A stretch of DNA of 64,000 nucleotides, taken from a virus. Made by a program: the position numbers and the translations under genes. The notes below the pieces were generated by a model. The model did not search any database. It saw only the letters and a program-made list of their open reading frames with translations, and was not told where the DNA came from. Positions within the stretch are counted from its first letter, which is position 1. Each line of letters begins with the position of its first letter. Shown in pieces: positions 1 through 64,000 of the stretch. The stretch lies in the IMG/VR virus record IMGVR_UViG_3300022747_000001, positions 1 to 64,000 of that record, one strand, 5' to 3'.

Positions 1-19
1 ACAGGTTGCATTTGTCCTG

Positions 20-328
20 TCAGAACCAGTTGGTCTGCATCAGCTCAACCAGGCACGCGTGCATCTCTGCGCGTGTCGCGAAGTGGTGCGTGACCTTCTT
101 TTCGTAATCATCGAAGTCGAAGTCCTGTTTGATGAAGGTGACGTTCATAACAGGTGCGAACTCAACGAGGTCTTTAGGCTCATACACATCGACCGTGTAA
201 AGCTCGTCATCGGAGGTGGTGTACTGCGTGCAGTCGATGATCTTTTGACCTTGATTGATGAACAGGAACAGACCGTCTGAAATCTCGGTCGCCTGCTCGA
301 TTATCTTGTCTGCGCGTTCTTGGTGCAT
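20..328 (-). CDS. hypothetical protein, 102 aa, acidic
   Basis: ORF on the dominant coding strand. A TATAGT-like -10 (plus actata 367-372) and a degenerate operator (tcacagtgaga 354-364) lie upstream. No recognisable domain. Confidence 0.5.
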   Translation of the reverse strand: MHQERADKIIEQATEISDGLFLFINQGQKIIDCTQYTTSDDELYTVDVYEPKDLVEFAPVMNVTFIKQDFDFDDYEKKVTHHFATRAEMHACLVELMQTNWF

Positions 329-419
329 AGCTTCTTTCTTTGATACTGCAAAATCACAGTGAGATAACTATATCAAGAAAAGCGACGATTTTTGCAGGAC
401 ACCGCATCTGTCCTGGTGG

Positions 420-499
420 TTCGCCAATGGTTCGCCAATCAATCCCTAGGCACGCCTAGGCACCGATTCCTGAGCGTTCCTAGGCACCTTCCTAGGCAC
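420..499. repeat. iteron cluster: 2x TTCGCCAAT then 4x CCTAGGCAC
   Basis: ttcgccaat at 420-428 and 431-439. cctaggcac at 445-453, 455-463, 479-487 and 491-499. Intergenic, directly downstream of a terminator. Confidence 0.8.
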
Positions 500-506
500 G
501 AACCGG

Positions 507-535
507 ACAAACAAAAGGCGACTCGGAAGTCGCCT
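507..535 (-). terminator. Rho-independent terminator after gene 578-841
   Basis: Stem aggcgact (516-523) / agtcgcct (528-535), loop cgga, followed on the minus strand by TTTTGTTTG. Confidence 0.7.
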
Positions 536-577
536 GCACACACTTTGTCCGCGCCGTACCCCGACGCAGGTCTTCAG

Positions 578-841
578 TTACGCCTGAGTCATCCAACTCT
601 TGTCCAGCCGTACCTCAATCGGCGTCAGATCATCGGACGAAGCAATCACCAGCGCTTCCTGATCCAACTGATCGGCAATCCGAAGCAGCGATGACGCACA
701 CAACGCCATGAACCCCAACGAGACGCACAACGCCCAAGCGAACGCGAACCCAAATCCATAGTCATGCAGCGCGACAATGCAAAACGCCGACGCCAGCATG
801 TTCAGTATCAAAGCCAAGGTGGTGAGGTAAAAACGAATCAT
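578..841 (-). CDS. small membrane protein, 87 aa
   Basis: Two or three hydrophobic helices (LTTLALILNMLASAFCIVAL, FAFAWALCVSLGFMALCA). RBS CAGGAG 7 nt before the ATG. Confidence 0.55.
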   Translation of the reverse strand: MIRFYLTTLALILNMLASAFCIVALHDYGFGFAFAWALCVSLGFMALCASSLLRIADQLDQEALVIASSDDLTPIEVRLDKSWMTQA

Positions 842-860
842 GAAAGCTCCTGGTGGTGGT

Positions 861-882
861 TGACAGATGATTTACTGTAACC
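861..882 (-). promoter_or_regulatory. class-2 upstream box (GGTTACAGTAAATCATCTGTCA on minus)
   Basis: Matches the box found 25-45 nt upstream of five other start codons in the left 11 kb. Confidence 0.4.
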
Positions 883-1316
883 AGCAAATACAGGCGAAAA
901 GCTGTTTGGCCAGGGATTCTTATAGGGCACCTTATAGGAGCCGGCCTAGGCATTTCTAGGCGAATCTTCCAACGCGGCCACGGATTGAGTCTTATAGGAG
1001 CATCAAGCGGTGAAAGCGCCTTCTTATACATACAGGATGCTTGCCGTACCCCCGTTGCGTAGAGATTCAGGCAAAAGCTCCCCTACCCTCACGCCAAGGG
1101 ATAAAGGAGGTTTGAGATTCAGGCCCACAAGGGGGTTCTCCAACTTGCATGTGGCTGCCTAGGCCACTGCCCTCGTCCTTGGAGATGCGCTCGGACGCTG
1201 GATTCTTACGGAGTTGCACCGGCCTTGGCATGACGCCTTGGCTTACCAGTAGCTCTATTCTTCCCGACAGCCGAACTAGGCCTCATAGACTTCAGGCGGG
1301 GAGTGCCTTGGCGGCA

Positions 1317-1338
1317 AGTATAGCTCAGGGCTGACTTA
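1317..1338 (-). promoter_or_regulatory. promoter-like -10 TATACT with adjacent operator copy
   Basis: Minus strand reads TAAGTCAGCCCTGAGCTATACT. The architecture is nearly identical to the promoter at 59355-59376. Confidence 0.45.
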
Positions 1339-1855
1339 GTTTGCCTGGCGAAAATTTTCCCTATAAGGTTTCGCGCCAGAAAAATGAAAATGATCGAGGG
1401 AATACAAACGCCTCGTCCTTACCGTTTTACTTTTTCCTGTCTCTATCATTCCTAGTGTTCTTTCTATGCCTGTACCCATGAGTTTCATCCTCCCTAATGA
1501 TCTGATGCCTGTGAGTGTCGTCCGTGTCCGTGTTCGTCTCCGTTGTTCTTTCTTCTTTCTCCTAGCTGTTCCAGACTTGGTTTCTTCCCGTACTTGGATT
1601 CGACCGATTTAAACGCGTTTTGAGCGCTTTCCGTTTGTTCGTGTGTCAGCGGTGCTAAACCTTGATTGGCAGCGCTCTGGTGCGGTTCTGATGCGTTTCC
1701 CTGTGCTTGTTTTTAGTTATAGGTTTCTGATGTGTGAATCTCTTGGAAACCTTATACATTGGCAGTAAGTTTCTTATACATATTTTGGCCTCTTGGATTT
1801 GCTGTTTGTTGCGGATTTACAACAGTCTTTCCAAGGCGGATTTGAGGTGTTTAAT

Positions 1856-1876
1856 AACCCTACGGTGTGTAGGGTT
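1856..1876 (-). terminator. hairpin downstream of gene 1885-2301 (weak terminator)
   Basis: Stem aaccctac (1856-1863) / gtagggtt (1869-1876). The trailing sequence is A/T-rich but not a clean U-tract. Confidence 0.4.
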
Positions 1877-1881
1877 GTTCC

Positions 1882-1895
1882 TCATTACTGAGTGA
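1882..1895 (-). promoter_or_regulatory. operator-like motif copy (degenerate)
   Basis: Plus tcattactgagtga. Contains the TAA stop of gene 1885-2301. Confidence 0.35.
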
Positions 1896-2301
1896 TGGGG
1901 TGACCGTGCAGTGTGCCTGTTTTGAGTGCTTCTTCACAGGCTTTGATGACGTTCTTGATTCGGGTCGATCCTTCGTGCTTGTCATGGATGTTCTGGATGT
2001 GCATCAGTTGGCTGACTTTGAGTCCGGTGACAGTTTCAATGTTCTTGTGGCCTACGTGCGTTGCTGCGACGAAGCCAATGTTCGATCCGTTGTGGTGGTG
2101 CTTTCGAATGTCCTTGAGCTGTGCCTGGCTGAACAGCGAGCCTACCGCGCAGTTGTTTCCTGACGGATAGACGTACTCGCAGCTTCCGTAGTCGTCGCCT
2201 TTGTCGAGGTTCGCGCCGATCTTGCCCTTCTTGGCCTGCTTGATGATGTGCTCCAGCGATTCTTTGCCGGTGCGACATTTCACTCCGTTGATAATTTGCA
2301 T
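1885..2301 (-). CDS. hypothetical protein, 138 aa
   Basis: ORF track. RBS GGAGAAACC before the ATG. His-rich, no recognised family. Confidence 0.6.
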   Translation of the reverse strand: MQIINGVKCRTGKESLEHIIKQAKKGKIGANLDKGDDYGSCEYVYPSGNNCAVGSLFSQAQLKDIRKHHHNGSNIGFVAATHVGHKNIETVTGLKVSQLMHIQNIHDKHEGSTRIKNVIKACEEALKTGTLHGHPITQ

Positions 2302-2325
2302 GGTGGTTTCTCCTATAAGGTTGGT

Positions 2326-2664
2326 TTAGTCGCCGATGGATTCGTAGTGTTGGATGAGGTGGTCAAGCCAAGCGTGTCTGGTTGCTTGGAGCTTTTGTCG
2401 ATTTCTGGGCTTCTCGGACCTGGGTGAGTAGAGGTCGGTGAACGGCACACGTCGTTTGGCCACGAGCCAATCTTCCAATCTGCAATGACGCCCAAGCAGC
2501 TTGTCGATGATTTTCTCGGCCAATCGAGCGTCTCCAAAAGTCACGTAGCCCCTAGCCCACGAGCGATTGAGAGCCTGACAGACGAACTGAGCCTTGATGC
2601 CCCGTCGCCCGACACCCGTCCACAGGTGCTTCTTGGCGGCTCGGAAGACTTCGCTGGTTTTCAT
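2326..2664 (-). CDS. hypothetical protein, 112 aa, paralog of 9713-10066
   Basis: The C-terminal KLQATRHAWLDHLIQHYESIGD is nearly identical to the C-terminus of the 117-aa ORF at 9713-10066. Confidence 0.65.
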   Translation of the reverse strand: MKTSEVFRAAKKHLWTGVGRRGIKAQFVCQALNRSWARGYVTFGDARLAEKIIDKLLGRHCRLEDWLVAKRRVPFTDLYSPRSEKPRNRQKLQATRHAWLDHLIQHYESIGD

Positions 2665-3101
2665 GCGGTCTTCTCCTGTGCTTGAGTGAGCCAGAAGATC
2701 ATCGGCTGTGGGTCGCGGTTCTCATGAGTGAACGCGTGCCAGGGCGACTCGGACTCGATGTACTCGCCCGCCTCATTGTGACGATGGTTGTCACAGGCGA
2801 ATCCGTCTCGTGCGATGGCCAGCGGACACTCAAGGCAGAAGGTTTCATCGCCATGCTCGTTCTCTTGGGGGTCGTCCGTGTGAAAGTGGTGGCACAAGGC
2901 GCAGCTTTCACTTCCGATCCAAAGCGTGTCGTCCTCCGCACCGATGTTGTTGGAGTCGGGCCAACGCTCCACCCCGTGCTTGGCGAGGTTCTCAGCGGTG
3001 AGACCCTTCCACTTGAGCAGGCTGTGCGCGACCGCTTGGTCGATTGGACATTGGTCTGCTTCGACCGGATAGAACTCAGCTTTCCAAGTTTGCAGTGACA
3101 T
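2661..3101 (-). CDS. Cys/His-rich hypothetical protein, 146 aa
   Basis: Start moved to the internal Met (MSLQTW), which has RBS AAGGAG upstream. Cys/His clusters CALCHHFH and CLECP. ATGA-type overlap with the next gene. Confidence 0.55.
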   Translation of the reverse strand: MSLQTWKAEFYPVEADQCPIDQAVAHSLLKWKGLTAENLAKHGVERWPDSNNIGAEDDTLWIGSESCALCHHFHTDDPQENEHGDETFCLECPLAIARDGFACDNHRHNEAGEYIESESPWHAFTHENRDPQPMIFWLTQAQEKTA

Positions 3102-3315
3102 TTGCGTGCTCCTTTGCCAGTCGTCGATATTGGTTGACGTTGTTTTTGTAGGCTCTTGGGTCAACAGAGCCGGCAGTGAGGAACTGCACTTGGGGAAACT
3201 CGTTGAACACCACTCTGAAGTGGCGTGTGGCGCGTTCGACGGACTTCACGGTGAAGCCCTCGCGTGCGTATAGCTTGAACTGCTCCAGCAGTCGTTTTGG
3301 AAGACGTACTGCCAT
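3076..3315 (-). CDS. hypothetical protein, 79 aa
   Basis: ORF track; chained with neighbours. Confidence 0.5.
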   Translation of the reverse strand: MAVRLPKRLLEQFKLYAREGFTVKSVERATRHFRVVFNEFPQVQFLTAGSVDPRAYKNNVNQYRRLAKEHANVTANLES

Positions 3316-3644
3316 TACTGAGCCAGGCGGTAGCCCTCGCTGACGATGCGGAAGGTCGAGACGGTTTTGGCGTCGTTGCTGTCAACGAGGAATACTTCTG
3401 GCTTAGTGCCGACGAAGAATTCAATGGCGTCGAGGTACACGCCTAATCCGATCGTGTCGTACTCATGGATGACCACCAGCGCGTTGATCGGGTTCTTCCA
3501 GTCTGTCTTGTCTTCCACCTGCTCGAAGGCGGCTTTGAGGATGTTGTGCCTGGCAACATCAAGCGTCACTCGGCGCTGCGGGGCGCTTGAGGCGATGCCT
3601 CTGAGGTACTCCGTGCGCTTCTGCTCGGGCGTTAATTGTGACAT
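3315..3644 (-). CDS. hypothetical protein, 109 aa
   Basis: ORF track. RBS AGGAGAAC upstream. Confidence 0.55.
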   Translation of the reverse strand: MSQLTPEQKRTEYLRGIASSAPQRRVTLDVARHNILKAAFEQVEDKTDWKNPINALVVIHEYDTIGLGVYLDAIEFFVGTKPEVFLVDSNDAKTVSTFRIVSEGYRLAQ

Positions 3645-3848
3645 TTAGTTCTCCTGTGCGTTAGTTACTGATGACTTATTGTCACAAGCGAGAGAAGGAT
3701 GCGCAATGCGTCCAATCACAAGCCCTGGATAAATCCCATGCGATTCAGCATGGTGGCGCTTCATGGCTTCGGTGATGAAGCCTGGATCGTTGACCTGCTC
3801 GTGCCAGGGACGGCCGGCACGCACGGCTTTCGGGTCACACATTCCCAT
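3645..3848 (-). CDS. hypothetical protein, 67 aa
   Basis: ORF track; abuts both neighbours. Confidence 0.45.
   Translation of the reverse strand: MGMCDPKAVRAGRPWHEQVNDPGFITEAMKRHHAESHGIYPGLVIGRIAHPSLACDNKSSVTNAQEN
3665..3678 (-). promoter_or_regulatory. operator-like motif copy
   Basis: Plus ttactgatgactta. Lies inside or next to the 3' end of a small gene. Confidence 0.35.
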
Positions 3849-4231
3849 TACTTGTTCTCCTGAACGATGTGGTCGGACATTTCTCGACGACAGCTTTTAC
3901 CGCAGCTTTCGCTCCAAGTCGTCTCGGTGTCGGTTGAGGCGGGGCATCGGGTGAAGAAGTGATCGCGTCCACCGCTTTCGAAGGCGTAGACGTTGCATCC
4001 ATCTGCCTTGCGAATGATGTGAGGCGTTTCTCGCGCTTTGCGCTGCGCTGCCTCTAACGCTGTCTTGGCAGCAGATTCTTCGGGCGTGTCACGCCAGTGC
4101 CAAAAGCTCCAGATGACACACACGACGATGGCCCAGGAAAGCATGCCTTCTCTATCTGGCCAACTGCTCAAGTGGCAGTAGAGCGACACCACGGCGACGA
4201 GGGCTAGAAGGAGGATGACCCACTCAGTCAT
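3848..4231 (-). CDS. membrane-anchored hypothetical protein, 127 aa
   Basis: Start set at MTEWVILLLALVAVVSLY (RBS GGAGAAG; ATGA overlap with 4228-4413). Two N-terminal TM helices. Confidence 0.5.
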   Translation of the reverse strand: MTEWVILLLALVAVVSLYCHLSSWPDREGMLSWAIVVCVIWSFWHWRDTPEESAAKTALEAAQRKARETPHIIRKADGCNVYAFESGGRDHFFTRCPASTDTETTWSESCGKSCRREMSDHIVQENK

Positions 4232-4413
4232 TTCGCTTCTCCGCTGGGTGGCAATGGAATGTCGCCGGTCTTTTCGCAGTACGTCATGCACGCCTGTTCG
4301 CTCTCATGGCGCATCACGCTCAAGTGGCCGCTCCAGTTGTAGCTCGACCACTTGGTTGGATGGTTCAGTGTTGGCAGGGGTTTGCCCGCTCGTTCTTGAT
4401 GCCAGGTCGCCAT
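4228..4413 (-). CDS. hypothetical protein, 61 aa
   Basis: ORF track. Stop overlaps the next start as ATGA. Confidence 0.4.
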   Translation of the reverse strand: MATWHQERAGKPLPTLNHPTKWSSYNWSGHLSVMRHESEQACMTYCEKTGDIPLPPSGEAK

Positions 4414-4414
4414 C

Positions 4415-4771
4415 TCAATACTCCGAAGGCAGCAGCAAGGTGCCGTCGATCAGGTAGAAGCTCCAAACACCTTCAGGGCAGTCGGTGAATTCGATCTTCT
4501 TTGTCCAGGAGGGATTGCCGTTACCGTCTTCGACGACGACCGAGGCAGCGTTGTCCTTTGAGACGAGCTTGACGACGCCAAACTCCAGATTCATTGGCAG
4601 AATCTCGGTGCCAACTATGTCGATGAACCAGTAGGCGCCGGCGTTGATGGCGAAAGCCCGAGCGCCATCGGTGTAGCGCAGCTTGGTCAGCCTGTGGTCG
4701 TAGATGTTCTCCGAACCGTAGTAGTTGGCCAGGATGGCGCGTAGTTCTTGAGGCGTTGGTTTCTTGTGCAT
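4415..4771 (-). CDS. DUF6876-like protein, 118 aa
   Basis: Pattern YYGSENIYDH...YTDGARAFAINAGAYWFIDIV resembles the DUF6876 family seen in plasmid and ICE leading regions. This is from memory, not a search. Confidence 0.5.
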   Translation of the reverse strand: MHKKPTPQELRAILANYYGSENIYDHRLTKLRYTDGARAFAINAGAYWFIDIVGTEILPMNLEFGVVKLVSKDNAASVVVEDGNGNPSWTKKIEFTDCPEGVWSFYLIDGTLLLPSEY

Positions 4772-4797
4772 CGAATTACTCCTTTGGTTTTGTTTTT

Positions 4798-4824
4798 CGA
4801 TAATGTATTGTCACGAATGACTTA
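4798..4824 (-). promoter_or_regulatory. class-2 upstream box plus operator copy
   Basis: Plus cgataatgtattgtcac (4798-4814) followed by tcacgaatgactta (4811-4824), 27 nt upstream of the start at 4771. Confidence 0.45.
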
Positions 4825-4858
4825 TGGACGTACAAGCGAATGGCCAGGGCAGATTGCG

Positions 4859-5050
4859 TTAGCCGTTGGGGTAGTCCGCGCACTGGCGCTCGTAGCCCTC
4901 TTTCACCAGCTTCCAGCTTTCGAACGAAAAGGCGTGGTCGATGTGAGCCTGGGCGATGGTGATTCCCGCCTGAGCGAGAAAGCCGCCAAAGTCACGCAGT
5001 TGATCGGCGCTTTCCTGAACAGCGCGGTTGATGGCGTCGGCGTAACTCAT
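4859..5050 (-). CDS. hypothetical protein, 63 aa
   Basis: ORF track. Confidence 0.45.
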   Translation of the reverse strand: MSYADAINRAVQESADQLRDFGGFLAQAGITIAQAHIDHAFSFESWKLVKEGYERQCADYPNG

Positions 5051-5053
5051 GGC

Positions 5054-5425
5054 TTACTCCACCACCACGAAATGACCGTCTGGGAAGTTGGACGAAAACC
5101 AGCCCTCGCCTTCACACAGCCAATTACCGTTGAACTCGTACTGGGACAGGCGCACGTTCTTCTCGCGTCCGGTGTACCACTCGCTCTTGAGGCGCTTGAG
5201 CAGTGCCTCGCGCACGCTGTCTTGGCTGAAGTTCGGGCGGTAATGCACGGCGACCTTCTCGGCGAACTTGGTGGCCAGCTCCTCAAACTTGGACTGGGTG
5301 AGGTTGCCGGTGTACGGCAGCAGGTAGCACTTTTGACCATCTTCCGTTGTGTCGTAACGCAGCATGGTCTTTAGGCACTTGGCAAAGTGGCGCGGTTGCG
5401 CCAGGGGTCGTGATGTAACTGTCAT
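5054..5425 (-). CDS. hypothetical protein, 123 aa
   Basis: Start moved to MTVTSRP, which has RBS GAGGAGAAC upstream. The longer track ORF would overrun two coupled micro-ORFs. Confidence 0.5.
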   Translation of the reverse strand: MTVTSRPLAQPRHFAKCLKTMLRYDTTEDGQKCYLLPYTGNLTQSKFEELATKFAEKVAVHYRPNFSQDSVREALLKRLKSEWYTGREKNVRLSQYEFNGNWLCEGEGWFSSNFPDGHFVVVE

Positions 5426-5586
5426 TCTTCGTTCTCCTCGATAAATTCTTCGGCGTGAGCCATGTCGGTCACATCGTCCTCGCTCATGAAGTCGAGGCAG
5501 GCTTTTGCAACGACCAGCGGGTTCAACTCGCCCTGCTCCATCATGTCGAGCAGCTTGCAGGTGTTGGGGCGTGAGAGGCGACTCAT
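5422..5586 (-). CDS. micro-ORF, 54 aa, acidic (not in ORF track)
   Basis: Hand translation: MSRLSRPNTCKLLDMMEQGELNPLVVAKACLDFMSEDDVTDMAHAEEFIEENEE. RBS GAGGAG. ATGA overlaps at both ends. Confidence 0.4.
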   Translation of the reverse strand: MSRLSRPNTCKLLDMMEQGELNPLVVAKACLDFMSEDDVTDMAHAEEFIEENEE

Positions 5587-5753
5587 TGCGCTGGCTCCTC
5601 AACGATGGTGAGCACCGCACGGATGCCCTGATTGTCGAATTCGTTCATCAGGTAGTCCCGCAGCTCCGTGACCGCGTTGTCCGCATCCTCTTGATCCATG
5701 ACAATCATGTCGCTGATGGGTTCGAGCAAATCAACTCTTAGGTACTTGGGCAT
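5583..5753 (-). CDS. micro-ORF, 56 aa, acidic (not in ORF track)
   Basis: Hand translation: MPKYLRVDLLEPISDMIVMDQEDADNAVTELRDYLMNEFDNQGIRAVLTIVEEPAQ. RBS AAGGAGG. ATGA overlap downstream. Confidence 0.4.
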   Translation of the reverse strand: MPKYLRVDLLEPISDMIVMDQEDADNAVTELRDYLMNEFDNQGIRAVLTIVEEPAQ

Positions 5754-5777
5754 ACACGCCTCCTTCTTGGTTTGTTT

Positions 5778-5824
5778 CAGTGATTGAACTGTAAACGCTG
5801 AATTGTGGACTCACCAGTGACTGA
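5778..5824 (-). promoter_or_regulatory. class-2 upstream box (1.5 copies) plus operator copy
   Basis: Plus cagtgattgaactgtaaac (5778-5796), gctgaattgtggac (5797-5810) and tcaccagtgactga (5811-5824). Confidence 0.45.
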
Positions 5825-5829
5825 GGTGG

Positions 5830-6525
5830 CTAATCAATGAAATCGTCAGGGTAAAGATCGTCCAAGCGCAGACGGTTGATCTCAGGCGTGGCGCGTCCAT
5901 CTTTGATGTGGATCTTGACGTGCAGCTCCTCGCCCAGATCGGCGAACTTGATCTTGTCCACCGTGTCCCGAATGGTGGTGAAGCAGTAGGCAAGCTCGTG
6001 ATTGGACGCACCGTCGAATCGCTTCACCGAGCGCCAGTAGCCTTGACGCATCCAGCGAGTGAGTCGGTTCCACACGTCGATGGTGTCGTACTTGAACTGT
6101 CGCCAGTCAGCGTCGTCCAGCTCACTTTTCAGGCTGCGTTTCGTCTCTCGGACGATCTCTTGCAGCTCATGCTCCATGTCATCATCGAGGTGGCGCGGCC
6201 TACCCGTGACTTTCTTGAGCATTTCCCCAGCGTGCCAGCGATCGGACAGGAATCGCGCGAGGTCGCTACCCAGGACGGCAGCAGGCGCGTGGAAGGAGCC
6301 TTGCTGGTAGAACCAGCCTGTCTCCACTCTGAGGTAGAGCATGGCACCGAAGGCGAGAATCTCCTCCTCGAGCGTGCCTGCGGTCACGTCGAAGTGCTCC
6401 ATCGTGTCGTGCGCAACGCCAAGTCCCTGACTGGCGTTGAACTTTGGCATTAGCTTGGGTATCCACCCATCACCGCCATACTCCTCGTCGTTGGCGTAAA
6501 CAAAATCAAGCTGGATGTGATTCAT
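5830..6525 (-). CDS. hypothetical protein, 231 aa
   Basis: Start moved to MNHIQLDF, which has RBS GCAGGAGAAC upstream. No recognised family. Confidence 0.6.
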   Translation of the reverse strand: MNHIQLDFVYANDEEYGGDGWIPKLMPKFNASQGLGVAHDTMEHFDVTAGTLEEEILAFGAMLYLRVETGWFYQQGSFHAPAAVLGSDLARFLSDRWHAGEMLKKVTGRPRHLDDDMEHELQEIVRETKRSLKSELDDADWRQFKYDTIDVWNRLTRWMRQGYWRSVKRFDGASNHELAYCFTTIRDTVDKIKFADLGEELHVKIHIKDGRATPEINRLRLDDLYPDDFID

Positions 6526-6682
6526 CTTTGTTCTCCTGCGGCAGTGGTTTGGGGCGCAACTTGGCCAGGCGGGTTTGCTCTGCCGTCTCGGGGTCAAGCC
6601 CTGTCGCGCCGGTGTAGATGGCCAACTGCTTTCGGTTCTCGTAGATGGCACAGTGGTCGCCTTGAATCAGTAAAAGTCGCAT
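6506..6682 (-). CDS. hypothetical protein, 58 aa
   Basis: ORF-track ORF trimmed to the internal Met. Weak RBS. Confidence 0.3.
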   Translation of the reverse strand: MRLLLIQGDHCAIYENRKQLAIYTGATGLDPETAEQTRLAKLRPKPLPQENKDESHPA

Positions 6683-6737
6683 GGGTCTTCCAATCAGTTG
6701 AAGAAAAGGGCGTAAAGAAAGCAGCACATCAAAAGGG

Positions 6738-6953
6738 TCACGATGTGGCTACCTTTGCGCCCAAGTAGACATAGCGCCACTCGGTCGGCTGGTTGCGGTT
6801 CCAATGAGCGACTTTGGCCTTTGCCTGTTGCTCGATGGTTCGGTGCGGCAAGAAGTTCAGGTCAGGCAGCTGCGCTTCGTCGAAGGTGCCGATGTACTCA
6901 TTGCCTGTGCGCAGGTTCACGCGCCGGTATTGGTAGATCAGAGAATCTGCCAT
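6738..6953 (-). CDS. hypothetical protein, 71 aa
   Basis: ORF track. Confidence 0.5.
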   Translation of the reverse strand: MADSLIYQYRRVNLRTGNEYIGTFDEAQLPDLNFLPHRTIEQQAKAKVAHWNRNQPTEWRYVYLGAKVATS

Positions 6954-7222
6954 TGCTTGTCTCCTCGCTTGCGATATTGGAAGGTGGTTGCGCCGGCAAA
7001 GTCAGCGGCCCAGTCCAGCGGTTCGAAGGCTTCAAGCTCGTCGGCTTGGCTCAGATCGCCGCAGATGCCGGAGTAGTAGAGGATGTCGTCGCCATCCAGA
7101 ATCTGAAATTCGTAGGGCATCGCCACGAGCAGGTCTTGTTCGCCGCTGGTGCGCTTGCCATACCCACTGACCTTCTTCTCGCCTGGCTCGGCGATGTGGT
7201 CTATCAAAATTAGCCAATCCAT
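6938..7222 (-). CDS. hypothetical protein, 94 aa
   Basis: ORF track. RBS GAGGAG. First gene behind the box at 7248-7265. Confidence 0.55.
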   Translation of the reverse strand: MDWLILIDHIAEPGEKKVSGYGKRTSGEQDLLVAMPYEFQILDGDDILYYSGICGDLSQADELEAFEPLDWAADFAGATTFQYRKRGDKQWQIL

Positions 7223-7247
7223 TTAGTGCTCCTCGCTGCTGTTGTTT

Positions 7248-7265
7248 CGATAACTGAATTGTCAC
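7248..7265 (-). promoter_or_regulatory. class-2 upstream box
   Basis: Plus cgataactgaattgtcac, 26 nt upstream of the start at 7222. Confidence 0.45.
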
Positions 7266-7269
7266 CACC

Positions 7270-7303
7270 GAGTATTGGACATGCAATACTCAGCGGTGAC
7301 TTA
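7270..7303 (-). promoter_or_regulatory. inverted repeat GAGTATTG-N6-CAATACTC plus operator copy
   Basis: The IR arms are 7270-7277 and 7284-7291. The operator tcagcggtgactta is at 7290-7303. Confidence 0.45.
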
Positions 7304-7319
7304 CCCTTACAGTTAGCCT

Positions 7320-8006
7320 TTAACGTGCGTCGAGTTCGGCGACGATCGACGCCAGGGCCTCTTCGAGCTTGGCGACGTTGGCGGCAATCTTCTTGGATTT
7401 GGTCTTCACGGCTTTGAGGTCGGCGATCTGTTCCTCGACACGCTTGATGGCGCTGATGAGGCCCTCCTCGGTCATGTTCTTCACATCGTTGCCGAAGATG
7501 TAGGACTTGGTTTCAAAGGCAGGTGCCAAAGTCACGGTGCCAGTGGGGTAGGCTTTTGAGTAGTTGTCATTCATGGGAAGTTCTCCTTCAGGATTGAGTT
7601 GGCAGGGTTGTGGTGCGCCGAGTGAAATCTCAACGCATGGATTGCTGTCTTGGCGCTTTCGCACGCCGGTCGTGGTGTAGCAGTAGCCCGCCGCTTGCAG
7701 TCGTTCCAACTGGAAGTGGAATTCGGCCATATTGCTGTCGCTGGAGAAGCCATAAGCGGAGCACGCCCCACCCAGTCGCTTCCACATTTCAAGGTAGAGG
7801 AACGACCACTCAGGGCCTGAGAGCGCGAAACGATCTTCCTCACCCAGCAGCTTACGAATTGGCATGATGGACGTGCCAACGATGCGGCGGAACTGAGAGA
7901 AATGCCCTCGCTCCACTTCGTTCTTGGCTCTGACCATAAATGCTTGGTTGTTCTCCAGCGCCCAGACGTACTGGACGGTCATGTGATCGAGTCTTTCGGG
8001 TGTCAT
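7320..8006 (-). CDS. hypothetical protein, 228 aa, coiled-coil C-terminus, with a strong internal in-frame start at 7574
   Basis: Start set at MTPERL (RBS AAGGAG). An in-frame internal ATG at 7574 has its own RBS GAAGGAG. Confidence 0.6.
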   Translation of the reverse strand: MTPERLDHMTVQYVWALENNQAFMVRAKNEVERGHFSQFRRIVGTSIMPIRKLLGEEDRFALSGPEWSFLYLEMWKRLGGACSAYGFSSDSNMAEFHFQLERLQAAGYCYTTTGVRKRQDSNPCVEISLGAPQPCQLNPEGELPMNDNYSKAYPTGTVTLAPAFETKSYIFGNDVKNMTEEGLISAIKRVEEQIADLKAVKTKSKKIAANVAKLEEALASIVAELDAR

Positions 8007-8035
8007 TGCATGGTTTCTCCTTACTGCTGTTGTTG

Positions 8036-8054
8036 CGATGATTGAACTGTAAAC
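8036..8054 (-). promoter_or_regulatory. class-2 upstream box
   Basis: Plus cgatgattgaactgtaaac, 30 nt upstream of the start at 8006. Confidence 0.45.
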
Positions 8055-8076
8055 GGTAAACTTTGGAGTTACCACG

Positions 8077-8090
8077 TCACAGGTGACTTA
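8077..8090 (-). promoter_or_regulatory. operator-like motif copy
   Basis: Plus tcacaggtgactta. Perfect dyad GTCAC-AG-GTGAC. Its TAA is the stop of gene 8088-8867. The surrounding 16-mer is identical to the one at 10152-10167. Confidence 0.5.
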
Positions 8091-8867
8091 CCCTGCAAGT
8101 TCGCCTTCTTCTTCATTGACGTCCTCGTCTTCGTAGTCTTCCAAGAAAACGATGAACGCCTCAACGATCTCGTCAGACTTGTCGCGCCGGTAATAGCAGT
8201 TGTAGCCGCCATCGCCATAGCCTGAACTCGACACGGTGCCGAACTGCAAGGTGCCGAAACTCTTGTCGTCCAGCGTCAGGTTGCAGACGGAATCGTAGAA
8301 GGCTTCAAATACCGAGTCCTTCGACTCTCGGCGTGAGCGACTGTCGTCCTTGTCCGCCAGCGACAGCGCGTACTTGGCCAAGTCAAAAAAGCCCGCCTGC
8401 CCTGAGTCGACGCCAACGTCAATGTCAGCCAACACAAAATTGGAGTCCAGCGGTGTCTTGGGGTCGAACCGCGCCGCGCTCTCAGCATGTGCGATGTGGA
8501 TAAATGCCACGCGGCCTGGGCGAGCGTTTGCCTCCGCTTCTCGCTTGTCCAAATCCGCGCGAAACATCGTGAAGTCCTGACGAATCATTTCGGCGACCTC
8601 CGCATTTGTGCCGCACTTGTCCATCAACAGCTTTTCATGCCTGTCGATCTCGGCTCTGCGTTCTTTGGCGGCTCGCTCGTAGTAGGCCATGTCGTCGGCG
8701 TCTTTGTGGTAGCCAACGTGAGTGTTCCAGATGCCGTTGCGCACGGTGTCCAGCGTGCCGGCGCACCATGTGTCCATGTCGTAGCAGGGGTCGGTGACGC
8801 GCAAGGCGCCCGATTCGACGGTAAAGGTCTGGGTGTCCGAGACGGAATCAATGTGTACGAGTTTCAT
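8088..8867 (-). CDS. DUF4241-like protein, 259 aa
   Basis: VGVDSGQAGFFD and SSGYGDGGYNCYY resemble DUF4241 signatures (from memory). Acidic tail. Confidence 0.55.
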   Translation of the reverse strand: MKLVHIDSVSDTQTFTVESGALRVTDPCYDMDTWCAGTLDTVRNGIWNTHVGYHKDADDMAYYERAAKERRAEIDRHEKLLMDKCGTNAEVAEMIRQDFTMFRADLDKREAEANARPGRVAFIHIAHAESAARFDPKTPLDSNFVLADIDVGVDSGQAGFFDLAKYALSLADKDDSRSRRESKDSVFEAFYDSVCNLTLDDKSFGTLQFGTVSSSGYGDGGYNCYYRRDKSDEIVEAFIVFLEDYEDEDVNEEEGELAG

Positions 8868-8881
8868 AGGTTCTCCTTTGT

Positions 8882-9376
8882 TTAACGGTTGGCTTCTTCA
8901 GTGATGTCGCCTGCTGCGATCCAGAGGATGCGTTGCAGGTTGTCGGTGTGGCTCTCCAGCTCACCCGCGTCCCAAGCGCCATACTCTTTGAGTTCCTGGC
9001 GCAAGGTTTCGGGGTCGATCTTGTCGAGTTGGCGGCGAATCTCGGGGACGCGACTCAATGCCTGCACGTCTCGGTCACATGGCCCAGGGTGCGACGCCTG
9101 GCGAGCCTGTGATTTGGTCAGCTTCAGCTCGATGCGTCCGCTTGATGTGGAAAAGTACATGGCGTCTTTCTGTTGTTGAACTGATGCAAGTGTCTTTTGC
9201 GATTTGTGGATGAACAAGTGATCCGGCAGGGTGAATTCAAACTTGCCCTGACCTGCGTAGAGCGCTTGGCCTTGCGCTGTTTTGTTCGGTGCTACCTTGA
9301 CACCTACCAGCTTGAGGAAAGCGCTTGTAGCGCGTTCTAGTGGCAGGCGGCACCAGCGTGCGCATTGGTTCACCAC
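8882..9376 (-). CDS. hypothetical protein, 164 aa
   Basis: ORF track; the start is uncertain. Confidence 0.5.
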   Translation of the reverse strand: MVNQCARWCRLPLERATSAFLKLVGVKVAPNKTAQGQALYAGQGKFEFTLPDHLFIHKSQKTLASVQQQKDAMYFSTSSGRIELKLTKSQARQASHPGPCDRDVQALSRVPEIRRQLDKIDPETLRQELKEYGAWDAGELESHTDNLQRILWIAAGDITEEANR

Positions 9377-9711
9377 TGGTCAGCAGCGGTTGATTGAGGC
9401 ACGTAGGCAGGTTTGACGATCGGCTTTGGCTTGGGGCCTGTGCCGACGATGGTCAAAAGCTGCGGCGACACCTTCCACTTGTTCTTGAAGGTGATCGCAT
9501 GGTCGGCAGCATCCACCTCCACGCCACTGACCGTCTTCTGGTTGATGCGTTGGATGCGAATGTAGTGGCGCTTACCGTTGGAGTCGTTGAAAAAGCCTAC
9601 CGCGTGAGTGCGTAGTGCTCCATCGCTGCGCGTGCGCAGAATCTCCGAGCACTTGTCCCTGATGGCGCCGAGCGCGTCAGTGGACAGCGCTTCGAGTTTT
9701 TGCAAGTCCAT
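9370..9711 (-). CDS. hypothetical protein, 113 aa
   Basis: ORF track. Confidence 0.55.
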   Translation of the reverse strand: MDLQKLEALSTDALGAIRDKCSEILRTRSDGALRTHAVGFFNDSNGKRHYIRIQRINQKTVSGVEVDAADHAITFKNKWKVSPQLLTIVGTGPKPKPIVKPAYVPQSTAADQW

Positions 9712-9712
9712 A

Positions 9713-10066
9713 TCAGTCTCCCAATGCCTCGTAGTGAGCGATCAAGTGATCGAGCCAAGCGTGTCGTGTCGCCTGAAGTTTGACCATCACCTCGGTGCCT
9801 GCCATGCGCTCGGAGTCACGAATACTTCGGTTCTCCTCCAAGGTGACGCACCCATGCTTGTAAAGCCAATCGCACAAGCCGAACTCACCGTCCAGCAGTG
9901 CTGCGACTGCGGCCCTGGCACGCGCACCATCGTCTATCGGGATGTCCATGTTCCACTTCGACGACAAGTGCTTGATCGTGTCGCAGATGTAGGGACTGCT
10001 GGTCTTTGGCACTTGGCCATCCCAAAGGCGGTCTTTGGTCAGCCTGAATATTTGGCTCAACTTCAT
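9713..10066 (-). CDS. hypothetical protein, 117 aa, paralog of 2326-2664
   Basis: Shares the C-terminal KLQATRHAWLDHLIAHYEALGD and the N-terminal pattern (F..K..LW.G). Confidence 0.65.
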   Translation of the reverse strand: MKLSQIFRLTKDRLWDGQVPKTSSPYICDTIKHLSSKWNMDIPIDDGARARAAVAALLDGEFGLCDWLYKHGCVTLEENRSIRDSERMAGTEVMVKLQATRHAWLDHLIAHYEALGD

Positions 10067-10153
10067 GGGTGTTCTCCTGTGTTACGAATTACTCACCGCA
10101 AAGCTCCACTTGGTGAAACCTTCCGGTGAGTAAGGGCCGAAGCCCTCACTCCG

Positions 10154-10167
10154 TCACAGGTGACTTA
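10154..10167 (-). promoter_or_regulatory. operator-like motif copy
   Basis: Plus tcacaggtgactta. Its TAA is the stop of gene 10165-10947. Confidence 0.5.
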
Positions 10168-10947
10168 TGCGCCCAGTTTGACTTTCATCGCCTGAACGAT
10201 TGCGCTGTCGGGGTTGGCCACCATCTTGCCCTTCTCGCGCTGGGTGATGAGCAAGAGGGGGAACAGCTGGAACATCTGGTTTGCCTGCGATGCAGCGGTG
10301 CCTGGGCTGTACGGTTTGGACAGCAGGTTCACTTGCAAGTTACCGTCCTTGCCCGAAGTCAGCTCACCGTCACGGAACAGCGTCTCAAAGGAGCGCAGCA
10401 GCACCTCGTTGAGCGCCGACTTGTCCTTACCGCTTGCGAGCCAAGTCATCAGCATGATGGCTTTTTCGCGCACCTTATCGGCGATCTCGTCCTTGCTGTT
10501 CATCGCCTCAATGAAGCGGTCAGCGCGAGTGGCACGGGTTGCATCATCGTCCGTTGCGATGAATTGCAGCCAGTCTTTGCCACCGAGCAGTGCGACCAAA
10601 CGATCGCCTGGCTTGTGCGTGATGGACGTGATGCGCGGAGCCTTCGGTTCTTTGGGTTCCTTCGGTTCTTTGGCAGCTTTGACCTTTTTGACCTTGGCGG
10701 GCTTCTCGCTCACCGCATCGGTGGAAGGCTTGTCCGCTTCAGCGACTTCAGCCTCTTCGTGGTGGTCATCGGCGTAGACCGCTTGGTTCGCTTCGGCTTT
10801 TTCGAGGTCGGCGACTGCCGCTTCGACCGCTTCGGGTTCGTGGTCATGGGACTCAATCACTTCGTCGTCGCCAAGCTCACCGAGCATGGAAGCGAGAATG
10901 GCGTCGTCAGTGGTGGCAGCGGCGTGAGTGGTAGGTTGTGTGTTCAT
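10165..10947 (-). CDS. hypothetical protein, 260 aa, acidic N-terminus and KEPKEPKEPK linker
   Basis: ORF track. RBS AAGGAG. Confidence 0.65.
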   Translation of the reverse strand: MNTQPTTHAAATTDDAILASMLGELGDDEVIESHDHEPEAVEAAVADLEKAEANQAVYADDHHEEAEVAEADKPSTDAVSEKPAKVKKVKAAKEPKEPKEPKAPRITSITHKPGDRLVALLGGKDWLQFIATDDDATRATRADRFIEAMNSKDEIADKVREKAIMLMTWLASGKDKSALNEVLLRSFETLFRDGELTSGKDGNLQVNLLSKPYSPGTAASQANQMFQLFPLLLITQREKGKMVANPDSAIVQAMKVKLGA

Positions 10948-11095
10948 GGAAAAACTCCTTGAGAAAATTAAGATGATGGAACGGCGTCGAAAAATTCGAC
11001 AAATGAAATGTAGTGCTCGGTTTCAGGACTTACAAGCGTTTTGCTTGGGTATGTGAATCTGTCCGGTTGCTCTGCATTTCTTTCGTTGCGTCTTT

Positions 11096-11113
11096 CGATA
11101 ATTGAATTGTGAC
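11096..11113 (-). promoter_or_regulatory. class-2 upstream box
   Basis: Plus cgataattgaattgtgac, about 150 nt upstream of the start at 10947. Confidence 0.4.
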
Positions 11114-11360
11114 CCTCGCGGCTTGGATGAACAATGCTTTTCACAGGGCGAATCACAGGGCAGATGCGCCATCAGGCACCGCTTGGAACTGATTAAGAAT
11201 GTGCGTGCGCGGGCGCGTGAATAACACCGCAAAACAGGGCTTTCAACCGGCCTCCCAGGGAAGATGACAATCTCCAATGGATCAAATTTGCACCATTAGC
11301 AGGGCTTATGGCTCATAAGAGGCGCATTAGGGACTGTTAGCCAAGGCTTGCATTGGCCCG

Positions 11361-11383
11361 CAGAAAAGGCGCCTAAGCGCCTT
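11361..11383 (-). terminator. Rho-independent terminator after gene 11415-11855
   Basis: Stem aaggcgc (11366-11372) / gcgcctt (11377-11383). The minus strand continues TTTTCTG. Confidence 0.6.
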
Positions 11384-11414
11384 GTTCTTGCTCTGACAGG
11401 GTGGTTGCCGTACC

Positions 11415-11855
11415 TCACCAGGCGGAGAAATCCTGGGGCAGACTGGGCAGTGTGGACGTTGGTGCATCGGGGTCGGGTGGCGGCGGTGGGGTCAGTGCGT
11501 TATCCACCTCGATGAAGGCGCCCTCCTCGTCTCGCTCACACAAACCCCAGTCGATCAGGAACTGCTCATAGCCTTCGATCGCCGTGACCTCGGTGGGGAA
11601 TGTCTGACCATCGTAGTTGGGGTCTTTGACCAGTCCACCGGCAGCGTTGTAGTTCTCGACCTTCAGGCAGAACATGGGCCAGTATTCCTTGAGCGACGCT
11701 GCCAGTGCATTGCTGATGGCGCCATGCCAATACAGCGTTGCTCGGAGACGCCCGTTGTCGAATTCCTTGATGACCTTGTAGTCGGGCGTTTCCTGAAGGC
11801 GCATCCACTCGACACGCTGAAGGCGCAACCCTTCCTTGCTCACATAAATTGTCAT
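11415..11855 (-). CDS. hypothetical protein, 146 aa, Pro-rich tail
   Basis: ORF track. ATGA-type coupling with the upstream gene. Confidence 0.6.
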   Translation of the reverse strand: MTIYVSKEGLRLQRVEWMRLQETPDYKVIKEFDNGRLRATLYWHGAISNALAASLKEYWPMFCLKVENYNAAGGLVKDPNYDGQTFPTEVTAIEGYEQFLIDWGLCERDEEGAFIEVDNALTPPPPPDPDAPTSTLPSLPQDFSAW

Positions 11856-12427
11856 TTCGTTCCTTTCATGAACATCCAGTCTTCGACCTTGAAGGTGGGC
11901 ACCACCACACCGTTGACCAGAGGCTCAAGAATCGTCGTTGTGTCGGACACATCCGGCCCCTCGATAACCAGCACACGCGCGTCAGGCGAGAAGTCGATGG
12001 AGTGAATCTCGTTGTCGCGCATGAAGTACCACTGGCCTACCGAGTATTTCGTCGTGTGCTTGCGCCACTTGCTTCGATAGCCGAACGCTGTTTCGTATTT
12101 GCCTGGCTCACTCTTGTACTTCAAGGCTCTGGCCGCGTATTCGTCAAGGTCGAGGCCTACGGCGGTTGGGCTGGTAGCTTCCGTATACAAGCTGTTGTGG
12201 ACTTCGCCTCGCAGCACACAGCAGGCAAGACTGAACCGATGACTGTGTGGCGTGATGTGCCCTTGCTGGTTGCGGGTGTTCTCAAACATCCGAACCGAGG
12301 CAATCGAGTGCATTTCGCCTGAGAGCATGATGCTGCTCAAGCCTGGCAGAATGTAGTTGTCGATGCGGCTGGTGCCGATCTCGCCCAGAAAGTCCTGTAA
12401 ATCGGTGTTGCTCAGTGTGATAGTCAT
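11852..12427 (-). CDS. hypothetical protein, 191 aa (possible cupin-like fold)
   Basis: ORF track. The HITPHSHRF segment is reminiscent of a cupin metal site, but the full motif is not seen. Confidence 0.55.
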   Translation of the reverse strand: MTITLSNTDLQDFLGEIGTSRIDNYILPGLSSIMLSGEMHSIASVRMFENTRNQQGHITPHSHRFSLACCVLRGEVHNSLYTEATSPTAVGLDLDEYAARALKYKSEPGKYETAFGYRSKWRKHTTKYSVGQWYFMRDNEIHSIDFSPDARVLVIEGPDVSDTTTILEPLVNGVVVPTFKVEDWMFMKGTK

Positions 12428-12555
12428 TCCTGAATCCTTTCTTCATCACGTCTTGGTGCCTTGCGCTTGTGTGCGCCTGCGTTACGCTTGGGGTTGGCGA
12501 TGAACTCGCGAACCACAGGGTTGCGCTTCTTAGGGGGTGCCTTCTTGCGCTTCAC
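12424..12555 (-). CDS. micro-ORF, 43 aa, very basic, GTG start (not in ORF track)
   Basis: Hand translation: VKRKKAPPKKRNPVVREFIANPKRNAGAHKRKAPRRDEERIQE. GTGA overlap upstream and ATGA overlap downstream. Confidence 0.25.
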   Translation of the reverse strand: MKRKKAPPKKRNPVVREFIANPKRNAGAHKRKAPRRDEERIQE

Positions 12556-12713
12556 AGCGATACCTCCGAGATCACTTCGCCATCCAGCACAAGCTGAACG
12601 AAGTGGCGATTGACATAAAGCGGGCCGTCCATGCCGCCCGTGTACTCGCTGGTGGTGTTCACATCGAGCCGCAAGTTTTCGCGCAGAAAGGCGATCAGTT
12701 CTTCTTTGCTCAT
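12552..12713 (-). CDS. micro-ORF, 53 aa (not in ORF track)
   Basis: Hand translation: MSKEELIAFLRENLRLDVNTTSEYTGGMDGPLYVNRHFVQLVLDGEVISEVSL. ATGA overlap with 12710-13048. RBS CAGGAGAG. Confidence 0.4.
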   Translation of the reverse strand: MSKEELIAFLRENLRLDVNTTSEYTGGMDGPLYVNRHFVQLVLDGEVISEVSL

Positions 12714-13048
12714 ATCAGCTCTCCTGGTACATCTACCTCGTCGCCTAGCTTTGATGCAACATAGCAGCGCATGGCTGCAATGAGTGGCGATTCACCCTGT
12801 GCGGATTTAGCTTGCTTGCGAAACACGATTGCCGACACTAGGCCACCGTCATGGTGCATGATTGCTATTTTTTCACGCTCAATGATCGGGCCACCTTGTG
12901 CCCAGTCGGTTGAGAACTCCATACACTCAAGCTCATGGTGGTGGAGGAAGGCTTCTAGCTTGAGAGTGGCTCCAACAGCCTCCGCTTCACACTTAGCCAC
13001 AGCCCAGTCGAGCGCAATTCCTTTGAGTTTGGGTACAGGCACCCTCAT
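12710..13048 (-). CDS. DUF2591 (NinX-like) phage protein, 112 aa
   Basis: Start set at MRVPVPK (ATGA overlap). LDWAVAKCE near the N-terminus and AAMRCYVASKLGDEVDVP at the C-terminus, as I remember for DUF2591. Confidence 0.55.
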   Translation of the reverse strand: MRVPVPKLKGIALDWAVAKCEAEAVGATLKLEAFLHHHELECMEFSTDWAQGGPIIEREKIAIMHHDGGLVSAIVFRKQAKSAQGESPLIAAMRCYVASKLGDEVDVPGELI

Positions 13049-13284
13049 GGACTCACCACGTCGAAACAGTTGTGGTCGATGAGGTAGGCGTTGATCTCCT
13101 CGTTGTCCACCGAGACTGGGAACGTCAGTTCGGGATAGGTCAAGGACTGCGCCTCCCTGAACGTGATCTTCATCTTCAGGGTCTTCATGTGGCCAAGCCC
13201 GTGAACGTGTCCGAAGATTTGCTGAAGACCGCAATCGTTCAGGACTACGGTGTCACCGACTTTGGGGACTGGGTGTGATTTCAT
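13045..13284 (-). CDS. hypothetical protein, 79 aa
   Basis: ORF track. ATGA overlaps on both sides. Confidence 0.5.
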   Translation of the reverse strand: MKSHPVPKVGDTVVLNDCGLQQIFGHVHGLGHMKTLKMKITFREAQSLTYPELTFPVSVDNEEINAYLIDHNCFDVVSP

Positions 13285-13643
13285 GCCAACTCCTCTGGCA
13301 CACTCACTGTCGGGCCAAGACGACTGGCGACGAAGGTGCGAAGCGCTGCCCAGCGAGGGTTTGTGGCTTTGACGGAGTAGCAGAAGCGGTCATTCCCAAA
13401 GACTTCCGCCTGCCATTCGTTGTCGCGCTTGATGAGCGTGCAAACGTAGGACTCCACGATCTTTCCAGCCTGAAGCCAGTTGGTTTCTGGAAAGTAGTGA
13501 CGCCACTGACCGTCACCACCGTGAACCCAAACGCCTTTTCGTTTCACGGTGGGATTGACATTCACGTTCGCCTTTCCGTAGAGCAGCAAAGCCACGACGT
13601 AGTTGAGAGCGTCGCCTCTCAGCTCACTTGTTTGGATGTTCAT
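13281..13643 (-). CDS. DUF2591 (NinX-like) phage protein, 120 aa, paralog of 12710-13048
   Basis: Start set at MNIQTSEL (RBS GAGGAGAAG). LNYVVALLL and AALRTFVASRLGPTVSVP parallel the neighbouring copy. Confidence 0.55.
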   Translation of the reverse strand: MNIQTSELRGDALNYVVALLLYGKANVNVNPTVKRKGVWVHGGDGQWRHYFPETNWLQAGKIVESYVCTLIKRDNEWQAEVFGNDRFCYSVKATNPRWAALRTFVASRLGPTVSVPEELA

Positions 13644-13754
13644 ACTTCTCCTCGTTGGCCGAACTCGGCACATTACAAACGTGAACCCATTGAACGCCTG
13701 GCCAAAAACCAAGCAGATCAGGCGTAAAGAGCGGCTTACCGCAGTGAAGGCAGT

Positions 13755-13946
13755 TCATTCGTTGACCTTCAGAACTGCCTTACCCACCACGTTGCCGTTG
13801 CCATCGCGCAGCGTGATGTTGCTTGGGTCGAGTGACGCACTGAGCAGCTTGGGCATCACTTGAAGCTCCAAAATGGTCGCTACTTCGGTGCGCCAGCAGT
13901 CTGCGAAGGCGGCGTTGTCACAGTTGATTTCCAGAGTGAATTTCAT
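13755..13946 (-). CDS. hypothetical protein, 63 aa
   Basis: ORF track. Confidence 0.45.
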   Translation of the reverse strand: MKFTLEINCDNAAFADCWRTEVATILELQVMPKLLSASLDPSNITLRDGNGNVVGKAVLKVNE

Positions 13947-13964
13947 ATCAGTCCTTGCAATAAG

Positions 13965-13984
13965 TTGCTAATGACTGAAGTGTA
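13965..13984 (-). promoter_or_regulatory. -10 TACACT followed by operator variant
   Basis: Minus strand reads CTACACTTCAGTCATTAGCAA, 19 nt upstream of the start at 13946. Confidence 0.4.
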
Positions 13985-14001
13985 GACACCAAAAGCAGGA
14001 C

Positions 14002-14412
14002 TTAGTAGTGGTTTTCTTCTTTGCCCTGCATGAAGCCCTGCGCGTTCGGGGCCAGCACCGTCTTGATCGGCACCGCCTTGTAGCCTGTGCCTTCGAGCAG
14101 GTTGGCCAGGGCCAGTTCCTTCTCAGCCAGGGACGGTTCGCGTGGCGTGACGCTGACCGTGCGAATGCCGTTGGCGCGACCCAAAAGACCTGCGACGATG
14201 GACATGACGATAAACACCAAGCCGCCACACAACGATTTCAGGAATGGCCAGCAACTGTTGAACCACAGAATCTGAGGCAGATGCAGGATTGGCGAGAAGC
14301 AGCCGGCGACCAGGGACTCGATGTAGTTCGGGTTGTGGCCTGGGCGGAACTCCATCGGGGTTGGAACCCAGGTGCGTTCTTCTTTGATGTCATAGGTGTG
14401 GAACTGAATCAT
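14002..14412 (-). CDS. membrane protein, 136 aa
   Basis: Start set at MIQFHTY (ATGA overlap). Two TM helices. Confidence 0.55.
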   Translation of the reverse strand: MIQFHTYDIKEERTWVPTPMEFRPGHNPNYIESLVAGCFSPILHLPQILWFNSCWPFLKSLCGGLVFIVMSIVAGLLGRANGIRTVSVTPREPSLAEKELALANLLEGTGYKAVPIKTVLAPNAQGFMQGKEENHY

Positions 14413-14696
14413 GGTTGTCCTTCGTAAAGTTGCTTGATGGTGAATGTGTGGCTTTCGGCCTGGGTGACTTGAATGGCGACGATCTCCCACTGCTTCATCT
14501 CCTCGATGACGTGATCGGGGAATTGCTCGGTGCGCCAATCTTTGTAAAGGTTCAGGTGGAGCTTGAGCGGGCCGATGCCCATCCAGACCTTGCCTTTCTT
14601 GCTCCAGGCGCCCTTGCCGTCGTTGTGACCCGAACCACCGAGCTTCCAGAGTCCGGTCGCCTTGTGGCGGATCATGTAGATCATCTTGACCGTCAT
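14409..14696 (-). CDS. hypothetical protein, 95 aa
   Basis: ORF track. N-terminal MIRHKATGLW resembles VIRHKTDGTFW of 37524-37727. Confidence 0.5.
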   Translation of the reverse strand: MTVKMIYMIRHKATGLWKLGGSGHNDGKGAWSKKGKVWMGIGPLKLHLNLYKDWRTEQFPDHVIEEMKQWEIVAIQVTQAESHTFTIKQLYEGQP

Positions 14697-15019
14697 GGCG
14701 CCACCATCTTGCAGCCGTAGTTCTGGCCCTTCTTGACGAACGTAAAGCGTCCTGTGACGTGCCCGTGGTTCATCTTGTTGATGATGTCGGCGAAGTCCGA
14801 GACGAACATCGTGACCGTCTTGCCTGTGTTAGCCCGCTTCATTGTGAACGTGACCGACGAGCGCCCTCTGCCGTAGTTCTGAAAGGTCAGCGTGTCGGAG
14901 AATTCGTAGTTCTCTTCCATCTTGCAGGGCGTCATGACGCCACGCAGGTAGCTGTGCTCGGGGTAGTCCAGCTGGTTGCCTTGCTGGTCGAACGGGATTT
15001 TGTAGGTGCCTTTGGCCAT
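14693..15019 (-). CDS. hypothetical protein, 108 aa
   Basis: Start set at MAKGTYK (RBS AAAGGAG). Confidence 0.5.
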   Translation of the reverse strand: MAKGTYKIPFDQQGNQLDYPEHSYLRGVMTPCKMEENYEFSDTLTFQNYGRGRSSVTFTMKRANTGKTVTMFVSDFADIINKMNHGHVTGRFTFVKKGQNYGCKMVAP

Positions 15020-15020
15020 A

Positions 15021-15575
15021 TCACTCCTTTGTTGTGTGGTGATCGACAGAGGTGTGCCCTCTGCCTTGCATGTACGCCCTGACCTCATCGAGTGAGTAGG
15101 GAGCGAGATTGTTGGTATCGACGCCGACATCCATGAGCCGCATGCCCTCATACGGGTGCTTGAGCGTGCCGTGCGAGTGACCGTGCAGCATCCAAGCGCC
15201 GTAATGCGCCTTGTTCCACGTCAGCATCGGGTAGTGGCACATCACGATGTGTTGGCCGTCGAGGTTCAGCTCCAACAAAGGCTGAATCGAACTCATGCGA
15301 GCCTTGATCTCTGCTTTGCCCTTGAGCGCCTTATCGTGGTTGCCCAGCACCCAGTTGATGTTGCCGTTGAGCTGCGCGAGGATGTCGGCTGTGTAAGACA
15401 CGCCTTTGAACGACAGGTCGCCAAGGTGAAAGACCGTATCGTCCGGTTTCACCGTCTTGTTCCAGCGCCGTACCAGCTCACCATCCATCGCAAAGGAATC
15501 GGAGAACCTGCGGCTGGAGTGCTTAATGATGCCTTCGTGACCGAAGTGGGTGTCTGATGTGAAAAACAGAGCCAT
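15021..15575 (-). CDS. calcineurin-type metallophosphoesterase, 184 aa
   Basis: Motifs SDTHFGH, LGDLSF, GNHD and LHGHSH, in canonical order. Confidence 0.8.
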   Translation of the reverse strand: MALFFTSDTHFGHEGIIKHSSRRFSDSFAMDGELVRRWNKTVKPDDTVFHLGDLSFKGVSYTADILAQLNGNINWVLGNHDKALKGKAEIKARMSSIQPLLELNLDGQHIVMCHYPMLTWNKAHYGAWMLHGHSHGTLKHPYEGMRLMDVGVDTNNLAPYSLDEVRAYMQGRGHTSVDHHTTKE

Positions 15576-15582
15576 AGTCGCC

Positions 15583-15957
15583 TCAGAATGTTGCCCAAGC
15601 GCCGGCGTACTTCTGCACAGCAGCCTGCGGCACGGTGATCGGGTAGCTCTCCACCACAATGGTGTTGCCGTTGTCGTCCGTGTCCACCTTGGCGATCTTC
15701 TCAACGCGTACGGGGACAAAGCCCCAGTCCTCGCCAGTGGGCGTGCTGACCGCCTCGTACAGTTCGTCCAGGGCGTAGCGGAACCCGAGGTAGTCGAACT
15801 CCGAATAGCGACCGTCAGAGGCTTTGTCGCTCTTGATACGAGTCACCCACTTCACATGATCGGCTTCGATGGCGCTCATGAGGATGTGAAGCAGTGCATC
15901 GTTGAAGCCAACGCAGGTGACAGCCTCTAAATCTTCCGGCCAATTCACAGCAGCCAC
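15583..15957 (-). CDS. hypothetical protein, 124 aa
   Basis: ORF track. Confidence 0.55.
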   Translation of the reverse strand: MAAVNWPEDLEAVTCVGFNDALLHILMSAIEADHVKWVTRIKSDKASDGRYSEFDYLGFRYALDELYEAVSTPTGEDWGFVPVRVEKIAKVDTDDNGNTIVVESYPITVPQAAVQKYAGAWATF

Positions 15958-16160
15958 TCCACCTGATAGCGGGTATTCCTCGTCTCCACATAGTTGCCTT
16001 CGATCTTGACGATCGCCGAGGTGTGGATGACGCGGTTCACGAGGTCAGGACGACCCGCGTGCTCGGTGCAAAAGCCAACCAGCACTTCTGTGGCGCCCCA
16101 TTGCTCGATGTGTGCGCTCTTGATCTTGGCGCGAGGTTTGTTTACGAAGTCCTCAGTCAT
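15945..16160 (-). CDS. hypothetical protein, 71 aa
   Basis: Trimmed to MTEDFVNK, which has an ATGA overlap with the membrane ORF. Confidence 0.4.
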   Translation of the reverse strand: MTEDFVNKPRAKIKSAHIEQWGATEVLVGFCTEHAGRPDLVNRVIHTSAIVKIEGNYVETRNTRYQVEWLL

Positions 16161-16363
16161 GACGCCACCGTGATGACAAAGGGTGAAAAGTGGCAGGCGG
16201 CCCAGATGCAAACCATCCCGAACGCCATCAGTGTCGGGCCGATGAACGAGCCTCGAACGAAGCCCGCCCCTTCTGCCACGTAGATGACCAAGCCGAGAAT
16301 GACGAAGTAGACGCCGAACAGCAGCGCAACCCCGAAGCCTAGAATTTCGAAGAAGATGTTCAT
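16157..16363 (-). CDS. small membrane protein, 68 aa
   Basis: Two TM helices. ATGA overlaps on both sides. Confidence 0.5.
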   Translation of the reverse strand: MNIFFEILGFGVALLFGVYFVILGLVIYVAEGAGFVRGSFIGPTLMAFGMVCIWAACHFSPFVITVAS

Positions 16364-16953
16364 GCTGGCACCGCCTCTGCGTCATGGCAGTTCTTGAAGG
16401 CGGCGATCGGTTGCAGCGACTTGGGCAGCTTGTAAAAGCCACGCGCTAGACCTTTGAAGAAGCACGCCATTGTGACTTGAACGTCATAGTCAGCACCGTG
16501 TGCTTTGGCGGTGTCATACGCGACATTGAGCGCAAAGCACAGCTCGCCTAGACGGGGCAACTTACCGTCAGGTGTCGCCCAGCGTGCGTTTTCCATCGTG
16601 CAAAGGCTGTGAACATCGGGCACCTCGATGCCGACTCGCATCAACTCTGCGGCGATGAAGGGGCCGTCAAAACCCATGTTGTGCGCTACCAGCAAGTCCG
16701 CCGTACTCATACGCTTGGCGATTTCTTCCGCGACGGCGTTCCACTTTGGTTCGCCAATCAGGTCGGTGTAGCTGATGCCATGAACCGCTTGGGCCATCGG
16801 GTCGATAGCACGCTCGGGGTCAATGCGAATCACATAGCGATCCACCAGCGCTTGAGTCTCCAGCTCGTAGGTGAGCATGGCGATCTCGATGATTCGGTGC
16901 CCCTTCTCTTGCTCCAGGCCCGTAGTCTCTGTGTCGAGTCCGATGATTTTCAT
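16360..16953 (-). CDS. DnaQ/ExoX-like DEDDh 3'-5' exonuclease, 197 aa
   Basis: Exo I GLDTETTG, Exo II VAHNMGFDGPF, Exo III HGADYDV. Confidence 0.85.
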   Translation of the reverse strand: MKIIGLDTETTGLEQEKGHRIIEIAMLTYELETQALVDRYVIRIDPERAIDPMAQAVHGISYTDLIGEPKWNAVAEEIAKRMSTADLLVAHNMGFDGPFIAAELMRVGIEVPDVHSLCTMENARWATPDGKLPRLGELCFALNVAYDTAKAHGADYDVQVTMACFFKGLARGFYKLPKSLQPIAAFKNCHDAEAVPA

Positions 16954-17135
16954 TCTTGCTCCTTCTCTGGCGCGACGCGCCGTCCTTCGATCGCCCAGAA
17001 GTAGTCGCACTTGCCACTGTCATTGGGCGTGAAGTTCGAATACGACTGCCACATATCATTGGCGACCGCGCGGTGGCGATAGCACTCGTTTTTGCTTGGG
17101 CATTGCCCTCCGTGACACATTGCGATGTCCGCCAT
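16950..17135 (-). CDS. small Cys-rich protein, 61 aa
   Basis: CHGGQCPSKNECYRH...C pattern. ATGA overlap downstream. Confidence 0.5.
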   Translation of the reverse strand: MADIAMCHGGQCPSKNECYRHRAVANDMWQSYSNFTPNDSGKCDYFWAIEGRRVAPEKEQE

Positions 17136-17150
17136 AGCGCCTCCTTTACT

Positions 17151-17174
17151 TCACTGCTGACTGATGCAATTTTA
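17151..17174 (-). promoter_or_regulatory. -10 TAAAAT followed by operator copy
   Basis: Minus strand reads TAAAATTGCATCAGTCAGCAGTGA, then RBS AAAGGAGG and the start at 17135. Confidence 0.45.
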
Positions 17175-17231
17175 GCAAGCGCGGGGCGGGGTTTTACTGG
17201 ATCGCTGACCGCCTCACGCACTTGCCCTGCA

Positions 17232-18422
17232 TCACGCAAATTCAGTCGTTTCGCCTTTGCGCAGCAGGTACGCCTCACTCACGCTCTTGGCGACCTTTCG
17301 ACCGTAGGAAGGGTGATAACCGCCGTCAATGGACTTAACCACCACACCCTCACGAATCTGGCTGATGACGTTTCGCGTCACGGCCGGCTGCACCACGGTG
17401 TTGCCATCGGTGTGTTCGAGGACGACAGCCTTGCTGAACGGGCCAACGTAAAGCACTGGCACGATCGGCACATCCATCACCTGCGCCGTGTTGACGAATT
17501 CCTCGAAGCTGAACCACTGCTCATGGCCTCGAGTGCCACACACCACGTCGAACATCCGAAAGCCGAGCGTTTCGCCGTCGTACACCAAGTCCTGAACGCC
17601 TGCGCCACTGGCGGTACGCCCGTAGACCTCGCCAACGATGAAGTAAGGCATGTCCATTTCGTTGGCTGCCTCACCGAAGAACGCCAGCGCCTTCTCGAAC
17701 AGTCCATGCTTGATTGCTGCCTGCACGTACAGGTTGTCGGTGTCGGTGTAGTCAAGGACAAAGCCTTGACGACCCATGCCCTTGCTGGAGATGGTCACGC
17801 GCCCTTTGTAGTAGCGATCGTTGGCCATGCTCTCTGGCACAACGCCAATCTGCATCAGCGTGCCGTGAATCTTTTCCGTGATGACGACCTCCTCACCCTC
17901 GGTGAACAGATCAGGCTTCTTTTTGATGTTGTCGAAGTCGTAACCCAGTGTGGCCGCCAGATCGACGCCTGCGATCTTGCCCGCCATGTGCGAAGGAACG
18001 GACGGTTCGTACTTGACGATGCCCAGGCAGCTCGCTGCGTCACCGCCAATCGCGACGATGCCCGCACCTTGGTTACCCTCATGCGGCTCAGAGATCACCA
18101 GCACCTCGGTGGGGCTGTATAGCTGCACCGGAAGAAGCAGACCTTGTGACAGCACGCCTCGCAGCTTGATCGCCTTGACACGGTTGCCAGCAGCGCCAGC
18201 AAGACCGCCTTTGTTGCGTGTGGCGTCCCACAGGTTCATCTCCTCGAGCAGCCATTGAGGAACGATCGCTTGCTCGGGGATGTAGACGCCGAAATCGGTG
18301 CTGAAGAACTGGCCCTTCTTGACGATGCACTGAAAGTCACCCACTTGCGCGATTTCGATGGCATCTGCGTTGGGGTGAGGCACGATCGTCACGCGGACGA
18401 CTGGGCAGCTGAATTCGCTCAT
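17232..18422 (-). CDS. RNA ligase (Rnl2/DRB0094-like nucleotidyltransferase), 396 aa
   Basis: Start set at MSEFSCP (RBS GGAAGGAAG). Motif I EKIHGT, as in T4 Rnl2. N-terminal OB-like segment. Confidence 0.65.
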   Translation of the reverse strand: MSEFSCPVVRVTIVPHPNADAIEIAQVGDFQCIVKKGQFFSTDFGVYIPEQAIVPQWLLEEMNLWDATRNKGGLAGAAGNRVKAIKLRGVLSQGLLLPVQLYSPTEVLVISEPHEGNQGAGIVAIGGDAASCLGIVKYEPSVPSHMAGKIAGVDLAATLGYDFDNIKKKPDLFTEGEEVVITEKIHGTLMQIGVVPESMANDRYYKGRVTISSKGMGRQGFVLDYTDTDNLYVQAAIKHGLFEKALAFFGEAANEMDMPYFIVGEVYGRTASGAGVQDLVYDGETLGFRMFDVVCGTRGHEQWFSFEEFVNTAQVMDVPIVPVLYVGPFSKAVVLEHTDGNTVVQPAVTRNVISQIREGVVVKSIDGGYHPSYGRKVAKSVSEAYLLRKGETTEFA

Positions 18423-18568
18423 TTGTTTCTTCCTTCCAACTGTTGTTTCTTGCGCTCCAGCTCTTTCATGTGAGCCGTGAGTTCGCTCCACTTCTTCTCG
18501 GTGTGGAGCTTGTGTGCGTGTGAGCCAGGTGCCAGAAGAACGCCCTGGAAGATGATTCCGCCTCTCAT
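18419..18568 (-). CDS. micro-ORF, 49 aa (not in ORF track)
   Basis: Hand translation: MRGGIIFQGVLLAPGSHAHKLHTEKKWSELTAHMKELERKKQQLEGRNK. ATGA overlaps at both ends. Confidence 0.4.
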   Translation of the reverse strand: MRGGIIFQGVLLAPGSHAHKLHTEKKWSELTAHMKELERKKQQLEGRNK

Positions 18569-18843
18569 GACACGAGCGGCACGACTGAATTGGCGAACAT
18601 CACCGACTGCTGGCGACCGGAGTCCCCTGCCCGCTTGCCGCTGCGGTGAATGAGCTTCTTTTTCTCCAGCGCTGCGTACCGCGCCGTGACCGATGAGTAG
18701 GCAAGCGAGGGGAAGTGCGAACGCACCTCATCCGAAATGCAACCTCGAACCCCGTAGGCTTCGATCACCTTGAGCACTTCTGCCTCGAGGTGGGTTGGAC
18801 TGATTGACCGCAGGGCGGCCATTGAGGTGGACACAGATGGCAT
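18565..18843 (-). CDS. winged-helix DNA-binding protein (MarR-like), 92 aa
   Basis: EAEVLKVIEAYGVRGCISDEVRSHF...SSVTARYAALEKKKLI resembles a wHTH recognition unit. Confidence 0.45.
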   Translation of the reverse strand: MPSVSTSMAALRSISPTHLEAEVLKVIEAYGVRGCISDEVRSHFPSLAYSSVTARYAALEKKKLIHRSGKRAGDSGRQQSVMFANSVVPLVS

Positions 18844-18857
18844 AGAAGCTCCTTACT

Positions 18858-18871
18858 TCAGTGATGACTTA
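18858..18871 (-). promoter_or_regulatory. operator-like motif copy
   Basis: Plus tcagtgatgactta. Its TAA is the stop of 18869-19393. The junction is only 25 nt and has no promoter. Confidence 0.5.
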
Positions 18872-19393
18872 TGCGTTTGCGACGGCGGAACCGTCCTTTG
18901 GCCAACCCAGAGTCACAAGGTCAGCCACGATGTTGGAGATTGCCGGCAGGTACTGCGATTTGACCTCCGGCTCTGGGAGGTACTTGATGAATTCGGGGAG
19001 ACGTTCACGAGCCATTTTGTCGGTCGTGCAGGACTCGATGGCGCCTTTGAGCTTGGCTTGCATGTCATTCAAGCGCTCATCCTGGGCTTGGCTCAGTTGC
19101 ATAATTGCATCGAGCTTTTCCTCGACCTCTTTGGTCATGTAGCCACCGTTGTGACCGCCGTAGACCGTCACGCTGCCGAAGTTGCCCTTGTGGTAGCCAA
19201 ACCAGTGACTCGTCGTGTCGAGGTAGTGGCACAGCTTCTTGTCGGCTGCGATGGCTTGAATTTGGGGTGGCAGGATCGCGATAGCGGCATCCTTGACGAG
19301 CTTGTGCGCCTGCTCCTCGTAGTTGACGGTGGGAACGTCGTGCATAACCGCCGTGACGAATGCCTGGCGTTGATATTTGGTTAAACGGGCCAT
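18869..19393 (-). CDS. hypothetical protein, 174 aa
   Basis: ORF track. RBS AAGGAGG. Confidence 0.6.
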   Translation of the reverse strand: MARLTKYQRQAFVTAVMHDVPTVNYEEQAHKLVKDAAIAILPPQIQAIAADKKLCHYLDTTSHWFGYHKGNFGSVTVYGGHNGGYMTKEVEEKLDAIMQLSQAQDERLNDMQAKLKGAIESCTTDKMARERLPEFIKYLPEPEVKSQYLPAISNIVADLVTLGWPKDGSAVANA

Positions 19394-19412
19394 TTGATTT
19401 CCTCCTTGTAAG

Positions 19413-19436
19413 TCATAAGCGACTGATTGCAGTGTA
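19413..19436 (-). promoter_or_regulatory. -10 TACACT followed by operator variant
   Basis: Minus strand reads CTACACTGCAATCAGTCGCTTATGA. Confidence 0.45.
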
Positions 19437-19481
19437 GCAACCGATTTGCGGGGTTTTACCTGTCCGCGCAGGGGATGTGCA

Positions 19482-19643
19482 TCAGGACTTCAAGTCTCCT
19501 GACTCTGAGACAATCCGACTGATGTACGCATCGAGCCAGAGTTGCCCCATTGGACTTTCCAGGTCGTAGGGGCAGGCGCTCTTCTCGCGTCTGTCGTCAG
19601 CGGCTTTTTCAGCGTGGCGTTTGATGTTCTCATGGGAATACAT
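19482..19643 (-). CDS. hypothetical protein, 53 aa
   Basis: Track ORF trimmed to MYSHEN to avoid a 97-nt overlap. Weak RBS. Confidence 0.35.
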   Translation of the reverse strand: MYSHENIKRHAEKAADDRREKSACPYDLESPMGQLWLDAYISRIVSESGDLKS

Positions 19644-19657
19644 AGGCGTTAGGTTGT

Positions 19658-19915
19658 TCAGTAGTGACTGAAACCATAGTACGCCAAGATCGAGCTGAAA
19701 GTGTGAAATTTCGTCTCGCTCCAGTGCAAAAGACCGGCAGTGTAGATTCCGCACGACGCCAGCTCCACCGTGATGAGCGCCCTATCCTGCGACTGCATAC
19801 CGACCATCGCCCAGATGCCACCGCCGATCGCCCCGAAGACCAGATTGACCGGATAGACGTTGGCAGCGGTCAGCAGCATGCCGATCAGGTACATCACAGT
19901 GCCAGACCACTTCAT
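19658..19915 (-). CDS. 3-TM membrane protein, 85 aa
   Basis: Three hydrophobic helices; family not recognised. Confidence 0.55.
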   Translation of the reverse strand: MKWSGTVMYLIGMLLTAANVYPVNLVFGAIGGGIWAMVGMQSQDRALITVELASCGIYTAGLLHWSETKFHTFSSILAYYGFSHY

Positions 19916-19916
19916 G

Positions 19917-20147
19917 TCACGCCTTTTCGCCGAAGATCGCGCCGATCGCAGTCTTGAAGCCGAACTCGTCCTTCACCTTGATGACGCTCACGCGATTGAC
20001 GATCAAGTCCTCTTCCATTGTGTGCGTGACCAGCTCCCGACTCGGCCCGCCTTCCAGCGAGTGCGAGACGGAGAAGGTGTCGCCCTTGAGCAGACGGATT
20101 GGCATAACGTCAATGTTTTTGGTTTCGACGACTTCCACGCTCACCAC
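19917..20147 (-). CDS. hypothetical protein, 76 aa
   Basis: ORF track. Confidence 0.45.
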   Translation of the reverse strand: MVSVEVVETKNIDVMPIRLLKGDTFSVSHSLEGGPSRELVTHTMEEDLIVNRVSVIKVKDEFGFKTAIGAIFGEKA

Positions 20148-20542
20148 AAATCCTCCGAGAACAGCTCGGGGCCTTGATAGTGGCCTGGCCCTGGACGACG
20201 ATTGAGCTGGCCCGTCATCTGAGCCACCACAAACGCCTGCTTGCGGTTCAAAAACACGCCGTTTGCGTCCAAAAAGCCCTGCACCTCTTGCCCGTGCGTC
20301 CCGCCAATCATTCCGATGACATCGTGGTGACGATTTGGGGCTGGAAGCGAATAGACCTTCTTGCCGTCTTTCAGGGCGACGTGGGTGATCTGCTGGGGGT
20401 TTTCCAGCGCTTCAGTCAGCGGATCAGGCTGCTCCACCTTCTTCTTGGCGAAGACGGTGCCGTAGTTCGATCGAAAGGCTTCGCTGGCCGCTTTCGTGGC
20501 CAGGCGGTCGCCCGTAATCTCATTGCTTGTGGTGTTGTCCAT
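20141..20542 (-). CDS. hypothetical protein, 133 aa
   Basis: ORF track. Confidence 0.55.
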   Translation of the reverse strand: MDNTTSNEITGDRLATKAASEAFRSNYGTVFAKKKVEQPDPLTEALENPQQITHVALKDGKKVYSLPAPNRHHDVIGMIGGTHGQEVQGFLDANGVFLNRKQAFVVAQMTGQLNRRPGPGHYQGPELFSEDLW

Positions 20543-20591
20543 GCTTTGTATAAGGATGATGAAAAATTGCTAAAAAACTTGGCCTGGATTT

Positions 20592-20852
20592 TCAGTTTTT
20601 CCGAGCCAGCAAGACCGTGCATTGATTGGTGATGTGGCTACCCAGTCCGGTTGCGCACGCGGTGGCAACGGGGTCAGAGGACTTGGCCAAGATGCGGTCG
20701 CTTTCCAGCGAGTTGCTGCCAAGAATCGCAACCAGCACCACGATGCCTGTTGCCACGATCGACCAGACCACCAGCCAAAAGGCGTTCTCGCTGATCTCGA
20801 GGCGGTGGGTGACGGTCACGTCTGTCTTCAGGTTCAATTCTTTATCTGCCAT
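20592..20852 (-). CDS. membrane protein, 86 aa
   Basis: Start set at MADKELN (RBS GAGGAGAAA). One TM helix. Confidence 0.5.
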   Translation of the reverse strand: MADKELNLKTDVTVTHRLEISENAFWLVVWSIVATGIVVLVAILGSNSLESDRILAKSSDPVATACATGLGSHITNQCTVLLARKN

Positions 20853-20853
20853 A

Positions 20854-21066
20854 TTATTTCTCCTCGCAAAGCCGTTGTGCTTCGCCAATGATGTGAATGA
20901 AATCGGGGTCGGTCACAAGACCGGATACGGCCATGAACAGCACATCGACGCCGGTCGAGAACTGCGCTGGCGTGATCTTTTTGTGCGTGACCGCCATCGT
21001 GAGGTAACTCAAGGCCTCATACGCCTTGCGGTTCACCTCGTCTTGAAGGATGGGGACGCCAGACAT
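20854..21066 (-). CDS. hypothetical protein, 70 aa
   Basis: ORF track. Confidence 0.45.
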   Translation of the reverse strand: MSGVPILQDEVNRKAYEALSYLTMAVTHKKITPAQFSTGVDVLFMAVSGLVTDPDFIHIIGEAQRLCEEK

Positions 21067-21067
21067 A

Positions 21068-21379
21068 TCACGCAGTCAAAGGACGTACATGAATGGTGCG
21101 AGCCGATGGGTAGCGGCGCGTCTTGTAGTTGCCGTTACCAAAGCGCAACGCCATGTGTGTGCACACCGAACTATGAGCCTGTTTCATGGTCATACCTTTG
21201 GGCACTGAAATGATGAAGGAGCCTTGACCGTCGTAGTCCTTCATTTGGTTCTTGATCCAGTAGCTGTTGCCTTTGATGCGCTTGGGCGTGCGAGCTTTGG
21301 CCGCTATCGGCTGTGCTGCCACAGGCGGCTGACCAAACAAGTGCTGGAAGGTTTTGGTGAAGAATGACTTCAGGGACAT
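21068..21379 (-). CDS. hypothetical protein, 103 aa, basic
   Basis: Start set at MSLKSFF (RBS AAGGAGAAC). Confidence 0.45.
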   Translation of the reverse strand: MSLKSFFTKTFQHLFGQPPVAAQPIAAKARTPKRIKGNSYWIKNQMKDYDGQGSFIISVPKGMTMKQAHSSVCTHMALRFGNGNYKTRRYPSARTIHVRPLTA

Positions 21380-21435
21380 TGATGGGTTCTCCTTATGAGC
21401 ATCGCGATACTTGCGATATGTGAATTCTAGCGAGT

Positions 21436-21466
21436 AAGTCACGGGCTTTGCAGTCACCCGTGACTT
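21436..21466. promoter_or_regulatory. 10-bp palindrome built from two opposed operator half-sites
   Basis: aagtcacggg (21436-21445) and cccgtgactt (21457-21466). The inner site agtcacccgtgact (21452-21465) is a perfect AGTCA-N4-TGACT. Confidence 0.5.
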
Positions 21467-21471
21467 TGCCC

Positions 21472-22107
21472 TCAGTGAATGAGAACACGCCCTGCGCGGT
21501 TGGCGTCGGCGTATTCGGCGTTGACACGCTCTCGTGAGCGGCTCACCGATGCTTGGAGTGCCTGATGGCGTTTTTCCAAGTCGAGTACATGACGGGGCAT
21601 GTAGTAGTTGTGGCAGGTCAGGCGTTCATCGACTGTCAAGCCGAACATCAGGCTGTTCAGATGCTCGATGTAGGCCACGTTCATGGCCGCTTTACCCTCT
21701 TCTGCCACCAGTTGAATGCCTGGCTGCACCAGCAGAACCACTCCGAAGCGCCGGTTCGTCGTCTCAAAGCAGGCGTTGACGTACTGAGCCACACGCACTT
21801 GGCACTCTGGAGGCACCCGATCACCGATTGCATCGGCCATCAGGTACGCTGCCATGTCCAGCGGTGTGCGGTCAGTGATGAAGTCTGTGCCTGCGTGCTC
21901 GGCGTACTTGGCATCGACACGCTTCAACACCTCTTCCTGAATCGTCAGGCGGGTGTCGAAGTCGTAAGTCACTGCCGCGTCATAGCCCAAGTCACGAAAG
22001 ATGGCGCTGACCGAGGTTTCAAGGAACTTGATACCGCTTTTCTCTGCATACAGACGGGCCAGTGTTGTCTTGCCTGTCCGGTGCGCTCCGACCAATCCAA
22101 TCGCCAT
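21472..22107 (-). CDS. P-loop NTPase/kinase (AAA_28, NadR-kinase-like), 211 aa
   Basis: Walker A GAHRTGKTT at residues 7-15. A DRTPLD segment. Size and layout fit small-molecule or polynucleotide kinases. Confidence 0.7.
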   Translation of the reverse strand: MAIGLVGAHRTGKTTLARLYAEKSGIKFLETSVSAIFRDLGYDAAVTYDFDTRLTIQEEVLKRVDAKYAEHAGTDFITDRTPLDMAAYLMADAIGDRVPPECQVRVAQYVNACFETTNRRFGVVLLVQPGIQLVAEEGKAAMNVAYIEHLNSLMFGLTVDERLTCHNYYMPRHVLDLEKRHQALQASVSRSRERVNAEYADANRAGRVLIH

Positions 22108-22361
22108 CAGCAGCCTTCCTTCTTGCGACGCTCGTCCGAGCAGCGCGATGAAGGGGCCACCACAGCCGCACCCCCTGCCCGACCCGTGTAATGGGACTCG
22201 GACGGGGTGGCGGTGTAGTGCGATGACCCTGCGTGACCGCTACTGGAGTGACCACTGCTGGCATGACCCCCACCACCTCCATGACCCCCACCTCCACCAC
22301 CACCTTTTGCAAAGGCGCCGATGGCGATGAGTGCCAATATGAAGATGATGAGGTATTTCAT
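22107..22361 (-). CDS. secreted Gly/His/Ser-rich peptide, 84 aa
   Basis: Signal peptide MKYLIIFILALIAIGAFA, then GGGGGGGHGGGGGHASSGHSSSGH. Confidence 0.5.
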   Translation of the reverse strand: MKYLIIFILALIAIGAFAKGGGGGGGHGGGGGHASSGHSSSGHAGSSHYTATPSESHYTGRAGGAAVVAPSSRCSDERRKKEGC

Positions 22362-22972
22362 GCCTGGCCTTCCAAGACCTTGCGCTCGGCGTCCAGATCG
22401 CGGTTCAGGGTGCCTTCCGCGTTGAACGTCTGACCCTTGTTGCGAAGCTCCAGCTTTTTGATGTTCTTGGCACGCTCCACATCCTCATCGGTGCCAGCCG
22501 CATCGTGACCGAGCGCCTGATACCAGCTGATGTCGCCACCGATCTCCTCGCCCCAGTTCACGGTGTCAAAAGCCTTGCCTTCCAACTGGTCGCGAATGAG
22601 TTCAAGCGCCTCACCTGCTTCCGAGAAGATACCGAGCGCAGCGTGTGCCAGGCGCAGGTTCAGGTTCTTGGGGTCGATGTTGCGGGCTGCTTCTGGAAGT
22701 GCGCCGTAGTTCCCCTTGTCATTCTTGGTGGCAAGGTGGTCGGACATTTCGTACAGCAGTTGGCCAAAGCCTGCCAGGTCTTGAGCGAGGATTCGCATAC
22801 CAGCACCGTCAAGGGGCTTGCCATAGAACATGGTGCGCTTGGTCTGGTTGACGATCTCGGCCATCGTGATCGAGGCGCACAGAACGATGTGCAGGCCGAT
22901 CTCGCCGAAGTTCAGTTCAGCAGGCTTGCTCTCGGTCAGGAGAGCGCGTTGTTGGTACTCTTTGAAGTTCAT
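22358..22972 (-). CDS. mazG: MazG-like nucleotide pyrophosphohydrolase, 204 aa
   Basis: Start set at MNFKEYQ. EAGEALELIRDQ...EEIGDISWY resembles the MazG EExxE/D metal motif. Confidence 0.7.
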   Translation of the reverse strand: MNFKEYQQRALLTESKPAELNFGEIGLHIVLCASITMAEIVNQTKRTMFYGKPLDGAGMRILAQDLAGFGQLLYEMSDHLATKNDKGNYGALPEAARNIDPKNLNLRLAHAALGIFSEAGEALELIRDQLEGKAFDTVNWGEEIGGDISWYQALGHDAAGTDEDVERAKNIKKLELRNKGQTFNAEGTLNRDLDAERKVLEGQA

Positions 22973-22979
22973 GATGTCC

Positions 22980-23201
22980 TTACGCGTTGATGAGGTTTTC
23001 GAGCTTCTTGCGAACCTCGATGGCGGCGTCACGCTCACTGAGCGCAGCAGATGCGGCAACATTGGCGTTGCGAGCCACGTTGACGTGGTAGTCAGCTTCA
23101 GCCTCCTGAACCTGCTCAACCTCAGTGAGATCGGCGATGGTTTTATGGAAGCCGGCCATCACGGATGCGACGGTCTTTTTGGGTTTGAATGCTTGGAACA
23201 T
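22980..23201 (-). CDS. hypothetical protein, 73 aa
   Basis: ORF track. Confidence 0.45.
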   Translation of the reverse strand: MFQAFKPKKTVASVMAGFHKTIADLTEVEQVQEAEADYHVNVARNANVAASAALSERDAAIEVRKKLENLINA

Positions 23202-23216
23202 AGTCCTCCGGTTAGG

Positions 23217-23236
23217 TCATTGGTGATTGAAGTGTA
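23217..23236 (-). promoter_or_regulatory. -10 TACACT followed by operator variant
   Basis: Minus strand reads CTACACTTCAATCACCAATGA. Confidence 0.4.
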
Positions 23237-23240
23237 GCGA

Positions 23241-24071
23241 TCAGAGCGCGGGATTGAAGGTCGCTTCGACCAACTGCCGGTGTTGCATCCAACCTCGGAA
23301 GTTGCCTGACCACATATCGCCTGTCGCCATTGGGGTGGCTTGATGCTCGATCGGAGAGGCATGCAGGGGCACACCACCCACCAGTCGGTCATACAGCGCC
23401 AAGTCCTTGTCGATGTCGGGCTTCTGGCCGTCGTGGGTCAGGTAGGACACACGGGCGCAACGTGCTGCCGACAGCTTCAGGAGCAGTTCGGTGGGCAAGC
23501 TCAGTCGTTCTTCGGCCAGCACGTAAGGCAGGTGCCATTCGTCGGGGTCGATCCAGCGCGGGGTCGATTGGTCGATCGCTGCCTGCATCACCTTTGCCAG
23601 AACGAAAATCTCCGGCTGTGCATCGGGGTGCGCACGCAAAGCGAAGAAATTCTCCCACTCCGTTGCCGTCACGATGACGTGCATGTACTGGAACGGCTCG
23701 AGGATGCGGTTGGCCACCTGCTTGTGAAGACCACGCTTTTCCATGAACTCAGCGGTCGCCGCAGCTTCACGCGCTGCCTGCTGCCACGCACGCATCATGG
23801 TTTCAAGCTCTTGGCCTTCCATTTCCTCTTTGGCTTGCATGCCTGGCTGGTTCTTACCCCAGTGAATCGGCATAGCGGGGTCGGTGCGCACTTGTTCGAT
23901 CATCTTGGCCACAGGGATGGCACGAGACGACGACGCGTTGCGGCTGAAGACCCGATGGGTCATGAATTCGGCGTGGATGAACCGTGGGTAGCACAGTTGC
24001 ATCGTCGCCAGTTCAATGCCCGTGCTGGTGGAGCACGAGTATTCGATCATTTTGGCGGAGATAGTAGTCAT
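23241..24071 (-). CDS. thyX: FAD-dependent thymidylate synthase ThyX, 276 aa
   Basis: Start set at MTTISAK. ThyX signature THRVFSRNASSSRAIP (RHR-x7-S type). Confidence 0.85.
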   Translation of the reverse strand: MTTISAKMIEYSCSTSTGIELATMQLCYPRFIHAEFMTHRVFSRNASSSRAIPVAKMIEQVRTDPAMPIHWGKNQPGMQAKEEMEGQELETMMRAWQQAAREAAATAEFMEKRGLHKQVANRILEPFQYMHVIVTATEWENFFALRAHPDAQPEIFVLAKVMQAAIDQSTPRWIDPDEWHLPYVLAEERLSLPTELLLKLSAARCARVSYLTHDGQKPDIDKDLALYDRLVGGVPLHASPIEHQATPMATGDMWSGNFRGWMQHRQLVEATFNPAL

Positions 24072-24193
24072 TACTTCTTTCGAGACAGACGGACGATGAG
24101 CCAGGTGGCGGTGCCAGCACCAGCGATGAAGCCGATGATGGCAGCGCTCACCACCCACTCAGCGATGGATGAGAAGGTGATGGTGGCAATCAT
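24071..24193 (-). CDS. micro-ORF, 40 aa, single TM (not in ORF track)
   Basis: Hand translation: MIATITFSSIAEWVVSAAIIGFIAGAGTATWLIVRLSRKK. ATGA overlap upstream and TAATG overlap downstream. Confidence 0.4.
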   Translation of the reverse strand: MIATITFSSIAEWVVSAAIIGFIAGAGTATWLIVRLSRKK

Positions 24194-24696
24194 TTGCTGA
24201 TGGGCTTCAAGGGGTGAGGAAGGTTCACGTCACACGCTGCTGCCTGTGCCGAGTACGGAAGCTTGGCGAAGTCAGCTTCGATGTAGCAGCCAAGCGACGA
24301 GCTGGACGTGCTGCACCAGATGCGGTTCTTTTCCACTTCCTTGCCTGTCACCTTCATGATGCTGACCCAAGCCCAGCCGGAACCTTGAGGGCATGCAGCG
24401 TCAATCTGGTCATCGGTGTGCGGGAGAATCTTCCAGCCGGCATCAAAGCGAGGGTTCGCCGCAAAGTAGCTGGAGGCGTTGCGCGAGGCGTTGGCCAGGG
24501 CGGTTGAGCGTTGCTGCTCCAACAGGTCTTGCAGCTTGCGGTTCTTGTCCGCGTTGGCAAGGTTGATCTCGCGCTGCTGCTCAACGGACAACGGTGCGGG
24601 GTCTTTGCTGCACGCAGCCAGACCGCAACCGATGGCCAAGCCGACGATGATGGCGCTCACAGATGCGAAGCGATTGAATGAGAAAAGGCGTTTCAT
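24190..24696 (-). CDS. lipoprotein, 168 aa
   Basis: Signal peptide with lipobox GLAAC. Confidence 0.65.
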   Translation of the reverse strand: MKRLFSFNRFASVSAIIVGLAIGCGLAACSKDPAPLSVEQQREINLANADKNRKLQDLLEQQRSTALANASRNASSYFAANPRFDAGWKILPHTDDQIDAACPQGSGWAWVSIMKVTGKEVEKNRIWCSTSSSSLGCYIEADFAKLPYSAQAAACDVNLPHPLKPISK

Positions 24697-24720
24697 GGAG
24701 TTTCTCCTAGAGTTGAGGGA

Positions 24721-25206
24721 TTAGTTGGCTCGCATGGCGCGAGTGTTGGGGCCGCCTGGTGCCTTGATGGACGCCTTGATCGGCGTGACCTTCTTGGCCT
24801 TGATGAGTTTCAGACGGGTCGAGGAGATGAACATGCTTTCGGCAGCGCCCTCTTTCTTCAAGGCACCTTCGGGCTTGAGCACGTCGAAGTACACGCAGCC
24901 ATTCATGAAGGTGGACTTCATGCTGGCGACACCCTTAAAGCCGGTCAAAATGCACTGCACTTCGTCACCGATGGCAATGTCAACGGGCTGCGGCTCGGTC
25001 GCCAGCTCACTGATGCCTTTGCCTTTGACCTTCAGCGTCACGGCGTCAAAGTTCACCTGCTCGGGGAACTTCTCAGAGCCTTTGGCCGCTTTGGGCGTGA
25101 CGGTGTACTGGATGTTGCCGCTGAACAATTCAATGCGTGCGGTGGCGGTGCCCTCGTAGCCGGATTGCAGGTCGGTGACGAGGCTGCCCAGTTTGATTTC
25201 TTGCAT
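24721..25206 (-). CDS. hypothetical protein, 161 aa
   Basis: ORF track. RBS AAGGAG. Confidence 0.6.
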   Translation of the reverse strand: MQEIKLGSLVTDLQSGYEGTATARIELFSGNIQYTVTPKAAKGSEKFPEQVNFDAVTLKVKGKGISELATEPQPVDIAIGDEVQCILTGFKGVASMKSTFMNGCVYFDVLKPEGALKKEGAAESMFISSTRLKLIKAKKVTPIKASIKAPGGPNTRAMRAN

Positions 25207-25217
25207 GGAAAACTCCT

Positions 25218-25715
25218 TTACTTTCGACGATATGAAGACGCGCCCGAACCCACGTAGGTCGTGGTGGCAGGTTTGTAAGATGACGGCGCCGGCGCCGGAA
25301 CCACTCGTGCGGGAGGTGCAGGTGGTGTCGGGGGTGCCACCTGTTTGATTGGCTCCACCTTGGGCGGCACTTGCTGGATGACCGTCTTGTTCACAATGGT
25401 CTTGTGGATGACGGTGGGTGCAGGGGCCGGTGCAATGGCGGGTGAAGACACCGCACTGCGGTTGCCTGCACTACCCAGCATGTAACCGAGCATGCCACCC
25501 ATGAGCATGTCGTGTGAGTTGTTCTGCTGCGCTGGCGCTTGCTGAACGATGACCTGCTGCGGTTGTGGTGCAGCCAACGCAGGTTGCTGCGCGGGTGCTT
25601 GTGGTTGCATCAGTGCGGGTTGGCTTTGCACCTGAGCTTGCGGCTGTGGAGCCGTGTTGTCAGAGCAGCCTGTCAGCACCAAGCCAGCGGCGGCGATGAG
25701 CGTGAGGGCTTTCAT
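25218..25715 (-). CDS. lipoprotein, 165 aa, Pro/Gln/Ala-rich
   Basis: Signal peptide with lipobox LTGC, then a low-complexity PQ/PA repeat region. Confidence 0.6.
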   Translation of the reverse strand: MKALTLIAAAGLVLTGCSDNTAPQPQAQVQSQPALMQPQAPAQQPALAAPQPQQVIVQQAPAQQNNSHDMLMGGMLGYMLGSAGNRSAVSSPAIAPAPAPTVIHKTIVNKTVIQQVPPKVEPIKQVAPPTPPAPPARVVPAPAPSSYKPATTTYVGSGASSYRRK

Positions 25716-26113
25716 GCGCCGTACTGTGTGAAGGTTTGCTGAATCCAGCGCTTGACCGAGCCGTGAAAGCTGGTGGGTTTGCGCAACTGGATGGAACTGC
25801 CCTCGAACATATTCAACGCAGCGACGGCGCGGCCCGTGCGTTTGTCGAATTTGTCCCCTGGATGGCAGATCGCGGTGGAGATCAGCACGATGTTGCGGCG
25901 ATTTTCCACGTAAGCGATGGTCAGACGCCCTGATTTGGGCGGCTTGGTGCTGCTCTCTTCCATGATGCCGGTGCTTGGGTCCACTTCGACGAAGCGAATG
26001 CCTTGCTCGGCTGCGAATTCAATGATCTCGCCCTGGGCTTTACGTACCAATGCAACTTTTGCTGCTTTGGCTTGAGCTTCCGCCTGGCGAGGATGGATGG
26101 TCGGTGTCGTCAT
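25712..26113 (-). CDS. hypothetical protein, 133 aa
   Basis: ORF track. RBS AAAGGAG. Confidence 0.6.
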   Translation of the reverse strand: MTTPTIHPRQAEAQAKAAKVALVRKAQGEIIEFAAEQGIRFVEVDPSTGIMEESSTKPPKSGRLTIAYVENRRNIVLISTAICHPGDKFDKRTGRAVAALNMFEGSSIQLRKPTSFHGSVKRWIQQTFTQYGA

Positions 26114-26131
26114 CTATTCTCCTTTGTAACG

Positions 26132-26155
26132 TCATTAGTGACTTATTGCAGTATA
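26132..26155 (-). promoter_or_regulatory. -10 TATACT followed by operator copy
   Basis: Minus strand reads TATACTGCAATAAGTCACTAATGA. Confidence 0.5.
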
Positions 26156-26204
26156 CCGAGCGCGAACCCAGATTTCCCAGGGCATTCACGGCAACTGCAC
26201 TCAC

Positions 26205-26232
26205 AAATGAAAACACCCGCATAAAGCGGGTG
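26205..26232 (-). terminator. Rho-independent terminator of the tRNA operon
   Basis: Stem cacccgc (26214-26220) / gcgggtg (26226-26232). The minus strand continues TTTTCATTTG. Confidence 0.75.
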
Positions 26233-26287
26233 GTTTCGCCCTCGTCCAACAGCCACTGAAGGCTGCCGATAAGGGATTGTAAATACA

Positions 26288-26372
26288 TGGTGCTCTAGGC
26301 GGGACTCGAACCCGCACGTCTTTCGACACCGGCACCTGAAGCCGGCGCGTCTACCAATTCCACCACCAGAGC
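26288..26372 (-). tRNA. tRNA-Leu (CAG), type II, CCA encoded
   Basis: Hand-folded cloverleaf. Anticodon loop TTCAGGT, long variable arm TGTCGAAAGACGT, T-arm GCGGG TTCGAGT CCCGC. Confidence 0.85.
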
Positions 26373-26375
26373 ATC

Positions 26376-26451
26376 TGGTGCCGCCTTGAGGAATCGAACC
26401 CCAGACCTTCTGCTTACAAGGCAGCTGCTCTACCAACTGAGCTAAGGCGGC
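26376..26451 (-). tRNA. tRNA-Thr (TGT), CCA encoded
   Basis: Acceptor GCCGCCT/AGGCGGC. Anticodon loop CTTGTAA. T-loop TTCGATT. Confidence 0.85.
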
Positions 26452-26682
26452 GATCTGTCGGGATGGTCGTGACCTTCAGGTGCTGGACTCCATCAAGAGG
26501 AGACGCTGACGCTGGTTAGTTCTTAGAACACCCCGACAAAACTTTGCATCGAGAAGTGGAAGCTCACATGAAGCAGTGGGTTTCCACCTACCGGAGTCAG
26601 ACTCCCTTCCTTTCGAAAGTGAGGTTGATCGGTAGCAACGGCGCTGACCCGTTGCACTTCCTCTTCTCGACACTAGAAAACA
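26452..26682 (-). ncRNA. candidate structured RNA inside the tRNA array (231 nt)
   Basis: No tRNA fold and no credible ORF. A 14-bp helix pairs 26549-26562 with 26657-26670 (one mismatch). Nested hairpins at 26593-26605 and 26635-26655. A second helix pairs 26457-26462 with 26532-26537. Confidence 0.35.
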
Positions 26683-26759
<77 letters not shown>

Positions 26760-26761
26760 AT

Positions 26762-26837
26762 TGGCTGGCATACCTGGCCTCGAACCAGGGACAACTTGAT
26801 TAACAGTCAAGTGCTCTACCAACTGAGCTATATGCCA
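26762..26837 (-). tRNA. tRNA-Asn (GTT), CCA encoded
   Basis: Acceptor TGGCATA/TATGCCA, discriminator G, anticodon loop CTGTTAA. Confidence 0.85.
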
Positions 26838-26844
26838 ACGAAAC

Positions 26845-26920
26845 TGGTTGCGGGGACAGGACTTGAACCTGCGGCCTCTGGGTTATGAACCCAGCGTTCT
26901 GCCAACTGAACTACCCCGCT
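26845..26920 (-). tRNA. tRNA-Met (CAT) with initiator-like features, CCA encoded
   Basis: AGCGGGG...CCCCGCAACCA gives an A1-A72 mismatch. Three G-C pairs close the anticodon stem (CTGGG TTCATAA CCCAG). The 3' end matches E. coli tRNA-fMet as I recall it. Confidence 0.8.
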
Positions 26921-26941
26921 GCAATCTCTTTCAATACGTGA

Positions 26942-26985
26942 ATCTTATATAAGTTTTCGAGGGAAGTCAACTCAGTGCTGACTTA
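26942..26985 (-). promoter_or_regulatory. sigma70-type promoter of the tRNA operon with upstream operator copy
   Basis: -35 TTGACT (plus 26965-26970), 17-nt spacer, -10 TAAGAT (26942-26947). Operator tcagtgctgactta at 26972-26985. Confidence 0.6.
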
Positions 26986-26997
26986 CCCTGCAAAAAA

Positions 26998-27153
26998 CTA
27001 CCGCTTTGCCTTGTTGTTCACCTCGAACTGCTCCCAGTCTTGCAGGGAGCTGGCCAAGGTTGTGAAGGCGGCCACCCCGCTACGTTCACGTTCCTCTTCA
27101 GACACCAGCTCCACTGGTTCGTCGATGTCGTCGTGGGTTTCGGGATGTGCCAT
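26998..27153 (-). CDS. small acidic protein, 51 aa
   Basis: Trimmed to MAHPETHDD, which has RBS TAAGGAG upstream. Directly downstream of the RNR gene. Confidence 0.4.
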   Translation of the reverse strand: MAHPETHDDIDEPVELVSEEERERSGVAAFTTLASSLQDWEQFEVNNKAKR

Positions 27154-27163
27154 GCAAAGCTCC

Positions 27164-29644
27164 TTACTTGTTGTCACCGAAGTCGATCGGGCAGCCGCCG
27201 GCTCCGCAGTCAACGTGCTCAAAGCCAATGTCTTCCTTGACGGCTTCGGATTCCTTGATGGCGGCACAAATCATTTCGAATTCGTGCTTGGTCACAGGCT
27301 GCTCGGGCTGGTACTCGTAGGCTGTGGTGTCCGCTTGTGGCATCACCGAGCAGCAACGAATGGTGGACTGACCGTGCAACAGGGTGTGCTTGAAGTCCTC
27401 GTAGCTGACCTTTTTCGGGTCGTACTTCAAGGTGTAGCTCACTTGGTTGCCACGCTCTTCCAGCGGGGTCACGCCGTCTTCGTCAACACCCGTGATCCAA
27501 TACTTCTCCATGAGACGCAGGAACTGGTATTGCTCTTCCGGTGTGGCCTCTGCCGCTGTCACCAGCTTGTCACCCATACCCAGCGCGACGATCTCTGGCA
27601 CGGTCGGGAAGCCCACGATGGTCGTACCGGAGTAGCTCTTGAGCTTCTTCACAGGATAGCCAAGCTCACGGTATTGGTCGATCAACGGGTCGTCGTTGCG
27701 GAACTGCACCCAGCGCAGGTACTCACGCATGGAGGGCAAGTGAGCGCCTTCAGTCAGACCGAACAGCTTGGACGTGGTGCCGGCTGGCTTCATCGTCGTG
27801 TTGGTGTGCGGCACGGTCACGCCCAGCTTGGTCGAGTAGACCTTTGCCTCGTCTTGCACGGCGCGTTTGAAGCGGCTCAGAGTCAGCCAGAAGTCCAGCG
27901 ACTTGGCTTCGTCCACAATGTCCTTCCAACCGTAGCCAAAGCGTGCCCACGCGTACTCGTGAAAGCCGGTGATGCCAACACCAATGCGGTTGGTGCGCTT
28001 GACTTCCTTACCGTACAGGCTGTCCATCAGGTTGGTGCGAATCAGAGCGCGAGTGGCGGTGCGGAAGGCATCTTCTGCATCGTCGTCCCAGCGGCGATTG
28101 CGTCCGTCGATTGACTGATCGGTCACGGTGCCAGGAATCGGTGTGCCGGCATGGTAAGGCACCACGTCAGCGATCACGCAGTAACCACCCAGGGCACCCA
28201 GAACGATCTCGCCACAGGGGTTGGTGATCGTCTTGTACGGGCAGTTCTGCCAGGCTTTTGCCAGCGCTGCGGTCAGCTCCAGGGTGGCGGTATCGAGCTT
28301 GTAGCGCTCGGATTCGGCAAAGTTGCCGTCCAGCAATGCTTCGATGCCTTCGTTGCTCCAAGTGAGCTTGTCCACGCTGATGATGCCTGGCTCGCCGGTC
28401 TGGTCGTGATAGGCGGCGTAGCAGAGCGCATCGAACACGGCTTTGGCGTGAACGGCCAACTCAACGGTCGCCTCGTTCTCGTACTTGACCACCTCCGCAA
28501 TGTCGGCTTTCACGAGCTTCCAGAACTCATCGTCCACGGTCACGCTGTTGTTCGAAGACCACAGGAAGCCACCGCGCTTGACCTCGATGAACTCCATCAC
28601 GTTCTTGTCGCGCCAGGTCTTTGTGGCCATGCGAGCCGCACGACGCGCACCGCCAACGAGCACACACTCGGCAACGTAGTGGTCGGCGTACATGGCGGCA
28701 CGCCAGGGCGACATGCCTGCGTCACGCAACTTGGCCAAGTTCTGAATGGCGGTCATCATCGGGCCAGGGCCGGATGCGGGGCGGTTTTGCATCCCTGCGA
28801 TCGGGGCGCCGCGTGGTCGCACGTTGGAGAAGTCCAAGATCAGCACCGTGTTGCGCTTGTCACCACGGAAGGCCATGTACTCCATCTTCTCGAGGGCTTT
28901 GGCCCAGCCTTCGCGCGAATCTGGCACTTCGAACACTTCGATCTCGCGACCGGCGTACAGGTGCTTGGCGTTGCGCAAGTCCAGCGCGTTGATCTCGCCG
29001 GTCTGCGCGTCCTTGTGCATCATGTCGATGGTGCAGACGGTCACAGGCAGGCTGTTCAGGTCAGCGCGGATCATTTCGTTGTCATAGCTGCGACCGACAC
29101 CCGAGCCATTCAAGAGCAGGTAGAAGGACAGGAACGTCGATGCGGAGGTCGAGCAGTTCGTGAAGACTTCCATGTTGCGCAGGCTTTGCGATTCATCTCC
29201 GTGCTGCAAGTGGCGACCGGACATCAGAATCGAGGCTTGGCGCAGGTGGTGGTGCATCTTCTCGAATTCGAACGTGCGCTCGGCAGCCAGTTGAGAAAGA
29301 TTCTCATTGCTGTGGAGTGGATGCAGCGTGGCCGAACCGTAAGCGACACGCGCCGCAACGTCAGCCCAAGTCTCCACCTCAACGTGGCCCGTGACCTTCA
29401 GCTCGATCTGGACGATCAGGTCGTCACCATAGGCAACGTGGTAGGACTCGATCACGAGGTTGTTGGACTTGCACCACTCATCGACTTCGTGATCCAGAGC
29501 CATGTCGTCACGGCGTGGCAGCTCGATGGTCTTGGTGTACGTGTCCACCTGGCGGGTGATTTTGCGGTTGATAGTTCTATCCGCAACGGCATCACCAATA
29601 CCTTTGGCGTAACTTCGTGCGGGGGTTTCTGTGGACAGGCTCAT
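27164..29644 (-). CDS. nrdJ: ribonucleotide reductase, class II (B12-dependent) type, 826 aa
   Basis: Active-site TNPCGEI (class II style; class Ia has NLCxE). C-terminal Cys pair CGAGGC. No NrdB-like gene in the window. Confidence 0.8.
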   Translation of the reverse strand: MSLSTETPARSYAKGIGDAVADRTINRKITRQVDTYTKTIELPRRDDMALDHEVDEWCKSNNLVIESYHVAYGDDLIVQIELKVTGHVEVETWADVAARVAYGSATLHPLHSNENLSQLAAERTFEFEKMHHHLRQASILMSGRHLQHGDESQSLRNMEVFTNCSTSASTFLSFYLLLNGSGVGRSYDNEMIRADLNSLPVTVCTIDMMHKDAQTGEINALDLRNAKHLYAGREIEVFEVPDSREGWAKALEKMEYMAFRGDKRNTVLILDFSNVRPRGAPIAGMQNRPASGPGPMMTAIQNLAKLRDAGMSPWRAAMYADHYVAECVLVGGARRAARMATKTWRDKNVMEFIEVKRGGFLWSSNNSVTVDDEFWKLVKADIAEVVKYENEATVELAVHAKAVFDALCYAAYHDQTGEPGIISVDKLTWSNEGIEALLDGNFAESERYKLDTATLELTAALAKAWQNCPYKTITNPCGEIVLGALGGYCVIADVVPYHAGTPIPGTVTDQSIDGRNRRWDDDAEDAFRTATRALIRTNLMDSLYGKEVKRTNRIGVGITGFHEYAWARFGYGWKDIVDEAKSLDFWLTLSRFKRAVQDEAKVYSTKLGVTVPHTNTTMKPAGTTSKLFGLTEGAHLPSMREYLRWVQFRNDDPLIDQYRELGYPVKKLKSYSGTTIVGFPTVPEIVALGMGDKLVTAAEATPEEQYQFLRLMEKYWITGVDEDGVTPLEERGNQVSYTLKYDPKKVSYEDFKHTLLHGQSTIRCCSVMPQADTTAYEYQPEQPVTKHEFEMICAAIKESEAVKEDIGFEHVDCGAGGCPIDFGDNK

Positions 29645-29699
29645 GAGGCTCCTTTTTCTGTTTTCATGGGGGTTAAAAAATCGGGATGGCGAGTCTAAC

Positions 29700-29713
29700 T
29701 CAGTTGTGACTTA
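29700..29713 (-). promoter_or_regulatory. operator-like motif copy
   Basis: Plus tcagttgtgactta, between 29730-30293 and the RNR start. The minus strand has CTTATATGGT just upstream. Confidence 0.45.
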
Positions 29714-29729
29714 GGCACCATATAAGCAT

Positions 29730-30293
29730 TTACCAGGCGGTGTCGCCGGTGTTGGTGGTTGGCTGGTCAGCCGGCTTGTGACTTTCTTCGGGTTTCCAGA
29801 CCATTGGCGGCGGGCGAAAGCTCACGCGGCTACGATCCAGACCCGAGGTGTTCACAGATGTCAGCGATCCGTCAGGACAGACCAGCGAGGTCATGCCCTT
29901 TTGAGCCTGTTTGCAGACCGTCCTGAGTCGGTACTCGGTGCTGCCTGACATGGGGTTTGGGTTCTGATCCACCGCCACATCAAGGCGCCGGCACTGGGCA
30001 CAACGTGTCTCGTTTTCGACGGTGCGCATCAGCTTTTGGTGAGCGTCCTCCAGCAGCCTGGCAACCATGCGGTCGTCTCTGGCGTGCGAGGCGGTGTAGT
30101 CGTCCACCACGGTCGAGATCGCCAAAGGGTTGGCGAAGACCGTCTTCTCGTTGACGTGAATCTCCTGCGGCTCTGACTCAAAGTTGCCGGTCAGATATTC
30201 TCTGGCGAAGTTATCACTGCTCAGAAGCGGCGAGACTGCCTTGATGAGTTCGTGCAGCGTTGTTGGGTCGAAGGGTGTGTCTGAGGTTGCCAT
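29730..30293 (-). CDS. hypothetical protein, 187 aa
   Basis: ORF track. Confidence 0.6.
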   Translation of the reverse strand: MATSDTPFDPTTLHELIKAVSPLLSSDNFAREYLTGNFESEPQEIHVNEKTVFANPLAISTVVDDYTASHARDDRMVARLLEDAHQKLMRTVENETRCAQCRRLDVAVDQNPNPMSGSTEYRLRTVCKQAQKGMTSLVCPDGSLTSVNTSGLDRSRVSFRPPPMVWKPEESHKPADQPTTNTGDTAW

Positions 30294-30317
30294 AGATGGT
30301 GTTGCTTATATGCAAGC

Positions 30318-30338
30318 AGTATATTCACGGGTGACTTA
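30318..30338 (-). promoter_or_regulatory. operator copy immediately upstream of -10 TATACT
   Basis: Minus strand reads TAAGTCACCCGTGAATATACT. Confidence 0.5.
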
Positions 30339-30340
30339 TG

Positions 30341-30916
30341 TCACGCGGCAGTCTTCATACCGCGATAGATTGCCAAGGCTTGCTGGAGCTGTTGTGAGTC
30401 CAAGCCGGCGTTGATTGACGCTACCGCGTCCGCCAAGTGCTCGTTCACGTTCATCGGCACCATCTTGCCTTTGAGCTTGCGCATACGCCACGGCGCATCA
30501 GGGAACCGACCCATTGCCCACTCGATCATTTCACCTTTGGTGGCAGAGCGAATGCCAGTGGCTTTGAACTTGACCTCGGCGGGGAACACTTGGATCAGGG
30601 GAATTGGGCACGCTGCCAGCACGCCAGTCACCAGACCGGAGTTGAAGTTCGCCGCTGCGTAGCCTGCGGGGTTGCAAAACGGAATCTCACTGATGGCAAA
30701 CGAGGCGTCCTCACACGCGTCCACCATGCCTTGACGCACCTCACGGGCACGACGCAGGTCGTCCGACTGCTTGATGACGCCCTTCTTCGATTCGCTTTCC
30801 GTCTCGATGCAGATCAGATCGTCCACTACCCACTCCATTGATGTCACGTCAAGCGTGGCTTTGCAAATACCCCAGTTCGAGGTTGACGGGTCCATCCCGA
30901 CGATTCGGATTTTCAT
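30341..30916 (-). CDS. ruvC: RuvC-like Holliday junction resolvase, 191 aa
   Basis: N-terminal IVGMDPSTSNWG (the RuvC GxDPG-type first Asp), Glu in ISEIPF, and NEHLADAVA near the C-terminus. Confidence 0.7.
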   Translation of the reverse strand: MKIRIVGMDPSTSNWGICKATLDVTSMEWVVDDLICIETESESKKGVIKQSDDLRRAREVRQGMVDACEDASFAISEIPFCNPAGYAAANFNSGLVTGVLAACPIPLIQVFPAEVKFKATGIRSATKGEMIEWAMGRFPDAPWRMRKLKGKMVPMNVNEHLADAVASINAGLDSQQLQQALAIYRGMKTAA

Positions 30917-31446
30917 AATGCTGCCTTTCTAGTTTGCATTTTCTTGATTTGAGTGACTGTGGCAGTCTTGATGCCGTACTTCTCGGCCAGTTGCCTTCCG
31001 ATTCCATGCTTGCCAGCGTTGGCAGCTGCATGAATTTCGCGAACCTGCTCATCCGTCAACTTTGTTCGAGGGTGTCTCTCGCCAATGATTCGCGTGCCAT
31101 GTCCGAACTGATCTCTCATATTGTCCACATGAGTTGACCACTCAAGATTGGCGACGGTGTTGTCGTTCGGAGTGCCGTTCTTGTGGCGACTCTCCGTGCC
31201 TTCTGGCCGTGGGCCTACGAACGCTTCAAGCACCAGTCGATGAACCCAGCGACGGTTATGCCGTTCGCCTGGCCGTTTTCTACCCAACTCCACAACGACG
31301 TAACCCTTCGGCGTGATCGTGCCACCTAGAATCTTCGGTTCGTCGGCGCGTCCGTGACCATTGCCTTTGCGCCAGCTTCTGACACGCCCAAGATTCGACA
31401 CTTCGTAGTCAGGGTTCTCCACAACTGGCCGCCATTCTTCTTTCAT
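30913..31446 (-). CDS. HNH homing endonuclease (NUMOD4 + HNH_3 + C-terminal HTH), 177 aa
   Basis: EWRPVVENPDYEVSNLGRVRS (NUMOD4). HRLVLEAFVG...RHKNGTPNDNTVANLEW (HNH). Confidence 0.85.
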   Translation of the reverse strand: MKEEWRPVVENPDYEVSNLGRVRSWRKGNGHGRADEPKILGGTITPKGYVVVELGRKRPGERHNRRWVHRLVLEAFVGPRPEGTESRHKNGTPNDNTVANLEWSTHVDNMRDQFGHGTRIIGERHPRTKLTDEQVREIHAAANAGKHGIGRQLAEKYGIKTATVTQIKKMQTRKAAL

Positions 31447-31673
31447 TACCAGCTTTCGGTTGTTGTTTTGGGGGTGTCGTGTGGAGTTTCAGACTCCCAG
31501 CTTGGCGGAGCGCTGTTGACGACGAATTGAATCTGATCCATGCGCCGGTTCATCAGCGCGTTTTGCAGCTTGACCGCCTCCTCATTGGTCAGCATCAGCT
31601 CCATCTTGACGAGCGCACTCTCTTGGCCGACGAGCGTGTACTCGGCGCGGCTGAAGTTGCCTTCGATCACCAT
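31446..31673 (-). CDS. hypothetical protein, 75 aa
   Basis: ORF track. Confidence 0.45.
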   Translation of the reverse strand: MVIEGNFSRAEYTLVGQESALVKMELMLTNEEAVKLQNALMNRRMDQIQFVVNSAPPSWESETPHDTPKTTTESW

Positions 31674-32140
31674 GAGCCGAACCCGATGTCCTTGTAGGCT
31701 TCAGAGCGCGACTCCATGCTCTTGCGCTCCTCTCGGGCGGCAGCGTTCACACGGGCTTCAGCCAACATGGCATGCACGTCACCCATGTTCTCTTTCAGGT
31801 AGTCCTTGAACCCCATCAGCTTCTCGCGTGCCTGGTTCTCGTCCATCTCCATTTCGATGTACTCAGCCACCATCACGGGGGTGAACACGAAGATCATGCG
31901 ACCCCGCTTGCCGACGTAGGCTCGCGAGGGGGCAAAGTCTTCTGAGCCGATGTGCGCCTGCTTGGAGTACGCGCCATTGGCTCGCTTGACGGTCAGCGTC
32001 TCTGGGGCCGCCAGCATGAAGGTTTCAGTGGTCGCCTTCAGGACTTCAGTGATCTTCTCGGCAAGAAGCTCCAGCTCCTGTTGCAGCTCGTCGGTTTCAG
32101 CCTGCCCTTCGGCAGTGCGTGCAATTTTGTCTTCTGGCAT
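31667..32140 (-). CDS. hypothetical protein, 157 aa
   Basis: Start moved to MPEDKIAR, which has RBS AAAGGAGG upstream. The region further upstream carries a promoter and an operator. Confidence 0.5.
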   Translation of the reverse strand: MPEDKIARTAEGQAETDELQQELELLAEKITEVLKATTETFMLAAPETLTVKRANGAYSKQAHIGSEDFAPSRAYVGKRGRMIFVFTPVMVAEYIEMEMDENQAREKLMGFKDYLKENMGDVHAMLAEARVNAAAREERKSMESRSEAYKDIGFGSW

Positions 32141-32187
32141 TCGCGCCTCCTTTTTCGGTTCAAAGCGAGCCACCTCGGGCCGCTCTC

Positions 32188-32212
32188 TCATTACTGACTG
32201 ATTGGTAGTATA
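32188..32212 (-). promoter_or_regulatory. -10 TATACT followed by operator copy
   Basis: Minus strand reads TATACTACCAATCAGTCAGTAATGA. Confidence 0.5.
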
Positions 32213-32282
32213 CCCAGGGGTTTGCAGCAGATGTGCCAACTCAGCGGCAAACCGTGCTCGATCCACCCGCACGGGCTTGTCT

Positions 32283-34229
32283 CTATTTGCGAGTAGCGCC
32301 TGCAACTTGTCCATAGCCTGACTCCTTCGTGACGGTAATGACCTCATCAATCCAATCGGACAGCGAGTTGTGGCTGATGACCAGCACGGTGCCACGCTCA
32401 CGCGCTTTTTCGTTCAAGACCGTCATCAGGCGTTCCAGCCCCGATTCATCCAGCGCGTGATCGACCTCATCGGCGATGAAGATGTTGATCGGCTTGCTGG
32501 CGCGGCTGGCCACCATGTCTTGCAGGGCCATCGCGGTCGCCAGGCGCACCTTGCGCTTTTCCCCGCCCGACAGACCCTCAAAGCTCTCGGCACCCTTGTC
32601 GTTCGTCACCTCGATCTGGAACTTCTCCTTGACCTCGCCCTTCGCGTTGGTGGTGAGCGTGTTCCAGACTGCATGGATGTTGTCGTCCGCCAGCGCTGAC
32701 AGGTAGTGGCTGGTTCGGTCGTTCAGGTACGGCGTCACCGTGTCCAGAATGTGCGCTCGAACACCGGCGGGGCCATAGACCTTCACCGCATCCTGCGCCA
32801 GCATCAGCGCGTCTTCGACCCGCTTGGCATCGCCCTCGCCTGCCGCAATGGTCGCCTCCAGCTTGGCGATCTGAGCCTCCAGCAGCTCTTTGGCCTTCGT
32901 ATAAGGATTGTCTTTTTTCAACCAAACTGCGGCCGCCGCTTTCACGTTGGCAATATCCAGGTCGATGCGCTCGATCTCGCCCTTCAAGCGGTTGATGCAC
33001 GCCACCTCGGTCGTAATGTCGTGCTGTCGCTCTGCCATTTCAGTCACGTCTGTCATGGTTGCTTTGAACGCAGTGGCTGCGTTCTGCGCGGTCGCTGCTT
33101 CGTCTCGTGCGGTTCTGTATGCGTCAGCAGCTTTACGCAGCTCACCATGCGCCACGACGACATCCGATTCGCGCAAGAGGCGCACCGCTTCAACGTCATG
33201 AGCGCAGTAGTCCTTGCCACACTCCCCACAGGGCGTACCGACCTTCTTGCCGACGTTCTCCTCTGCGACCTGAGCGTTGGCGTGCTTTTGCTTGGCCAGA
33301 CGTGCTGCTGACTCAGCCAGGGTCAATTTCTTCTGAGCAGCCTGCGCCAGCGTCTCCAGCCGTGCCAGCTCGTCGTTCTCTGACTTCAGGGCGGCAAACT
33401 TCTTCTTGATGGCGTCCAGCTCCCCCGCATAGTCAACGGCATCACGGGTAGCGACTTCAGTCTCCAACTCTTTGCGCCGCTTGGTCATGGGTGGAATCTT
33501 GGTCAGCTCCATCTTGGCTGACACAGGGCGGTCAGCTTCAAAGGCGGTCGCCAGCAGCTCGGTGTCGGCCAGTTGCGTCTTGGAATTCGCAAGCTGTGAC
33601 TGAGAGGCCACCAGCGTGGCGCCGATCTTGTCAAACTCGGCTTGCGCAGCCAACGCCCTGGCTCGAGCGATGGAGTGTGCTTTGGCCAAGACTTCGACGC
33701 CGGCAGCCTCCTCGATCATCAGCTTCAGGTGCTTGTCGGTCATGGCGGGCAGATCGGGCATCTTCTCTTGCCCTGCGTAGACCGCTGCCTGGAACACTTC
33801 GAGGCTGCACCCAACCAGCGCGTTGATGACTTCTTGAGTCTCGCGCTCGGTGCCTTTGTGCAGGTCGGTGGGTGCCATGCCAACGGCGGTGCCCCGCTGC
33901 TGGACAAGCGTCACGTTCTTGTTCGTGGAGTGCTTGCGATACCGGATGATGCGGTACTCGTTGGCGCCATCGGTCAGTCGAATCTCGACCTCGGTGTCCT
34001 TTTTGGCCTTCTTGTTCACCACGGCATCGGCAGTGACGCCTCGCGCGGTGACACCGTACAGCGCCCAACAGATCGCGTCCGCAATGGATGACTTGCCGGC
34101 ACCATTGGAATCGGCGGACGAGTCGTCCTTGTTGACGCCCTGGATCAGCACCAACCCGCGTTCAGCCAGCTCGATTTCGGCGTGCTGAATGGTCAGAAAG
34201 TTGGTGATGGAAATGGATTCGATGTTCAT
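32283..34229 (-). CDS. sbcC: SbcC/Rad50-like ATPase (T4 gp46-like), 648 aa
   Basis: Walker A NGAGKSS. Central coiled coil with CxxC hook (CGECGKDYC). Signature LSGGEKRKV. Walker B IFIADEVD. Confidence 0.85.
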   Translation of the reverse strand: MNIESISITNFLTIQHAEIELAERGLVLIQGVNKDDSSADSNGAGKSSIADAICWALYGVTARGVTADAVVNKKAKKDTEVEIRLTDGANEYRIIRYRKHSTNKNVTLVQQRGTAVGMAPTDLHKGTERETQEVINALVGCSLEVFQAAVYAGQEKMPDLPAMTDKHLKLMIEEAAGVEVLAKAHSIARARALAAQAEFDKIGATLVASQSQLANSKTQLADTELLATAFEADRPVSAKMELTKIPPMTKRRKELETEVATRDAVDYAGELDAIKKKFAALKSENDELARLETLAQAAQKKLTLAESAARLAKQKHANAQVAEENVGKKVGTPCGECGKDYCAHDVEAVRLLRESDVVVAHGELRKAADAYRTARDEAATAQNAATAFKATMTDVTEMAERQHDITTEVACINRLKGEIERIDLDIANVKAAAAVWLKKDNPYTKAKELLEAQIAKLEATIAAGEGDAKRVEDALMLAQDAVKVYGPAGVRAHILDTVTPYLNDRTSHYLSALADDNIHAVWNTLTTNAKGEVKEKFQIEVTNDKGAESFEGLSGGEKRKVRLATAMALQDMVASRASKPINIFIADEVDHALDESGLERLMTVLNEKARERGTVLVISHNSLSDWIDEVITVTKESGYGQVAGATRK

Positions 34230-35275
34230 GCGCTCTCCTTTGCGTCTTTCAGAATGTCGTCACACAGGACGGCCAGCTCAGTGGGTCGGGAAAAGTCCGA
34301 CGCCTTGATGTAGTCGGTGACGCTCACCTCGATGGAGGCGCCGGCGGTCACGGTGGATTTGGTGCGGGTCACGCCGGTCGGTGGCTGACTGACGATCGTC
34401 ACGCCCTTTGCGCCGCTGTCGGTCAGGTACTGGCGCAGCGCTTCGATCTCAGACGCTTTGGACGAGAAAATCTTGGCACGGACATAGTTGCCATCGACGA
34501 TCAGCGGGATGTCGTCCGGCTTGGTCGTGCCGTCGATCTCCACGAAGCTCGGTGCGTGGGTCGAGCGCCAGTTCACCCCTTCATCGGTGACGATCAGAAA
34601 GCCCGCCTTGCTGCCGATGTCCGACCACGTTTGATGGGTCAGCGCACCGATGCTCCAGACGTTCTCGGCCAGCTCCTTGTGGTGGTGGTAGTGACCAGCA
34701 AAGACGCGGCGAAACCCCAGCTTGGACAGGTACTCGGCATCCAGACCATGATCGGGAAGACCTTTGATGACGCCATCAATGCCGGCATGAATGACCAGAT
34801 CGACAGCGCCACATGCGGTCTTGGCGACGATCTTTTCCAGCTCAACCTTCAGGTCGGCCACGCGCTGCATGTACGGCACCAAGACCAGACCGTCCGTTGC
34901 GAACAGCAGTGGCTCGTTGACGACCTGGCAGCCCACCTTCTCCAGTGCGGTGATGGCGCTACCGACCTTGGTCGCTTCCTTGCCCTCAAGATCGTGGTTG
35001 CCTGCATTGATGAGGATGCGCATGCCCTTCTTGATAAGGTCGTGGTACAGCTCCAGCGTGGGGTTCAGCACCGATGGAGCGACCGAGCCGCGAACGTGAA
35101 ACAGATCACCGCCATGCACGATGGTGTTGCCACCGGCTGCGATCACTTCGTCGGCGCAGCGGCGCGTCTCGTCGAGGATTTGATTCAGACGCGTGTTGAC
35201 CCCTGCACCGTTGGTGCTGGAGAACGCCGTCCAGTTGTGATGATGTGTGTCAGATATGACGCCGTATGGTTTCAT
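34226..35275 (-). CDS. sbcD: SbcD/Mre11-like nuclease (T4 gp47-like), 349 aa
   Basis: Phosphoesterase motifs SDTHHH, GGDLFH, AGNHD and VIHAGI. ATGA overlap with sbcC. Confidence 0.85.
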   Translation of the reverse strand: MKPYGVISDTHHHNWTAFSSTNGAGVNTRLNQILDETRRCADEVIAAGGNTIVHGGDLFHVRGSVAPSVLNPTLELYHDLIKKGMRILINAGNHDLEGKEATKVGSAITALEKVGCQVVNEPLLFATDGLVLVPYMQRVADLKVELEKIVAKTACGAVDLVIHAGIDGVIKGLPDHGLDAEYLSKLGFRRVFAGHYHHHKELAENVWSIGALTHQTWSDIGSKAGFLIVTDEGVNWRSTHAPSFVEIDGTTKPDDIPLIVDGNYVRAKIFSSKASEIEALRQYLTDSGAKGVTIVSQPPTGVTRTKSTVTAGASIEVSVTDYIKASDFSRPTELAVLCDDILKDAKESA

Positions 35276-35286
35276 GGATGCTCCTG

Positions 35287-35300
35287 TCAGTGGTGACTTA
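35287..35300 (-). promoter_or_regulatory. operator-like motif copy
   Basis: Plus tcagtggtgactta. Its TAA is the stop of 35298-35702. The junction is 22 nt and has no promoter. Confidence 0.5.
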
Positions 35301-35702
35301 TGCGGTCTTGTAAAAAATGTGATGGCCGATCTTGGCCACCTTCACCATGCCCTTGCGCCAGGCTGGTGCGACGGCGGTCGAGTGGTAGAAGGTGGCTCCG
35401 CGCGTAGCGTCCGAAGGTCGGTTCTTGAGCACGTAGCTTGCGATGTGGGTGGCTAGCTCCCAAGCGCGTGCATCACGCGGCACGCCCTCCTTCTTGAGCA
35501 CGTAGCGCTTACCCTTCTTGGTCAGTAGTTTGTTCGTCCACGAAAACTGGCGCTTGGCAACAACCGTCTCGCACACCTTTGACTTGTCGCCTGCACGATT
35601 CATCGTCACCTGCGCCACCGCGTACTGGCCAGGAATCATTTCCGAGCGAGCTTCGTGATAGATGTTCAAGGCGAGACAGAGAACGGCAGACTCCAGAATC
35701 AT
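35298..35702 (-). CDS. SleB-type cell wall hydrolase (Hydrolase_2), 134 aa
   Basis: LALNIYHEARSE...YAVAQVTMNR matches the SleB/CwlJ N-terminal signature. Confidence 0.7.
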   Translation of the reverse strand: MILESAVLCLALNIYHEARSEMIPGQYAVAQVTMNRAGDKSKVCETVVAKRQFSWTNKLLTKKGKRYVLKKEGVPRDARAWELATHIASYVLKNRPSDATRGATFYHSTAVAPAWRKGMVKVAKIGHHIFYKTA

Positions 35703-35765
35703 GTGGTGCTTTCAGTTTTGCGATAAACCAATCTTAGTGACCGATTAGAGGGGTTACAACAAGGC

Positions 35766-36128
35766 TTACCGGAGACGCATCGCGGCTTCGACATTTACCC
35801 TGTTCATGGATGGCGTGATACGAAATCGACTCAGCGGCAGACACCGCTGAAGAATGTTCTTGGGGTTCGAAAAGGAGGCTTCACCGAAGAAGTCCTCGAC
35901 CTTGGTGGCGTACAGCAGCTTGCGCTTGCCGTCTTTGACCAGTACGCCTGCGAACTGATAACCACGACTAAGCGTGTCCTCCAGCGCAATGCGCTCGATA
36001 CACCAAGCGTTGCGTTTGGCGAGCACCTGCGACATTCTGCGGTGCGCTAAGTAGATGCCTCGCCCGTCTTCGAGTTCGTACCATGCCCCTTGATGCTTGA
36101 AGTTCACATTGTGGGGCACGATTTTCAC
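35766..36128 (-). CDS. hypothetical protein, 120 aa, GTG start
   Basis: GTG overlaps the upstream TAG (TAGTG). RBS GAGGAGAAG. Confidence 0.4.
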   Translation of the reverse strand: MKIVPHNVNFKHQGAWYELEDGRGIYLAHRRMSQVLAKRNAWCIERIALEDTLSRGYQFAGVLVKDGKRKLLYATKVEDFFGEASFSNPKNILQRCLPLSRFRITPSMNRVNVEAAMRLR

Positions 36129-36478
36129 TAATCTCTTCTCCTCAGTTTGATGACCGTGGCGGTCGTGTTGGGTTTGACAATGTGTGGCCCGTAAATCTTG
36201 GTCAGGGTCTGAAACAAGCGCTCGGCGTGCTGGCCGTCCTGATGCTGAAGTTCGGTGTGATTTTCGGCAGCGTAGACCGCGCACAACGCGCTGATCGGCC
36301 CTACCGAAGTGTCCAACACAACCGCTTTGCCGAAGACCACCTTGCGTCGCTCGTCCATCAGCAGCACTTCGGAACCGATCGGCAACTTCGCGAATTTCTT
36401 ACCCAACCGGAAGGTATTAAATTCACCCTCCACTCCGATGATCGGAGGAATGAAACCTATTACCGTCTGATCCACCAC
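36128..36478 (-). CDS. hypothetical protein, 116 aa (possible ASCH/PUA-like), GTG start
   Basis: ORF track. RBS CAGGAGAG. The ASCH assignment is only a weak impression. Confidence 0.45.
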   Translation of the reverse strand: MVDQTVIGFIPPIIGVEGEFNTFRLGKKFAKLPIGSEVLLMDERRKVVFGKAVVLDTSVGPISALCAVYAAENHTELQHQDGQHAERLFQTLTKIYGPHIVKPNTTATVIKLRRRD

Positions 36479-36535
36479 CGCACTCTCCTGAGTCCCAGAA
36501 GTCCCTCAGTATAGAACGCAGTGGTGGTGTTTCGG

Positions 36536-37543
36536 CTATGGCAACATTGCGACAAGCTCGGCAAACGACCCATCAGCACGAATCTTCTCGGCCAGCGCCT
36601 TTGTAAAATACTGCTTACCGTCCGTCCACGTCACGCGTGGTTTGGAGTACGTAATCAGCTTGTTCGCGATCAGATACTCCAGCAGGCTGGTAATTGTGTC
36701 GAACTGTGCCGCGCCGAGTTCATCAAAACTCATGCGGATCGAAGTCTCCTGAAAGGGCTTTGTCATCTTGGACTTCACGCACTGAATTGAGACGTTTTGC
36801 CCAATGAACTCCTTCGAGCCGTCGACGAGTTCCATGATCTTCTGACGACCAAGAGCCAGTCGCGCCGTTGCGTAGAACTCCATCGCTTTGCCGCCAGGGG
36901 TGGTGCGTGGGTCGCCATAGACGACGCCAGGCTTCAATCGCATCTGATTCAGATACAGAAAGGTGGCGTTGAATTCTTCGCAGTGCTGCGCCATCGCCTT
37001 CAGAGTCGTCGAGGTGACACGGGCCAGCGCCGTGGTGTCGTTCATGGTGTACTCGTCGATCTCCTTTTCTGCCTGGCTCTTGGGCAGCGCAGCAGCGATG
37101 GAGTCGAAGACGAACAGGATTGGTGCATCAGGCTTGATGACCTTGGACTCACGGATGATCTTGCACGCTTTTGCGGCAGTCACGTTGCCCTCTTCCCACG
37201 TCTTCGGCTTGGAGTAGAGCCAGTAGGGGCGCTCAGACTTCAGACCGAAGCCTTCAGCCAGACCCACATCGAACGAGCGCTCCCAGTCGATGAATCCAGC
37301 CACGCCGCCCATCTGTTGCGCTTTGACCATCCACTGTGTTGCCAACGCGGTCTTACCAGTTGACGACTCACCGAACATTTCCACCATGCGACCCATTGGC
37401 AGACCACCGTCATAGCGGCCTGACATGATCTTGTTCAGGGGAGGAAAGCCGGTGTCGATGAAGTTGGTGACTTGTTGGCCATCGGCATTAGCGCCCAACT
37501 CCTTGTCGAGTTGAGCCACGAGATCAGCTACTGAGGTTGCCAT
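36536..37543 (-). CDS. RecA/UvsX-like recombinase, 335 aa
   Basis: Walker A GESSTGKT, Walker B ILFVFDSIAA, and the RecA-core segment TTPGGKAMEFYATARL. Confidence 0.85.
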   Translation of the reverse strand: MATSVADLVAQLDKELGANADGQQVTNFIDTGFPPLNKIMSGRYDGGLPMGRMVEMFGESSTGKTALATQWMVKAQQMGGVAGFIDWERSFDVGLAEGFGLKSERPYWLYSKPKTWEEGNVTAAKACKIIRESKVIKPDAPILFVFDSIAAALPKSQAEKEIDEYTMNDTTALARVTSTTLKAMAQHCEEFNATFLYLNQMRLKPGVVYGDPRTTPGGKAMEFYATARLALGRQKIMELVDGSKEFIGQNVSIQCVKSKMTKPFQETSIRMSFDELGAAQFDTITSLLEYLIANKLITYSKPRVTWTDGKQYFTKALAEKIRADGSFAELVAMLP

Positions 37544-37727
37544 GATTGTTTTCCTTGAGTGTGAGGGTGGCTTCGACGACCTCGCGATCGTCGGGATGCC
37601 AGAGTTGTTTGCGGCGACCTTCGGCCTTGCCGCGTGTAGAGAACAGTTGGGGCGTGCTTGAGACGCCAGGTGGCGACCAGAACGTCCCGTCTGTCTTGTG
37701 TCGAATGACGAAGAATGTCGCCATCAC
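37524..37727 (-). CDS. hypothetical protein, 67 aa
   Basis: ORF track. VIRHKTDGTFW motif shared with 14409-14696. Confidence 0.4.
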   Translation of the reverse strand: MMATFFVIRHKTDGTFWSPPGVSSTPQLFSTRGKAEGRRKQLWHPDDREVVEATLTLKENNHGNLSS

Positions 37728-38629
37728 ATCGTCTCGAATCGGTTAATAAACACGTCCAGCTGTTTAAGGATGCTGGCAAAGCCAAGCTCCTCGCAGATTT
37801 GCTGGAAGCGTTCACGGTTCAGCTGGCCCTTGCGCACTTCGACGTGTGCGGGGTCTGGCTTGGCGACCTTGATGAGTTGCATCAGCTTCAGGTTGCGTCC
37901 GAAGAGCTTGCGTCCCTCGCCTTCGTTCAGGTTGATGTGCGCTTTCTTTTTCGGCACAAACGTGCCGTCAGCACAGACCTTCCAGAAGTTGCGAACGCTG
38001 CCGAACTCAGCCAGGAACTCGGGTGCGCCCTTTTCACCGATACCGCCAACGCCTGAGATCACGTCTGACGAGTCACCCTGAAGGCATTTGCCCTCGAGGT
38101 ACGCCAGCGGGGTCTTGTAGCCGGTCTTTTCGAAGAGGTTGGCGATCGTCACGATCTTGGCGTCGTCGCGCATGTCGCGCCACGTCACCCCCGTGCGCAC
38201 CAACTGAATCCAGTCCCCGTCACCGGAGATGAGAACGATTTCGGTGTCCGGCTTTTGCATCAGCGTGCTCACCAGATAACCAGCCATGTCGTCCGCTTCG
38301 TGCGTGGCCACCGTCATCTGACGGATACCGAGCGCTTCGAGGGCGTCACGAATGAACGGCGTTTGACTCTTGTAGGCTTCCTTGACAGCGACCTTCTTGG
38401 GGTCGTCGTTGCGGTTGCTCTTGTAAGAGGGGTTCAGTGCGAAGCGCCACTCCGCACGTCCGTCCCACAGCACGATCGGCGTGTGGTCGGGGTAAGTCAC
38501 GCGCAGTTCGCGCATGGTCTTCAGAAAGCCGAAAACAGCTTGGGTTTCCTGACCACCGGACGAGAGCTTCGTTGCATGGTGGCTGGCATACCCGACGCTG
38601 TTGCCGTCGATGAGTAGGTATTTAGGCAT
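37724..38629 (-). CDS. 5'-3' exonuclease / flap endonuclease (Pol I N-terminal, T5 D15-like), 301 aa
   Basis: LLIDGNSVGY, SGDGDWIQL and GDSSDVISGVGGIGEKGA are the classic FEN/53EXO motifs. Confidence 0.9.
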   Translation of the reverse strand: MPKYLLIDGNSVGYASHHATKLSSGGQETQAVFGFLKTMRELRVTYPDHTPIVLWDGRAEWRFALNPSYKSNRNDDPKKVAVKEAYKSQTPFIRDALEALGIRQMTVATHEADDMAGYLVSTLMQKPDTEIVLISGDGDWIQLVRTGVTWRDMRDDAKIVTIANLFEKTGYKTPLAYLEGKCLQGDSSDVISGVGGIGEKGAPEFLAEFGSVRNFWKVCADGTFVPKKKAHINLNEGEGRKLFGRNLKLMQLIKVAKPDPAHVEVRKGQLNRERFQQICEELGFASILKQLDVFINRFETM

Positions 38630-38649
38630 GAGATGAGAGGGCAGCAAGC

Positions 38650-38667
38650 CTGGAGCCGAAGCTCCAG
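38650..38667 (-). other. stable hairpin with TTCG tetraloop in a gene junction
   Basis: ctggagc cgaa gctccag. No U-tract follows, so this is more likely a processing or stability element than a terminator. Confidence 0.4.
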
Positions 38668-38678
38668 ACTGCATTGCC

Positions 38679-38692
38679 TCATTGGTGACTTA
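38679..38692 (-). promoter_or_regulatory. operator-like motif copy
   Basis: Plus tcattggtgactta. Its TAA is the stop of 38690-39496. Confidence 0.5.
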
Positions 38693-39496
38693 GCCCAAGT
38701 CGCCCAACAGATCGTCGAGTTCTTCGTCCAGTGCAGGTGCTGCGACCTTGGCGGCACGCGGAGCGGCCTCTTCGATCACTTCAGCATCGGTGCTGGCGGC
38801 TGGCAAAGCGCGAGTGCTGGGGCGGTCAGAGTGCGCAGCGGGCAAGATGCCAGCCACGTTGTTGATCGCCGACAACGCTTTGCGTTTTTGCTCGTCGGAC
38901 TCTTGCTGCACGTACTCGTCCAGGTTGGCGAGCTTGCTGTATGCAGCTTTCGGCACGGCTTGCTTCTTGGGAGAAACTTGCACGGCGTACTTGGTGTTCA
39001 GACCCTTCCCCTCACGGGTGATGACGAACACTTGCGCTTCGTCTGGATCGAACATGGAGGCGGCCCACTCTTCAACAGCATCGACCAACTGGCCAAACGC
39101 GGTTGCCTTGATTTCGAGAATCTGAGGGGTGTTGGGGTCTTCGCTGTCCAGAGCCAGCACATTCATCAAGAAGCTGCGGCCTGCTTTGGCTTTCTTGAGC
39201 AATTCGACCGTTTCGTCGTCACCGGCAGCGTGTTGAGCGCGGTTCAGACCTTCGCAGATCGGGCAAGGTTTGCCATAGATCGCTTCGTTGCAAGGGTACA
39301 CGGCTTGAATTTCGTCGGCGGCATTCTTGATGTAATGCTGGCCAAAGTCGTGATACCACACATGCTCTTCGCCTTTACGCCAGCCTTGCAGCAAGATGTA
39401 GCGGTTCGAGCCAGGTTGGGGCTTGATCGTCTTGTCTTTCGACTTCAGAGCGGCCTTTTTCTGTTTCATGAGTTCAAGAAGTTTCGAGGTATCCAT
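38690..39496 (-). CDS. ssDNA-binding protein, T4 gp32-like, 268 aa
   Basis: Zn-type cluster H...YPCNEAIYGKPCPICE and an acidic C-terminal tail DEELDDLLGDLG. Located between the FEN gene and the mediator-like gene. Confidence 0.55.
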   Translation of the reverse strand: MDTSKLLELMKQKKAALKSKDKTIKPQPGSNRYILLQGWRKGEEHVWYHDFGQHYIKNAADEIQAVYPCNEAIYGKPCPICEGLNRAQHAAGDDETVELLKKAKAGRSFLMNVLALDSEDPNTPQILEIKATAFGQLVDAVEEWAASMFDPDEAQVFVITREGKGLNTKYAVQVSPKKQAVPKAAYSKLANLDEYVQQESDEQKRKALSAINNVAGILPAAHSDRPSTRALPAASTDAEVIEEAAPRAAKVAAPALDEELDDLLGDLG

Positions 39497-39559
39497 TTGA
39501 TTTTTCCTAGTTTGGTTAGTTGGGTTGATGCTTTTGAGTTTTACGTCTTGAGCACTTAC

Positions 39560-39581
39560 ATTATAGTTCATCCGTGACTTA
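39560..39581 (-). promoter_or_regulatory. operator copy immediately upstream of -10 TATAAT
   Basis: Minus strand reads TAAGTCACGGATGAACTATAAT. Confidence 0.5.
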
Positions 39582-39603
39582 TCCTGTCACGGGGAACCAC
39601 AAT

Positions 39604-40479
39604 TTATTGAGGGCGAGCGTTCTGGAACGCAGCTTTCGCACGGGCACCGAGGTTTTCGGCTTCGTTCTTGGCTTCCATGACGCGCATGGCGCCCTTGTAT
39701 CCTTCGCGGCGGTCAGCTCCCATCTGGATCATCATGTCGCGACGATCAGCCAGGGATGCGACCAAGCCCTTGTTGATGCTGGCGATCGTGTCCGCTTCGA
39801 TGACCGCGTTCTTGGCTTTGAGCCAGCGCGGGTCGAGCTTGACGCCGTTTTCCACCATCTTCTCAGTGACCTTCTCACCGCCGGCAGCCAGGGACTTGCG
39901 AATCTCGTCGTACAGCTTGGCTTCCAGCACGTCAAAGCGCACCTTCAGGCGAGCGTGCTGCGCCTCTGCATACGCCGCTTGCGTACCGTAGTAGGCACGC
40001 AGACTGCTCTGCTCCATCATGGCGCCATCCAGCGTCGCTTCCGTGAGTTTGGTGTCGCGGTTGAACTGGTTCACGTCCACGAAGTATTGCAACTTGGCGC
40101 CGGCCGTCTGCGGCACGTCTTCGCTCAGTTCAGACGCATCGGCGACATCGGCAAAGTCAGCAGTCTTGGGTTCCACCACGGGTGCGGGGGCGACCGTCTC
40201 CTTCACAGGTGCAGCTTTCTTGGCCACTTTGGGAGCTGGGGCAGGTTCCGGTGCTGGCTCGGACTGGGGTTCGGGTTCAGCTTGCGCGACTACCTCATCC
40301 AACTCGTTCAGGTCTTCCAGATCGTCCAGCTCGCTGGCGCTGACAGGTTCGGGTTCGGCGGGCTTGACGGTCTTGGCGGGAGCCGGTGCGGTGCTGGCAA
40401 TGCCAGTTTCTGCCTCCAGCTCATCGAGCAAGGCGGCGATTTCGTCGTCGTCAACGGCGATTTGAGGGTTCGATGACAT
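39604..40479 (-). CDS. hypothetical protein, 291 aa, acidic N-half; possible UvsY-like recombination mediator
   Basis: The ORF itself is solid. The UvsY-like idea rests on position next to the SSB gene and a loose resemblance of the C-terminal helical half. Confidence 0.6.
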   Translation of the reverse strand: MSSNPQIAVDDDEIAALLDELEAETGIASTAPAPAKTVKPAEPEPVSASELDDLEDLNELDEVVAQAEPEPQSEPAPEPAPAPKVAKKAAPVKETVAPAPVVEPKTADFADVADASELSEDVPQTAGAKLQYFVDVNQFNRDTKLTEATLDGAMMEQSSLRAYYGTQAAYAEAQHARLKVRFDVLEAKLYDEIRKSLAAGGEKVTEKMVENGVKLDPRWLKAKNAVIEADTIASINKGLVASLADRRDMMIQMGADRREGYKGAMRVMEAKNEAENLGARAKAAFQNARPQ

Positions 40480-40548
40480 GGATTCTCCTTAACAAAAAAA
40501 TGTTTTCTAACAGCGTGAATGTTACTGTGCGTTTGCAGGGTTAGATAG

Positions 40549-40562
40549 TCATTTGTGACTGA
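40549..40562 (-). promoter_or_regulatory. operator-like motif copy
   Basis: Plus tcatttgtgactga, just downstream of the dnaE stop. Confidence 0.45.
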
Positions 40563-40565
40563 TCT

Positions 40566-43500
40566 TCAGGACAAAACATCGGCAACTTGTTTGAACACTG
40601 CGTCCAGAACCTCTTGCTTGTCGGGGTCAAAGCCGATTTGCTGCGCGTTCAGTCCGCAAACGATGGTGGCGTCCAGCACGGGGTCATAGAAGGTCTTGCC
40701 CACCATTTCACCCGCCCCACCCTTCAGCCCTGGCACGAAGCGCTTGATCGTTGCCGACCCAAGTGCCACGATCACCGCAGGCTTGATGAGTTCCAGCTCC
40801 TTGTTCAACCACTGTGAGCAGCCGTTGATCTGCCCGTTGGTCAGGAACTTTTCAGACTTCTTGGCCTTCACCAGCGTGGTGTAGTAGCCCTCCGCCACGT
40901 TCAGCCCTGCATTCTTGATGGACAGCTTCACGTACTGAGCGGCATCGCCCTCGAGCAGCTTGTCCTTCTTTTCCTCCTGCCAGGTCGGGCAGTCCGACAC
41001 CACCATGAACTTCACGGTGGACTTGGCACGGGGCGCGGGGTGCGGTGCGTCTTTCAGGTCACAGCCATCGCAGCGCTTGAAGTCTTGAATCAGGTGAATT
41101 ACCTTGGCACGCAAGAATGATTCGCCCAGATCGGTCGTGCGATCCGCCTTCACGTTGTCGATGATGAGGCCAGGCATCAGCTCCATCTGATCTTTGCGGC
41201 GACTGAAGTGCTTGGCGGGCAGCTCTTTGGCGTCCAGCTTGGCGTAGGCACCCACCAGCCGCAACCGCTCGACCACGGTGGCATTGACCTTGGAGCCTGG
41301 TTCAGCGGCAGCCAGCGCGAACTCTTGCGGCGAACTGAAGACGCCCTTGACCGGCGTGGTGTCGTCTTTTTCCCACACCTCTTCGGTGGAGCCGTCACGC
41401 TTTTTCTTGATCTTGGCCACCTTCCAGTCTTGGTTGCGCTCACGCAGCTCCACGATACGCTTGGCGGTGTTCTCACTGACCCCTTTGATGGACGAGAACG
41501 GCGCCAGAATTGTCTTGTCGTCAGGGATGGTGTAGCGGTAGCTGGACAGGTTGATGTCGGGAGGACTCACCTCGATGCCGCACTCACGCGCATCCTTGAC
41601 CAGCCCTGGCAGCTTTTCTTCGTCCACGATCGACATGCAGGCGGCGAAGTATTCAGCGGGGTAGTTCACCCGCAACCACATCGTCCAGTAGCTGATGATG
41701 GAATACTCGACCGCGTGGGAGCGGTTAAAACCGTAGCCTGCGAACGCTTCGATCTTGTCGAACAGTCCACCAGCGGTGCGCTCGTCCATGCCGACGTTCT
41801 TCTTGCAGCCCTGGTTCCACTGCTCACGCATTTCGGCCATCTTGTCTTTGTCTTTCTTGCCCATCGCTTTGCGCAAGTGGTCAGCTTCCGCACGCGTGAA
41901 GCCCGCCAGATCGACCGCCACCTGCATCACCTGCTCCTGATAGACGATGACGCCGAAGGTGGCCTTGAGCGCGTTCTCCATCGACGGATGGTCGTAGTAC
42001 GGCTCACGAATGCCCTTCTTGATCGCGACGTAATCATCCATCAGACCCGAGTCCATCGGGCCTGGACGGTACAGCGCGGTCGCGGCGGTAATGTCTTCAA
42101 AGGTCAGCGTGCCCCCTGTGGCCAGGTCGCGCAGCAGCTTTTTCATGCCAGGCGATTCGAACTGAAACACGCCCGTGGTGTCGCCTCGACCGAACGCTTC
42201 CATCACGTCGGGTTGCTCAAGGGGCAGCGCCAGGTAGTCCACCGTGATGCCATGACGGTCTTTGATGAACGACTTGGCAATCTCCATCACGTCGAGTGTG
42301 GACAGACCCAAAATATCCATCTTGACCAAGCCCCAGTCTTCGACCGTGCGCTTGTCCCAGTTCACCACCGGCGCGTCTGCACGCGTCTCCACCACGGCTC
42401 GATTGACCAGCGGCTCACCGGCCACCACCACACCAGCGGCGTGACGACCGTAGGCACGCATCGCACCCTCCAGATTCAAGGCGTGTGCCCAAATCTCCGG
42501 TTGGTCGTCGCGGAACTTGTCGATCTCCGGCACCGCTTTCGCGGCGTCGGTCAGCGTGAACGATTGACCGTGCTCTTTGGGGACGAGTTTTGTCGCGGTC
42601 AGCTCGATGCCATTCAGACCGTACATGCGACCAGCGTCACGCAGTGCGGAGGCACTCGCTAACGTCGAATAGTTGCTGATGCCTGCCACGCGGTCTTTAC
42701 CGTACTTGGCTGTCAGGTACTCGATGACCATGTGTCGCTTGGACGACATGAAGTCCAAGTCGGCGTCTGGCAAGTCAAGACGTTCGGGGTTGATGAAGCG
42801 CTCGAAAAGCAGGTTGAATCGAATCGGGTCAACGTCAGTGATGCCAATCAGGTACGCCACCAGCGAACCACCGACCGAACCGCGTCCTGGCCCCACGATG
42901 ATGCCGTTCTCTTTGGCCCAGACCACGAGGTCTTCCACCAGCAAGAAGTAGCCGGCAAACCCCATCTTCTTCAAGACCGACAGCTCATACGCCAGGCGCT
43001 CCTGATACACCTTCATTTCGGTGTTGTCTGGCTTGTGGCCCAGCACCTCGGTGCCAAACCGACGCTTCCAGCCCTCGATGCACTTTTTGCCCAGCGCCAC
43101 GAACTCGTTGGGGGCCATCAGAGGCAGTGAGACGGGTTGCTTGTCGAACTTGTACGCACACCGTGCCACCAGATGCTCAATGTTCTCCAGCCCTTCTTTC
43201 CAGCGCTGCGCGGTCTTGATACCGTCCAGCTCTGCAATGCGCTTGGAGCTGGCTACCGCACGCTTGGCCAAGTCGTTGGGTTCCTGGATGTAGAAGTCCT
43301 TGACGTACTGCACCGAGCGATACCGAACATCCATCTTGGTGTTGGTCACAATGCACTTGAGCACCTCCAACGATTCAGCGGCTTGCGCGTTGCGGTAAAA
43401 GGTGGGATAGGTGACGAGTGAAGGCATACCTGACACGTATGCGAACTCAGCGGCCATCGCATTGAGGCGATCAAACAGCGGCGTGTTGATGGGCACCAGC

Positions 43501-44018
43501 TCCGAATAGAGGGCGTCTTTGCCGAACTTGGCTTGCAGCTCGTTGATGATCGCGCCACAGTCAGGCATGTGGTACAGACTGAACAGATCGCCAGTGGAGA
43601 ACACAACGCCCTCCAGCTCCATGATCTCGTTCATGCCGACTCGGGCGTGGTAGTAGAAGAATTCCTCGCTGAACGCTTTGGACAGCAGCTTCATGAGGCT
43701 GTGAATGCCACGCTCATCGACCACGTAGGCTTTGAGCATGAACATGGGGTTGGGTTTTTCTTTCTCGCCGGACGCTTTGGGCGGTTTGCGGTAGGTCGGG
43801 TCTGCCACCACACGGATGCGACAACCGATCACCGGCTTGATGCCCGCCTTCTTGCAGCGGTTACTGAAGTCCACCAGACCGTTCAGCGACATCGTGTCCA
43901 TCAGCGTGACGGACTCGTAGCCCTTTTCTTTCGCATCTGCCACCAGATGTTCGATCTGGAGCATCGACTCGCCCAGACTGAAGTCAGAGCGCGAGCCAAG
44001 CATGTGATTTAAATTCAT
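40566..44018 (-). CDS. dnaE: DNA polymerase III alpha subunit (DnaE) with C-terminal family-4-UDG-like domain, 1150 aa
   Basis: N-terminal PHP domain. Pol III alpha core (GRGSVGGSLVAYLIGITDVDP, YRPGPMD, FNRSHAVEYS). The C-terminal 168 aa begin at CDGCDL and have the UDG-family-4 layout. Confidence 0.95.
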   Translation of the reverse strand: MNLNHMLGSRSDFSLGESMLQIEHLVADAKEKGYESVTLMDTMSLNGLVDFSNRCKKAGIKPVIGCRIRVVADPTYRKPPKASGEKEKPNPMFMLKAYVVDERGIHSLMKLLSKAFSEEFFYYHARVGMNEIMELEGVVFSTGDLFSLYHMPDCGAIINELQAKFGKDALYSELVPINTPLFDRLNAMAAEFAYVSGMPSLVTYPTFYRNAQAAESLEVLKCIVTNTKMDVRYRSVQYVKDFYIQEPNDLAKRAVASSKRIAELDGIKTAQRWKEGLENIEHLVARCAYKFDKQPVSLPLMAPNEFVALGKKCIEGWKRRFGTEVLGHKPDNTEMKVYQERLAYELSVLKKMGFAGYFLLVEDLVVWAKENGIIVGPGRGSVGGSLVAYLIGITDVDPIRFNLLFERFINPERLDLPDADLDFMSSKRHMVIEYLTAKYGKDRVAGISNYSTLASASALRDAGRMYGLNGIELTATKLVPKEHGQSFTLTDAAKAVPEIDKFRDDQPEIWAHALNLEGAMRAYGRHAAGVVVAGEPLVNRAVVETRADAPVVNWDKRTVEDWGLVKMDILGLSTLDVMEIAKSFIKDRHGITVDYLALPLEQPDVMEAFGRGDTTGVFQFESPGMKKLLRDLATGGTLTFEDITAATALYRPGPMDSGLMDDYVAIKKGIREPYYDHPSMENALKATFGVIVYQEQVMQVAVDLAGFTRAEADHLRKAMGKKDKDKMAEMREQWNQGCKKNVGMDERTAGGLFDKIEAFAGYGFNRSHAVEYSIISYWTMWLRVNYPAEYFAACMSIVDEEKLPGLVKDARECGIEVSPPDINLSSYRYTIPDDKTILAPFSSIKGVSENTAKRIVELRERNQDWKVAKIKKKRDGSTEEVWEKDDTTPVKGVFSSPQEFALAAAEPGSKVNATVVERLRLVGAYAKLDAKELPAKHFSRRKDQMELMPGLIIDNVKADRTTDLGESFLRAKVIHLIQDFKRCDGCDLKDAPHPAPRAKSTVKFMVVSDCPTWQEEKKDKLLEGDAAQYVKLSIKNAGLNVAEGYYTTLVKAKKSEKFLTNGQINGCSQWLNKELELIKPAVIVALGSATIKRFVPGLKGGAGEMVGKTFYDPVLDATIVCGLNAQQIGFDPDKQEVLDAVFKQVADVLS

Positions 44019-44284
44019 TTAATCTCCTGTTCTACAAACTTTTCCCACAATATCACCCACTGGATTTGGTTGTTCCGAGTGATGCTCGTCACATACGGAA
44101 TGTTGAGCGACGAGAGGACTCCACTGCTGTTGGCGATCGAGCTGTGACGATCCACAACGGTGTGCGACTCGGTTTCCATCGTCGTCACCGCCTTGAAGTC
44201 ACGCAACCGAAACCCTGGGGCCGGTGCAATGAGATCGCCTGGCAGTGTCGCGCCCCAGCATGTTGTTGTCTTGTACTCATACAT
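44015..44284 (-). CDS. hypothetical protein, 89 aa
   Basis: Trimmed to MYEYKTT. Overlaps on both sides. Confidence 0.4.
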   Translation of the reverse strand: MYEYKTTTCWGATLPGDLIAPAPGFRLRDFKAVTTMETESHTVVDRHSSIANSSGVLSSLNIPYVTSITRNNQIQWVILWEKFVEQEIK

Positions 44285-44984
44285 TGTCACCACCGATCGC
44301 AGGAGTTGCAACGAACCCCTCTGAAGTCTCCTGTGCGATACCGAAGGCAACCAGCACCGGCAGGGCAATCCCCACATGCGCACTGGCGGTGCTCTTGTCC
44401 CACGGTGTCTTGGCACCCAGTCGCGACATGAACGCCTTCGTCAGAGACTGCTTTGTGACCGTGCCTTTGAGCAGTTCGTCACACACGACACCACAGTGAG
44501 AAAGGCGAGCTTCTGACGCGAACGGGTTGCGTCCCTCAAGCATGTCTTCGCGAATCTTTGCGATCAGTCCGCGCTTGCACCACGTCACCGCCAGCTCCTG
44601 AGACTTCTTGTTCAAGGTGCCGATGATGGCTTGGTCAGCTTCGGATACCTCGTGAACGGCCGGCTCCGCACGCACTTTGCGCTCAACCTGCGCGTCCGGC
44701 TTTTTCACCGAAGGCATGAACTTCATGAAGTTCGCTGCGGGCTTTTCGCTCGGTGCGGCAGACTCGATGGTGGCGGCGCGGGCGTTCTTGTGGCGAGCCA
44801 GCAGGTACTCCACATTGATCTGGTCGCGCAATTCGTTCAGCGTCTTGATACAAGCCTGCGCACACCCATCAAAAGTCGGACAGCTTCGGCAGATGTCCGA
44901 GTCCTGGCTATACACACTGGGCGATGCGTAGCAGCCTGGCGCCTCACGCGGCGTGTCGATGAATGTGGCAGTGTTCATAATCAA
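44277..44984 (-). CDS. hypothetical protein, 235 aa, N-terminal Cys cluster
   Basis: CYASPSVYSQDSDICRSCPTFDGCAQAC. Translationally coupled to the sigma factor gene. Confidence 0.6.
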   Translation of the reverse strand: MIMNTATFIDTPREAPGCYASPSVYSQDSDICRSCPTFDGCAQACIKTLNELRDQINVEYLLARHKNARAATIESAAPSEKPAANFMKFMPSVKKPDAQVERKVRAEPAVHEVSEADQAIIGTLNKKSQELAVTWCKRGLIAKIREDMLEGRNPFASEARLSHCGVVCDELLKGTVTKQSLTKAFMSRLGAKTPWDKSTASAHVGIALPVLVAFGIAQETSEGFVATPAIGGDNV

Positions 44985-45637
44985 ACTCCGATGTATTGCT
45001 TGGCGTCGGCATAACGCAGACGCTCGATTTCTTTCAAGGCACGATCCACCTCGGGCTGCTTCACATCGGAGATCATCTGAATGAAATTGGCGATGTAGCG
45101 TGGCGAGACGTTGACCATGCAGCGACTGTTGTAGCCAAGTGAGCGACCGAAACGGGCGTTCGCTTCAGCTTTCCTGATTTCGGTCATCACTTGGCGTGGC
45201 GGTTGCAGCACCCAAGCCAGAATCAGCGAGGCCAGCGGCGTGAGGTTTTCATTGATGTGATTCAGGAACTCGGTGACGCGGTATTGCGCCTCTGGGGTGG
45301 TGTGATCCACCATCAGCACGTCTTCCAGCGAGTTCTCGCCATCGTCCGTGTGATTCAGTTCCTGAATGCTCACCACGCCATGCTCGAGGCGCTCCTCGAT
45401 CATCTTCTGCGCCCAAGTGTTCAGCTTGTTGTAGGCCGCCATGAAGTAGTACGTGCTGAATTTGAAGCCTTTGGTGGCGTCAAACCCCTTGTACGCCTTC
45501 AGGAACACGACCGACATTTCCTGGAAAACGTCGTCGTATTCCACACCGACCCCCGCCTTGACAAGACGAAGGTGGCCCTTCCTCGACACTGCGTGAACAA
45601 GACCCACGTTGGCCTTGTAGTAGTCGGCTGCGCTCAT
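44981..45637 (-). CDS. phage sigma-70-family factor, 218 aa
   Basis: Region 2-like DDVFQEMSVVFLKAYKGFDATKGFKFSTYYFMAAYNKLNTW. C-terminal HTH-like region. Confidence 0.7.
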   Translation of the reverse strand: MSAADYYKANVGLVHAVSRKGHLRLVKAGVGVEYDDVFQEMSVVFLKAYKGFDATKGFKFSTYYFMAAYNKLNTWAQKMIEERLEHGVVSIQELNHTDDGENSLEDVLMVDHTTPEAQYRVTEFLNHINENLTPLASLILAWVLQPPRQVMTEIRKAEANARFGRSLGYNSRCMVNVSPRYIANFIQMISDVKQPEVDRALKEIERLRYADAKQYIGV

Positions 45638-45639
45638 GC

Positions 45640-46839
45640 TTACGAACCGAAGATGCGTTGAGCCAAACCGTCCACCACTTCGCGGTCGATCTTGGACAGC
45701 TTGTTGATGAACGACAGCGTGATGCCTTGACGGAACGAGCCGCGCATCACACCAATCTTGGCCGAGTAGATCAGCGTGCGTGGCGAGATCACATCACTGA
45801 TCTTGGCGCCGTCATACGCATCACGCACCAGCGTGGCGAACTCGACCAGCTTGTCGGCGTCCTCTTTGGTCAGACCCACTTGGTTCTGAAGAATTTGGCT
45901 CTCGGCGGGCTTCTTCATGTACTTCTTGTGGATGACCATGCCGAAGCGGTCGTAGTTGGCAGAGTTCTGCAAGTTGGTGCCCTGATACAGACCCGTCTCG
46001 TCACCGCTGCCGTTGGTGTTGCCCGTTGCGCAGAAGCGGAAATTCGCGTGCGGCTTGATGATGCGGTTCGCTGCGTCAGCCTCTTTAATCATCAGTGACT
46101 TACCTTCGAGGACAGCCTGATAGACCGAGAGCACAGAAGGCAGCGCGAAGTCGTATTCGTCAGCCACGTACATCCAGCCGTTTTGCATGGCCAGCGGCAA
46201 CGGGCCAAGCTCGAACACCGTCTCACCACCCTTGACCGTCCACTGACCGACGATGTGGCTCTCTTCGGTGTTCACCGTGTGCTGGACACGAATCATCGGA
46301 CGGTTGGTACGGGCGGCGATCTGCTCGAACAGTTCGGTCTTACCGGCACCCTTGTGGCCCCAGACGTAGCATGGGTAGCGCAGCTCGAGGGCGAGGATGA
46401 CGTTCTTCAACTCGTCGATGTCATAGACGTAGTTGTCCGAGACGGTTGGCACGAAATCACCGAAGTCGGTGTTGGCCAGCACGGTGATTGGGATGGGGTC
46501 GCCCTTCGCGTTCATGGCCGACTTGACCTTGCCCAAGTTGAACACCTCATTGAGCGCCTTCTTCAAGATGCCGCCCTTTGGCACGAGTGCGCTCACATTG
46601 GCGGCGACGTTCTCGGTGCCGGCCATTGCCACCTTGGTGGTGTCATCGGCAGCGGGGGCAGCTTTGGCAGCGTTGCGCTCGGCGATTTTCTTTTGAGCCA
46701 GCTCCGAGAGCAGTGGCGCATCGGGGAAGCGCTCCTTGTACTGCTCGATCGTGACCTCTGGATGATCCTTTTGCAAGTGCAGCTGGATGGCGTGTGCTTG
46801 CGCACCGCAAATGGAACAAGTGATTTTTCCGTCTGACAT
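45640..46839 (-). CDS. MoxR/CobS-like AAA+ ATPase, 399 aa
   Basis: N-terminal Zn-like CSICGAQAHAIQLHLQKDH. Walker A GHKGAGKTE. Walker B YVADEYD. Confidence 0.8.
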   Translation of the reverse strand: MSDGKITCSICGAQAHAIQLHLQKDHPEVTIEQYKERFPDAPLLSELAQKKIAERNAAKAAPAADDTTKVAMAGTENVAANVSALVPKGGILKKALNEVFNLGKVKSAMNAKGDPIPITVLANTDFGDFVPTVSDNYVYDIDELKNVILALELRYPCYVWGHKGAGKTELFEQIAARTNRPMIRVQHTVNTEESHIVGQWTVKGGETVFELGPLPLAMQNGWMYVADEYDFALPSVLSVYQAVLEGKSLMIKEADAANRIIKPHANFRFCATGNTNGSGDETGLYQGTNLQNSANYDRFGMVIHKKYMKKPAESQILQNQVGLTKEDADKLVEFATLVRDAYDGAKISDVISPRTLIYSAKIGVMRGSFRQGITLSFINKLSKIDREVVDGLAQRIFGS

Positions 46840-46927
46840 TGAGACACTCCTTTATTCGTTGATATTCAACGGGTTGCTAAAAAATTTCGACATTCAAATG
46901 ATAACCAGCAATCGCAGGGCTAACAAG

Positions 46928-46941
46928 TCATTGATGACTTA
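46928..46941 (-). promoter_or_regulatory. operator-like motif copy
   Basis: Plus tcattgatgactta, between the vWA and AAA+ genes. Confidence 0.45.
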
Positions 46942-46960
46942 ACCCTGTGATCTGTCCTGC

Positions 46961-49054
46961 TTACGGGTTCATCAGCAGGTGGCGCAGCTCCTTGATGACT
47001 GCGGCGGGCAGCTCCTCAACCGAGTGCAGCACGATGTTCTTGGGGTAGAAGGACTTCACCGCATCGGACTCGATGCCAATGCCGACCACTTTGACGCCGG
47101 CAGCCGACACGTTGCGCACCACCTCCTTCAGATGACGCTCCAGATCGCCACGCGAACCGGCAGCAGCCGGATAGCCGTCACTGAGCACGATCAGAATCTT
47201 GGACTCCTCGCGACGTGCCATGAGGCGACGCGCAGCGTTCTCCACCGACTCACCATCCACGTTGGAGCGCAAGATGTTGGTGTGCGGCAGCCAACCGAAG
47301 CGCTCCTTGACATTGGCGGTCAACCGCTCGTCGTAGCCCTTCAGGATGGGCATGTAGATGCCTTCGGCGCGTGAGAAGCGAATGCCGGTCTTGGACTGCT
47401 GCTCGTACATCTCCTTTTGCGCTCCGCCGATGTCCTTCGTCGTAAAGCCGATCACCTCATTCTTGATGTTCAGCCGCTCCAGCACGGATGACAGCGCATA
47501 CGCTGCCTGGCACGCGGTGTGAATCTTGGAGCCGCCCATTGAGCCGGAGCAGTCCACCACCAGCTCGATCGCCACGTCCTTGCTGGTCGATTCGTGCTTG
47601 CGGGAGAAGACACGCGCATCACCGACCGCCAGTCGAGACAGGTTGGCCGCGTGCAGTCGGCCGGACTTGTGCCCGTGTGAGCGCGTTGCCAGCGATCGGG
47701 CGCTGATGGCGCGTTCAAGGTCTTTCTGAAGCGGCGCGACCATGTGGTCAACCTTGTCGGCCATGCTCTTGGTCATGCGGGCTTCATAGCCAGTGCCGAT
47801 CGGCAGCTTCTCCACCACGTCATAGTCTTTACTGAAAGGCAGGTAGGTGGCGTTGGTGGCCGATGCCAGACTCTGCTCGGAGATGACGCGCGACATGGCT
47901 TCATCAAACGCGTTGGTGCCATCCTTGTCCATCGCCTCCCAGATCGGTGCGGAGCTTTCCAGATCGGACTCCTCGTCACCCGCATCGGCATCGGTGGGGT
48001 CAGCGCCCTCGCCGATCTCGCCATCGTCATCGCTTTCTTGCGGTGCGGCCTCGATCGTGTCTTCGCCGTCAGCAGGTTCCTCTTCGGGTGCGGGGTCAGG
48101 GTCAGACGGGGTGGGTTCCTCCTCGTCTTTTTCGTCGTCGTCTTTTTCCTCCTCAGAGGGGGCTTTTTCTTCTTCTTTTTCCTCCTCCTTCTCAGGCTTG
48201 CTGGGCTTGCCGGCTGACGGGGCGGGCTTTTCTTCCTCCTCCTCGTCGTCCTTTTCTTCCTCTTTGGACTTGCTCTTGCCGGCACCTGACGCCTTTTCCG
48301 CCTTGCTTGGTGCGCTGCTCTTGCTGGCTTTGCCAGCGCCCTTACCTGCCGCACCGCCCGAGCTGGACTTCGGACTCTTCTCGCTACCGCTGCCGCCGCC
48401 CTCGCCGTCTTCGCTCAGACGTTTACCGATCTCTTCGGCCAGCGCCAAGCAGTCTTCGGTGCAGGTGGCCGCTTCGATCTTCGGCTGCAAGTCTTTGATG
48501 CGTTCGTAGATGGGGGCAACGGTCTTCCACTTGTCGTCGGCGTTCATGAACTCTTTGAACACCTGCTGGCCCGACATGGCGCGAATCATCGGCACGATCA
48601 GCGTTTGAATGACGCCTTGCGCATCGCCCGCACGCGCTTTTTCTTCAAGGCGGGGCACCACGAACTTGTCCAGATAGAACTTGCCGGTGTTTGCCAGGTT
48701 GTAGGCTGAACCGCTGAACCGCTTGGCCATCTCCTTCTCGATGCGCGGGTCTTCCAGCGCGTTGAGCATGAAGCCGATCTGACGACCCTGGCGATTGGCT
48801 TTACCCATCAGCGGGAAGTTGGTGAAAAGGATGTGCGCAACCTCGTGGTCAAGAAAGCCTTGAATGGCGTTGATGAGGTCTTCGGTGGCGTTGTCGGGCA
48901 GATACGGCAGATTGACCAGAACCGGCACACCGTTGTGGTCAGCGCGAACGTAGGCTTGAACGCCCTGCTGCGTGACCTTGATACCTTTGCCAGAGAGCAG
49001 TTGGGTGATCTTCACCACTGACTCACGCAAAATAAAGACGCGATCGTTTTTCAC
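46961..49054 (-). CDS. CobT-like vWA-domain protein, 697 aa, GTG start
   Basis: GTG start with RBS TAAGGAGAAAC. Central 150-aa acidic low-complexity block. C-terminal vWA domain with MIDAS VVDCSGSMGG. Confidence 0.8.
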   Translation of the reverse strand: MKNDRVFILRESVVKITQLLSGKGIKVTQQGVQAYVRADHNGVPVLVNLPYLPDNATEDLINAIQGFLDHEVAHILFTNFPLMGKANRQGRQIGFMLNALEDPRIEKEMAKRFSGSAYNLANTGKFYLDKFVVPRLEEKARAGDAQGVIQTLIVPMIRAMSGQQVFKEFMNADDKWKTVAPIYERIKDLQPKIEAATCTEDCLALAEEIGKRLSEDGEGGGSGSEKSPKSSSGGAAGKGAGKASKSSAPSKAEKASGAGKSKSKEEEKDDEEEEEKPAPSAGKPSKPEKEEEKEEEKAPSEEEKDDDEKDEEEPTPSDPDPAPEEEPADGEDTIEAAPQESDDDGEIGEGADPTDADAGDEESDLESSAPIWEAMDKDGTNAFDEAMSRVISEQSLASATNATYLPFSKDYDVVEKLPIGTGYEARMTKSMADKVDHMVAPLQKDLERAISARSLATRSHGHKSGRLHAANLSRLAVGDARVFSRKHESTSKDVAIELVVDCSGSMGGSKIHTACQAAYALSSVLERLNIKNEVIGFTTKDIGGAQKEMYEQQSKTGIRFSRAEGIYMPILKGYDERLTANVKERFGWLPHTNILRSNVDGESVENAARRLMARREESKILIVLSDGYPAAAGSRGDLERHLKEVVRNVSAAGVKVVGIGIESDAVKSFYPKNIVLHSVEELPAAVIKELRHLLMNP

Positions 49055-49070
49055 TAGGTTTCTCCTTATG

Positions 49071-49096
49071 TCACAAATGACTGATAACGTAATGTA
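49071..49096 (-). promoter_or_regulatory. -10 TACATT followed by operator copy
   Basis: Minus strand reads TTGTTC-N17-TACATTACGTTATCAGTCATTTGTGA. Confidence 0.5.
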
Positions 49097-49130
49097 GACG
49101 GTGAACCCAGGAAGAACAACCGTAACCACA

Positions 49131-49161
49131 GGGGAAATAACAGGGCGACCGCAGTCGCCCT
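49131..49161 (-). terminator. terminator after gene 49167-49358
   Basis: Stem agggcgac (49142-49149) / gtcgccct (49154-49161). The minus strand continues GTTATTTCCCC. Confidence 0.55.
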
Positions 49162-49166
49162 AGAGC

Positions 49167-49358
49167 TTACAGAGGAAGGTAGGCCCCTCCTCCTGTCAGG
49201 TCGCTGACCAGCATGAGCAGTCCCATGCTGTCATGGCGGCCCGTGTGAATCAGGGCAGCACCAATGTCGAGCGTCTGTTGTACTTCAAAGTCTTCAAGCA
49301 GGCCTGTCAATTCTTCCTGCGTCGTACGTACTAGGTCTTTTGCTAGCTTGGACAACAT
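49167..49358 (-). CDS. hypothetical protein, 63 aa, divergent from the repressor gene
   Basis: ORF track. It sits in the Cro-like position, but no HTH is recognised. Confidence 0.45.
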   Translation of the reverse strand: MLSKLAKDLVRTTQEELTGLLEDFEVQQTLDIGAALIHTGRHDSMGLLMLVSDLTGGGAYLPL

Positions 49359-49531
49359 TGTCTTCTCTTTCGTGTAGTATATAACTCAGTAACGACATAT
49401 AACGCACCCCCGCGTTTGTTCCTCCTTTCCGAGTGGGAATCCCTGTCTTATTCACTCAGTAGCGACCAAACCCCGCGCTACACTGCAACCAGTAACGCTT
49501 TTTCATTAAAACGACTTTTTTTGGAGCTTTC
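49359..49531. promoter_or_regulatory. divergent promoter/operator region of the immunity switch
   Basis: Leftward -10 TATACT (plus 49376-49381) and rightward -10 TACACT (49479-49484). Operator copies tcagtaacgac (49386-49396) and tcagtagcgac (49456-49466). Confidence 0.55.
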
Positions 49532-49993
49532 ATGCCCACCGCTGGTTCAAAGTCAAAAGCCATCCGAGTCACGGACACCAACAAGCGAATTACGACCGTG
49601 GCAGAGTACGTTAGTCAACAGATTTCACTCGTCGGAAAAGATCAGGTAACGATCGCCAGAGAGGTCGGATTTAACAAACCGAACGTCATTACGATGATTA
49701 AACAGGGCAAAACCAAGGTGCCGCTGGAGCGTATCGGCAGCATGGCCAAAGCCTTGAGCGTGGACCCTGTTTTCTTCTTTAAGCTCTGTATGAACGAGTA
49801 TTTGCCCGACCTGATGCCGGCCATCACCGCGATCACCGGACAGCCGATCATCACGGAGAACGAGATGGAATTCATCACCGTCATCCGATCGTCAAAAGTG
49901 GCCAATCCGAAGCTGCGAACTGTGGAAGAAAAACGACAGTTGAAGCAGTTTGTGGACACCCTGAAGGGCGATAACGAGGCGCGTGAGGACTGA
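49532..49993 (+). CDS. XRE-family HTH repressor (CI-like), 153 aa
   Basis: HTH segment QVTIAREVGFNKPNVITMIKQGKTKVP. RBS GGAG. One of only two plus-strand genes. Confidence 0.7.
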   Translation: MPTAGSKSKAIRVTDTNKRITTVAEYVSQQISLVGKDQVTIAREVGFNKPNVITMIKQGKTKVPLERIGSMAKALSVDPVFFFKLCMNEYLPDLMPAITAITGQPIITENEMEFITVIRSSKVANPKLRTVEEKRQLKQFVDTLKGDNEARED

Positions 49994-50022
49994 TTCAGGT
50001 TCATAAGGAACTTCAGTGCGGT

Positions 50023-50052
50023 GCGCAGGCCACCTGGCTTGCGCGTTGTGTT
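50023..50052 (+). terminator. terminator after the repressor gene
   Basis: Stem gcgcaggc / gcttgcgc (one G-T pair), followed by GTTGTGTTT. Confidence 0.55.
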
Positions 50053-50066
50053 TCGGCGTCAATCAC

Positions 50067-50128
50067 TCAGTAGTGACTTGTCATAACGAATACTATCGGA
50101 GTATTCTTCGCCTGTCACTACTGACTGA
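50067..50128. promoter_or_regulatory. two operator copies flanking the inverted repeat GAATACT-N5-AGTATTC
   Basis: Operators tcagtagtgacttg (50067-50080) and tcactactgactga (50115-50128). The IR arms are 50088-50094 and 50100-50106. Confidence 0.5.
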
Positions 50129-50460
50129 TGTTTTTTATGCACAGCCTTGATCTCGATGAATGCGCCGCCTACCTCAAGGTGGATCGCACAACGGTGCTGA
50201 AGCTGGCCATGCAAGGCGTTTTGCCTGGCGCCAAGATTGGCCGAGCCTGGGTCTTCCCTCAGAACGAGCTGGCCGAATTCCTCAGTAATGAGGTAAAGCG
50301 GCAGCAGGCGGAGCGCCGTAACACCCAGCTGACCACCGACCAGCTCGAGGCGCATGTGGCCAAGTCCCGCAGTGCGCCCGACCCCCTGACCAAGCGCCGT
50401 CGCGGTCAGCGCCTGCCCTCATTCCTTCAGACGCTACCAGAGCCGCTGGGCGAGGTTTGA
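50128..50460 (+). CDS. xis: excisionase-type HTH protein (HTH_17/MerR-like), 110 aa
   Basis: LDLDECAAYLKVDRTTVLKLAMQGVLPGAKIGRAWVF is the typical Xis/AlpA-like HTH. The start may instead be the Met at 50137. Confidence 0.6.
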   Translation: MFFMHSLDLDECAAYLKVDRTTVLKLAMQGVLPGAKIGRAWVFPQNELAEFLSNEVKRQQAERRNTQLTTDQLEAHVAKSRSAPDPLTKRRRGQRLPSFLQTLPEPLGEV

Positions 50461-51579
50461 CGCACGCAGGTTGGCGTAGCGCTTGAGCATCTCCAGGCGC
50501 TTGTGCCCCGTGATCTTTGCGATCTCCACATCGGACAGATTGGTGCGCTCAAACAGACGCGAGGTGGCTTCGTGACGCAGGTCATGAAAGGTGAAGTCGG
50601 CACAGCCTGCTGCGGCAAACACCCGACCGAACTGTGCCGACAGGTTGCGCGTGACGACCTTGCGCTGCAACGCCTCCTCTTTGGGGGTGGCGGCCAGGCC
50701 CGTGTACCACGGAAAGATCGGCTGCGTGGCGCTTAGATTCTGAGTCAGCGCCTCGAACAGCTTGATGGCCACACTGGACAGCGGCACCTGACGCTTGTCG
50801 CCGTTCTTGGTCTTGTCCAGAAATACCGTGCGCCGCTCCAGATCCACTTGCCCTCGGGTCAGCGTGTAGATTTCAGCCATGCGCATGGCTGTTTCCAGTG
50901 CGACCTCGAACAAGGCTTGCAGGTGCGTCTTGTGTTCGAGCTTGAGCGCACGCTCCCTGCCCTGCGGTTTGGCGCCTTGCAGGATGTGACGAATCGCCGC
51001 CTCCTCGCCGTCTTCGATCCTGCGGTCGCGCTCGGTGTCTTGCGGCACCTGAACGTCCAGTGCCACCAGCTTTTGCCGATCCGTCTCGTTATAGGTGCCG
51101 TAGCCTTTTGGCAACAGGCGCAGTGGGTTGCGAATCAGGGTGGACTTGCCGGTGCGCATCAACCAGTCCAGGCAGCGGGCCAGGGCGCCGACGTGTTTTC
51201 GGATGGTTGATGGCGCCAGGTGGTGCGTGTGCTTCATCGAGCCGACCCAGCGTTCGACCCAGTTGTAGTCCACGTCCTTGAGTTGGGTGGCGCCGATGCG
51301 CACGTAGCTGACCATCAAATTGGAATGGTCGCCGCCCTTCACGTTGACCGCGATCAGGTAGCCTTTGATGGCTTGCGCGATCGTGGTGATCCGCTCCTCG
51401 GTGGTTTCAACTTCTTCAGGGATGATGCCGGCGCGAAGCTGCTTGCGGGCCTTTTGCTCCCACTCGTGCGCTTCATCGTAGGTGGGGAAATTTCGGGTGA
51501 TCGTGCCGCTGGCGCGGTACTTCAGCAGCATCTTGTGCTTGGCGCGACCTTCCCAGTATTTACCTTTGGGAACTGGCAT
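50434..51579 (-). CDS. int: tyrosine integrase, 381 aa
   Basis: C-terminal catalytic region FTFHDLRHEATSRL...GHKRLEMLKRYANL (R, HxxR, Y). Confidence 0.9.
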   Translation of the reverse strand: MPVPKGKYWEGRAKHKMLLKYRASGTITRNFPTYDEAHEWEQKARKQLRAGIIPEEVETTEERITTIAQAIKGYLIAVNVKGGDHSNLMVSYVRIGATQLKDVDYNWVERWVGSMKHTHHLAPSTIRKHVGALARCLDWLMRTGKSTLIRNPLRLLPKGYGTYNETDRQKLVALDVQVPQDTERDRRIEDGEEAAIRHILQGAKPQGRERALKLEHKTHLQALFEVALETAMRMAEIYTLTRGQVDLERRTVFLDKTKNGDKRQVPLSSVAIKLFEALTQNLSATQPIFPWYTGLAATPKEEALQRKVVTRNLSAQFGRVFAAAGCADFTFHDLRHEATSRLFERTNLSDVEIAKITGHKRLEMLKRYANLRASNLAQRLW

Positions 51580-51798
51580 AGACGGACTTTGGTGATAAAC
51601 ACCGGATAGTATCAGCTATCCGAAGCACCGATTTGCACAGACTTTAGGCAATTTCAGCCGACTCTGTTTTTGCTAAGTCGTTGATTTTATTGAAACAGGG
51701 TGGTCGAATGGTAGGGTTGTGGGACTTTTGCAAAGCGTTGCAGTCTGATATAAATCAAGACCTTACGCCTGGTGCTATCTGTCTGCTATCCGTACCCC
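51580..51798. promoter_or_regulatory. int upstream region / candidate attP arm
   Basis: Inverted repeat CGGATAG-N6-CTATCCG (51603-51622). Direct GCTATC repeats (51774-51779, 51785-51790) abut the tRNA-Cys 3' end. Confidence 0.4.
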
Positions 51799-51872
51799 TG
51801 GAGGCGCGGGGCGGAGTCGAACCGCCCTGCAAGGATTTGCAATCCTCTGCCTAACCGATCGGCCACCGCGCC
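51799..51872 (-). tRNA. tRNA-Cys (GCA), CCA encoded
   Basis: Acceptor GGCGCGG/CCGCGCC. Anticodon loop TTGCAAA. Discriminator U73, as expected for Cys. T-loop TTCGACT. Confidence 0.85.
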
Positions 51873-51888
51873 AGGGCCGGCGAGTATA

Positions 51889-52518
51889 TCAGGCCGGTGA
51901 CAGCGCTTCGACCGCCTGGCGACCGATTGTTTCCAGGACTTCCTCGATGTTGCGCTCATCGAACGTGTGCAGCCACAGGTCGCACGCGGTTCCCATGTCC
52001 TCACCCCACCAGCACTCGTCCTTGAGCATCACACCCAGGCGCTTGGCGTAGATGTCACCAACCTTGTCGAGACTGTCTTGGAGGTGGGCGAGCTTGAGAT
52101 CGCCGATCATGCGCTGAATGAAGCGCTTGGCGATCACGTCGCCTGGATTGTCGATGAACACCGAGAACAGGCGCCAGTCGTGGTTCTGACAGTACGCCTT
52201 GACCTGCTTCCAGCCTTCGGGTTCAACAATCACAACGATCGGCTTGCCCTTTGCGGCAACACGCATGATTTCGTAGGCGCTCACCCCGTAGTAGTTGCCA
52301 TTGAAGTCGACCGTCTCCACGAAGTACCCCGTCGCCTCGAGCCGCTTGAACTCGCTCTTGCTGATGAAGTGGTAGGACTGGCCATCCACCTCGCCAGCGC
52401 GGGGTGGACGTGTGGTGGTGGAGATCACCGCTTCGAAGCCAGCCTCCTTGAGTTTTGCTTCGAGCGTGGATTTGCCGGCGCAGGAAGGGCCGGTCAAGCT
52501 GACAATGAAGGGGTTCAT
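51889..52518 (-). CDS. guanylate kinase-like (d)NMP kinase, 209 aa
   Basis: P-loop GPSCAGKST, then TTTRPPRAGEVDGQSYHFISKSEF as in Gmk. Confidence 0.8.
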   Translation of the reverse strand: MNPFIVSLTGPSCAGKSTLEAKLKEAGFEAVISTTTRPPRAGEVDGQSYHFISKSEFKRLEATGYFVETVDFNGNYYGVSAYEIMRVAAKGKPIVVIVEPEGWKQVKAYCQNHDWRLFSVFIDNPGDVIAKRFIQRMIGDLKLAHLQDSLDKVGDIYAKRLGVMLKDECWWGEDMGTACDLWLHTFDERNIEEVLETIGRQAVEALSPA

Positions 52519-52976
52519 GGGTTCTCCTTATTGGGTTTTACATATCGGTGCGCCGAGGTATTGATGCGAACGGCGTCATCCGGCAGGTGGACGATGCTGG
52601 TTTGGGAGCCGAGGTAGGTTGAGAGCACCCAGCCCTCTTCTTGCGCGAAGAGATCGTCGGGGTCTTGCTCCATCAGGTAGGCGAGCTTTTGCCGGTCAAA
52701 AGAGGACACGCCATACTTTTTGAGGTAGTCGGCGGTCAGCACGTAAGTAAGCGACTTGCTTTCCTTGACGAGTCCCACCGTGTCCAGGCGATTCACTTTC
52801 ATGCTGCACTCGACCTCGGACAGCCCCGTCAGCGCTAACGCAAACGTGGCCAGCGGAACATCAAGCTCCAAGAACTGAGTTCGGCTGCCGCCATCTCGCA
52901 CCACCATCCTGATAAATGGCTCGTCAGAGAGGCTGCTGCTGCTTGGCCGGCTGATGGTCAAGTTAGCTTTGAGCAT
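52515..52976 (-). CDS. hypothetical protein, 153 aa
   Basis: Trimmed to MLKANLT. Confidence 0.5.
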   Translation of the reverse strand: MLKANLTISRPSSSSLSDEPFIRMVVRDGGSRTQFLELDVPLATFALALTGLSEVECSMKVNRLDTVGLVKESKSLTYVLTADYLKKYGVSSFDRQKLAYLMEQDPDDLFAQEEGWVLSTYLGSQTSIVHLPDDAVRINTSAHRYVKPNKENP

Positions 52977-53157
52977 CGGGGGCCTCTTTCGGTTTGAGCT
53001 TTTGCGTGACCACTTCGAGGACGGCCACCATGTCAAAGATCGGCACCTCCTCGTTGTGACGGTTCATCACGCGCACGATGCCGCCCAACCCAGAGGGCTG
53101 GACGGTGTGCGTCCAGGGGAACGTCCCCTGGATAGCCTTGAATTGTGCGTCTGTCAT
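52963..53157 (-). CDS. hypothetical protein, 64 aa
   Basis: Trimmed to MTDAQFK. The start lies inside an operator copy. No SD sequence. Confidence 0.35.
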   Translation of the reverse strand: MTDAQFKAIQGTFPWTHTVQPSGLGGIVRVMNRHNEEVPIFDMVAVLEVVTQKLKPKEAPDAQS

Positions 53158-53167
53158 TCGTGACTTA
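53154..53167 (-). promoter_or_regulatory. operator-like motif copy
   Basis: Plus tcattcgtgactta. Its TAA is the stop of the ligase gene. Confidence 0.5.
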
Positions 53168-54583
53168 CCGTTTGTCGTCGCGGAAACGCTTGAAGCGCGG
53201 GTGGCGCAGCGAACCGTCAGGGGTGATCTCGTGGAACTCGACCTCGATGATGCGTCCAATCAGTGCTTCGCGGTCTTCCCAGAAGCTCTGACGTTGGCTG
53301 TCGCTCAGACCACTTCCCACGTTCACACGTACCGCAGCCGGATGGTCGTGGTTCGCACCGTGCGCACCGTTCTCGTGGCACTTTTTGTCGAAGGCAACGA
53401 TGATCGCGCCGAGCATGCCCTCATACTTGCCAGTGCCCTCTTCGTAGCCGACGATCGGCACATCGGTCGATTCTTCAGCCTTGATCTTCATCCAGGCATG
53501 GTTGCGACGACGATGGTAGAACGCCTTCGGCTCCTTGATGATGAGTCCCTCCAAGCCACGCGCACGCACGCTTTCGTACAGCGCATGAATCTCAGCCTCG
53601 CTGGACACGAGATAGCGCGGCAAAAGCTGCACGGGGCCTTCAGCCTTGTGCCCCACCATGTCTTCGAGTTGCTGGCGGCGCTCGGTGTAGTTCTTGCTGC
53701 TTGGCACCTTGTCGTCTTCTTTGAAGAGCGACTGAGGCAGCATGTCAAACACATTGAAGATGGCATCGGTTGCCTGAGCATCCTTCTTGCGCACTTCCGA
53801 GACGGTTTTATTGAACGATCCTGAGACGATCTCGCCATCGAGCACGACTTCCCCAACCTCGTCGGCACCGTGCTTGTCGTAGAGTTCATCCATCACGCCC
53901 GTATCGGTCGCCTCGCCGTCCGGCAAGCCCAGACTGTCGTACTCGTCATGCGCCTTTTCACGCAGTGCGTCACGATAGTTGCTCACCGTATCCAGAATTG
54001 GCTGCTTCAGGTGGTCGAATGTCAGAAACTCTTTGCCCGAACGGGAGAAGAACCCAACCTTCCAGTTGAACAGATCAACGAACGCCAGCACGCGCACGCC
54101 GTCCAGCTTTGGTTCAGCCACTTGCGGCCAAGACTTGACGCGAGCTGGCTCAAACTTGTGCGCCAGCATGCAGTCGAACGTGGGGATGCTGCGGGGAATG
54201 GCTTTATTGACCGTGGACTCGGAGAAGCCGGCACGCAGGTCTTTGGAGATGATGCGCCAGAACAGTTCGCTGGAACTTTCAGTCAGGCGACCCAACTCTT
54301 CCGAGACAGCGGTCTTGGCGGCATTGCCACTCAGTGCGCGAGTGCGCAACTGGTCAAGCACGTTCCAAGTGGAGTCGTCAAAGGCGACCTTCTCGGAAGG
54401 CACCATGCCTGGCTGCTCGGGGCGTTTGGCCAGGCCGTAGGTCTTGAAGGGGTTCAGAGCCGCCTCGAGCACCTTGCAAAAGTCCGCGTCATGTCCGTTG
54501 GTACGGATGAGCGCTTCTTTTTCCGTCTTGCTCGAGGTCGCCGCGATCTCCTCAATCAGATTGAAGATGTGATCCGAGATCAT
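53165..54583 (-). CDS. ATP-dependent DNA ligase, 472 aa
   Basis: Motif I AEPKLDGVR. Further nucleotidyltransferase motifs (VLDGEIV, EGLIIK, WMKIK). Confidence 0.9.
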   Translation of the reverse strand: MISDHIFNLIEEIAATSSKTEKEALIRTNGHDADFCKVLEAALNPFKTYGLAKRPEQPGMVPSEKVAFDDSTWNVLDQLRTRALSGNAAKTAVSEELGRLTESSSELFWRIISKDLRAGFSESTVNKAIPRSIPTFDCMLAHKFEPARVKSWPQVAEPKLDGVRVLAFVDLFNWKVGFFSRSGKEFLTFDHLKQPILDTVSNYRDALREKAHDEYDSLGLPDGEATDTGVMDELYDKHGADEVGEVVLDGEIVSGSFNKTVSEVRKKDAQATDAIFNVFDMLPQSLFKEDDKVPSSKNYTERRQQLEDMVGHKAEGPVQLLPRYLVSSEAEIHALYESVRARGLEGLIIKEPKAFYHRRRNHAWMKIKAEESTDVPIVGYEEGTGKYEGMLGAIIVAFDKKCHENGAHGANHDHPAAVRVNVGSGLSDSQRQSFWEDREALIGRIIEVEFHEITPDGSLRHPRFKRFRDDKR

Positions 54584-54933
54584 TGTGCGGTGATGCCGTT
54601 GCTGGCAAACTTCTCAGGGTTCATCCAGTCGGGCTGGTCGGCCTTTTCCGCATCGTTTTTGGCTTTTTCGGCGGCGATCTCAGAGTAGATTTTGGCCATG
54701 TAATTGCGCATGGTCACGAAACCCTCTTCGAGTTGCTTTTGCGCCTCCTCATGTGAGACGCCACCGTATACCGCTGCTGCGGCCATTGTGCCTGTCAGAG
54801 CTACCATCAGGGTCGTTGTCGTGACTTCGACGGGAATGCCTTGCTGACCCAAAGCGTGAACAGTCTTCTGAACTTGACCCATCGCGTCGTTCATTTGGTA
54901 TTGTTGCAGGCGTTCTGCTTGCTGCTGATCCAT
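54580..54933 (-). CDS. hypothetical protein, 117 aa
   Basis: ORF track. Confidence 0.5.
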   Translation of the reverse strand: MDQQQAERLQQYQMNDAMGQVQKTVHALGQQGIPVEVTTTTLMVALTGTMAAAAVYGGVSHEEAQKQLEEGFVTMRNYMAKIYSEIAAEKAKNDAEKADQPDWMNPEKFASNGITAQ

Positions 54934-54955
54934 GTGGTTCTCCTAGAGTTGATGA

Positions 54956-55282
54956 TTAGTTGACTGCGGCGCCGGCAGCAGCTTCTTCAGCGGCAATGTC
55001 GGCAGACAAGTGATCGAAGACGTGATTGGCGTACTCTTCGAGCATCTGCACACCTTCCACGCACTGCCCGATGACCGAACCGCGTTCGAGTTTCATGGCT
55101 GCCGCAACGGTTGCCATGAAGTTCACATACGCGGTGGCCACGCCTGTTGCGATGGCGGGTGGTGCGATGCCAGCCACATTCAACGCGACAATCGTGTCGA
55201 TGAAGGCGGTGGACGCTTTACGGATGTGCTCCATTTCAGCTTCGTTGGGGGTGCGTTTCTCGGCGGTGGGTTGAGTGGTCAT
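54956..55282 (-). CDS. hypothetical protein, 108 aa
   Basis: ORF track. Confidence 0.5.
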   Translation of the reverse strand: MTTQPTAEKRTPNEAEMEHIRKASTAFIDTIVALNVAGIAPPAIATGVATAYVNFMATVAAAMKLERGSVIGQCVEGVQMLEEYANHVFDHLSADIAAEEAAAGAAVN

Positions 55283-55284
55283 GT

Positions 55285-55875
55285 TTAGGTTCCTGAAGGT
55301 TTGCCCATCTGCATACGCACCATATCGACGAGCGACGGTGCCTTTGCAACCGAAGGCGATGGGACAACAACCTTCGGTTCTTCTTTTGGTTCATCGGCTG
55401 GCAATGCAGTGATGGCGGCATTGATCGCAGCGGCGTAGCCGTCGATCTCTGGAGTCGGCATCGTCGTCAGATGATCTGCAACCTTTTTCGCCGCTGACAC
55501 TTTGACGGGCGCCGTCTTGGATGCTTCAGCCTTCGTTGGTCGAAAGCTCGGCGTCGTTTCGGCGAAGTGCCGATCCATCTCCTCACGCAGCAGTGCGCGG
55601 TCAATGAAATACAAGGCGGTGCCGGCTGCACGCTCTTCGGCCCGCATCTTCAGCGCGACACATTCTTTGTTGCGAATGGCTTTGCCGCACTCGACGTAGC
55701 TGGTCAGATCGCCATCGCGCTCAAAGGCAGCGATCTTGTTCAGACACACGCAGTAGCCAGGGTTGAACCCCACAGTGCGGCAGGCGAAGTTGTAGGTGTT
55801 GATGCCACCCATTGACTGTTCGGGTGGATATGCGGGTTGTCGGGCTTTGACCGCTTGAAAGATTGCGTCGTTCAT
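55285..55875 (-). CDS. hypothetical protein, 196 aa, Cys-rich N-half
   Basis: ORF track. RBS TAAGGAG. Confidence 0.55.
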   Translation of the reverse strand: MNDAIFQAVKARQPAYPPEQSMGGINTYNFACRTVGFNPGYCVCLNKIAAFERDGDLTSYVECGKAIRNKECVALKMRAEERAAGTALYFIDRALLREEMDRHFAETTPSFRPTKAEASKTAPVKVSAAKKVADHLTTMPTPEIDGYAAAINAAITALPADEPKEEPKVVVPSPSVAKAPSLVDMVRMQMGKPSGT

Positions 55876-55895
55876 AGTTGCTCCTTAGTGATATG

Positions 55896-55937
55896 TCACT
55901 GATGACTGCATTATACCGTGCAGCTATTGGGTTTCAA
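55896..55937 (-). promoter_or_regulatory. sigma70-type promoter with operator at +1
   Basis: -35 TTGAAA (plus 55932-55937), 16-nt spacer, -10 TATAAT (55910-55915), then GCAGTCATCAGTGA (55896-55909). Confidence 0.6.
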
Positions 55938-55968
55938 GTGAGAAACTGCGATGTCCTGCACACTGCCC

Positions 55969-56439
55969 TCACCACGTTCCCCAGCTCTCGCCGCGATCGG
56001 GTTCTGGCCCTGGTTCCTCGCTAACGATCTCGTTGAGTTCATCCACTACGAGCATGTCAGCCTCCATGCCGCGAATCTTGTCCACGTCCAACATGGCAGT
56101 CAGTTCGCTCAAGAACGGCGTGCTGCGGTAATGCGATTGAATGGCGCCGATCAGTTCCACCTCGGTGAAGCTGCGTGCGCGGGCGTGAAGGCCGATTGTT
56201 GAGGGCGTTCGCTGATAGCCGCGCCCCATCTTGGATTTGATGAGCTTTTCGGCGGCTGCGTTGCACGCACGCAGCGAACTATGGCTTTCGCACATCGTCT
56301 CGCCCAGCGTGCCGATCTTGCCCCAGCGCTTAACCAGTACGAAGCGCTTGTCATCGGGGTTCCAGAACTCGATGACCTCGTAGAATTTGGTGCCGCCGTC
56401 GTGTTCAAAATATCTCGGCTCAGTTGTAATTTTCTTCAT
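55969..56439 (-). CDS. WGR-domain protein, 156 aa
   Basis: GGTKFYEVIEFWNPDDKRFVLVKRWGKIGTLGE is the WGR signature. Confidence 0.7.
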   Translation of the reverse strand: MKKITTEPRYFEHDGGTKFYEVIEFWNPDDKRFVLVKRWGKIGTLGETMCESHSSLRACNAAAEKLIKSKMGRGYQRTPSTIGLHARARSFTEVELIGAIQSHYRSTPFLSELTAMLDVDKIRGMEADMLVVDELNEIVSEEPGPEPDRGESWGTW

Positions 56440-56471
56440 TCGTTCTCCTGCGACATAGTGTCGATACGCAA

Positions 56472-56500
56472 ATTGTAGAAAGCGATTCGCGGGTTCTCAA
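56472..56500 (-). promoter_or_regulatory. sigma70-type promoter
   Basis: -35 TTGAGA (plus 56495-56500), 17-nt spacer, -10 TACAAT (56472-56477). A CGACA-N3-TGTCG dyad lies downstream. Confidence 0.6.
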
Positions 56501-56513
56501 CCGTGGCTGTGAA

Positions 56514-57611
56514 TTAGCCCATGCACTTGAGTTTGATCCTGGCGGCCGATGAAGGTGTCAGTGCTTCGGCTTTGTAAAAGCACTCACGCACCACGCTGGC
56601 CGGCACCTCGTTGGGGTCTTTGTCTTTGGGCAAGAACGCAATCCGAGCCATCAGACCAATCTTGCGCACCTCCAGCGCTGCCATCACTGCATCGCGGGTG
56701 GCGCGTTTTTCACCGTCCCACATGAATGTGACGATCTTCAGACCCTGAGCCTTCAGACGCATCAGCATGCCCAGCTGACTGGTGTCCCCACCCACCGACA
56801 GATGCTTGCCAAAGGAGCCAACCGGCACGACTTCACGCAGGTTGGGGTCAGCATCCAGTGCCAGTTTGATGGCGATCACGTCAAAGGCGCCCTCACCCAT
56901 CACGATGTGCTCCGCTCCCCGTGCGTTGTGCCCGTTGTAGAGGTACGTACCAGTGGAGGCAAAGCCAGGCGGGAACAGGTACTTCTTGTCAGCCGTACCC
57001 GTGGTGTCGCGCCCCTGAAAACTGACCAGTTTGCCTTCCAGATCAAAGATCGGAATCAGCACGCGATGAGCGTAATCCTGAGCACGGCGCTGCCCTTCAG
57101 GGTCGGTGAACCAGAACTTGCCCTTTTGCGAGAAGCGCAGGTGAAAGTAATCGGCGACATCCGCTGTGATGCCGCGCTTTTCCAGATACTTCAGGTTGCG
57201 GCCGTTGTGAGGCAGTGCGATGGACTCGGGCAGCTTCAGCTCTTCTGACATGGCCACCGGAGCGGACTTGCGCACGACCGGCTTCCAGCCCTGCTCTTCG
57301 GCGACATGCTTGACGTGTTCCACGACTTCGCGTGTTGTGGCCGAACCCAAGTGTGACTTGATGAACTTCCACTTGTTGAACTTCGTCTCGCAGTCACCGG
57401 AAAAGCAGTTACCCAGCCCCGATTCGGCGTTCAGGTACACCTTCCAGTTCGAGCCGCCACAGCAAGGGCATTCCTTGACGTTCAGCTGCACGCCACGCGA
57501 GCCTCGCGTGACTTTGTAGTCGATGCCCTCGCGATCGAGCCATGCTTCCATGTCGATCGTCTCCAGGGCCTCTTGCAGCTCCTCGTTGCCCGTGCCGCCG
57601 AACTTACTCAT
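56514..57611 (-). CDS. DNA primase (Zn-ribbon + TOPRIM), 365 aa
   Basis: CPCCGGSNWKVYLNAESGLGNCFSGDC. TOPRIM motifs MGEGAFDVIA and WDGEK. Confidence 0.85.
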   Translation of the reverse strand: MSKFGGTGNEELQEALETIDMEAWLDREGIDYKVTRGSRGVQLNVKECPCCGGSNWKVYLNAESGLGNCFSGDCETKFNKWKFIKSHLGSATTREVVEHVKHVAEEQGWKPVVRKSAPVAMSEELKLPESIALPHNGRNLKYLEKRGITADVADYFHLRFSQKGKFWFTDPEGQRRAQDYAHRVLIPIFDLEGKLVSFQGRDTTGTADKKYLFPPGFASTGTYLYNGHNARGAEHIVMGEGAFDVIAIKLALDADPNLREVVPVGSFGKHLSVGGDTSQLGMLMRLKAQGLKIVTFMWDGEKRATRDAVMAALEVRKIGLMARIAFLPKDKDPNEVPASVVRECFYKAEALTPSSAARIKLKCMG

Positions 57612-59023
57612 TCGCGGCGCAGGATGGACTCGATGAACTTCATCTTGGCAATGTCTTGCTTGATAAAGAGCGTAAAGCCGGACTCCTGGTTCCGTGATGC
57701 GGCAAAGTACAGTCGTGCTTCGCCTTTGGCGCGTTCTTCGTCCGTGATGTTGATTGAGATCATCAAGTCCACGGTTCGCACCTTGTTGAAGTCTTCGGCA
57801 ACGTGTTCGGCTTTGGCCACCGTTGCTTTGAAGCCCTCGCGGTTGGTCTGCGTGGCAGTGAGCATCGCAACGTCCATTTGCTGCGCGATCGCCCGAAGGT
57901 CCACGTACACGCTCTTGGAGTTTTCGATCACATCGTTGTAGCGAAAGTTCGGCGCCATGATGTCGGCGTAGTCAACCACCACGAGGTCATAGCGAATGCC
58001 TTTGGCAGCGTGACGATCCAGCAAGGCTCGCAGCATGTTCGGGGTGAACGTGCCCGATGGGTATTCGAAGATGTCCAGACGGCCGGTGTGCCCCTCGAGC
58101 GCGGCGACCTTTGCCTCGACATCCTTGATGTGCTTGCCCAGCTCCTTAATCATCGTGTCGCTCACCGATGCGTCCAGACGTTCAGCGACGATGCTGGCGG
58201 CCACTTCGAGCGTGATATAGGCGACGTTGAATTTCTTGAGCGATGCGGCCTTTGCAAAGCCGATCAGCGCGGTGGTCTTACCTGCTTTGGCACCACCCAT
58301 GATCGTGGCCAGCTCTTTGCGACCCCAGCCACGGTGATACAGAATCTCATCCAGCTTCAGGTGTCCGGTGGTGATGCCGCGCGGCGGCTTGGTGCCGGCC
58401 GCATCGTCCAGACGCTGCGCAGTACGCAAGCTGATGTTGGAGTAGTAGTCGTAGGCGCCACCATCTTCGTTGATGCCGATCTCGATGGCCTCTTTGATGT
58501 TGCGCTCGATCTTTTCGAACTCACCCTTTCCGATCAGATCGACCGAGCGCAGAATGGCTGCGGTGGTCGCCTGGTGGCGGGCGAATTTGACGATCTGCTC
58601 TTCCAGATACTCGCGACCGGAGAAGTCTTTGGTCGCGTAGACCGCGTTGAAGAACTCCTTGACGGTCGGCAGGATGTCCGGCTTGATGATCTTGGCAGCG
58701 TAGTCGTCCTTGATGCGTTGCGCCATCAAGGGGCGATCCGGCAACGCCTTGTAGTTGTCGAGAAACTTCTTGGCGATATTGACGAGCACCGCCTCACCAG
58801 CGTTCTCGAAATACTCAGGGCGCAGCAGGTGGCCCACACGGTTCATGAACTCCAGATCGCGAACAGCGAACGTGGCTACCCGTGTCTGAAAGTCGGCGTC
58901 GAAGTCAAACTTCTCCACGCTCTCATCGAGAACGGTCGGCTCTGATGCCGTACCACCCTCGAAGGAAGCGCCGACCATAGCGGCGATGGAACCCTCCACC
59001 GCACTGGTTGCGGTTTCGGTCAT
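57608..59023 (-). CDS. dnaB: DnaB-like replicative helicase, 471 aa
   Basis: Walker A GGAKAGKTT. Walker B LVVVDYADIM. ATGA overlap with the primase gene. Confidence 0.9.
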   Translation of the reverse strand: MTETATSAVEGSIAAMVGASFEGGTASEPTVLDESVEKFDFDADFQTRVATFAVRDLEFMNRVGHLLRPEYFENAGEAVLVNIAKKFLDNYKALPDRPLMAQRIKDDYAAKIIKPDILPTVKEFFNAVYATKDFSGREYLEEQIVKFARHQATTAAILRSVDLIGKGEFEKIERNIKEAIEIGINEDGGAYDYYSNISLRTAQRLDDAAGTKPPRGITTGHLKLDEILYHRGWGRKELATIMGGAKAGKTTALIGFAKAASLKKFNVAYITLEVAASIVAERLDASVSDTMIKELGKHIKDVEAKVAALEGHTGRLDIFEYPSGTFTPNMLRALLDRHAAKGIRYDLVVVDYADIMAPNFRYNDVIENSKSVYVDLRAIAQQMDVAMLTATQTNREGFKATVAKAEHVAEDFNKVRTVDLMISINITDEERAKGEARLYFAASRNQESGFTLFIKQDIAKMKFIESILRRE

Positions 59024-59025
59024 AG

Positions 59026-59307
59026 TCAGTCCGCAGTCTTGTCAGCGGGGTTCGTCCAGAATGTCTCGATGGCGTGCTTGAACACCACGTAGACCTGATA
59101 GGTGCCGTCGTCAAAGTCCGTGCGCAGGGAGATCGTGTACTTGTCTGAGTGCTTGAGCGTGCCCTTCATCACTTCGCCCGAAAGCAAGGTCACATTGATG
59201 ATGGCGCCAGCTTGCTCGAGGGCCTTGAGGAATGCTTCATGGCCTTTTGGTGCGGCAGGTTTCTTCACGAATGGCTTGCGGGGTGTGAAGTGGGGTTGGT
59301 CAGACAT
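59026..59307 (-). CDS. Hfq-like Sm-fold protein, 93 aa
   Basis: Start set at MSDQPHF (RBS AAGGAG). FLKALEQAGAIINVTLLSGEVMKGTLKHSDKYTISL...YVVFKHAIETF parallels Hfq Sm1/Sm2, including KHAI. Confidence 0.6.
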   Translation of the reverse strand: MSDQPHFTPRKPFVKKPAAPKGHEAFLKALEQAGAIINVTLLSGEVMKGTLKHSDKYTISLRTDFDDGTYQVYVVFKHAIETFWTNPADKTAD

Positions 59308-59354
59308 AGATTCTCCTTGTAATGTCGATTGAAAATTTGAAACCGAAGACTTGC

Positions 59355-59376
59355 AGTATAGCTCACGGCTGACTGA
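59355..59376 (-). promoter_or_regulatory. operator copy immediately upstream of -10 TATACT
   Basis: Minus strand reads ATCAGTCAGCCGTGAGCTATACT. The TGA inside it is the stop of 59363-60115. Confidence 0.5.
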
Positions 59377-60115
59377 TTTCTGCACCACATTCGTCGATTG
59401 CCGCTTGAACTACCCGATGATCGAACGCCTGAAGCGCCCGCTCGATGCGAATCGCGTCTTCTATATAGAGCGCAGCGTGTAGACCATATTGGGGGTGCCG
59501 GCGCATGCCAAGCTGGGCGACGATGAAGTCTTCATAGGCGATCTGGTCGATGTGCCCGAAGAAGTTGCGCGACTTGTAGCGCTCGTCCTTGCAGAACTGA
59601 AGCCGTGCGGCGCACTCCTCTTCCCAGGCCATCATCACGTCCGTAATCATGTCTTGGTTGGCACCCAGGTGACTTGGGCGCGGGGGTTGCAACCAGCCGT
59701 TCAGAACGTGCCAGTCCATTGCGTGCCGTAGAAAGAAGTCGTAGCGCATCCCCAGCGAGTCGATCAGCTGCCGTAGGCGCCAAAAAGCCAGCTTCTCTTT
59801 GGATTGAAGCACGTCCAAGCCCTTGAATCCGCGCATGAATTTGCCGCTGCGGTCTTTCATGACCGACACGCAGTCCTGATAAGCGCGGTTGTAGCACTGC
59901 GCCAGGTAGTAGGTCGATTTGGTGGGGTGCATGCGCCGGTAGTCAAACCACTTGGTGCGCATGAGAGCCGCTTCCTTCTTGAGCAGCGAATCGGGAATAT
60001 GTTGAATCGCCAGCAGCTCCGCGTGCAGCAGGTTCAGGTCGTGCCCGTAGAAGTACCCCAGCCAGTCTGCGGGATGGGAAATTGGGGCCGGTGGCGTAAT
60101 CATTAAATCAGTCAT
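59363..60115 (-). CDS. hypothetical protein, 250 aa
   Basis: ORF track. Confidence 0.6.
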   Translation of the reverse strand: MTDLMITPPAPISHPADWLGYFYGHDLNLLHAELLAIQHIPDSLLKKEAALMRTKWFDYRRMHPTKSTYYLAQCYNRAYQDCVSVMKDRSGKFMRGFKGLDVLQSKEKLAFWRLRQLIDSLGMRYDFFLRHAMDWHVLNGWLQPPRPSHLGANQDMITDVMMAWEEECAARLQFCKDERYKSRNFFGHIDQIAYEDFIVAQLGMRRHPQYGLHAALYIEDAIRIERALQAFDHRVVQAAIDECGAEISQP

Positions 60116-60129
60116 TAGTGACCAGTATA
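60112..60129 (-). promoter_or_regulatory. -10 TATACT followed by operator variant
   Basis: Minus strand reads TATACTGGTCACTAATGA. Confidence 0.45.
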
Positions 60130-60139
60130 GATATAGAAG

Positions 60140-60167
60140 ATACGCGGGGCGAAAAATCCCCGCGTAT
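60140..60167 (-). terminator. hairpin after phoH (terminator-like)
   Basis: Stem atacgcgggg / ccccgcgtat, 8-nt loop. The downstream U-tract is weak. Confidence 0.5.
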
Positions 60168-60181
60168 TCCCCGCATTCAGA

Positions 60182-60949
60182 TCATTCGGTGCCGTCGTCG
60201 GTTTCGTAGGCTTCCACGATCTCTTGCACCAAGCCGGAGCGCACTACGTCTTCCTTGGTAAAGCGCACGCACTTGACGGACGGAATGTGCGACACCCGTT
60301 GGATGGCGTCCTGCAAGCCCGAAGTCCCGTGAATGTCTTTCTGACGGATGTCGCCGTTCACCACCACCTTGCAGTCATGGCCAATGCGGGTCAGGAACAG
60401 TTTCATCTGGTTCGGTGTGGTGTTCTGCGCCTCGTCCAAGATCACGAACGCCCGTTTGAAGGTGCGACCGCGCATGTACGCCAGCGGTGCTGCTTCGATC
60501 TTGCCGGTCTTGAGCAGGTACTCCACGAAGCTCTTGCCCAGGCGCTCGTTCAGCACGTCACGGAATGGTTGCAGGTAGGGGTCGAACTTCTCCTCGATCT
60601 CGCCTGGCAGAAAGCCCAGCGACTCCCCTGCTTCGACTGCGGGTCGGGTCACGATGATTCGGTCAATGACGCCTTCAGACAGGGCTTGCGCTGCCAATGC
60701 CGCGCACAACCAAGTCTTGCCCGTACCCGCTGGGCCGGTGGCAAAGACGAGTTCGAAGGTCTTGATGGCGCTAATGTAGCGATGCTGCGAGTCGTTCAGC
60801 GGCTCGATGGGGGAGCGATCGACTTTTTCGGTCTTTCGTGGCTCAAAGAAGTCGTCCTGAGTATGGAGGTTGTCACGTTCGATGAACGCACCCCCCTTTT
60901 TCGATTTGCGCTTGGCTGGAGCGGGAGGGGTGGTGCGGTGACGTGCCAT
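60182..60949 (-). CDS. phoH: PhoH-like ATPase, 255 aa
   Basis: Walker A GPAGTGKTW. VILDEAQN. Typical PhoH length and layout. Confidence 0.9.
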   Translation of the reverse strand: MARHRTTPPAPAKRKSKKGGAFIERDNLHTQDDFFEPRKTEKVDRSPIEPLNDSQHRYISAIKTFELVFATGPAGTGKTWLCAALAAQALSEGVIDRIIVTRPAVEAGESLGFLPGEIEEKFDPYLQPFRDVLNERLGKSFVEYLLKTGKIEAAPLAYMRGRTFKRAFVILDEAQNTTPNQMKLFLTRIGHDCKVVVNGDIRQKDIHGTSGLQDAIQRVSHIPSVKCVRFTKEDVVRSGLVQEIVEAYETDDGTE

Positions 60950-60997
60950 CAGGTTGCTGCTTTCAGAGAGTAAATCCTGGCCTCGAATATACCTCAG

Positions 60998-61011
60998 TCA
61001 TTCCTGACTTA
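60998..61011 (-). promoter_or_regulatory. operator-like motif copy
   Basis: Plus tcattcctgactta. The minus strand has CTTATATGGT upstream and GGTATATT downstream. Confidence 0.45.
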
Positions 61012-61021
61012 CCATATAAGT

Positions 61022-62353
61022 TCAGCGAATTCGTGCAGGGATTGATGCGTCAACCTCATGCGGTTCGCGGTGATACCACTTGCCGCCTGCCACTGCGAAG
61101 TCGGTGACGCTGATGTAGTCAAACGCGGTGGAGCGCGTGTGCGTGTCTACGTTGATGAGGGCAAAGCCATTGTGCCAACGCTCACCTTCACAGTAGGACG
61201 CGCTGCGACGATGACCCGAGCCGAGCTGGTGCCACTCGTAGGCGCCATAGATCGGGTTGAATTCGCTCCACACTTGATGCTTATGATGGTGTCCGTTCAC
61301 GCCTGGCAGACCCATGTTGCGGGCGTGCGGGAAGTGGTGACACAGCACGGTGTTGTAGTAGACCTTGTAGTTGGAAGCCAGCTCCCGTTCGAAGTCACGC
61401 TTGCTGAAGGCGGCCAAGTCAGCCTTGGCAATGTAGTTGATCTCGAACTTCTCCAGACCAAGCAGCTTGGCCACAGTGAAGCCGTGAAGGTCAGACAATA
61501 CGGCTCGCAGTGCAGGCGTAGCGTCAGCCAGTTGCCGCAACAGACGAGCTTCGTGATTGCCTTCGATGAAGTCGATTTGAGCGTCAGGGCACACATCACG
61601 CAGTGGGCCAAGAATCTTTTCGTGTGCGAACTTGATGCGCCCCACTACGTCCCACTCGCGTGGGTCGACGCCGTACTTGCCGAACTCAGGCAAGTCGAAG
61701 ATGTCGCCAACGAGAGAGATCACATCGGGCTGGACTCGCTGGGCCGTGTCGATGAGCACGCGCAGGTAAAAGGGGTCAATTTCAATGTCGTGCAGGTCAG
61801 AGCACGTCAGGATGGTCTTGAAACGGTTGTCATTATCACGCACGTACTTCTCAGCCCAGTCCGCACGCTCAATGTTCATGGCGCGGTAGTGGTCAACAGA
61901 AGCATGCTTGGCGATCGCACGCTCATGGGCGTGCTGCTGACGGGAGAGTTTGACTCCAGCCTGGCGCTTGAACTCTTCGAAGGTGCCGAAGTAGCGGTTC
62001 CAGGTGGACTCGGAGATGGCGCTGTGGTTGCGGAAGTAGTTGCGGGTGACGACCTTCTCGGTGTCGATCAGAGAGATGCGTTGCAGCTCCTCGATGCACT
62101 CTTCTGGCCCCCAGTGTTCCATGAACTTGGAAGCATCTTCAGAAAGCGGGTTCTCAGAGACACTGGCTCGTTGAATCAGCTTCGGCGAATGCGGGTCGGA
62201 TTTTCCCATCGTGCGAATGAAACCCGCCTTGTTGCGAACGGTCTTGATTGAAATGCCAAGCACCTTAGCCACGTCTGCGACCGAGGGGTATTTCTCCAGA
62301 TCGTTGTACGCCTCTACAAACTCTTCGATGTTGTGTTCTGATACTGCTGCCAT
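61022..62353 (-). CDS. HTH + calcineurin-type metallophosphoesterase fusion protein, 443 aa
   Basis: N-terminal VADVAKVLGISIKTVRNK HTH. Later CSDLHD, GDIFD, GNHE and GHHHKH phosphoesterase motifs. Confidence 0.75.
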   Translation of the reverse strand: MAAVSEHNIEEFVEAYNDLEKYPSVADVAKVLGISIKTVRNKAGFIRTMGKSDPHSPKLIQRASVSENPLSEDASKFMEHWGPEECIEELQRISLIDTEKVVTRNYFRNHSAISESTWNRYFGTFEEFKRQAGVKLSRQQHAHERAIAKHASVDHYRAMNIERADWAEKYVRDNDNRFKTILTCSDLHDIEIDPFYLRVLIDTAQRVQPDVISLVGDIFDLPEFGKYGVDPREWDVVGRIKFAHEKILGPLRDVCPDAQIDFIEGNHEARLLRQLADATPALRAVLSDLHGFTVAKLLGLEKFEINYIAKADLAAFSKRDFERELASNYKVYYNTVLCHHFPHARNMGLPGVNGHHHKHQVWSEFNPIYGAYEWHQLGSGHRRSASYCEGERWHNGFALINVDTHTRSTAFDYISVTDFAVAGGKWYHREPHEVDASIPARIR

Positions 62354-62371
62354 TTTTACTCCATTTGCTGC

Positions 62372-62965
62372 TTACACAATCATTGCCACCATGTCCGGTT
62401 GCATGTTCTTTTTAAACTCCGCGATGCGCTCTTGAAGAGCGAGTTTCGCCTTACCGTTGACTTCCAGAGTGATGTGATCCATATCGCTCTGGTCGGCCCA
62501 TTGATTGCACTTGTGAACGTCCCAGAACCAGCCGGCTGATAGCGCGGCATACTGGGGTGTTGACAGCAGACTGGGGTTGGCTACGAAATCGACACCGAGT
62601 CCGGTGCCGCACTTGCGGTAGTTTTCTTCCCATGTCAGTTGAATCAAGCCTCTGCCATGAAACCCATTGTAGAGTTTCGCACTGAGGGCTTTTGGGTTTT
62701 TGATGTACGGGGTCGCTTCAGCGGGTGATTTGAAAGCCCGTTTGAAGATTGATGCAAGTCGTTCGGGGCTGGAGTAAAACAAGCCCTCTTCCGTTGCGGT
62801 GAGCTTGGCCGATTCAACTTCGATGGTGGCCAAGAAAGCGGCGATGCGCTTGGGGGTGTTGATCTCGTAACGCACCATTGCCACCACCAGCGCATCGTAG
62901 AACTTGTCAGTGTTCGCCGATGTCGCTTCGCACGCCAGCTGGACGTACTTTTTGGTGGGAATCAT
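62372..62965 (-). CDS. GH19 (chitinase-like) endolysin, 197 aa
   Basis: GFHGRGLIQLTWEENY and SAGWFW are GH19 endolysin signatures. Confidence 0.85.
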   Translation of the reverse strand: MIPTKKYVQLACEATSANTDKFYDALVVAMVRYEINTPKRIAAFLATIEVESAKLTATEEGLFYSSPERLASIFKRAFKSPAEATPYIKNPKALSAKLYNGFHGRGLIQLTWEENYRKCGTGLGVDFVANPSLLSTPQYAALSAGWFWDVHKCNQWADQSDMDHITLEVNGKAKLALQERIAEFKKNMQPDMVAMIV

Positions 62966-63423
62966 TTACGCAGCTCGTTGTAGGCGTCGATGCAGGTGTT
63001 CAGTTGCCGGATGGCGTCGTCGCCGTCGATGGCGATGCCGATAAGTTGCTCCGCAGTCGAATCATCAAGTTCGGCTCGCGCTTCGTTGCGATCTCCGGTG
63101 GCAGGGGTGGAATCTGGGCTGGCTGGTACGGGACGCACGTTGACGTACAGGCGCTCAGTGCCAGCACGAACAGCGGCACGATATTTGTCATTCGCAGCTT
63201 TGGCATTGTCTTTCTCCTGTGCCAGTTGAGTTGCCAGATCATTGATCGTGGCGACGTGTTGTACTTCCTTCTTGCGCTCTACTTCGTTACGCTTGGCAAT
63301 TTCGACCTGCATGTCCAGATCGCGCTCGGCGAAGCCTTTGTGATGCCCAACAAAGTAGCTGGCCGCGATTGCGCACAGGCAAAGCACCCAGAGGTAGCGC
63401 TTGATGGTGTCGAGTGGATTCAT
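62962..63423 (-). CDS. Rz: i-spanin (Rz-like), 153 aa
   Basis: N-terminal TM helix, coiled-coil body, and C-terminal RLYVNV...DDAIRQLNTCIDAY as in the Phage_lysis/Rz family. Confidence 0.75.
   Translation of the reverse strand: MNPLDTIKRYLWVLCLCAIAASYFVGHHKGFAERDLDMQVEIAKRNEVERKKEVQHVATINDLATQLAQEKDNAKAANDKYRAAVRAGTERLYVNVRPVPASPDSTPATGDRNEARAELDDSTAEQLIGIAIDGDDAIRQLNTCIDAYNELRK
63000..63206 (-). CDS. Rz1: o-spanin (Rz1-like) lipoprotein embedded in Rz, about 68 aa
   Basis: +1-frame ORF inside Rz. MPKLRMTNIVPLFVLALSAC lipobox, then a Pro-rich mature part. Confidence 0.6.
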   Translation of the reverse strand: MPKLRMTNIVPLFVLALSACTSTCVPYQPAQIPPLPPEIATKREPNLMIRLRSNLSASPSTATTPSGN

Positions 63424-63863
63424 GCGTGCACGCGCTTTTTAGCGGGTGTCTTTTTGACCGGCACCTTCTTGGCGACAACCTTCTTGGCAGGCGTCTTCTT
63501 AGCGGGTTCGGTACGCTTTGCTGCCGTAGCTGCGAGAGCGGCTACAACGCTGGTTTGTGCAGCTTTGCGCGAGGCGGCAAACTCTTGATGCGCCATCCAC
63601 ATATACCCACCGCAGATGATGGCGACCGAGTAGTCCTTGAAGGCCCAGGTCGGCAGACCGAAGACTGTGCTTGTGGAGCCGGTCATCAGGAAGTGAACAC
63701 ACTCCACCCCTTGAGCCAACATTCCGATGGCCATGACGATCAGGCCGATCTTGTGCCATGAGGGGTAAAAGCGTTGATGTTCGCGGAACAGACCCAGGAC
63801 GATAACTGCAACGCCGATGATGTCGGCAATCAGTACGCTGGCGTACAGAAGTGTTTCTCGCAT
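63420..63863 (-). CDS. holin candidate, 147 aa, 3-4 TM with Lys-rich tail
   Basis: Hydrophobic helices followed by an AKKTPAKKVVAKKVPVKKTPAKK tail. First gene of the lysis block. ATGA overlap with Rz. Confidence 0.45.
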   Translation of the reverse strand: MRETLLYASVLIADIIGVAVIVLGLFREHQRFYPSWHKIGLIVMAIGMLAQGVECVHFLMTGSTSTVFGLPTWAFKDYSVAIICGGYMWMAHQEFAASRKAAQTSVVAALAATAAKRTEPAKKTPAKKVVAKKVPVKKTPAKKRVHA

Positions 63864-63872
63864 GACTTCTCC

Positions 63873-64000
63873 TTACTTGCGTGTAACTTTGCGGGGTGCG
63901 CGGGTGGCGCTGGCCTTTGGTTTAGCCGGCGTGCGACGACGAGCTTGTTTGACCTCGTGCGCAACTTCCAAGATGTCATCCGTCTCGCGGTGATCGAAGA
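63873..64000 (-). CDS. 3' end of a gene truncated by the window edge
   Basis: Hand translation of the open minus frame ends ...EVKQARRRTPAKPKASATRAPRKVTRK. Its TAA overlaps the RBS of the next gene. Confidence 0.35.
   Translation of the reverse strand, partial: FDHRETDDILEVAHEVKQARRRTPAKPKASATRAPRKVTRK

Follow-up and report, generated by a model that had tools for sequence, protein, structure and literature searches.

Dispersed operators and the motif of the window

The C1 protein of phage P1, a proteobacterial phage, binds 22 dispersed asymmetric operators (PMC8546580). The network proposed here resembles those of phage P1 and mycobacteriophage L5, and it would be built with a different protein. 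We analyzed a 64-kb stretch (the window) of a ~106-kb temperate phage of Burkholderiales-type bacteria. The initial annotation had related its repeated motif to the L5 gp71 system. That kinship was not borne out: the protein of the window is 434-Cro/CI-like and not a gp71 homologue, and its site is a dyad, whereas the L5 stoperator is a 13-bp monomer site. The suggestion that such a network was undescribed in a proteobacterial phage was too strong, as P1 C1 is a precedent (PMC8546580).

TAAGTCA-N4-TGA, sought as TCANNNNTGACTTA, had 17 exact copies in the window, all with TCANNNNTGACTTA on the plus strand, against 0.03 expected. For T[AC]AGTCA-N4-TGA, 25 copies were on the transcribed minus strand and 2 on the opposite one, against 0.11 expected (binomial p = 6e-6 for the orientation bias). 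An iterated weight matrix gave ~36 sites scoring >12, in line with the at least 33 copies counted before. The word TAAGTCA proposed in the initial annotation covers its 17 exact copies, but about half of the copies are TCAGTCA or a degenerate variant.

The strict sites avoid coding sequence. Sixteen of the 25 were wholly intergenic, in six the upstream gene stopped at the TAA of the site, and in two the end of the site coincided with a TGA stop. The sole truly intragenic copy lies within a CobS-like AAA gene (46089–46102, minus). With ~86% of window positions coding, 0.015 strict copies were expected in intergenic-like sequence, and the restriction was highly significant (binomial p = 4e-16). 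Both the reported enrichment and the near-exclusive intergenic location were thus confirmed.

Strand-specific nick consensus sequences occur in several phages, e.g. T5 or phage tf. The strict strand lock across 64 kb would fit such a DNA-processing signal (a nick, a recombination hotspot, or a replication or priming signal) without any control of transcription. We consider this extremely unlikely. It does not need the avoidance of coding sequence or predict phasing to -10 boxes, and reversed copies are clustered near the repressor gene, which is transcribed divergently; the sites are thus oriented with transcription rather than with one DNA strand. A reversed copy, listed earlier at 60112, also occurs at 60108–60121 (plus), 2 nt past a TATACT -10 box and just ahead of the ATG at 60103. 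The earlier statement that orientation is uniform outside the immunity region therefore has this one exception. Sites named below are on the minus strand unless stated.

Registers of the sites relative to promoters

The site spans 18 bp and is an imperfect dyad, T(A/C)AGTCA-N4-TGACT(T/G)A. Its upstream half, which faces oncoming transcription, was nearly invariant, and its downstream half was relaxed where a promoter box (-10 or -35), a Shine-Dalgarno sequence or a start codon coincided with it. The previously noted dyad AGTCA-N4-TGACT occurred in perfect form four times in the window (0.07 expected). A symmetric dimer alone does not account for an asymmetric site that is locked to one strand. 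Other signals overlapping the downstream half might be all that makes the site asymmetric.

The analysis of registers used 114 unique strict sites, taken from the window and from 16 relatives. Sigma-70-type -10 hexamers were found at three offsets only: 6–14 nt upstream of the site (class a), at +15/+16 (class b) or at +38 (class c). A fourth class had no promoter. The three contexts distinguished in the initial annotation could all be located at their positions.

In class a, the site covers the transcription start and the -10 box is upstream. TCAGTCA was used in 24 of 27 class a sites, which puts C(-1)A(+1) at the start, and the remaining classes use TAAGTCA. Class a sites follow TACACT at 13965–13978 (degenerate, TCAGTCATTAGCAA), 19413–19426 (TCAGTCGCTTATGA) and 23217–23230 (degenerate, TCAATCACCAATGA), TAAAAT at 17151–17164, and TATACT at 26132–26145 and 32188–32201. 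The site at 49071–49084 is in the CobT promoter (TACATT), 4 nt 5' of the Shine-Dalgarno sequence, and that at 55896–55909 (GCAGTCATCAGTGA) is directly 3' of TATAAT, with TTGAAA as the -35 box.

In class b, the site is in the spacer between the -35 and -10 boxes. These promoters have a near-consensus -10 box and a weak, variably placed -35 box. Examples are 1325–1338 (TATACT at +16, in a long non-coding region), 30325–30338 (TATACT at +15), 39568–39581 (TATAAT at +16) and 59363–59376 (TATACT at +16, the TGA being the stop of the upstream gene). The site at 29700–29713, upstream of RNR, has a weak -10 box (TAGACT), and the intergenic site at 4811–4824 is class b-like, with TACATT at +17.

In class c, the site overlaps the -35 box, with its centre at -41.5 and TTGnnn directly 3' of its TGA. 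The promoters have a reasonable TTGnnn -35 box and a TATCAT-type -10 box at 17-bp spacing. They were found at 21454–21467 (degenerate, AAAGTCACGGGTGA; TAGAAT at +38), 26972–26985 (abutting the tRNA-cluster promoter TTGACT-17-TAAGAT), 40549–40562 (TAACAT at +38, just 3' of the DnaE stop) and 46928–46941 (followed by TTGTTA, with TATCAT at +38).

Sites of the fourth class either end the upstream gene with their TAA or include the next ATG. The TAA is a stop at 8077–8090 (possibly class c, with TACAGT at +39), 10154–10167 (followed by a GC-rich hairpin), 18858–18871 (next start codon 14 nt away), 35287–35300 (SbcD start 11 nt further) and 38679–38692 (followed by a UUCG hairpin). The site at 53154–53167 provides the ligase stop with its TAA and also contains the ATG that starts the following gene. 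A further junction of this type had been proposed at 1885. A site is present there (1882–1895, TCACTCAGTAATGA), but it is degenerate and its TAA does not stop the upstream gene, whose TGA is at the 3' end of the site. At 19658–19671, the upstream gene terminates at the TGA of the site, and at 3665–3678 (TAAGTCATCAGTAA) a start codon follows 20 nt further. Intergenic sites without a phased -10 box were at 5811–5824 (TCAGTCACTGGTGA) and 7290–7303. A near-palindromic site is intergenic upstream of PhoH (60998–61011, TAAGTCAGGAATGA), and a weaker one (score 15) is within the 5' end of CobT (49012–49025, TGAGTCAGTGGTGA).

Class c sites lie at the apex of a hairpin that shows covariation and contains sense-strand G.U pairs (conserved, at about 46915–46947, for the site at 46928). 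A pure DNA-operator model leaves this hairpin unexplained. It would suit an RNA element, a leader or intercistronic target of a translational repressor, RNase or RNA chaperone, with a logic like that of T4 RegA or RegB targets. Reading in the mRNA would produce the strand lock, many sites are 0–15 nt 5' of a Shine-Dalgarno sequence or contain a start codon, and class a transcripts would start with the motif. Even so, we regard an RNA target as improbable. In classes b and c, the phased -10 box is downstream of the site, which places the site 5' of the transcription start of that promoter. No structure excess was found in classes a, b and the promoter-less class, the inner stem was just 3–4 bp in most window copies, and no Rfam family overlapped any site. 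Opposite-strand sites around repressor genes, and perfect DNA palindromes fused to -10 boxes in sister clades, also argue against it.

The phasing could instead reflect a promoter element for a phage-specific transcription factor, such as the sigma-like factor encoded at 44981–45544. This 187-aa protein, between CobS and DnaE, matches a PHROG sigma-factor family, and RHEph10 gp045, in an equivalent position, is annotated as a sigma factor. However, the motif is found in three registers with ordinary -10 boxes and elsewhere without any -10 box, and it is palindromic in relatives. Nickie has a gene of similar size, a possible counterpart, between cobS and dnaE, yet its 50 kb of syntenic DNA lacks the motif. 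This explanation is very unlikely.

Candidate repressor and immunity region

The candidate immunity repressor is a 153-aa protein (49532–49993, plus) with a predicted XRE/434-Cro-like HTH and a helical C-terminal domain. A Pfam scan gave no match at E <= 0.01. The protein matched PHROG transcriptional regulator families and had 125 homologues, several with PF01381. Its AF2 model had a pLDDT of 84, and Foldseek matched the model to 434 Cro (TM 0.81) and also to the 434 and P22 c2 repressors, C-proteins and DdrO. Judged by PHROG, homologues and predicted fold, it is an XRE-type HTH protein despite the Pfam result, as it had been labeled. The recognition helix KPNVITMIKQGKTK was near-invariant among 57 homologues, which matches the invariant AGTCA core of the site. 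The protein would probably bind as a dimer.

Around the repressor gene and the xis promoter there are four to five sites, in both orientations as noted earlier. A degenerate, class b-like site (49386–49399, TATGTCGTTACTGA) is in the promoter of a divergent gene (49167–49358, minus), and another (49452–49465, plus, TCACTCAGTAGCGA) covers the -35 region in the promoter of the repressor gene. The xis promoter is between the sites at 50067–50080, which overlaps its TTGTCA -35 box, and 50115–50128, over the xis start. The xis gene (50137–50460, plus) encodes an excisionase-like protein (Pfam HTH_17 and PHROG excisionase). A tyrosine integrase is encoded at 50434–51579 (minus; Pfam Phage_integrase, E = 1e-23). 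The integrase and excisionase genes indicate a temperate lifestyle.

The divergent gene encodes a 63-aa acidic protein, which is kept in relatives and has an LDLG..L.H motif. Pfam and PHROG searches of it gave no match. It is not an HTH protein. A role as an antirepressor is speculative.

Conservation in relatives and the proposed network

The dispersed motif was found in the family members most similar to the 153-aa protein of the window. The relatives nickie and ANB28 had neither a repressor homologue nor the motif in 50 kb of syntenic DNA, and in L141, a family member with a homologue, the patterns used detected no AGTCA-type site across 21 kb. These co-occurrences concern the loci examined, a small and phylogenetically structured sample. 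In a sister clade within this phage family, an altered recognition helix KPNMLSMIRQGHSK accompanied altered outer operator bases (ATAGTCA-N4-TGACTAT). RHEph10 has a few perfect palindromes (TCAGTCAATATTGACTGA). Repressor homologues in the unrelated elements L026, L029 and L033 had AGTCA-type sites at their own genes, with the start codon within the dyad in L029. In the assembly of a Massilia isolate, one family member makes up a 113-kb contig, consistent with a temperate family.

Individual sites were also conserved. The CobT promoter site was present in all relatives, the position and weakened left half of the 49386 site recurred, and the immunity regions had a matching architecture of sites. 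The ligase-junction site was kept at the orthologous junction in L002, L005, L008, L009 and L020 (six genomes in all). In the CobS intragenic site, GGT-AAG-TCA was invariant at synonymous positions in 14–15 of 15 genomes, while neighbouring degenerate codons varied. Together with the locked orientation, this conservation of junction and intragenic sites makes a block to read-through or elongation plausible.

The registers, the sites around the repressor gene and the co-occurrence in relatives suggest that the motif is probably the operator network of the phage's own 153-aa XRE-family repressor, with putative roadblock sites. The single-repressor network proposed earlier is partly supported, also by the clade-specific helix and outer bases, on comparative grounds. 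The assignment of protein to site rests on adjacency, co-occurrence and fold, from which we infer binding, and repression rather than activation.

The same protein might act as a dual regulator that activates class c and perhaps class b promoters and represses class a. The centre at -41.5 is the classical class II activator position, e.g. lambda CI at PRM. The class c dyad has this OR2/PRM geometry and overlaps only the TTG of the -35 box, and together with the poor class b -35 boxes it makes activation at some promoters possible. The closest structural relatives include restriction–modification controller C-proteins and CI-type repressors, and members of both can activate and repress. Still, dual regulation seems rather unlikely. 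The -35 and -10 boxes of class c are already reasonable at their spacing, so no activator is needed, its genes are replication genes expected to be off in a lysogen, and an activator would have no use for the sites at promoter-less junctions or within a gene.

For the repressor network, we propose that in a lysogen the protein would occupy the ~36 sites across the 64-kb early/replication region, and the network would extend to further sites outside it. At promoters, it would keep host sigma-70 RNA polymerase off the DNA or trap it there. At operon junctions that lack a promoter and at the CobS site, the bound protein would hinder read-through transcription as a polar roadblock. The sites around its own gene would serve autoregulation and repression of xis and of the divergent small gene, a possible antirepressor. 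If the protein were a dual regulator, the network would time the lytic programme, instead of or besides silencing the prophage.

Number, form and strand of the motif

The exact word TCANNNNTGACTTA was found 17 times in the window, on the plus strand only, with 0.03 copies expected from dinucleotide shuffles. Nearly all window genes lie on the minus strand, where the motif reads TAAGTCA-N4-TGA. When the second base was allowed to be A or C (strict site, T[AC]AGTCA-N4-TGA), there were 25 copies in this orientation versus 2 reversed ones (0.11 expected; orientation p = 6e-6 in the window). An iterated weight matrix, with a score of >12 as the cut-off for a site, gave 36 sites. These counts confirmed the enrichment claimed in the initial annotation. 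Its motif word, TAAGTCA, describes the 17 exact copies, but many copies read TCAGTCA.

The full site spans 18 bp as an imperfect dyad, T(A/C)AGTCA-N4-TGACT(T/G)A. Its left half is near-invariant and its right half is mainly TGA(c); the copy at 26132 on the minus strand is TAAGTCACTAATGA. Because the site is such a dyad, seeming matches on the other strand are the same sites shifted by 4 nt in register. A single orientation had been claimed for all copies outside the immunity region, which holds except for one independent reversed copy (60108-60121). The orientation bias was also observed in relatives.

The strict sites were largely restricted to intergenic DNA. Sixteen of the 25 are wholly intergenic, six have a TAA that doubles as the stop codon of the upstream gene, and two terminate on a gene's TGA stop. 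Only the copy at 46089 is truly intragenic. As coding sequence makes up about 86% of window positions, this restriction has p = 4e-16, and 0.015 strict copies would be expected at intergenic base composition. The preference for spacers and stop codons seen in the initial annotation thus stood up to comparison with coding DNA.

Registers relative to promoters and gene boundaries

For the register analysis, 114 unique strict sites were pooled from the window and 16 relatives. Sigma-70-type -10 hexamers occurred at three offsets only relative to the motif. At class a sites, the -10 box begins 6-14 nt upstream, and the site spans the transcription start and usually ends about 4 nt ahead of the Shine-Dalgarno sequence. 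At class b sites, the -10 box is at +15 or +16, the spacer is filled by the site, and the centre of the site lies near -19. At class c sites, the -10 box is at +38, a TTGnnn comes right after the TGA, and the right half-site overlaps the -35 box, with the dyad centre at -41.5. Sites of a fourth group lack a phased -10 box; they either use their TAA as the stop codon of the upstream gene or contain the next gene's ATG within N4-TGA. The initial annotation had placed sites just downstream of -10 boxes, between -35 and -10 positions, and at promoter-less junctions where the motif's TAA is a stop codon. All of its sites were recovered, but the copy at 1885 is degenerate, and the gene's TGA stop, not the motif's TAA, lies at its 3' end.

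TCAGTCA was present in 24 of the 27 class a sites, whereas TAAGTCA made up about 80% of the sites in the other classes. The class a preference fits a C(-1)A(+1) start context, indicating that the promoter register is real. The fixed DNA registers argue for a function at the DNA level relative to RNA polymerase, and two of the three (b and c) lie upstream of the transcription start. A strand-specific signal for nicking or processing is an unlikely alternative. One possible source of the strand lock is a polar function as a roadblock. Another is the need of the downstream half to share bases with the -10 box, the -35 box, the Shine-Dalgarno sequence or the start codon, while the upstream half can double as a TAA stop. 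The two explanations are mutually compatible.

The motif itself was rejected as a -35 or extended -10 element, its spacing being unsuitable. Recognition of the motif as a promoter element by a sigma factor is also unlikely, since the motif occurs in three registers and is absent from nickie, a syntenic Pseudomonas phage. A sigma-like gene does lie in the window (44981-45544, minus strand), between the genes for the CobS-like protein and DnaE. It encodes a 187-aa protein whose N-terminus matches a PHROG sigma-factor family, and the gene at the same position in the syntenic Rhizobium phage RHEph10 is annotated as a sigma-70 region 2 protein. It is a poor candidate for reading the motif, because nickie lacks the motif even though it has a gene in that position. 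Possibly, this phage family transcribes its late genes with a sigma factor of its own.

Excess folding potential was found in class c only (mean z, -2.2; 59% of the class c sites below -2). The class c hairpin, with the operator at its apex, was observed in the window at 46915-46947 and 26960-27000, and near 7150-7450 in relatives L006 and L013-L016. At the CobT-CobS boundary, the outer stem around the motif was 67% paired, compared with 28-44% in slid controls. Covariation in this stem was 0.156 versus 0.081 after shuffling, and 0 of 500 shuffles reached as high a value. Its GGA...TCC pairing is invariant; beyond it, the relatives show several compensatory pairs and G.U pairs on the sense strand. 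Judged by sequence, class c looks like a hairpin-operator-promoter unit at operon boundaries. The hairpin is not a canonical terminator, as no U-tract follows it. It may serve as a terminator, a processing site or a stability element, joined to the next promoter.

The covarying hairpin of class c, with its sense-strand G.U pairs, is compatible with a limited role of the motif in RNA. A purely RNA explanation fails. It does not account for classes b and c or for the DNA palindromes of the sister clades, the excess folding is confined to class c, and none of the sites overlaps an Rfam family. For class c, activation from -41.5 must be taken seriously as an alternative to repression, although usable -35 and -10 boxes are already present at these promoters.

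Two sites without promoters were conserved as nucleotide sequences. Five other genomes keep the ligase-junction site (53154) at the orthologous position, with changes in its N4 bases. The site in the CobS-like AAA gene (46089-46102) covers the codons GGT-AAG-TCA-CTG-(A/G)TG-A. GGT and AAG are invariant in 15 genomes, and TCA is used in 14 of the 14 genomes that retain the serine; in relative L013, the site is lost by a Ser-to-Pro change. Adjacent four- and six-fold degenerate codons use 2-4 synonyms each, and nearby serine codons are otherwise never TCA. The conservation of the CobS codons and the ligase junction therefore indicates selection on nucleotide sequence where a promoter is absent. 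A stoperator function at these promoter-less sites is plausible.

The candidate repressor and its probable operators

The candidate repressor is a 153-aa protein encoded at 49532-49993 on the plus strand. It matches PHROG transcriptional-regulator families and has 125 homologues, several of which carry PF01381; a Pfam scan of the window protein itself gave no match at E <= 0.01. The AlphaFold (AF2) model (pLDDT 84) has a five-helix HTH of the HTH_3/XRE fold, followed by three more helices. Residues 23-90 of the model superposed on 434 Cro in a Foldseek search of the PDB (rmsd 1.7 Å, TM 0.81). Other matches from Foldseek and the profile search of PDB sequences include the 434 and P22 c2 repressors, C-proteins, DdrO, Stl and Rco. 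By sequence, Rco of the Bacillus plasmid pLS20 (PDB 8bny) was the best match to a solved structure; the similarity is marginal and covers the HTH only (E = 1e-3). A LexA-like peptidase domain is absent from the model. No mycobacteriophage repressor was among the listed Foldseek PDB and PDB-sequence profile matches. As the family was assigned from these listed matches, the protein is placed with the XRE repressors and not with those of the gp71 type. Its predicted five-helix HTH fold and the dyad operators beside its gene at divergent promoters are both features of 434-type repressors.

The immunity region contains four operators. Operator 49386 lies in the promoter of the divergent 63-aa gene, 49452 covers the -35 region of the repressor's own promoter, and 50067 and 50115 bracket the xis promoter. 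The immunity regions of relatives share this layout, including the weakened left halves at the divergent promoter.

The link between protein and motif extends to homologues. Those in unrelated mobile elements have 1-3 AGTCA-type sites at their own genes; in one such locus, L029, the start codon lies inside the dyad AGTCA-ATGC-TGACT. The recognition helix KPNVITMIKQGKTK is near-invariant across 57 homologues. RHEph10 gp041 is 37% identical to the 153-aa protein and has the helix QSNMVTMIKKGDAK, and its genome contains five palindromes of the type TCAGTCAATATTGACTGA. In the sister clade, a branch of the same family, the repressor is 34-45% identical with the helix KPNMLSMIRQGHSK, and the operator is a perfect palindrome, ATAGTCA-N4-TGACTAT, which is often fused to a -10 box as TGACTATAAT. 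Thus, by sequence comparison, the recognition helix appears to track the operator core across homologues, and the sister clade differs in both protein and operator. Nickie and the syntenic Stenotrophomonas phage ANB28 have no detectable repressor homologue and no motif within 50 kb of syntenic DNA.

The Klebsiella SSU5-like phage-plasmid pJN2-26 (L025) encodes a repressor homologue of 29% identity, located between the integrase and CobT genes as in the window. The AGTCA motif is absent from pJN2-26. Its homologue is flanked by another palindrome, GTAAGTACTTAC / GTAAAGTCTTAC (L025 30500-30560), with only two copies in 50 kb. This case has no bearing on the window.

The motif is probably the operator network of the 153-aa XRE repressor. 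The proposal in the initial annotation that one repressor silences many promoters agrees with the statistics, registers, conservation, predicted fold and co-occurrence of protein and motif; we infer binding and the sign of regulation.

The divergent neighbor of the repressor gene (49167-49358, minus strand) encodes an acidic protein of 63 aa. Its relatives are 60-65 aa long and conserve the motif LDLG..L.H...G...LV. It showed no HTH and no family match in Pfam or PHROG. A CI/Cro pair was rejected because this small divergent gene encodes an acidic protein and not an HTH protein, and no gene for a Cro-like HTH partner was found. Phage P1 has the gene for a small antirepressor, Coi, next to that for its repressor (PMC8546580). 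By analogy, one could speculate that the 63-aa protein is an antirepressor in the manner of Coi.

The phage family

The window encodes DnaE, DnaB, primase, SbcCD, RecA and a 5'-3' exonuclease, together with a class II ribonucleotide reductase, CobT, a CobS-like protein, an ATP-dependent DNA ligase, an RNA ligase, PhoH and guanylate kinase. It also carries genes for a tyrosine integrase and an excisionase-like HTH_17 protein, and six tRNAs. A search for near-identical sequences among deposited phages returned only tRNA and thymidylate-synthase fragments, indicating that there is no annotated close relative. The gene order is that of RHEph10, nickie, ANB28 and the SSU5-like phage-plasmids, with DnaE identities of 35-43%. 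A metagenomic contig of 106,418 bp encodes an identical copy of the candidate repressor. The family further includes many IMG/VR contigs of 105-113 kb and a 112,962-bp contig from the assembly of a Massilia isolate. From these contigs and the Massilia assembly, Burkholderiales hosts and a genome of about 106 kb are likely, and the window is the early and replication part of that genome.

Scans with CobT and DnaB queries retrieved close relatives only. Several close relatives keep the repressor and the small divergent gene, while integrase and excisionase were not seen in the region examined (loci L001-L011 compared with L012, L013, L015-L017 and L027). As integrase and excisionase were not seen there and the 113-kb Massilia contig is separate, some members may persist as phage-plasmids like the SSU5 group. 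A 99% identical phage, L044, reaches about 8 kb past window position 64000. Within its positions 1-10000 it has further operators at 1265, 6004, 6055, 7888 and 8012, one of them directly before a tail-fibre-like gene; genes for a 2OG-Fe(II) oxygenase, a radical SAM protein and a tryptophan-halogenase-like protein lie there as well.

Several other features were observed. DnaE, the Pol III alpha subunit (40566-44018), has a C-terminal domain of the uracil-DNA-glycosylase superfamily (residues 1002-1101), in agreement with the RHEph10 annotation. Five tRNAs (Leu, Thr, Pro, Asn and Met) are clustered at 26288-26920, and the 230-nt gap inside the cluster (26452-26682) gave no Rfam match. The tRNA-Cys (51799-51872) adjoins the integrase gene and may mark the attP region; RHEph10 also has a tRNA-Cys. 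The long non-coding stretches 329-577 and 842-1884 contain iteron-like repeats, with four copies of TGCCTAGG at 445-498 and more at 945 and 1156, and three copies of CTATAAG at 919-997. Near the end of the early arm, these stretches could serve as an origin, a partition site or a packaging region. A second repeat, ACARTTCARTYATCGMAACAAC on the minus strand, occurs at 5771-5792, 7241-7262, 8029-8050 and 11089-11110, with 0 copies expected by chance. The copies lie in the 5' leaders of four genes (4-11 kb), each either downstream from an operator or within a long spacer.

Comparison with known repressor systems

In mycobacteriophage L5, a short site is present in >20 dispersed copies, at promoters and in short intra-operon gaps, with an orientation that follows transcription (PMC9283540). 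Here, about 36 sites are dispersed over 64 kb, at promoters of classes a, b and c and at a minimum of six TAA-stop junctions. As with the stoperators of cluster A phages (L5 gp71, TipsytheTRex), the repressor gene is in the same genome. The repressors and sites differ. The L5-type repressor is a monomer with an N-terminal HTH and a C-terminal Stoperator domain and binds a 13-bp asymmetric site, whereas the protein here is 434-Cro/CI-like with a different helical C-terminal domain. Its site is a decayed 18-bp dyad, which is a perfect palindrome in RHEph10 and the sister clade, and the host is proteobacterial. The likeness to L5 drawn in the initial annotation therefore extends to site number, placement and orientation but not to the type of protein or site. 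A block to elongation has been demonstrated for L5; here it is suggested by sequence.

The initial annotation knew of no such network in a proteobacterial phage of this type, but P1 is a precedent, in which C1 binds 22 asymmetric operators spread across about 94 kb and thereby governs many separate operons (PMC8546580). P1, whose C1 network includes Coi and Lxc, is a large temperate proteobacterial phage. The site distribution here fits a network of that kind, which a single repressor may control. C1 is not known as an XRE protein, and its 17-bp operator, ATTGCTCTAATAAATTT, lacks dyad symmetry. The P1 operators described are promoter-associated, and promoter-less junction sites or a strict strand lock are not known for P1. 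The phiC31 repressor recognizes palindromic conserved inverted repeats (CIRs), present many times in intergenic parts of the early region of a temperate phage; its host is actinobacterial and the repressor belongs to another family.

The lambdoid CI-Cro systems, including 434 and P22, share with the window the HTH fold (434 Cro, TM 0.81), dyad operators of 14-18 bp, divergent immunity-region promoters and several operators of graded quality. The position of OR2 at PRM is comparable to -41.5 here. Lambdoid phages have about six operators in two clusters, whereas the roughly 36 in the 64 kb here are about six times more, dispersed and strand-locked. Rco also combines an XRE HTH with a C-terminal oligomerisation domain, and it represses one promoter region through DNA looping (PMC9986798), in contrast to the dispersed sites here. 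No description of the motif or regulon was found in the literature searched on stoperators and related phages.

In the proposed mechanism, a dimer of the XRE repressor would occupy the 18-bp dyad. Bound at a promoter in any of the three registers, it would occlude or trap RNA polymerase. Bound at a junction or within a gene, it would form a roadblock to read-through, with the invariant half-site toward the incoming polymerase. The sites near its own gene would serve autoregulation and keep xis and the small divergent gene switched off.

A tentative evolutionary reading, which we consider possible but rather doubtful as a whole, is that temperate Burkholderiales phages of about 105-113 kb independently evolved stoperator-type silencing, with an ordinary 434-like dimer as the original repressor. 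The starting point would have been a small number of symmetric promoter operators, a state kept in RHEph10 and largely in the sister clade, which multiplied to about 1 site per 1.8 kb. The sites would have turned polar, with the strong half toward the arriving polymerase, and spread as orientation-dependent roadblocks to stop/start junctions and one coding sequence. Operon boundaries would have come to carry conserved hairpin-operator-promoter punctuation units.

If one 434-type repressor silences a 106-kb genome via dozens of polar sites, silencing of the stoperator or P1 type would have arisen repeatedly from unrelated proteins, and dispersed silencing would no longer be a mycobacteriophage peculiarity. 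The handful of palindromes in RHEph10, the promoter-bound palindromes of the sister clade and the roughly 36 asymmetric sites per 64 kb of this clade form a natural series, which could reveal how such networks evolve. The short operator and small repressor, possibly with a polar roadblock, are possible tools. The promoters, registers and junctions give a compact, testable regulon map for uncultured and so far unstudied large temperate phages, a group related to Nickievirus, RHEph10 and the SSU5 phage-plasmids. The main value of the network lies in the apparently independent origin of genome-wide polar silencing, together with a regulon map that is ready for use.

Follow-up and report, generated by a model that had tools for sequence, protein, structure and literature searches.

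A DnaE-type polymerase gene with a replaced C-terminal end

The window, a 64,000-nucleotide stretch of DNA (positions 1 to 64,000 of IMG/VR record IMGVR_UViG_3300022747_000001), carries a gene for a polymerase of the DnaE type, with the following parts.

40566..44018, minus strand: dnaE-type polymerase gene, 1150 codons plus stop (ORF list, translation and re-translated coordinates)
43497..43991, minus strand: PHP domain, residues 10-174 (Pfam PF02811, 68 bits)
41796..43094, minus strand: Pol3 catalytic core and fingers, residues 309-741 (Pfam PF07733, 264.5 bits; PF17657, 181.7 bits)
41421..41579, minus strand: (HhH)2 region, residues 814-866 (Pfam PF14579, 47 bits; hhalign to E. coli alpha 697-894)
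41352..41435, minus strand: Lys-rich insert, residues 862-889 (gaps in BLASTP alignments; predicted beta-hairpin)
41166..41189, minus strand: conserved QMELMPGL motif, residues 944-951 (candidate beta-clamp-binding motif or structural connector)
[quoted passage not shown]

The reading frame translates to 1150 amino acids, scores 728 bits against TIGR00594 (cut-off 434) and matches PHROG 405 over residues 5-1149. Its Pfam matches run in the order PHP, Pol3 core, fingers and (HhH)2, which is that of the DnaE type of C-family polymerases, and the protein is the replicase encoded by a temperate phage whose complete genome spans ~106 kb. The (HhH)2 region was the final stretch found by hhalign to be in common with E. 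coli-type DnaE. At its end lies the Lys-rich insert, with strands predicted at residues 865-872 and 878-884 (pLDDT ~97); the insert is missing in the pMT1 and Klebsiella homologues, where it appears as gaps in the BLASTP alignments.

Alignment of the protein to E. coli alpha with hhalign stopped at E. coli residue 894 and included no C-terminal OB or tau-binding domain (CTD) of DnaE1. The DnaE equivalog alignments went no further than residue 865, every equivalog cut-off was missed, and no Pfam OB family matched anywhere in the protein. The original prediction, that the usual OB/tau-binding end had been replaced by a UDG4-like domain, is supported by the profiles, two confident models and the structure searches.

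The tail has an intact family-4 UDG fold

Pfam UDG (PF03167, cut-off 24.3) matched the whole protein at 25.3 bits and the tail alone at 29.6 bits. A phmmer search of the PDB found the T. thermophilus UDG 1ui0 (E 3.8e-8), and a profile of 27 sequences matched the S. tokodaii UDG 4zbx across the whole domain (E 1.5e-15). This level of similarity far exceeds what chance would give. Models of the tail made with AF2 reached pLDDT values of 90.2 and 95.5; in the latter, residues 740-1150, which comprise two domains and match a naturally split piece, were predicted as one confident unit (pTM 0.84). With the tail model, Foldseek gave TM scores of 0.80-0.82 to 1l9g, 1ui0 and 4zbx; 181 of the 192 residues of 4zbx aligned with the tail, showing that the whole fold is intact. 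Profile and structure searches that could have revealed a non-UDG tail returned the alpha/beta UDG fold. A divergent OB fold was also considered for this part of the protein and was ruled out by the Foldseek and structure alignments. The tail most likely descends from a family-4 (Fe-S) UDG.

The sequence landmarks that had been proposed for the domain were located in the translation. The last 168 residues do begin at CDGCDL, with Cys983 as the first residue, while the fold itself begins ~17 residues earlier with an N-terminal helix (967-981). The stretches FMVVSDCPTWQEE (1004-1016), GLNVAEGYYTTLVKA (1038-1052) and C..WL..EL.LIKP.VIVALG (1067-1087) were all found. GLN is likewise present (1122-1124), yet the counterpart of the HPS of UDG4 is NAQ and not GLN, since the motif B His aligns with Asn1124 rather than with Gly1122 in the HMMER alignment to 4zbx.

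Catalytic motifs and Fe-S positions are altered across the clade

The positions that correspond to the functional residues of UDG4 are listed below.

41061..41072, minus strand: Cys983-x2-Cys986, matching Fe-S ligand positions one and two of family-4 UDG (opposite the CxxC of 1ui0, 1vk2 and 4zbx in the alignments)
41040..41042, minus strand: His993, a clade-specific conserved His (inferred candidate for a replacement fourth cluster ligand)
40980..40997, minus strand: altered motif A, SDCPTW, replacing GE(A/G)PG(E) (alignments)
40863..40877, minus strand: TLVKA, residues 1048-1052, replacing N-x-V-K-C, without the uracil-reading Asn or the third Fe-S Cys
40818..40820, minus strand: Cys1067, the fourth-position Fe-S cysteine, kept (alignments)
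40647..40649, minus strand: Asn1124 at the motif B His position (HMMER alignment to 4zbx)

Alignments to 1ui0 and 4zbx confirmed that the catalytic motifs are altered, as had been claimed. In motif A (SDCPT, 1008-1012), Glu has become Asp1009 and both flanking Gly residues are gone; Asp1009 was kept in 62/70 representatives. The uracil-reading Asn of the (Y/F)xTNxVKC region is Thr1048, and none of the 70 representatives had Asn at this position. At position 1124 the clade has N (44), S (11), T (9) or H (4), with no His in 66 of the 70. The stacking Phe of UDG4 corresponds to Leu1022. Three of the four Fe-S cysteines are retained (Cys983, Cys986 and Cys1067); the third is Ala1052, and a Cys at 1052 was missing in 66/70 representatives. 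These substitutions (Asp1009, Thr1048, Asn1124, Leu1022 and Ala1052) were common to 66 of the 79 representative clusters compared. Published work describes what Asn91, His178 and the motif A Glu do in UDG (PMC10359453, PMC13697223). The tail has lost both residues that hydrogen-bond uracil (Thr1048 stands for Asn, Asn1124 for His), together with a cluster Cys and the stacking Phe, and most likely can no longer excise uracil. A uracil sensor, one of three functions proposed for the domain, is also unlikely because the Asn and His uracil contacts are replaced across the whole clade.

Cys983 and Cys986 were invariant in homologue alignment A1. Together with Cys1067, and perhaps His993, they may possibly hold an Fe-S cluster. 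His993 was present in 44 of the 46 representatives that have the Cys triad and lack Cys1052. We did not count this covariation as evidence for a ligand because the tree shows the loss of Cys1052 and the gain of His993 to be a single event, with one independent pair only on supported branches.

It is unlikely, in our estimate, that the tail is still a DNA glycosylase, or a reader of lesions or modified bases, with a changed specificity. In that case it would survey template DNA in front of the C-family polymerase, in the manner of the active UDG at the N-terminus of the SP15/YerA41/phiLo family-A polymerases. An active polymerase-coupled UDG is documented (PMC13697223), and DnaE proteins that bear inteins have nearer-canonical UDG tails (73-81 bits in Pfam), from which we conclude that the ancestral DnaE-UDG fusion was probably active. 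The widely kept Asp at the motif A Glu position and the placement of the most conserved residues along the ancestral cleft would suit such a role, and the smaller pocket residues (Asn to T/S/A/G, His to N/S/T, Phe to L/M/G) could admit another base. However, the whole clade has lost both residues that contact uracil, and the variation at position 1048 (T, S, A or G) is not what a specificity determinant would be expected to show. The scores of the NCBIfam models for UDG4 fall well short of their cut-offs (38-41 bits vs 125-250 overall; NF040953 40.9 vs 250, TIGR00758 38.4 vs 125.3, TIGR03914 39.8 vs 190). The genome also yielded no match to a PolX or ExoIII-type AP endonuclease that would finish the repair, and no PF00383 enzyme or ThyA among the modified-thymidine pathway genes sought.

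Some catalytic or lesion-binding function may still be possible because the motif A Asp is kept and motif B has the consensus G-x-N-P. The latter recalls the N-P-S of family-2 MUG. A rewired and enlarged UDG4 pocket, with the motif A Asp, a motif B of the Asn-Pro type and perhaps a [4Fe-4S] cluster of the Cys3-His kind, might then read or excise a non-uracil lesion, an AP site or a modified base just ahead of the replicase, although we regard this as rather improbable. If true, Pol III-type enzymes would have a form of template surveillance coupled to replication, similar to the uracil read-ahead of archaeal PolB or to the UDG-PolA of phiLo/YerA41.

The tail is conserved and has lost the basic charge of UDG4

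Across 112 homologues, mean identity was 71% for the tail, 80% for the palm and 58% for PHP, and the tail aligned without gaps. Alignment A1 contained 40 invariant columns. This conservation indicates that the tail is under purifying selection. Its conserved residues line the old substrate cleft (Asp1009-x-Pro, Tyr1045-x-Thr1047, Lys1051 and Gly1122-x-Asn1124), and conservation centred there fits a ligand pocket as well as a DNA-binding surface. The canonical family-4 UDGs (n=9) are basic (pI 9.0, net charge +6). The tails are near neutral, with a median pI of 6.9 and a net charge of 0 (n=70; pI 7.7 and ~+1 for the present tail), and a simple DNA-binding or processivity role is therefore weakened.

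The DnaE-UDG fusion is widespread. Database searches gave 167 close clusters, 75 clusters at 50% identity (E < 1e-30) and ~1000 plasmid records, among them Y. pestis pMT1, Salmonella pHCM2, Klebsiella/E. coli SSU5-type and ~110-kb Acinetobacter baumannii phage-plasmids. When stand-alone relatives of the tail were sought by a word-based search, every match was a fragment of this DnaE fusion. That a formerly active UDG fusion is here decaying into a remnant without function is very improbable. The canonical catalytic and uracil-binding residues are lost, and some sublineages are left without any cluster cysteine, as decay would predict. Nevertheless, the tail exceeds PHP in identity, has a confident fold prediction, and is kept in hundreds of metagenomic, phage and plasmid homologues, even where a homing endonuclease splits the gene.

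The QMELMPGL motif and the genome context

Between the (HhH)2 region and the tail, the QMELMPGL motif resembles the E. coli clamp motif QADMFGVL (consensus QL[S/D]LF; PMC3919608). Q944 and P949 were at least 90% conserved (92 homologues) and were also kept across remote representatives. The wider pattern, Q-x-E-L-M/L-P-G-L, is conserved family-wide and lies just past the HhH region, the usual place of the C-family clamp motif. QMELM (944-948) has Met at position 5, in contrast to the consensus, and is predicted as an ordered helix (pLDDT ~95).

At the sensitivity of Pfam HMMs, no match to a clamp (DnaN) or clamp loader, and none to PolX or an ExoIII-type AP endonuclease, was found in the complete ~106-kb genome. 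Trimeric dUTPase, ThyA and the dCMP-deaminase family PF00383 likewise gave no match in the genome at that sensitivity. The phage does encode DnaB (57608-59023), DnaG (56514-57611), a gp32-like SSB (38690-39571) and a DnaQ-like exonuclease (16360-17010), with no tau or clamp found; a ligase and an integrase were also identified. A 291-aa protein is encoded next to the polymerase gene (39604-40479). The neighbours of the DnaE gene are a CobS-type AAA ATPase upstream and a 5'-3' exonuclease and a recombinase downstream.

These observations bear on a role as mainly a protein-protein docking domain that replaces the tau-binding CTD. Such a tail would link the polymerase to another replication protein of the phage (DnaB-type helicase, primase, gp32-type SSB or DnaQ-type exonuclease), with processivity supplied by the host beta clamp through QMELMPGL. 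The tail stands in place of OB and CTD, it no longer has the positive net charge seen in canonical UDG4, and the phage supplies the candidate partners while the conserved motif sits where a clamp motif would be expected. On the other hand, the motif has Met and not Phe at its fifth position and lies in an ordered helix rather than an exposed loop, and conservation is focused on the old active-site cleft, unlike a generic docking surface. We consider docking as the main role to be an outside possibility, if a real one.

A probable non-catalytic module in the place of the OB domain

We favour, with moderate confidence, the explanation that the OB/tau domains of this polymerase have been replaced by a UDG4-derived, non-catalytic nucleic-acid or replisome-docking module. 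The tail is most likely a module that does not excise uracil, stands in the OB/CTD place, and serves template or DNA handling or replisome docking. It would take the OB position of cellular DnaE, right after the HhH region and QMELMPGL, and could there position or steer the template strand, or DNA at the fork, for a polymerase whose phage encodes no clamp, clamp loader or tau. Among the three functions originally proposed, an inactive DNA-binding module comes nearest to this reading, in which the tail would bind DNA or a partner. A decoy against host UDG or UDG-based restriction was rejected, as no supporting feature was found.

Our literature search found no report testing the function of the DnaE UDG-like tail. 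Knowledge of that function would reveal how a Pol III-type replicase that lacks both clamp and tau synthesises DNA processively and in a coupled manner, be it through handling of the template, docking within the replisome or a cryptic surveillance of bases. The repeated recruitment of UDG folds to viral polymerases, in families A, B and C, would be explained as well.

Comparison with known systems

A DnaE variant, 'DnaEX', in which OB and CTD are replaced by a PF03167 domain, was described from Y. pestis and Salmonella plasmids (Timinskas, Balvociute, Timinskas and Venclovas 2014, NAR 42:1393, PMC3919608). The architecture has thus been published since 2014, and the phage protein is of the same kind; that report gives the architecture only and not the motif changes (PMC3919608). 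Like the variant of Y. pestis pMT1, S. enterica pHCM2 and the SSU5-type phage-plasmids, the phage DnaE has the order PHP-Pol3-HhH-UDG-like. It is homologous to the Y. pestis pMT DnaE over its full length (BLASTP, 35% identity, E 0, residues 10-1150 vs 7-1173) and to a C-terminal piece from a Klebsiella phage-plasmid (BLASTP, 32% identity, E 2e-52). Q-x-E-L-M, the motif A Asp, the loss of the uracil-reading Asn and the motif B G-x-N are in common with the pMT1/SSU5 type, as are the CobS-type AAA ATPase upstream and the 5'-3' exonuclease and recombinase downstream. Unlike that type, which lacks all of the cluster cysteines, the phage DnaE keeps Cys983, Cys986 and Cys1067 along with His993, and it carries the 28-residue Lys-rich hairpin insert (862-889). 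The present phage has an integrase and is not known as a plasmid. It contributes one more member of the fusion and a branch that keeps three cluster cysteines and a conserved His.

[quoted passage not shown] 2023, PMC10201439; also PMC3201878). Like the phage DnaE, they are replicases with a UDG4 fold that lacks the conserved catalytic residues. They differ in belonging to family A rather than C, in carrying the domain at the opposite terminus, and in a fold without one helix and a hairpin, which in the phage tail is whole. In the SP15/YerA41/phiLo and SPO1-like family-A polymerases, the N-terminal UDG is active and removes dU in front of the replication fork (Missoury et al. 2026, PMC13697223). 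These domains keep the motif A Glu and motif B His, whereas both uracil contacts are replaced in the phage tail. The phages with these polymerases have T-hypermodified DNA, PolX and a ligase, of which only the ligase was found in the present phage, and its DnaE falls outside the UDG-PolA fusions, which are family-A polymerases with an N-terminal UDG.

Relative to stand-alone UDG4/UdgX (1ui0, 1l9g/1vk2, 4zbx and 6ail), the tail has SDCPT for GE(A/G)PG, T-T for T-N, K-A-K for K-C-P and N-A-Q for H-P-S/A, and a net charge of ~+1 for ~+6. The poxvirus D4/E4 proteins resemble the tail in that a UDG fold is physically coupled to a viral replicase (PMC3201878; PMC13697223), but D4/E4 is a protein of its own, a family-1-like UDG with enzymatic activity, and A20/A22 connects it to a polymerase of family B.

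Domain organization of the polymerase

The window is part of a virus record that is complete at 105,979 bp and carries direct terminal repeats. Its DnaE-type polymerase has the following Pfam domain order:

40566-44018, minus strand: DnaE-type polymerase ORF, 1150 residues encoded
residues 10-174: PHP domain
residues 309-571: Pol III alpha core
residues 574-741: fingers
residues 814-866: HHH_6
residues 1002-1101: UDG, PF03167 (25.3 bits, cut-off 24.3)

Searched by itself, the C-terminal UDG-like domain ("the tail") scored 29.6 bits against PF03167 (E 8.5e-7). The N-terminal 865 residues belong to the Pol III alpha superfamily (NCBIfam TIGR00594, 728 bits vs 434). Judged by profile alignment, the OB and tau-binding domains of cellular DnaE are absent, because the NCBIfam DnaE equivalog alignments all end near residue 865, all under the equivalog cut-off, and hhalign with a profile built from 92 sequences of the C-terminal 411 residues aligned only residues 697-894 of E. 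coli DnaE. The original observation is confirmed, and its structural reading as a DnaE with a UDG-like domain in place of the OB/tau-binding end is supported.

Fold and motif changes of the tail

Sequence and structure searches (phmmer, profiles, AlphaFold2, Foldseek) agreed on a UDG fold, which starts with an N-terminal helix at about residue 966; the non-UDG fold that would have contradicted the original reading was not seen. NCBIfam family-4 UDG and UdgX models matched at E 1e-10 to 1e-12, far under their curated cut-offs. Among PDB sequences, phmmer matched T. thermophilus UDG 1ui0 (E 3.8e-8) and T. maritima TM0511, while a 27-sequence tail profile covered the whole domain of S. tokodaii family-4 UDG 4zbx (E 1.5e-15). 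AlphaFold2 gave a pLDDT of 90.2 and pTM of 0.89 for residues 956-1150, and 95.5 and 0.84 for residues 740-1150 (92 homologues). Foldseek matched the tail model to 1l9g, 1ui0, and 4zbx (TM 0.80-0.82, E ~1e-12).

In family-4 UDG and UdgX, the motif A Glu serves to activate water, and uracil is held by hydrogen bonds from Asn91 and His178 (PMC10359453); the phiLo polymerase equivalents are E53 and H178 (PMC13697223). The phmmer and profile alignments to family-4 UDGs, read against these published residue roles, gave the following changes:

motif A: canonical G-E-(A/G)-P-G, S-D-C-P-T in the tail (Asp1009 for Glu)
stacking Phe: Leu1022 in the tail
canonical T-N-x-V-K-C: T-T-L-V-K-A in the tail (Thr1048 for Asn; Ala1052 for the third cluster Cys)
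motif B: canonical H-P-(S/A), N-A-Q in the tail (Asn1124 for His)

Cluster cysteines Cys983, Cys986, and Cys1067 are kept. The altered motifs originally listed were all correct apart from motif B, whose register shifts so that Asn1124 takes the His position.

Distribution and conservation

In a word-based search, 167 proteins shared the DnaE and PF03167 architecture, many on 105-112 kb contigs and some in Burkholderiales genomes (Undibacterium, Duganella, Herbaspirillum, Ralstonia, Paraburkholderia). JGI names some of these fusions 'uracil-DNA glycosylase family 4'. An exhaustive profile search of clusters at 50% identity returned 7818 matches, 75 of them at E < 1e-30. Relatives among cultured phages include the Pseudomonas phage nickie group, Stenotrophomonas ANB28, Xanthomonas JGB6, and RHEph10-like phages of Rhizobium, and the tail is 61% identical to its counterpart on ~110-kb Acinetobacter baumannii plasmids. 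On A. baumannii plasmid NZ_CP150098.1 (3251-5088) dnaE is split: a separate 421-aa HhH and UDG-like piece, named 'uracil-DNA glycosylase family protein' in RefSeq, comes right after a NUMOD4 homing-endonuclease gene. The same piece is found many times in metagenomes as a protein of 380-420 aa (PHROG 4335), and a Klebsiella plasmid has dnaE in pieces of 790 and 406 aa.

None of 70 tail-like representatives has the uracil-reading Asn. The motif B His is missing in 66 of the 70, as is the third cluster Cys (66/70), and 62 keep the motif A Asp. In the tree, one clade takes in 66 of 79 representative clusters, and a 99% SH-aLRT branch parts it from 13 canonical-like sequences, which include stand-alone UDG4, a family-A fusion, and two intein-bearing DnaE with nearer-canonical tails. 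The tail is well conserved, its mean identity of 71% across 112 homologues lying between the 80% of the palm and the 58% of PHP.

Intein-bearing DnaE with C-terminal UDG domains were P0259 (1840 aa), P0264 (1587 aa), and P0218 (1528 aa). The third cluster Cys persists in two of the three, which score 73-81 bits against Pfam UDG, and P0264 additionally retains GEAPG. Such proteins may resemble an active ancestral state of the fusion.

Possible roles of the tail

Uracil excision or sensing is unlikely given the aligned residues, because both uracil contacts have been lost throughout a large and old clade. The tail is too strongly conserved to be a decaying remnant. We consider it probable that the tail is non-catalytic and would serve template or fork DNA handling, or replisome docking, because it stands directly after the HhH region in place of OB and CTD and is modeled by AlphaFold2 (residues 740-1150) as one confident unit with HhH. 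Two observations temper this reading, so two alternatives stand. The canonical positive charge is lost (median pI 6.9 in tails vs 9.0 in canonical UDG4), as a mainly protein-docking role would have it, although we regard that role as unlikely. Residues still conserved border the old substrate cleft, including the acidic motif A residue, which speaks for an altered-specificity glycosylase or lesion reader, a proposal we hold to be improbable beside non-catalytic handling or docking.

The stretch joining the HhH region to the UDG-like domain carries a conserved motif:

41166-41198, minus strand: conserved motif RRKDQMELMPGL, residues 940-951

The motif is kept family-wide (R940, Q944, and P949 at least 90% conserved in 92 homologues). 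It occupies the usual place of the clamp-binding motif in C-family polymerases and resembles the E. coli alpha internal clamp-binding motif QADMFGVL, but the AlphaFold2 model of residues 740-1150 predicts an ordered helix here; it is a candidate clamp-binding motif only. Among the 46 representatives with the Cys triad but no third cluster Cys, 44 have His993 as well. We offer a Cys3-His cluster as a hypothesis and not a finding, because this association traces to one evolutionary event in the tree.

Genome context

The polymerase gene sits within a replication and recombination module with class II RNR, SbcCD, a UvsX/RecA-like recombinase, a 5'-3' exonuclease, gp32-like SSB, a sigma factor, a CobS/CobT-like pair, integrase, guanylate kinase, ATP-dependent ligase, DnaG, DnaB, PhoH, ThyX, and a DnaQ-like exonuclease. 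Selected genes are as follows:

16360-17010, minus strand: DnaQ-like (RNase_T) exonuclease, far from the polymerase
23241-24158, minus strand: ThyX-like thymidylate synthase, far from the polymerase
30913-31446, minus strand: free-standing NUMOD4 and HNH_3 homing endonuclease gene, inside the module
39604-40479, minus strand: 291-aa protein without a Pfam family (PHROG 4969, 9245), next gene downstream of the polymerase, preceding gp32-like SSB
45640-49129, minus strand: CobS-like AAA ATPase (399 aa) and CobT/VWA protein (722 aa), upstream of the polymerase
55969-56439, minus strand: small WGR-domain protein, adjoining the primase-helicase genes

The 291-aa protein may be an accessory component or mediator of the replisome. 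The same AAA ATPase also neighbors the polymerase in the Y. pestis pMT and Klebsiella plasmids. Profiles for DnaN, clamp loader, trimeric dUTPase, ThyA, dCMP deaminase, PolX, and ExoIII-type endonuclease had no match in the complete genome.

Comparison with known systems

Phage family-A polymerases with fused UDG domains are well documented: the domain is active in the SPO1 and SP15/YerA41/phiLo types, whereas N4-type enzymes carry an inactivated one (PMC10201439; PMC13697223; PMC3201878); these papers do not mention the C-family case. The DnaE architecture itself has been published since 2014 (Timinskas et al., PMC3919608), as a variant on Yersinia pestis and Salmonella plasmids in which a PF03167 domain takes the place of OB and CTD. 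Compared with the pMT1/SSU5 branch of plasmid and phage-plasmid relatives, the window's polymerase keeps three cluster cysteines and the conserved His993, and has an extra insert that is not in the Y. pestis pMT or Klebsiella homologues:

41352-41435, minus strand: Lys-rich 28-residue insert, residues 862-889, predicted as a confident beta-hairpin

Y. pestis pMT DnaE aligns with residues 10 to 1150 of the window's polymerase (35% identity, E 0), and a Klebsiella SSU5-type plasmid piece is 32% identical to it (E 2e-52). That piece shares 63% identity with the pMT enzyme, and its plasmid relatives number ~990. Gene order around the polymerase is also common to the window and the pMT and Klebsiella plasmids. 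Given this homology and common gene order, the DnaE-UDG architecture is already known, and the window's polymerase adds another member.
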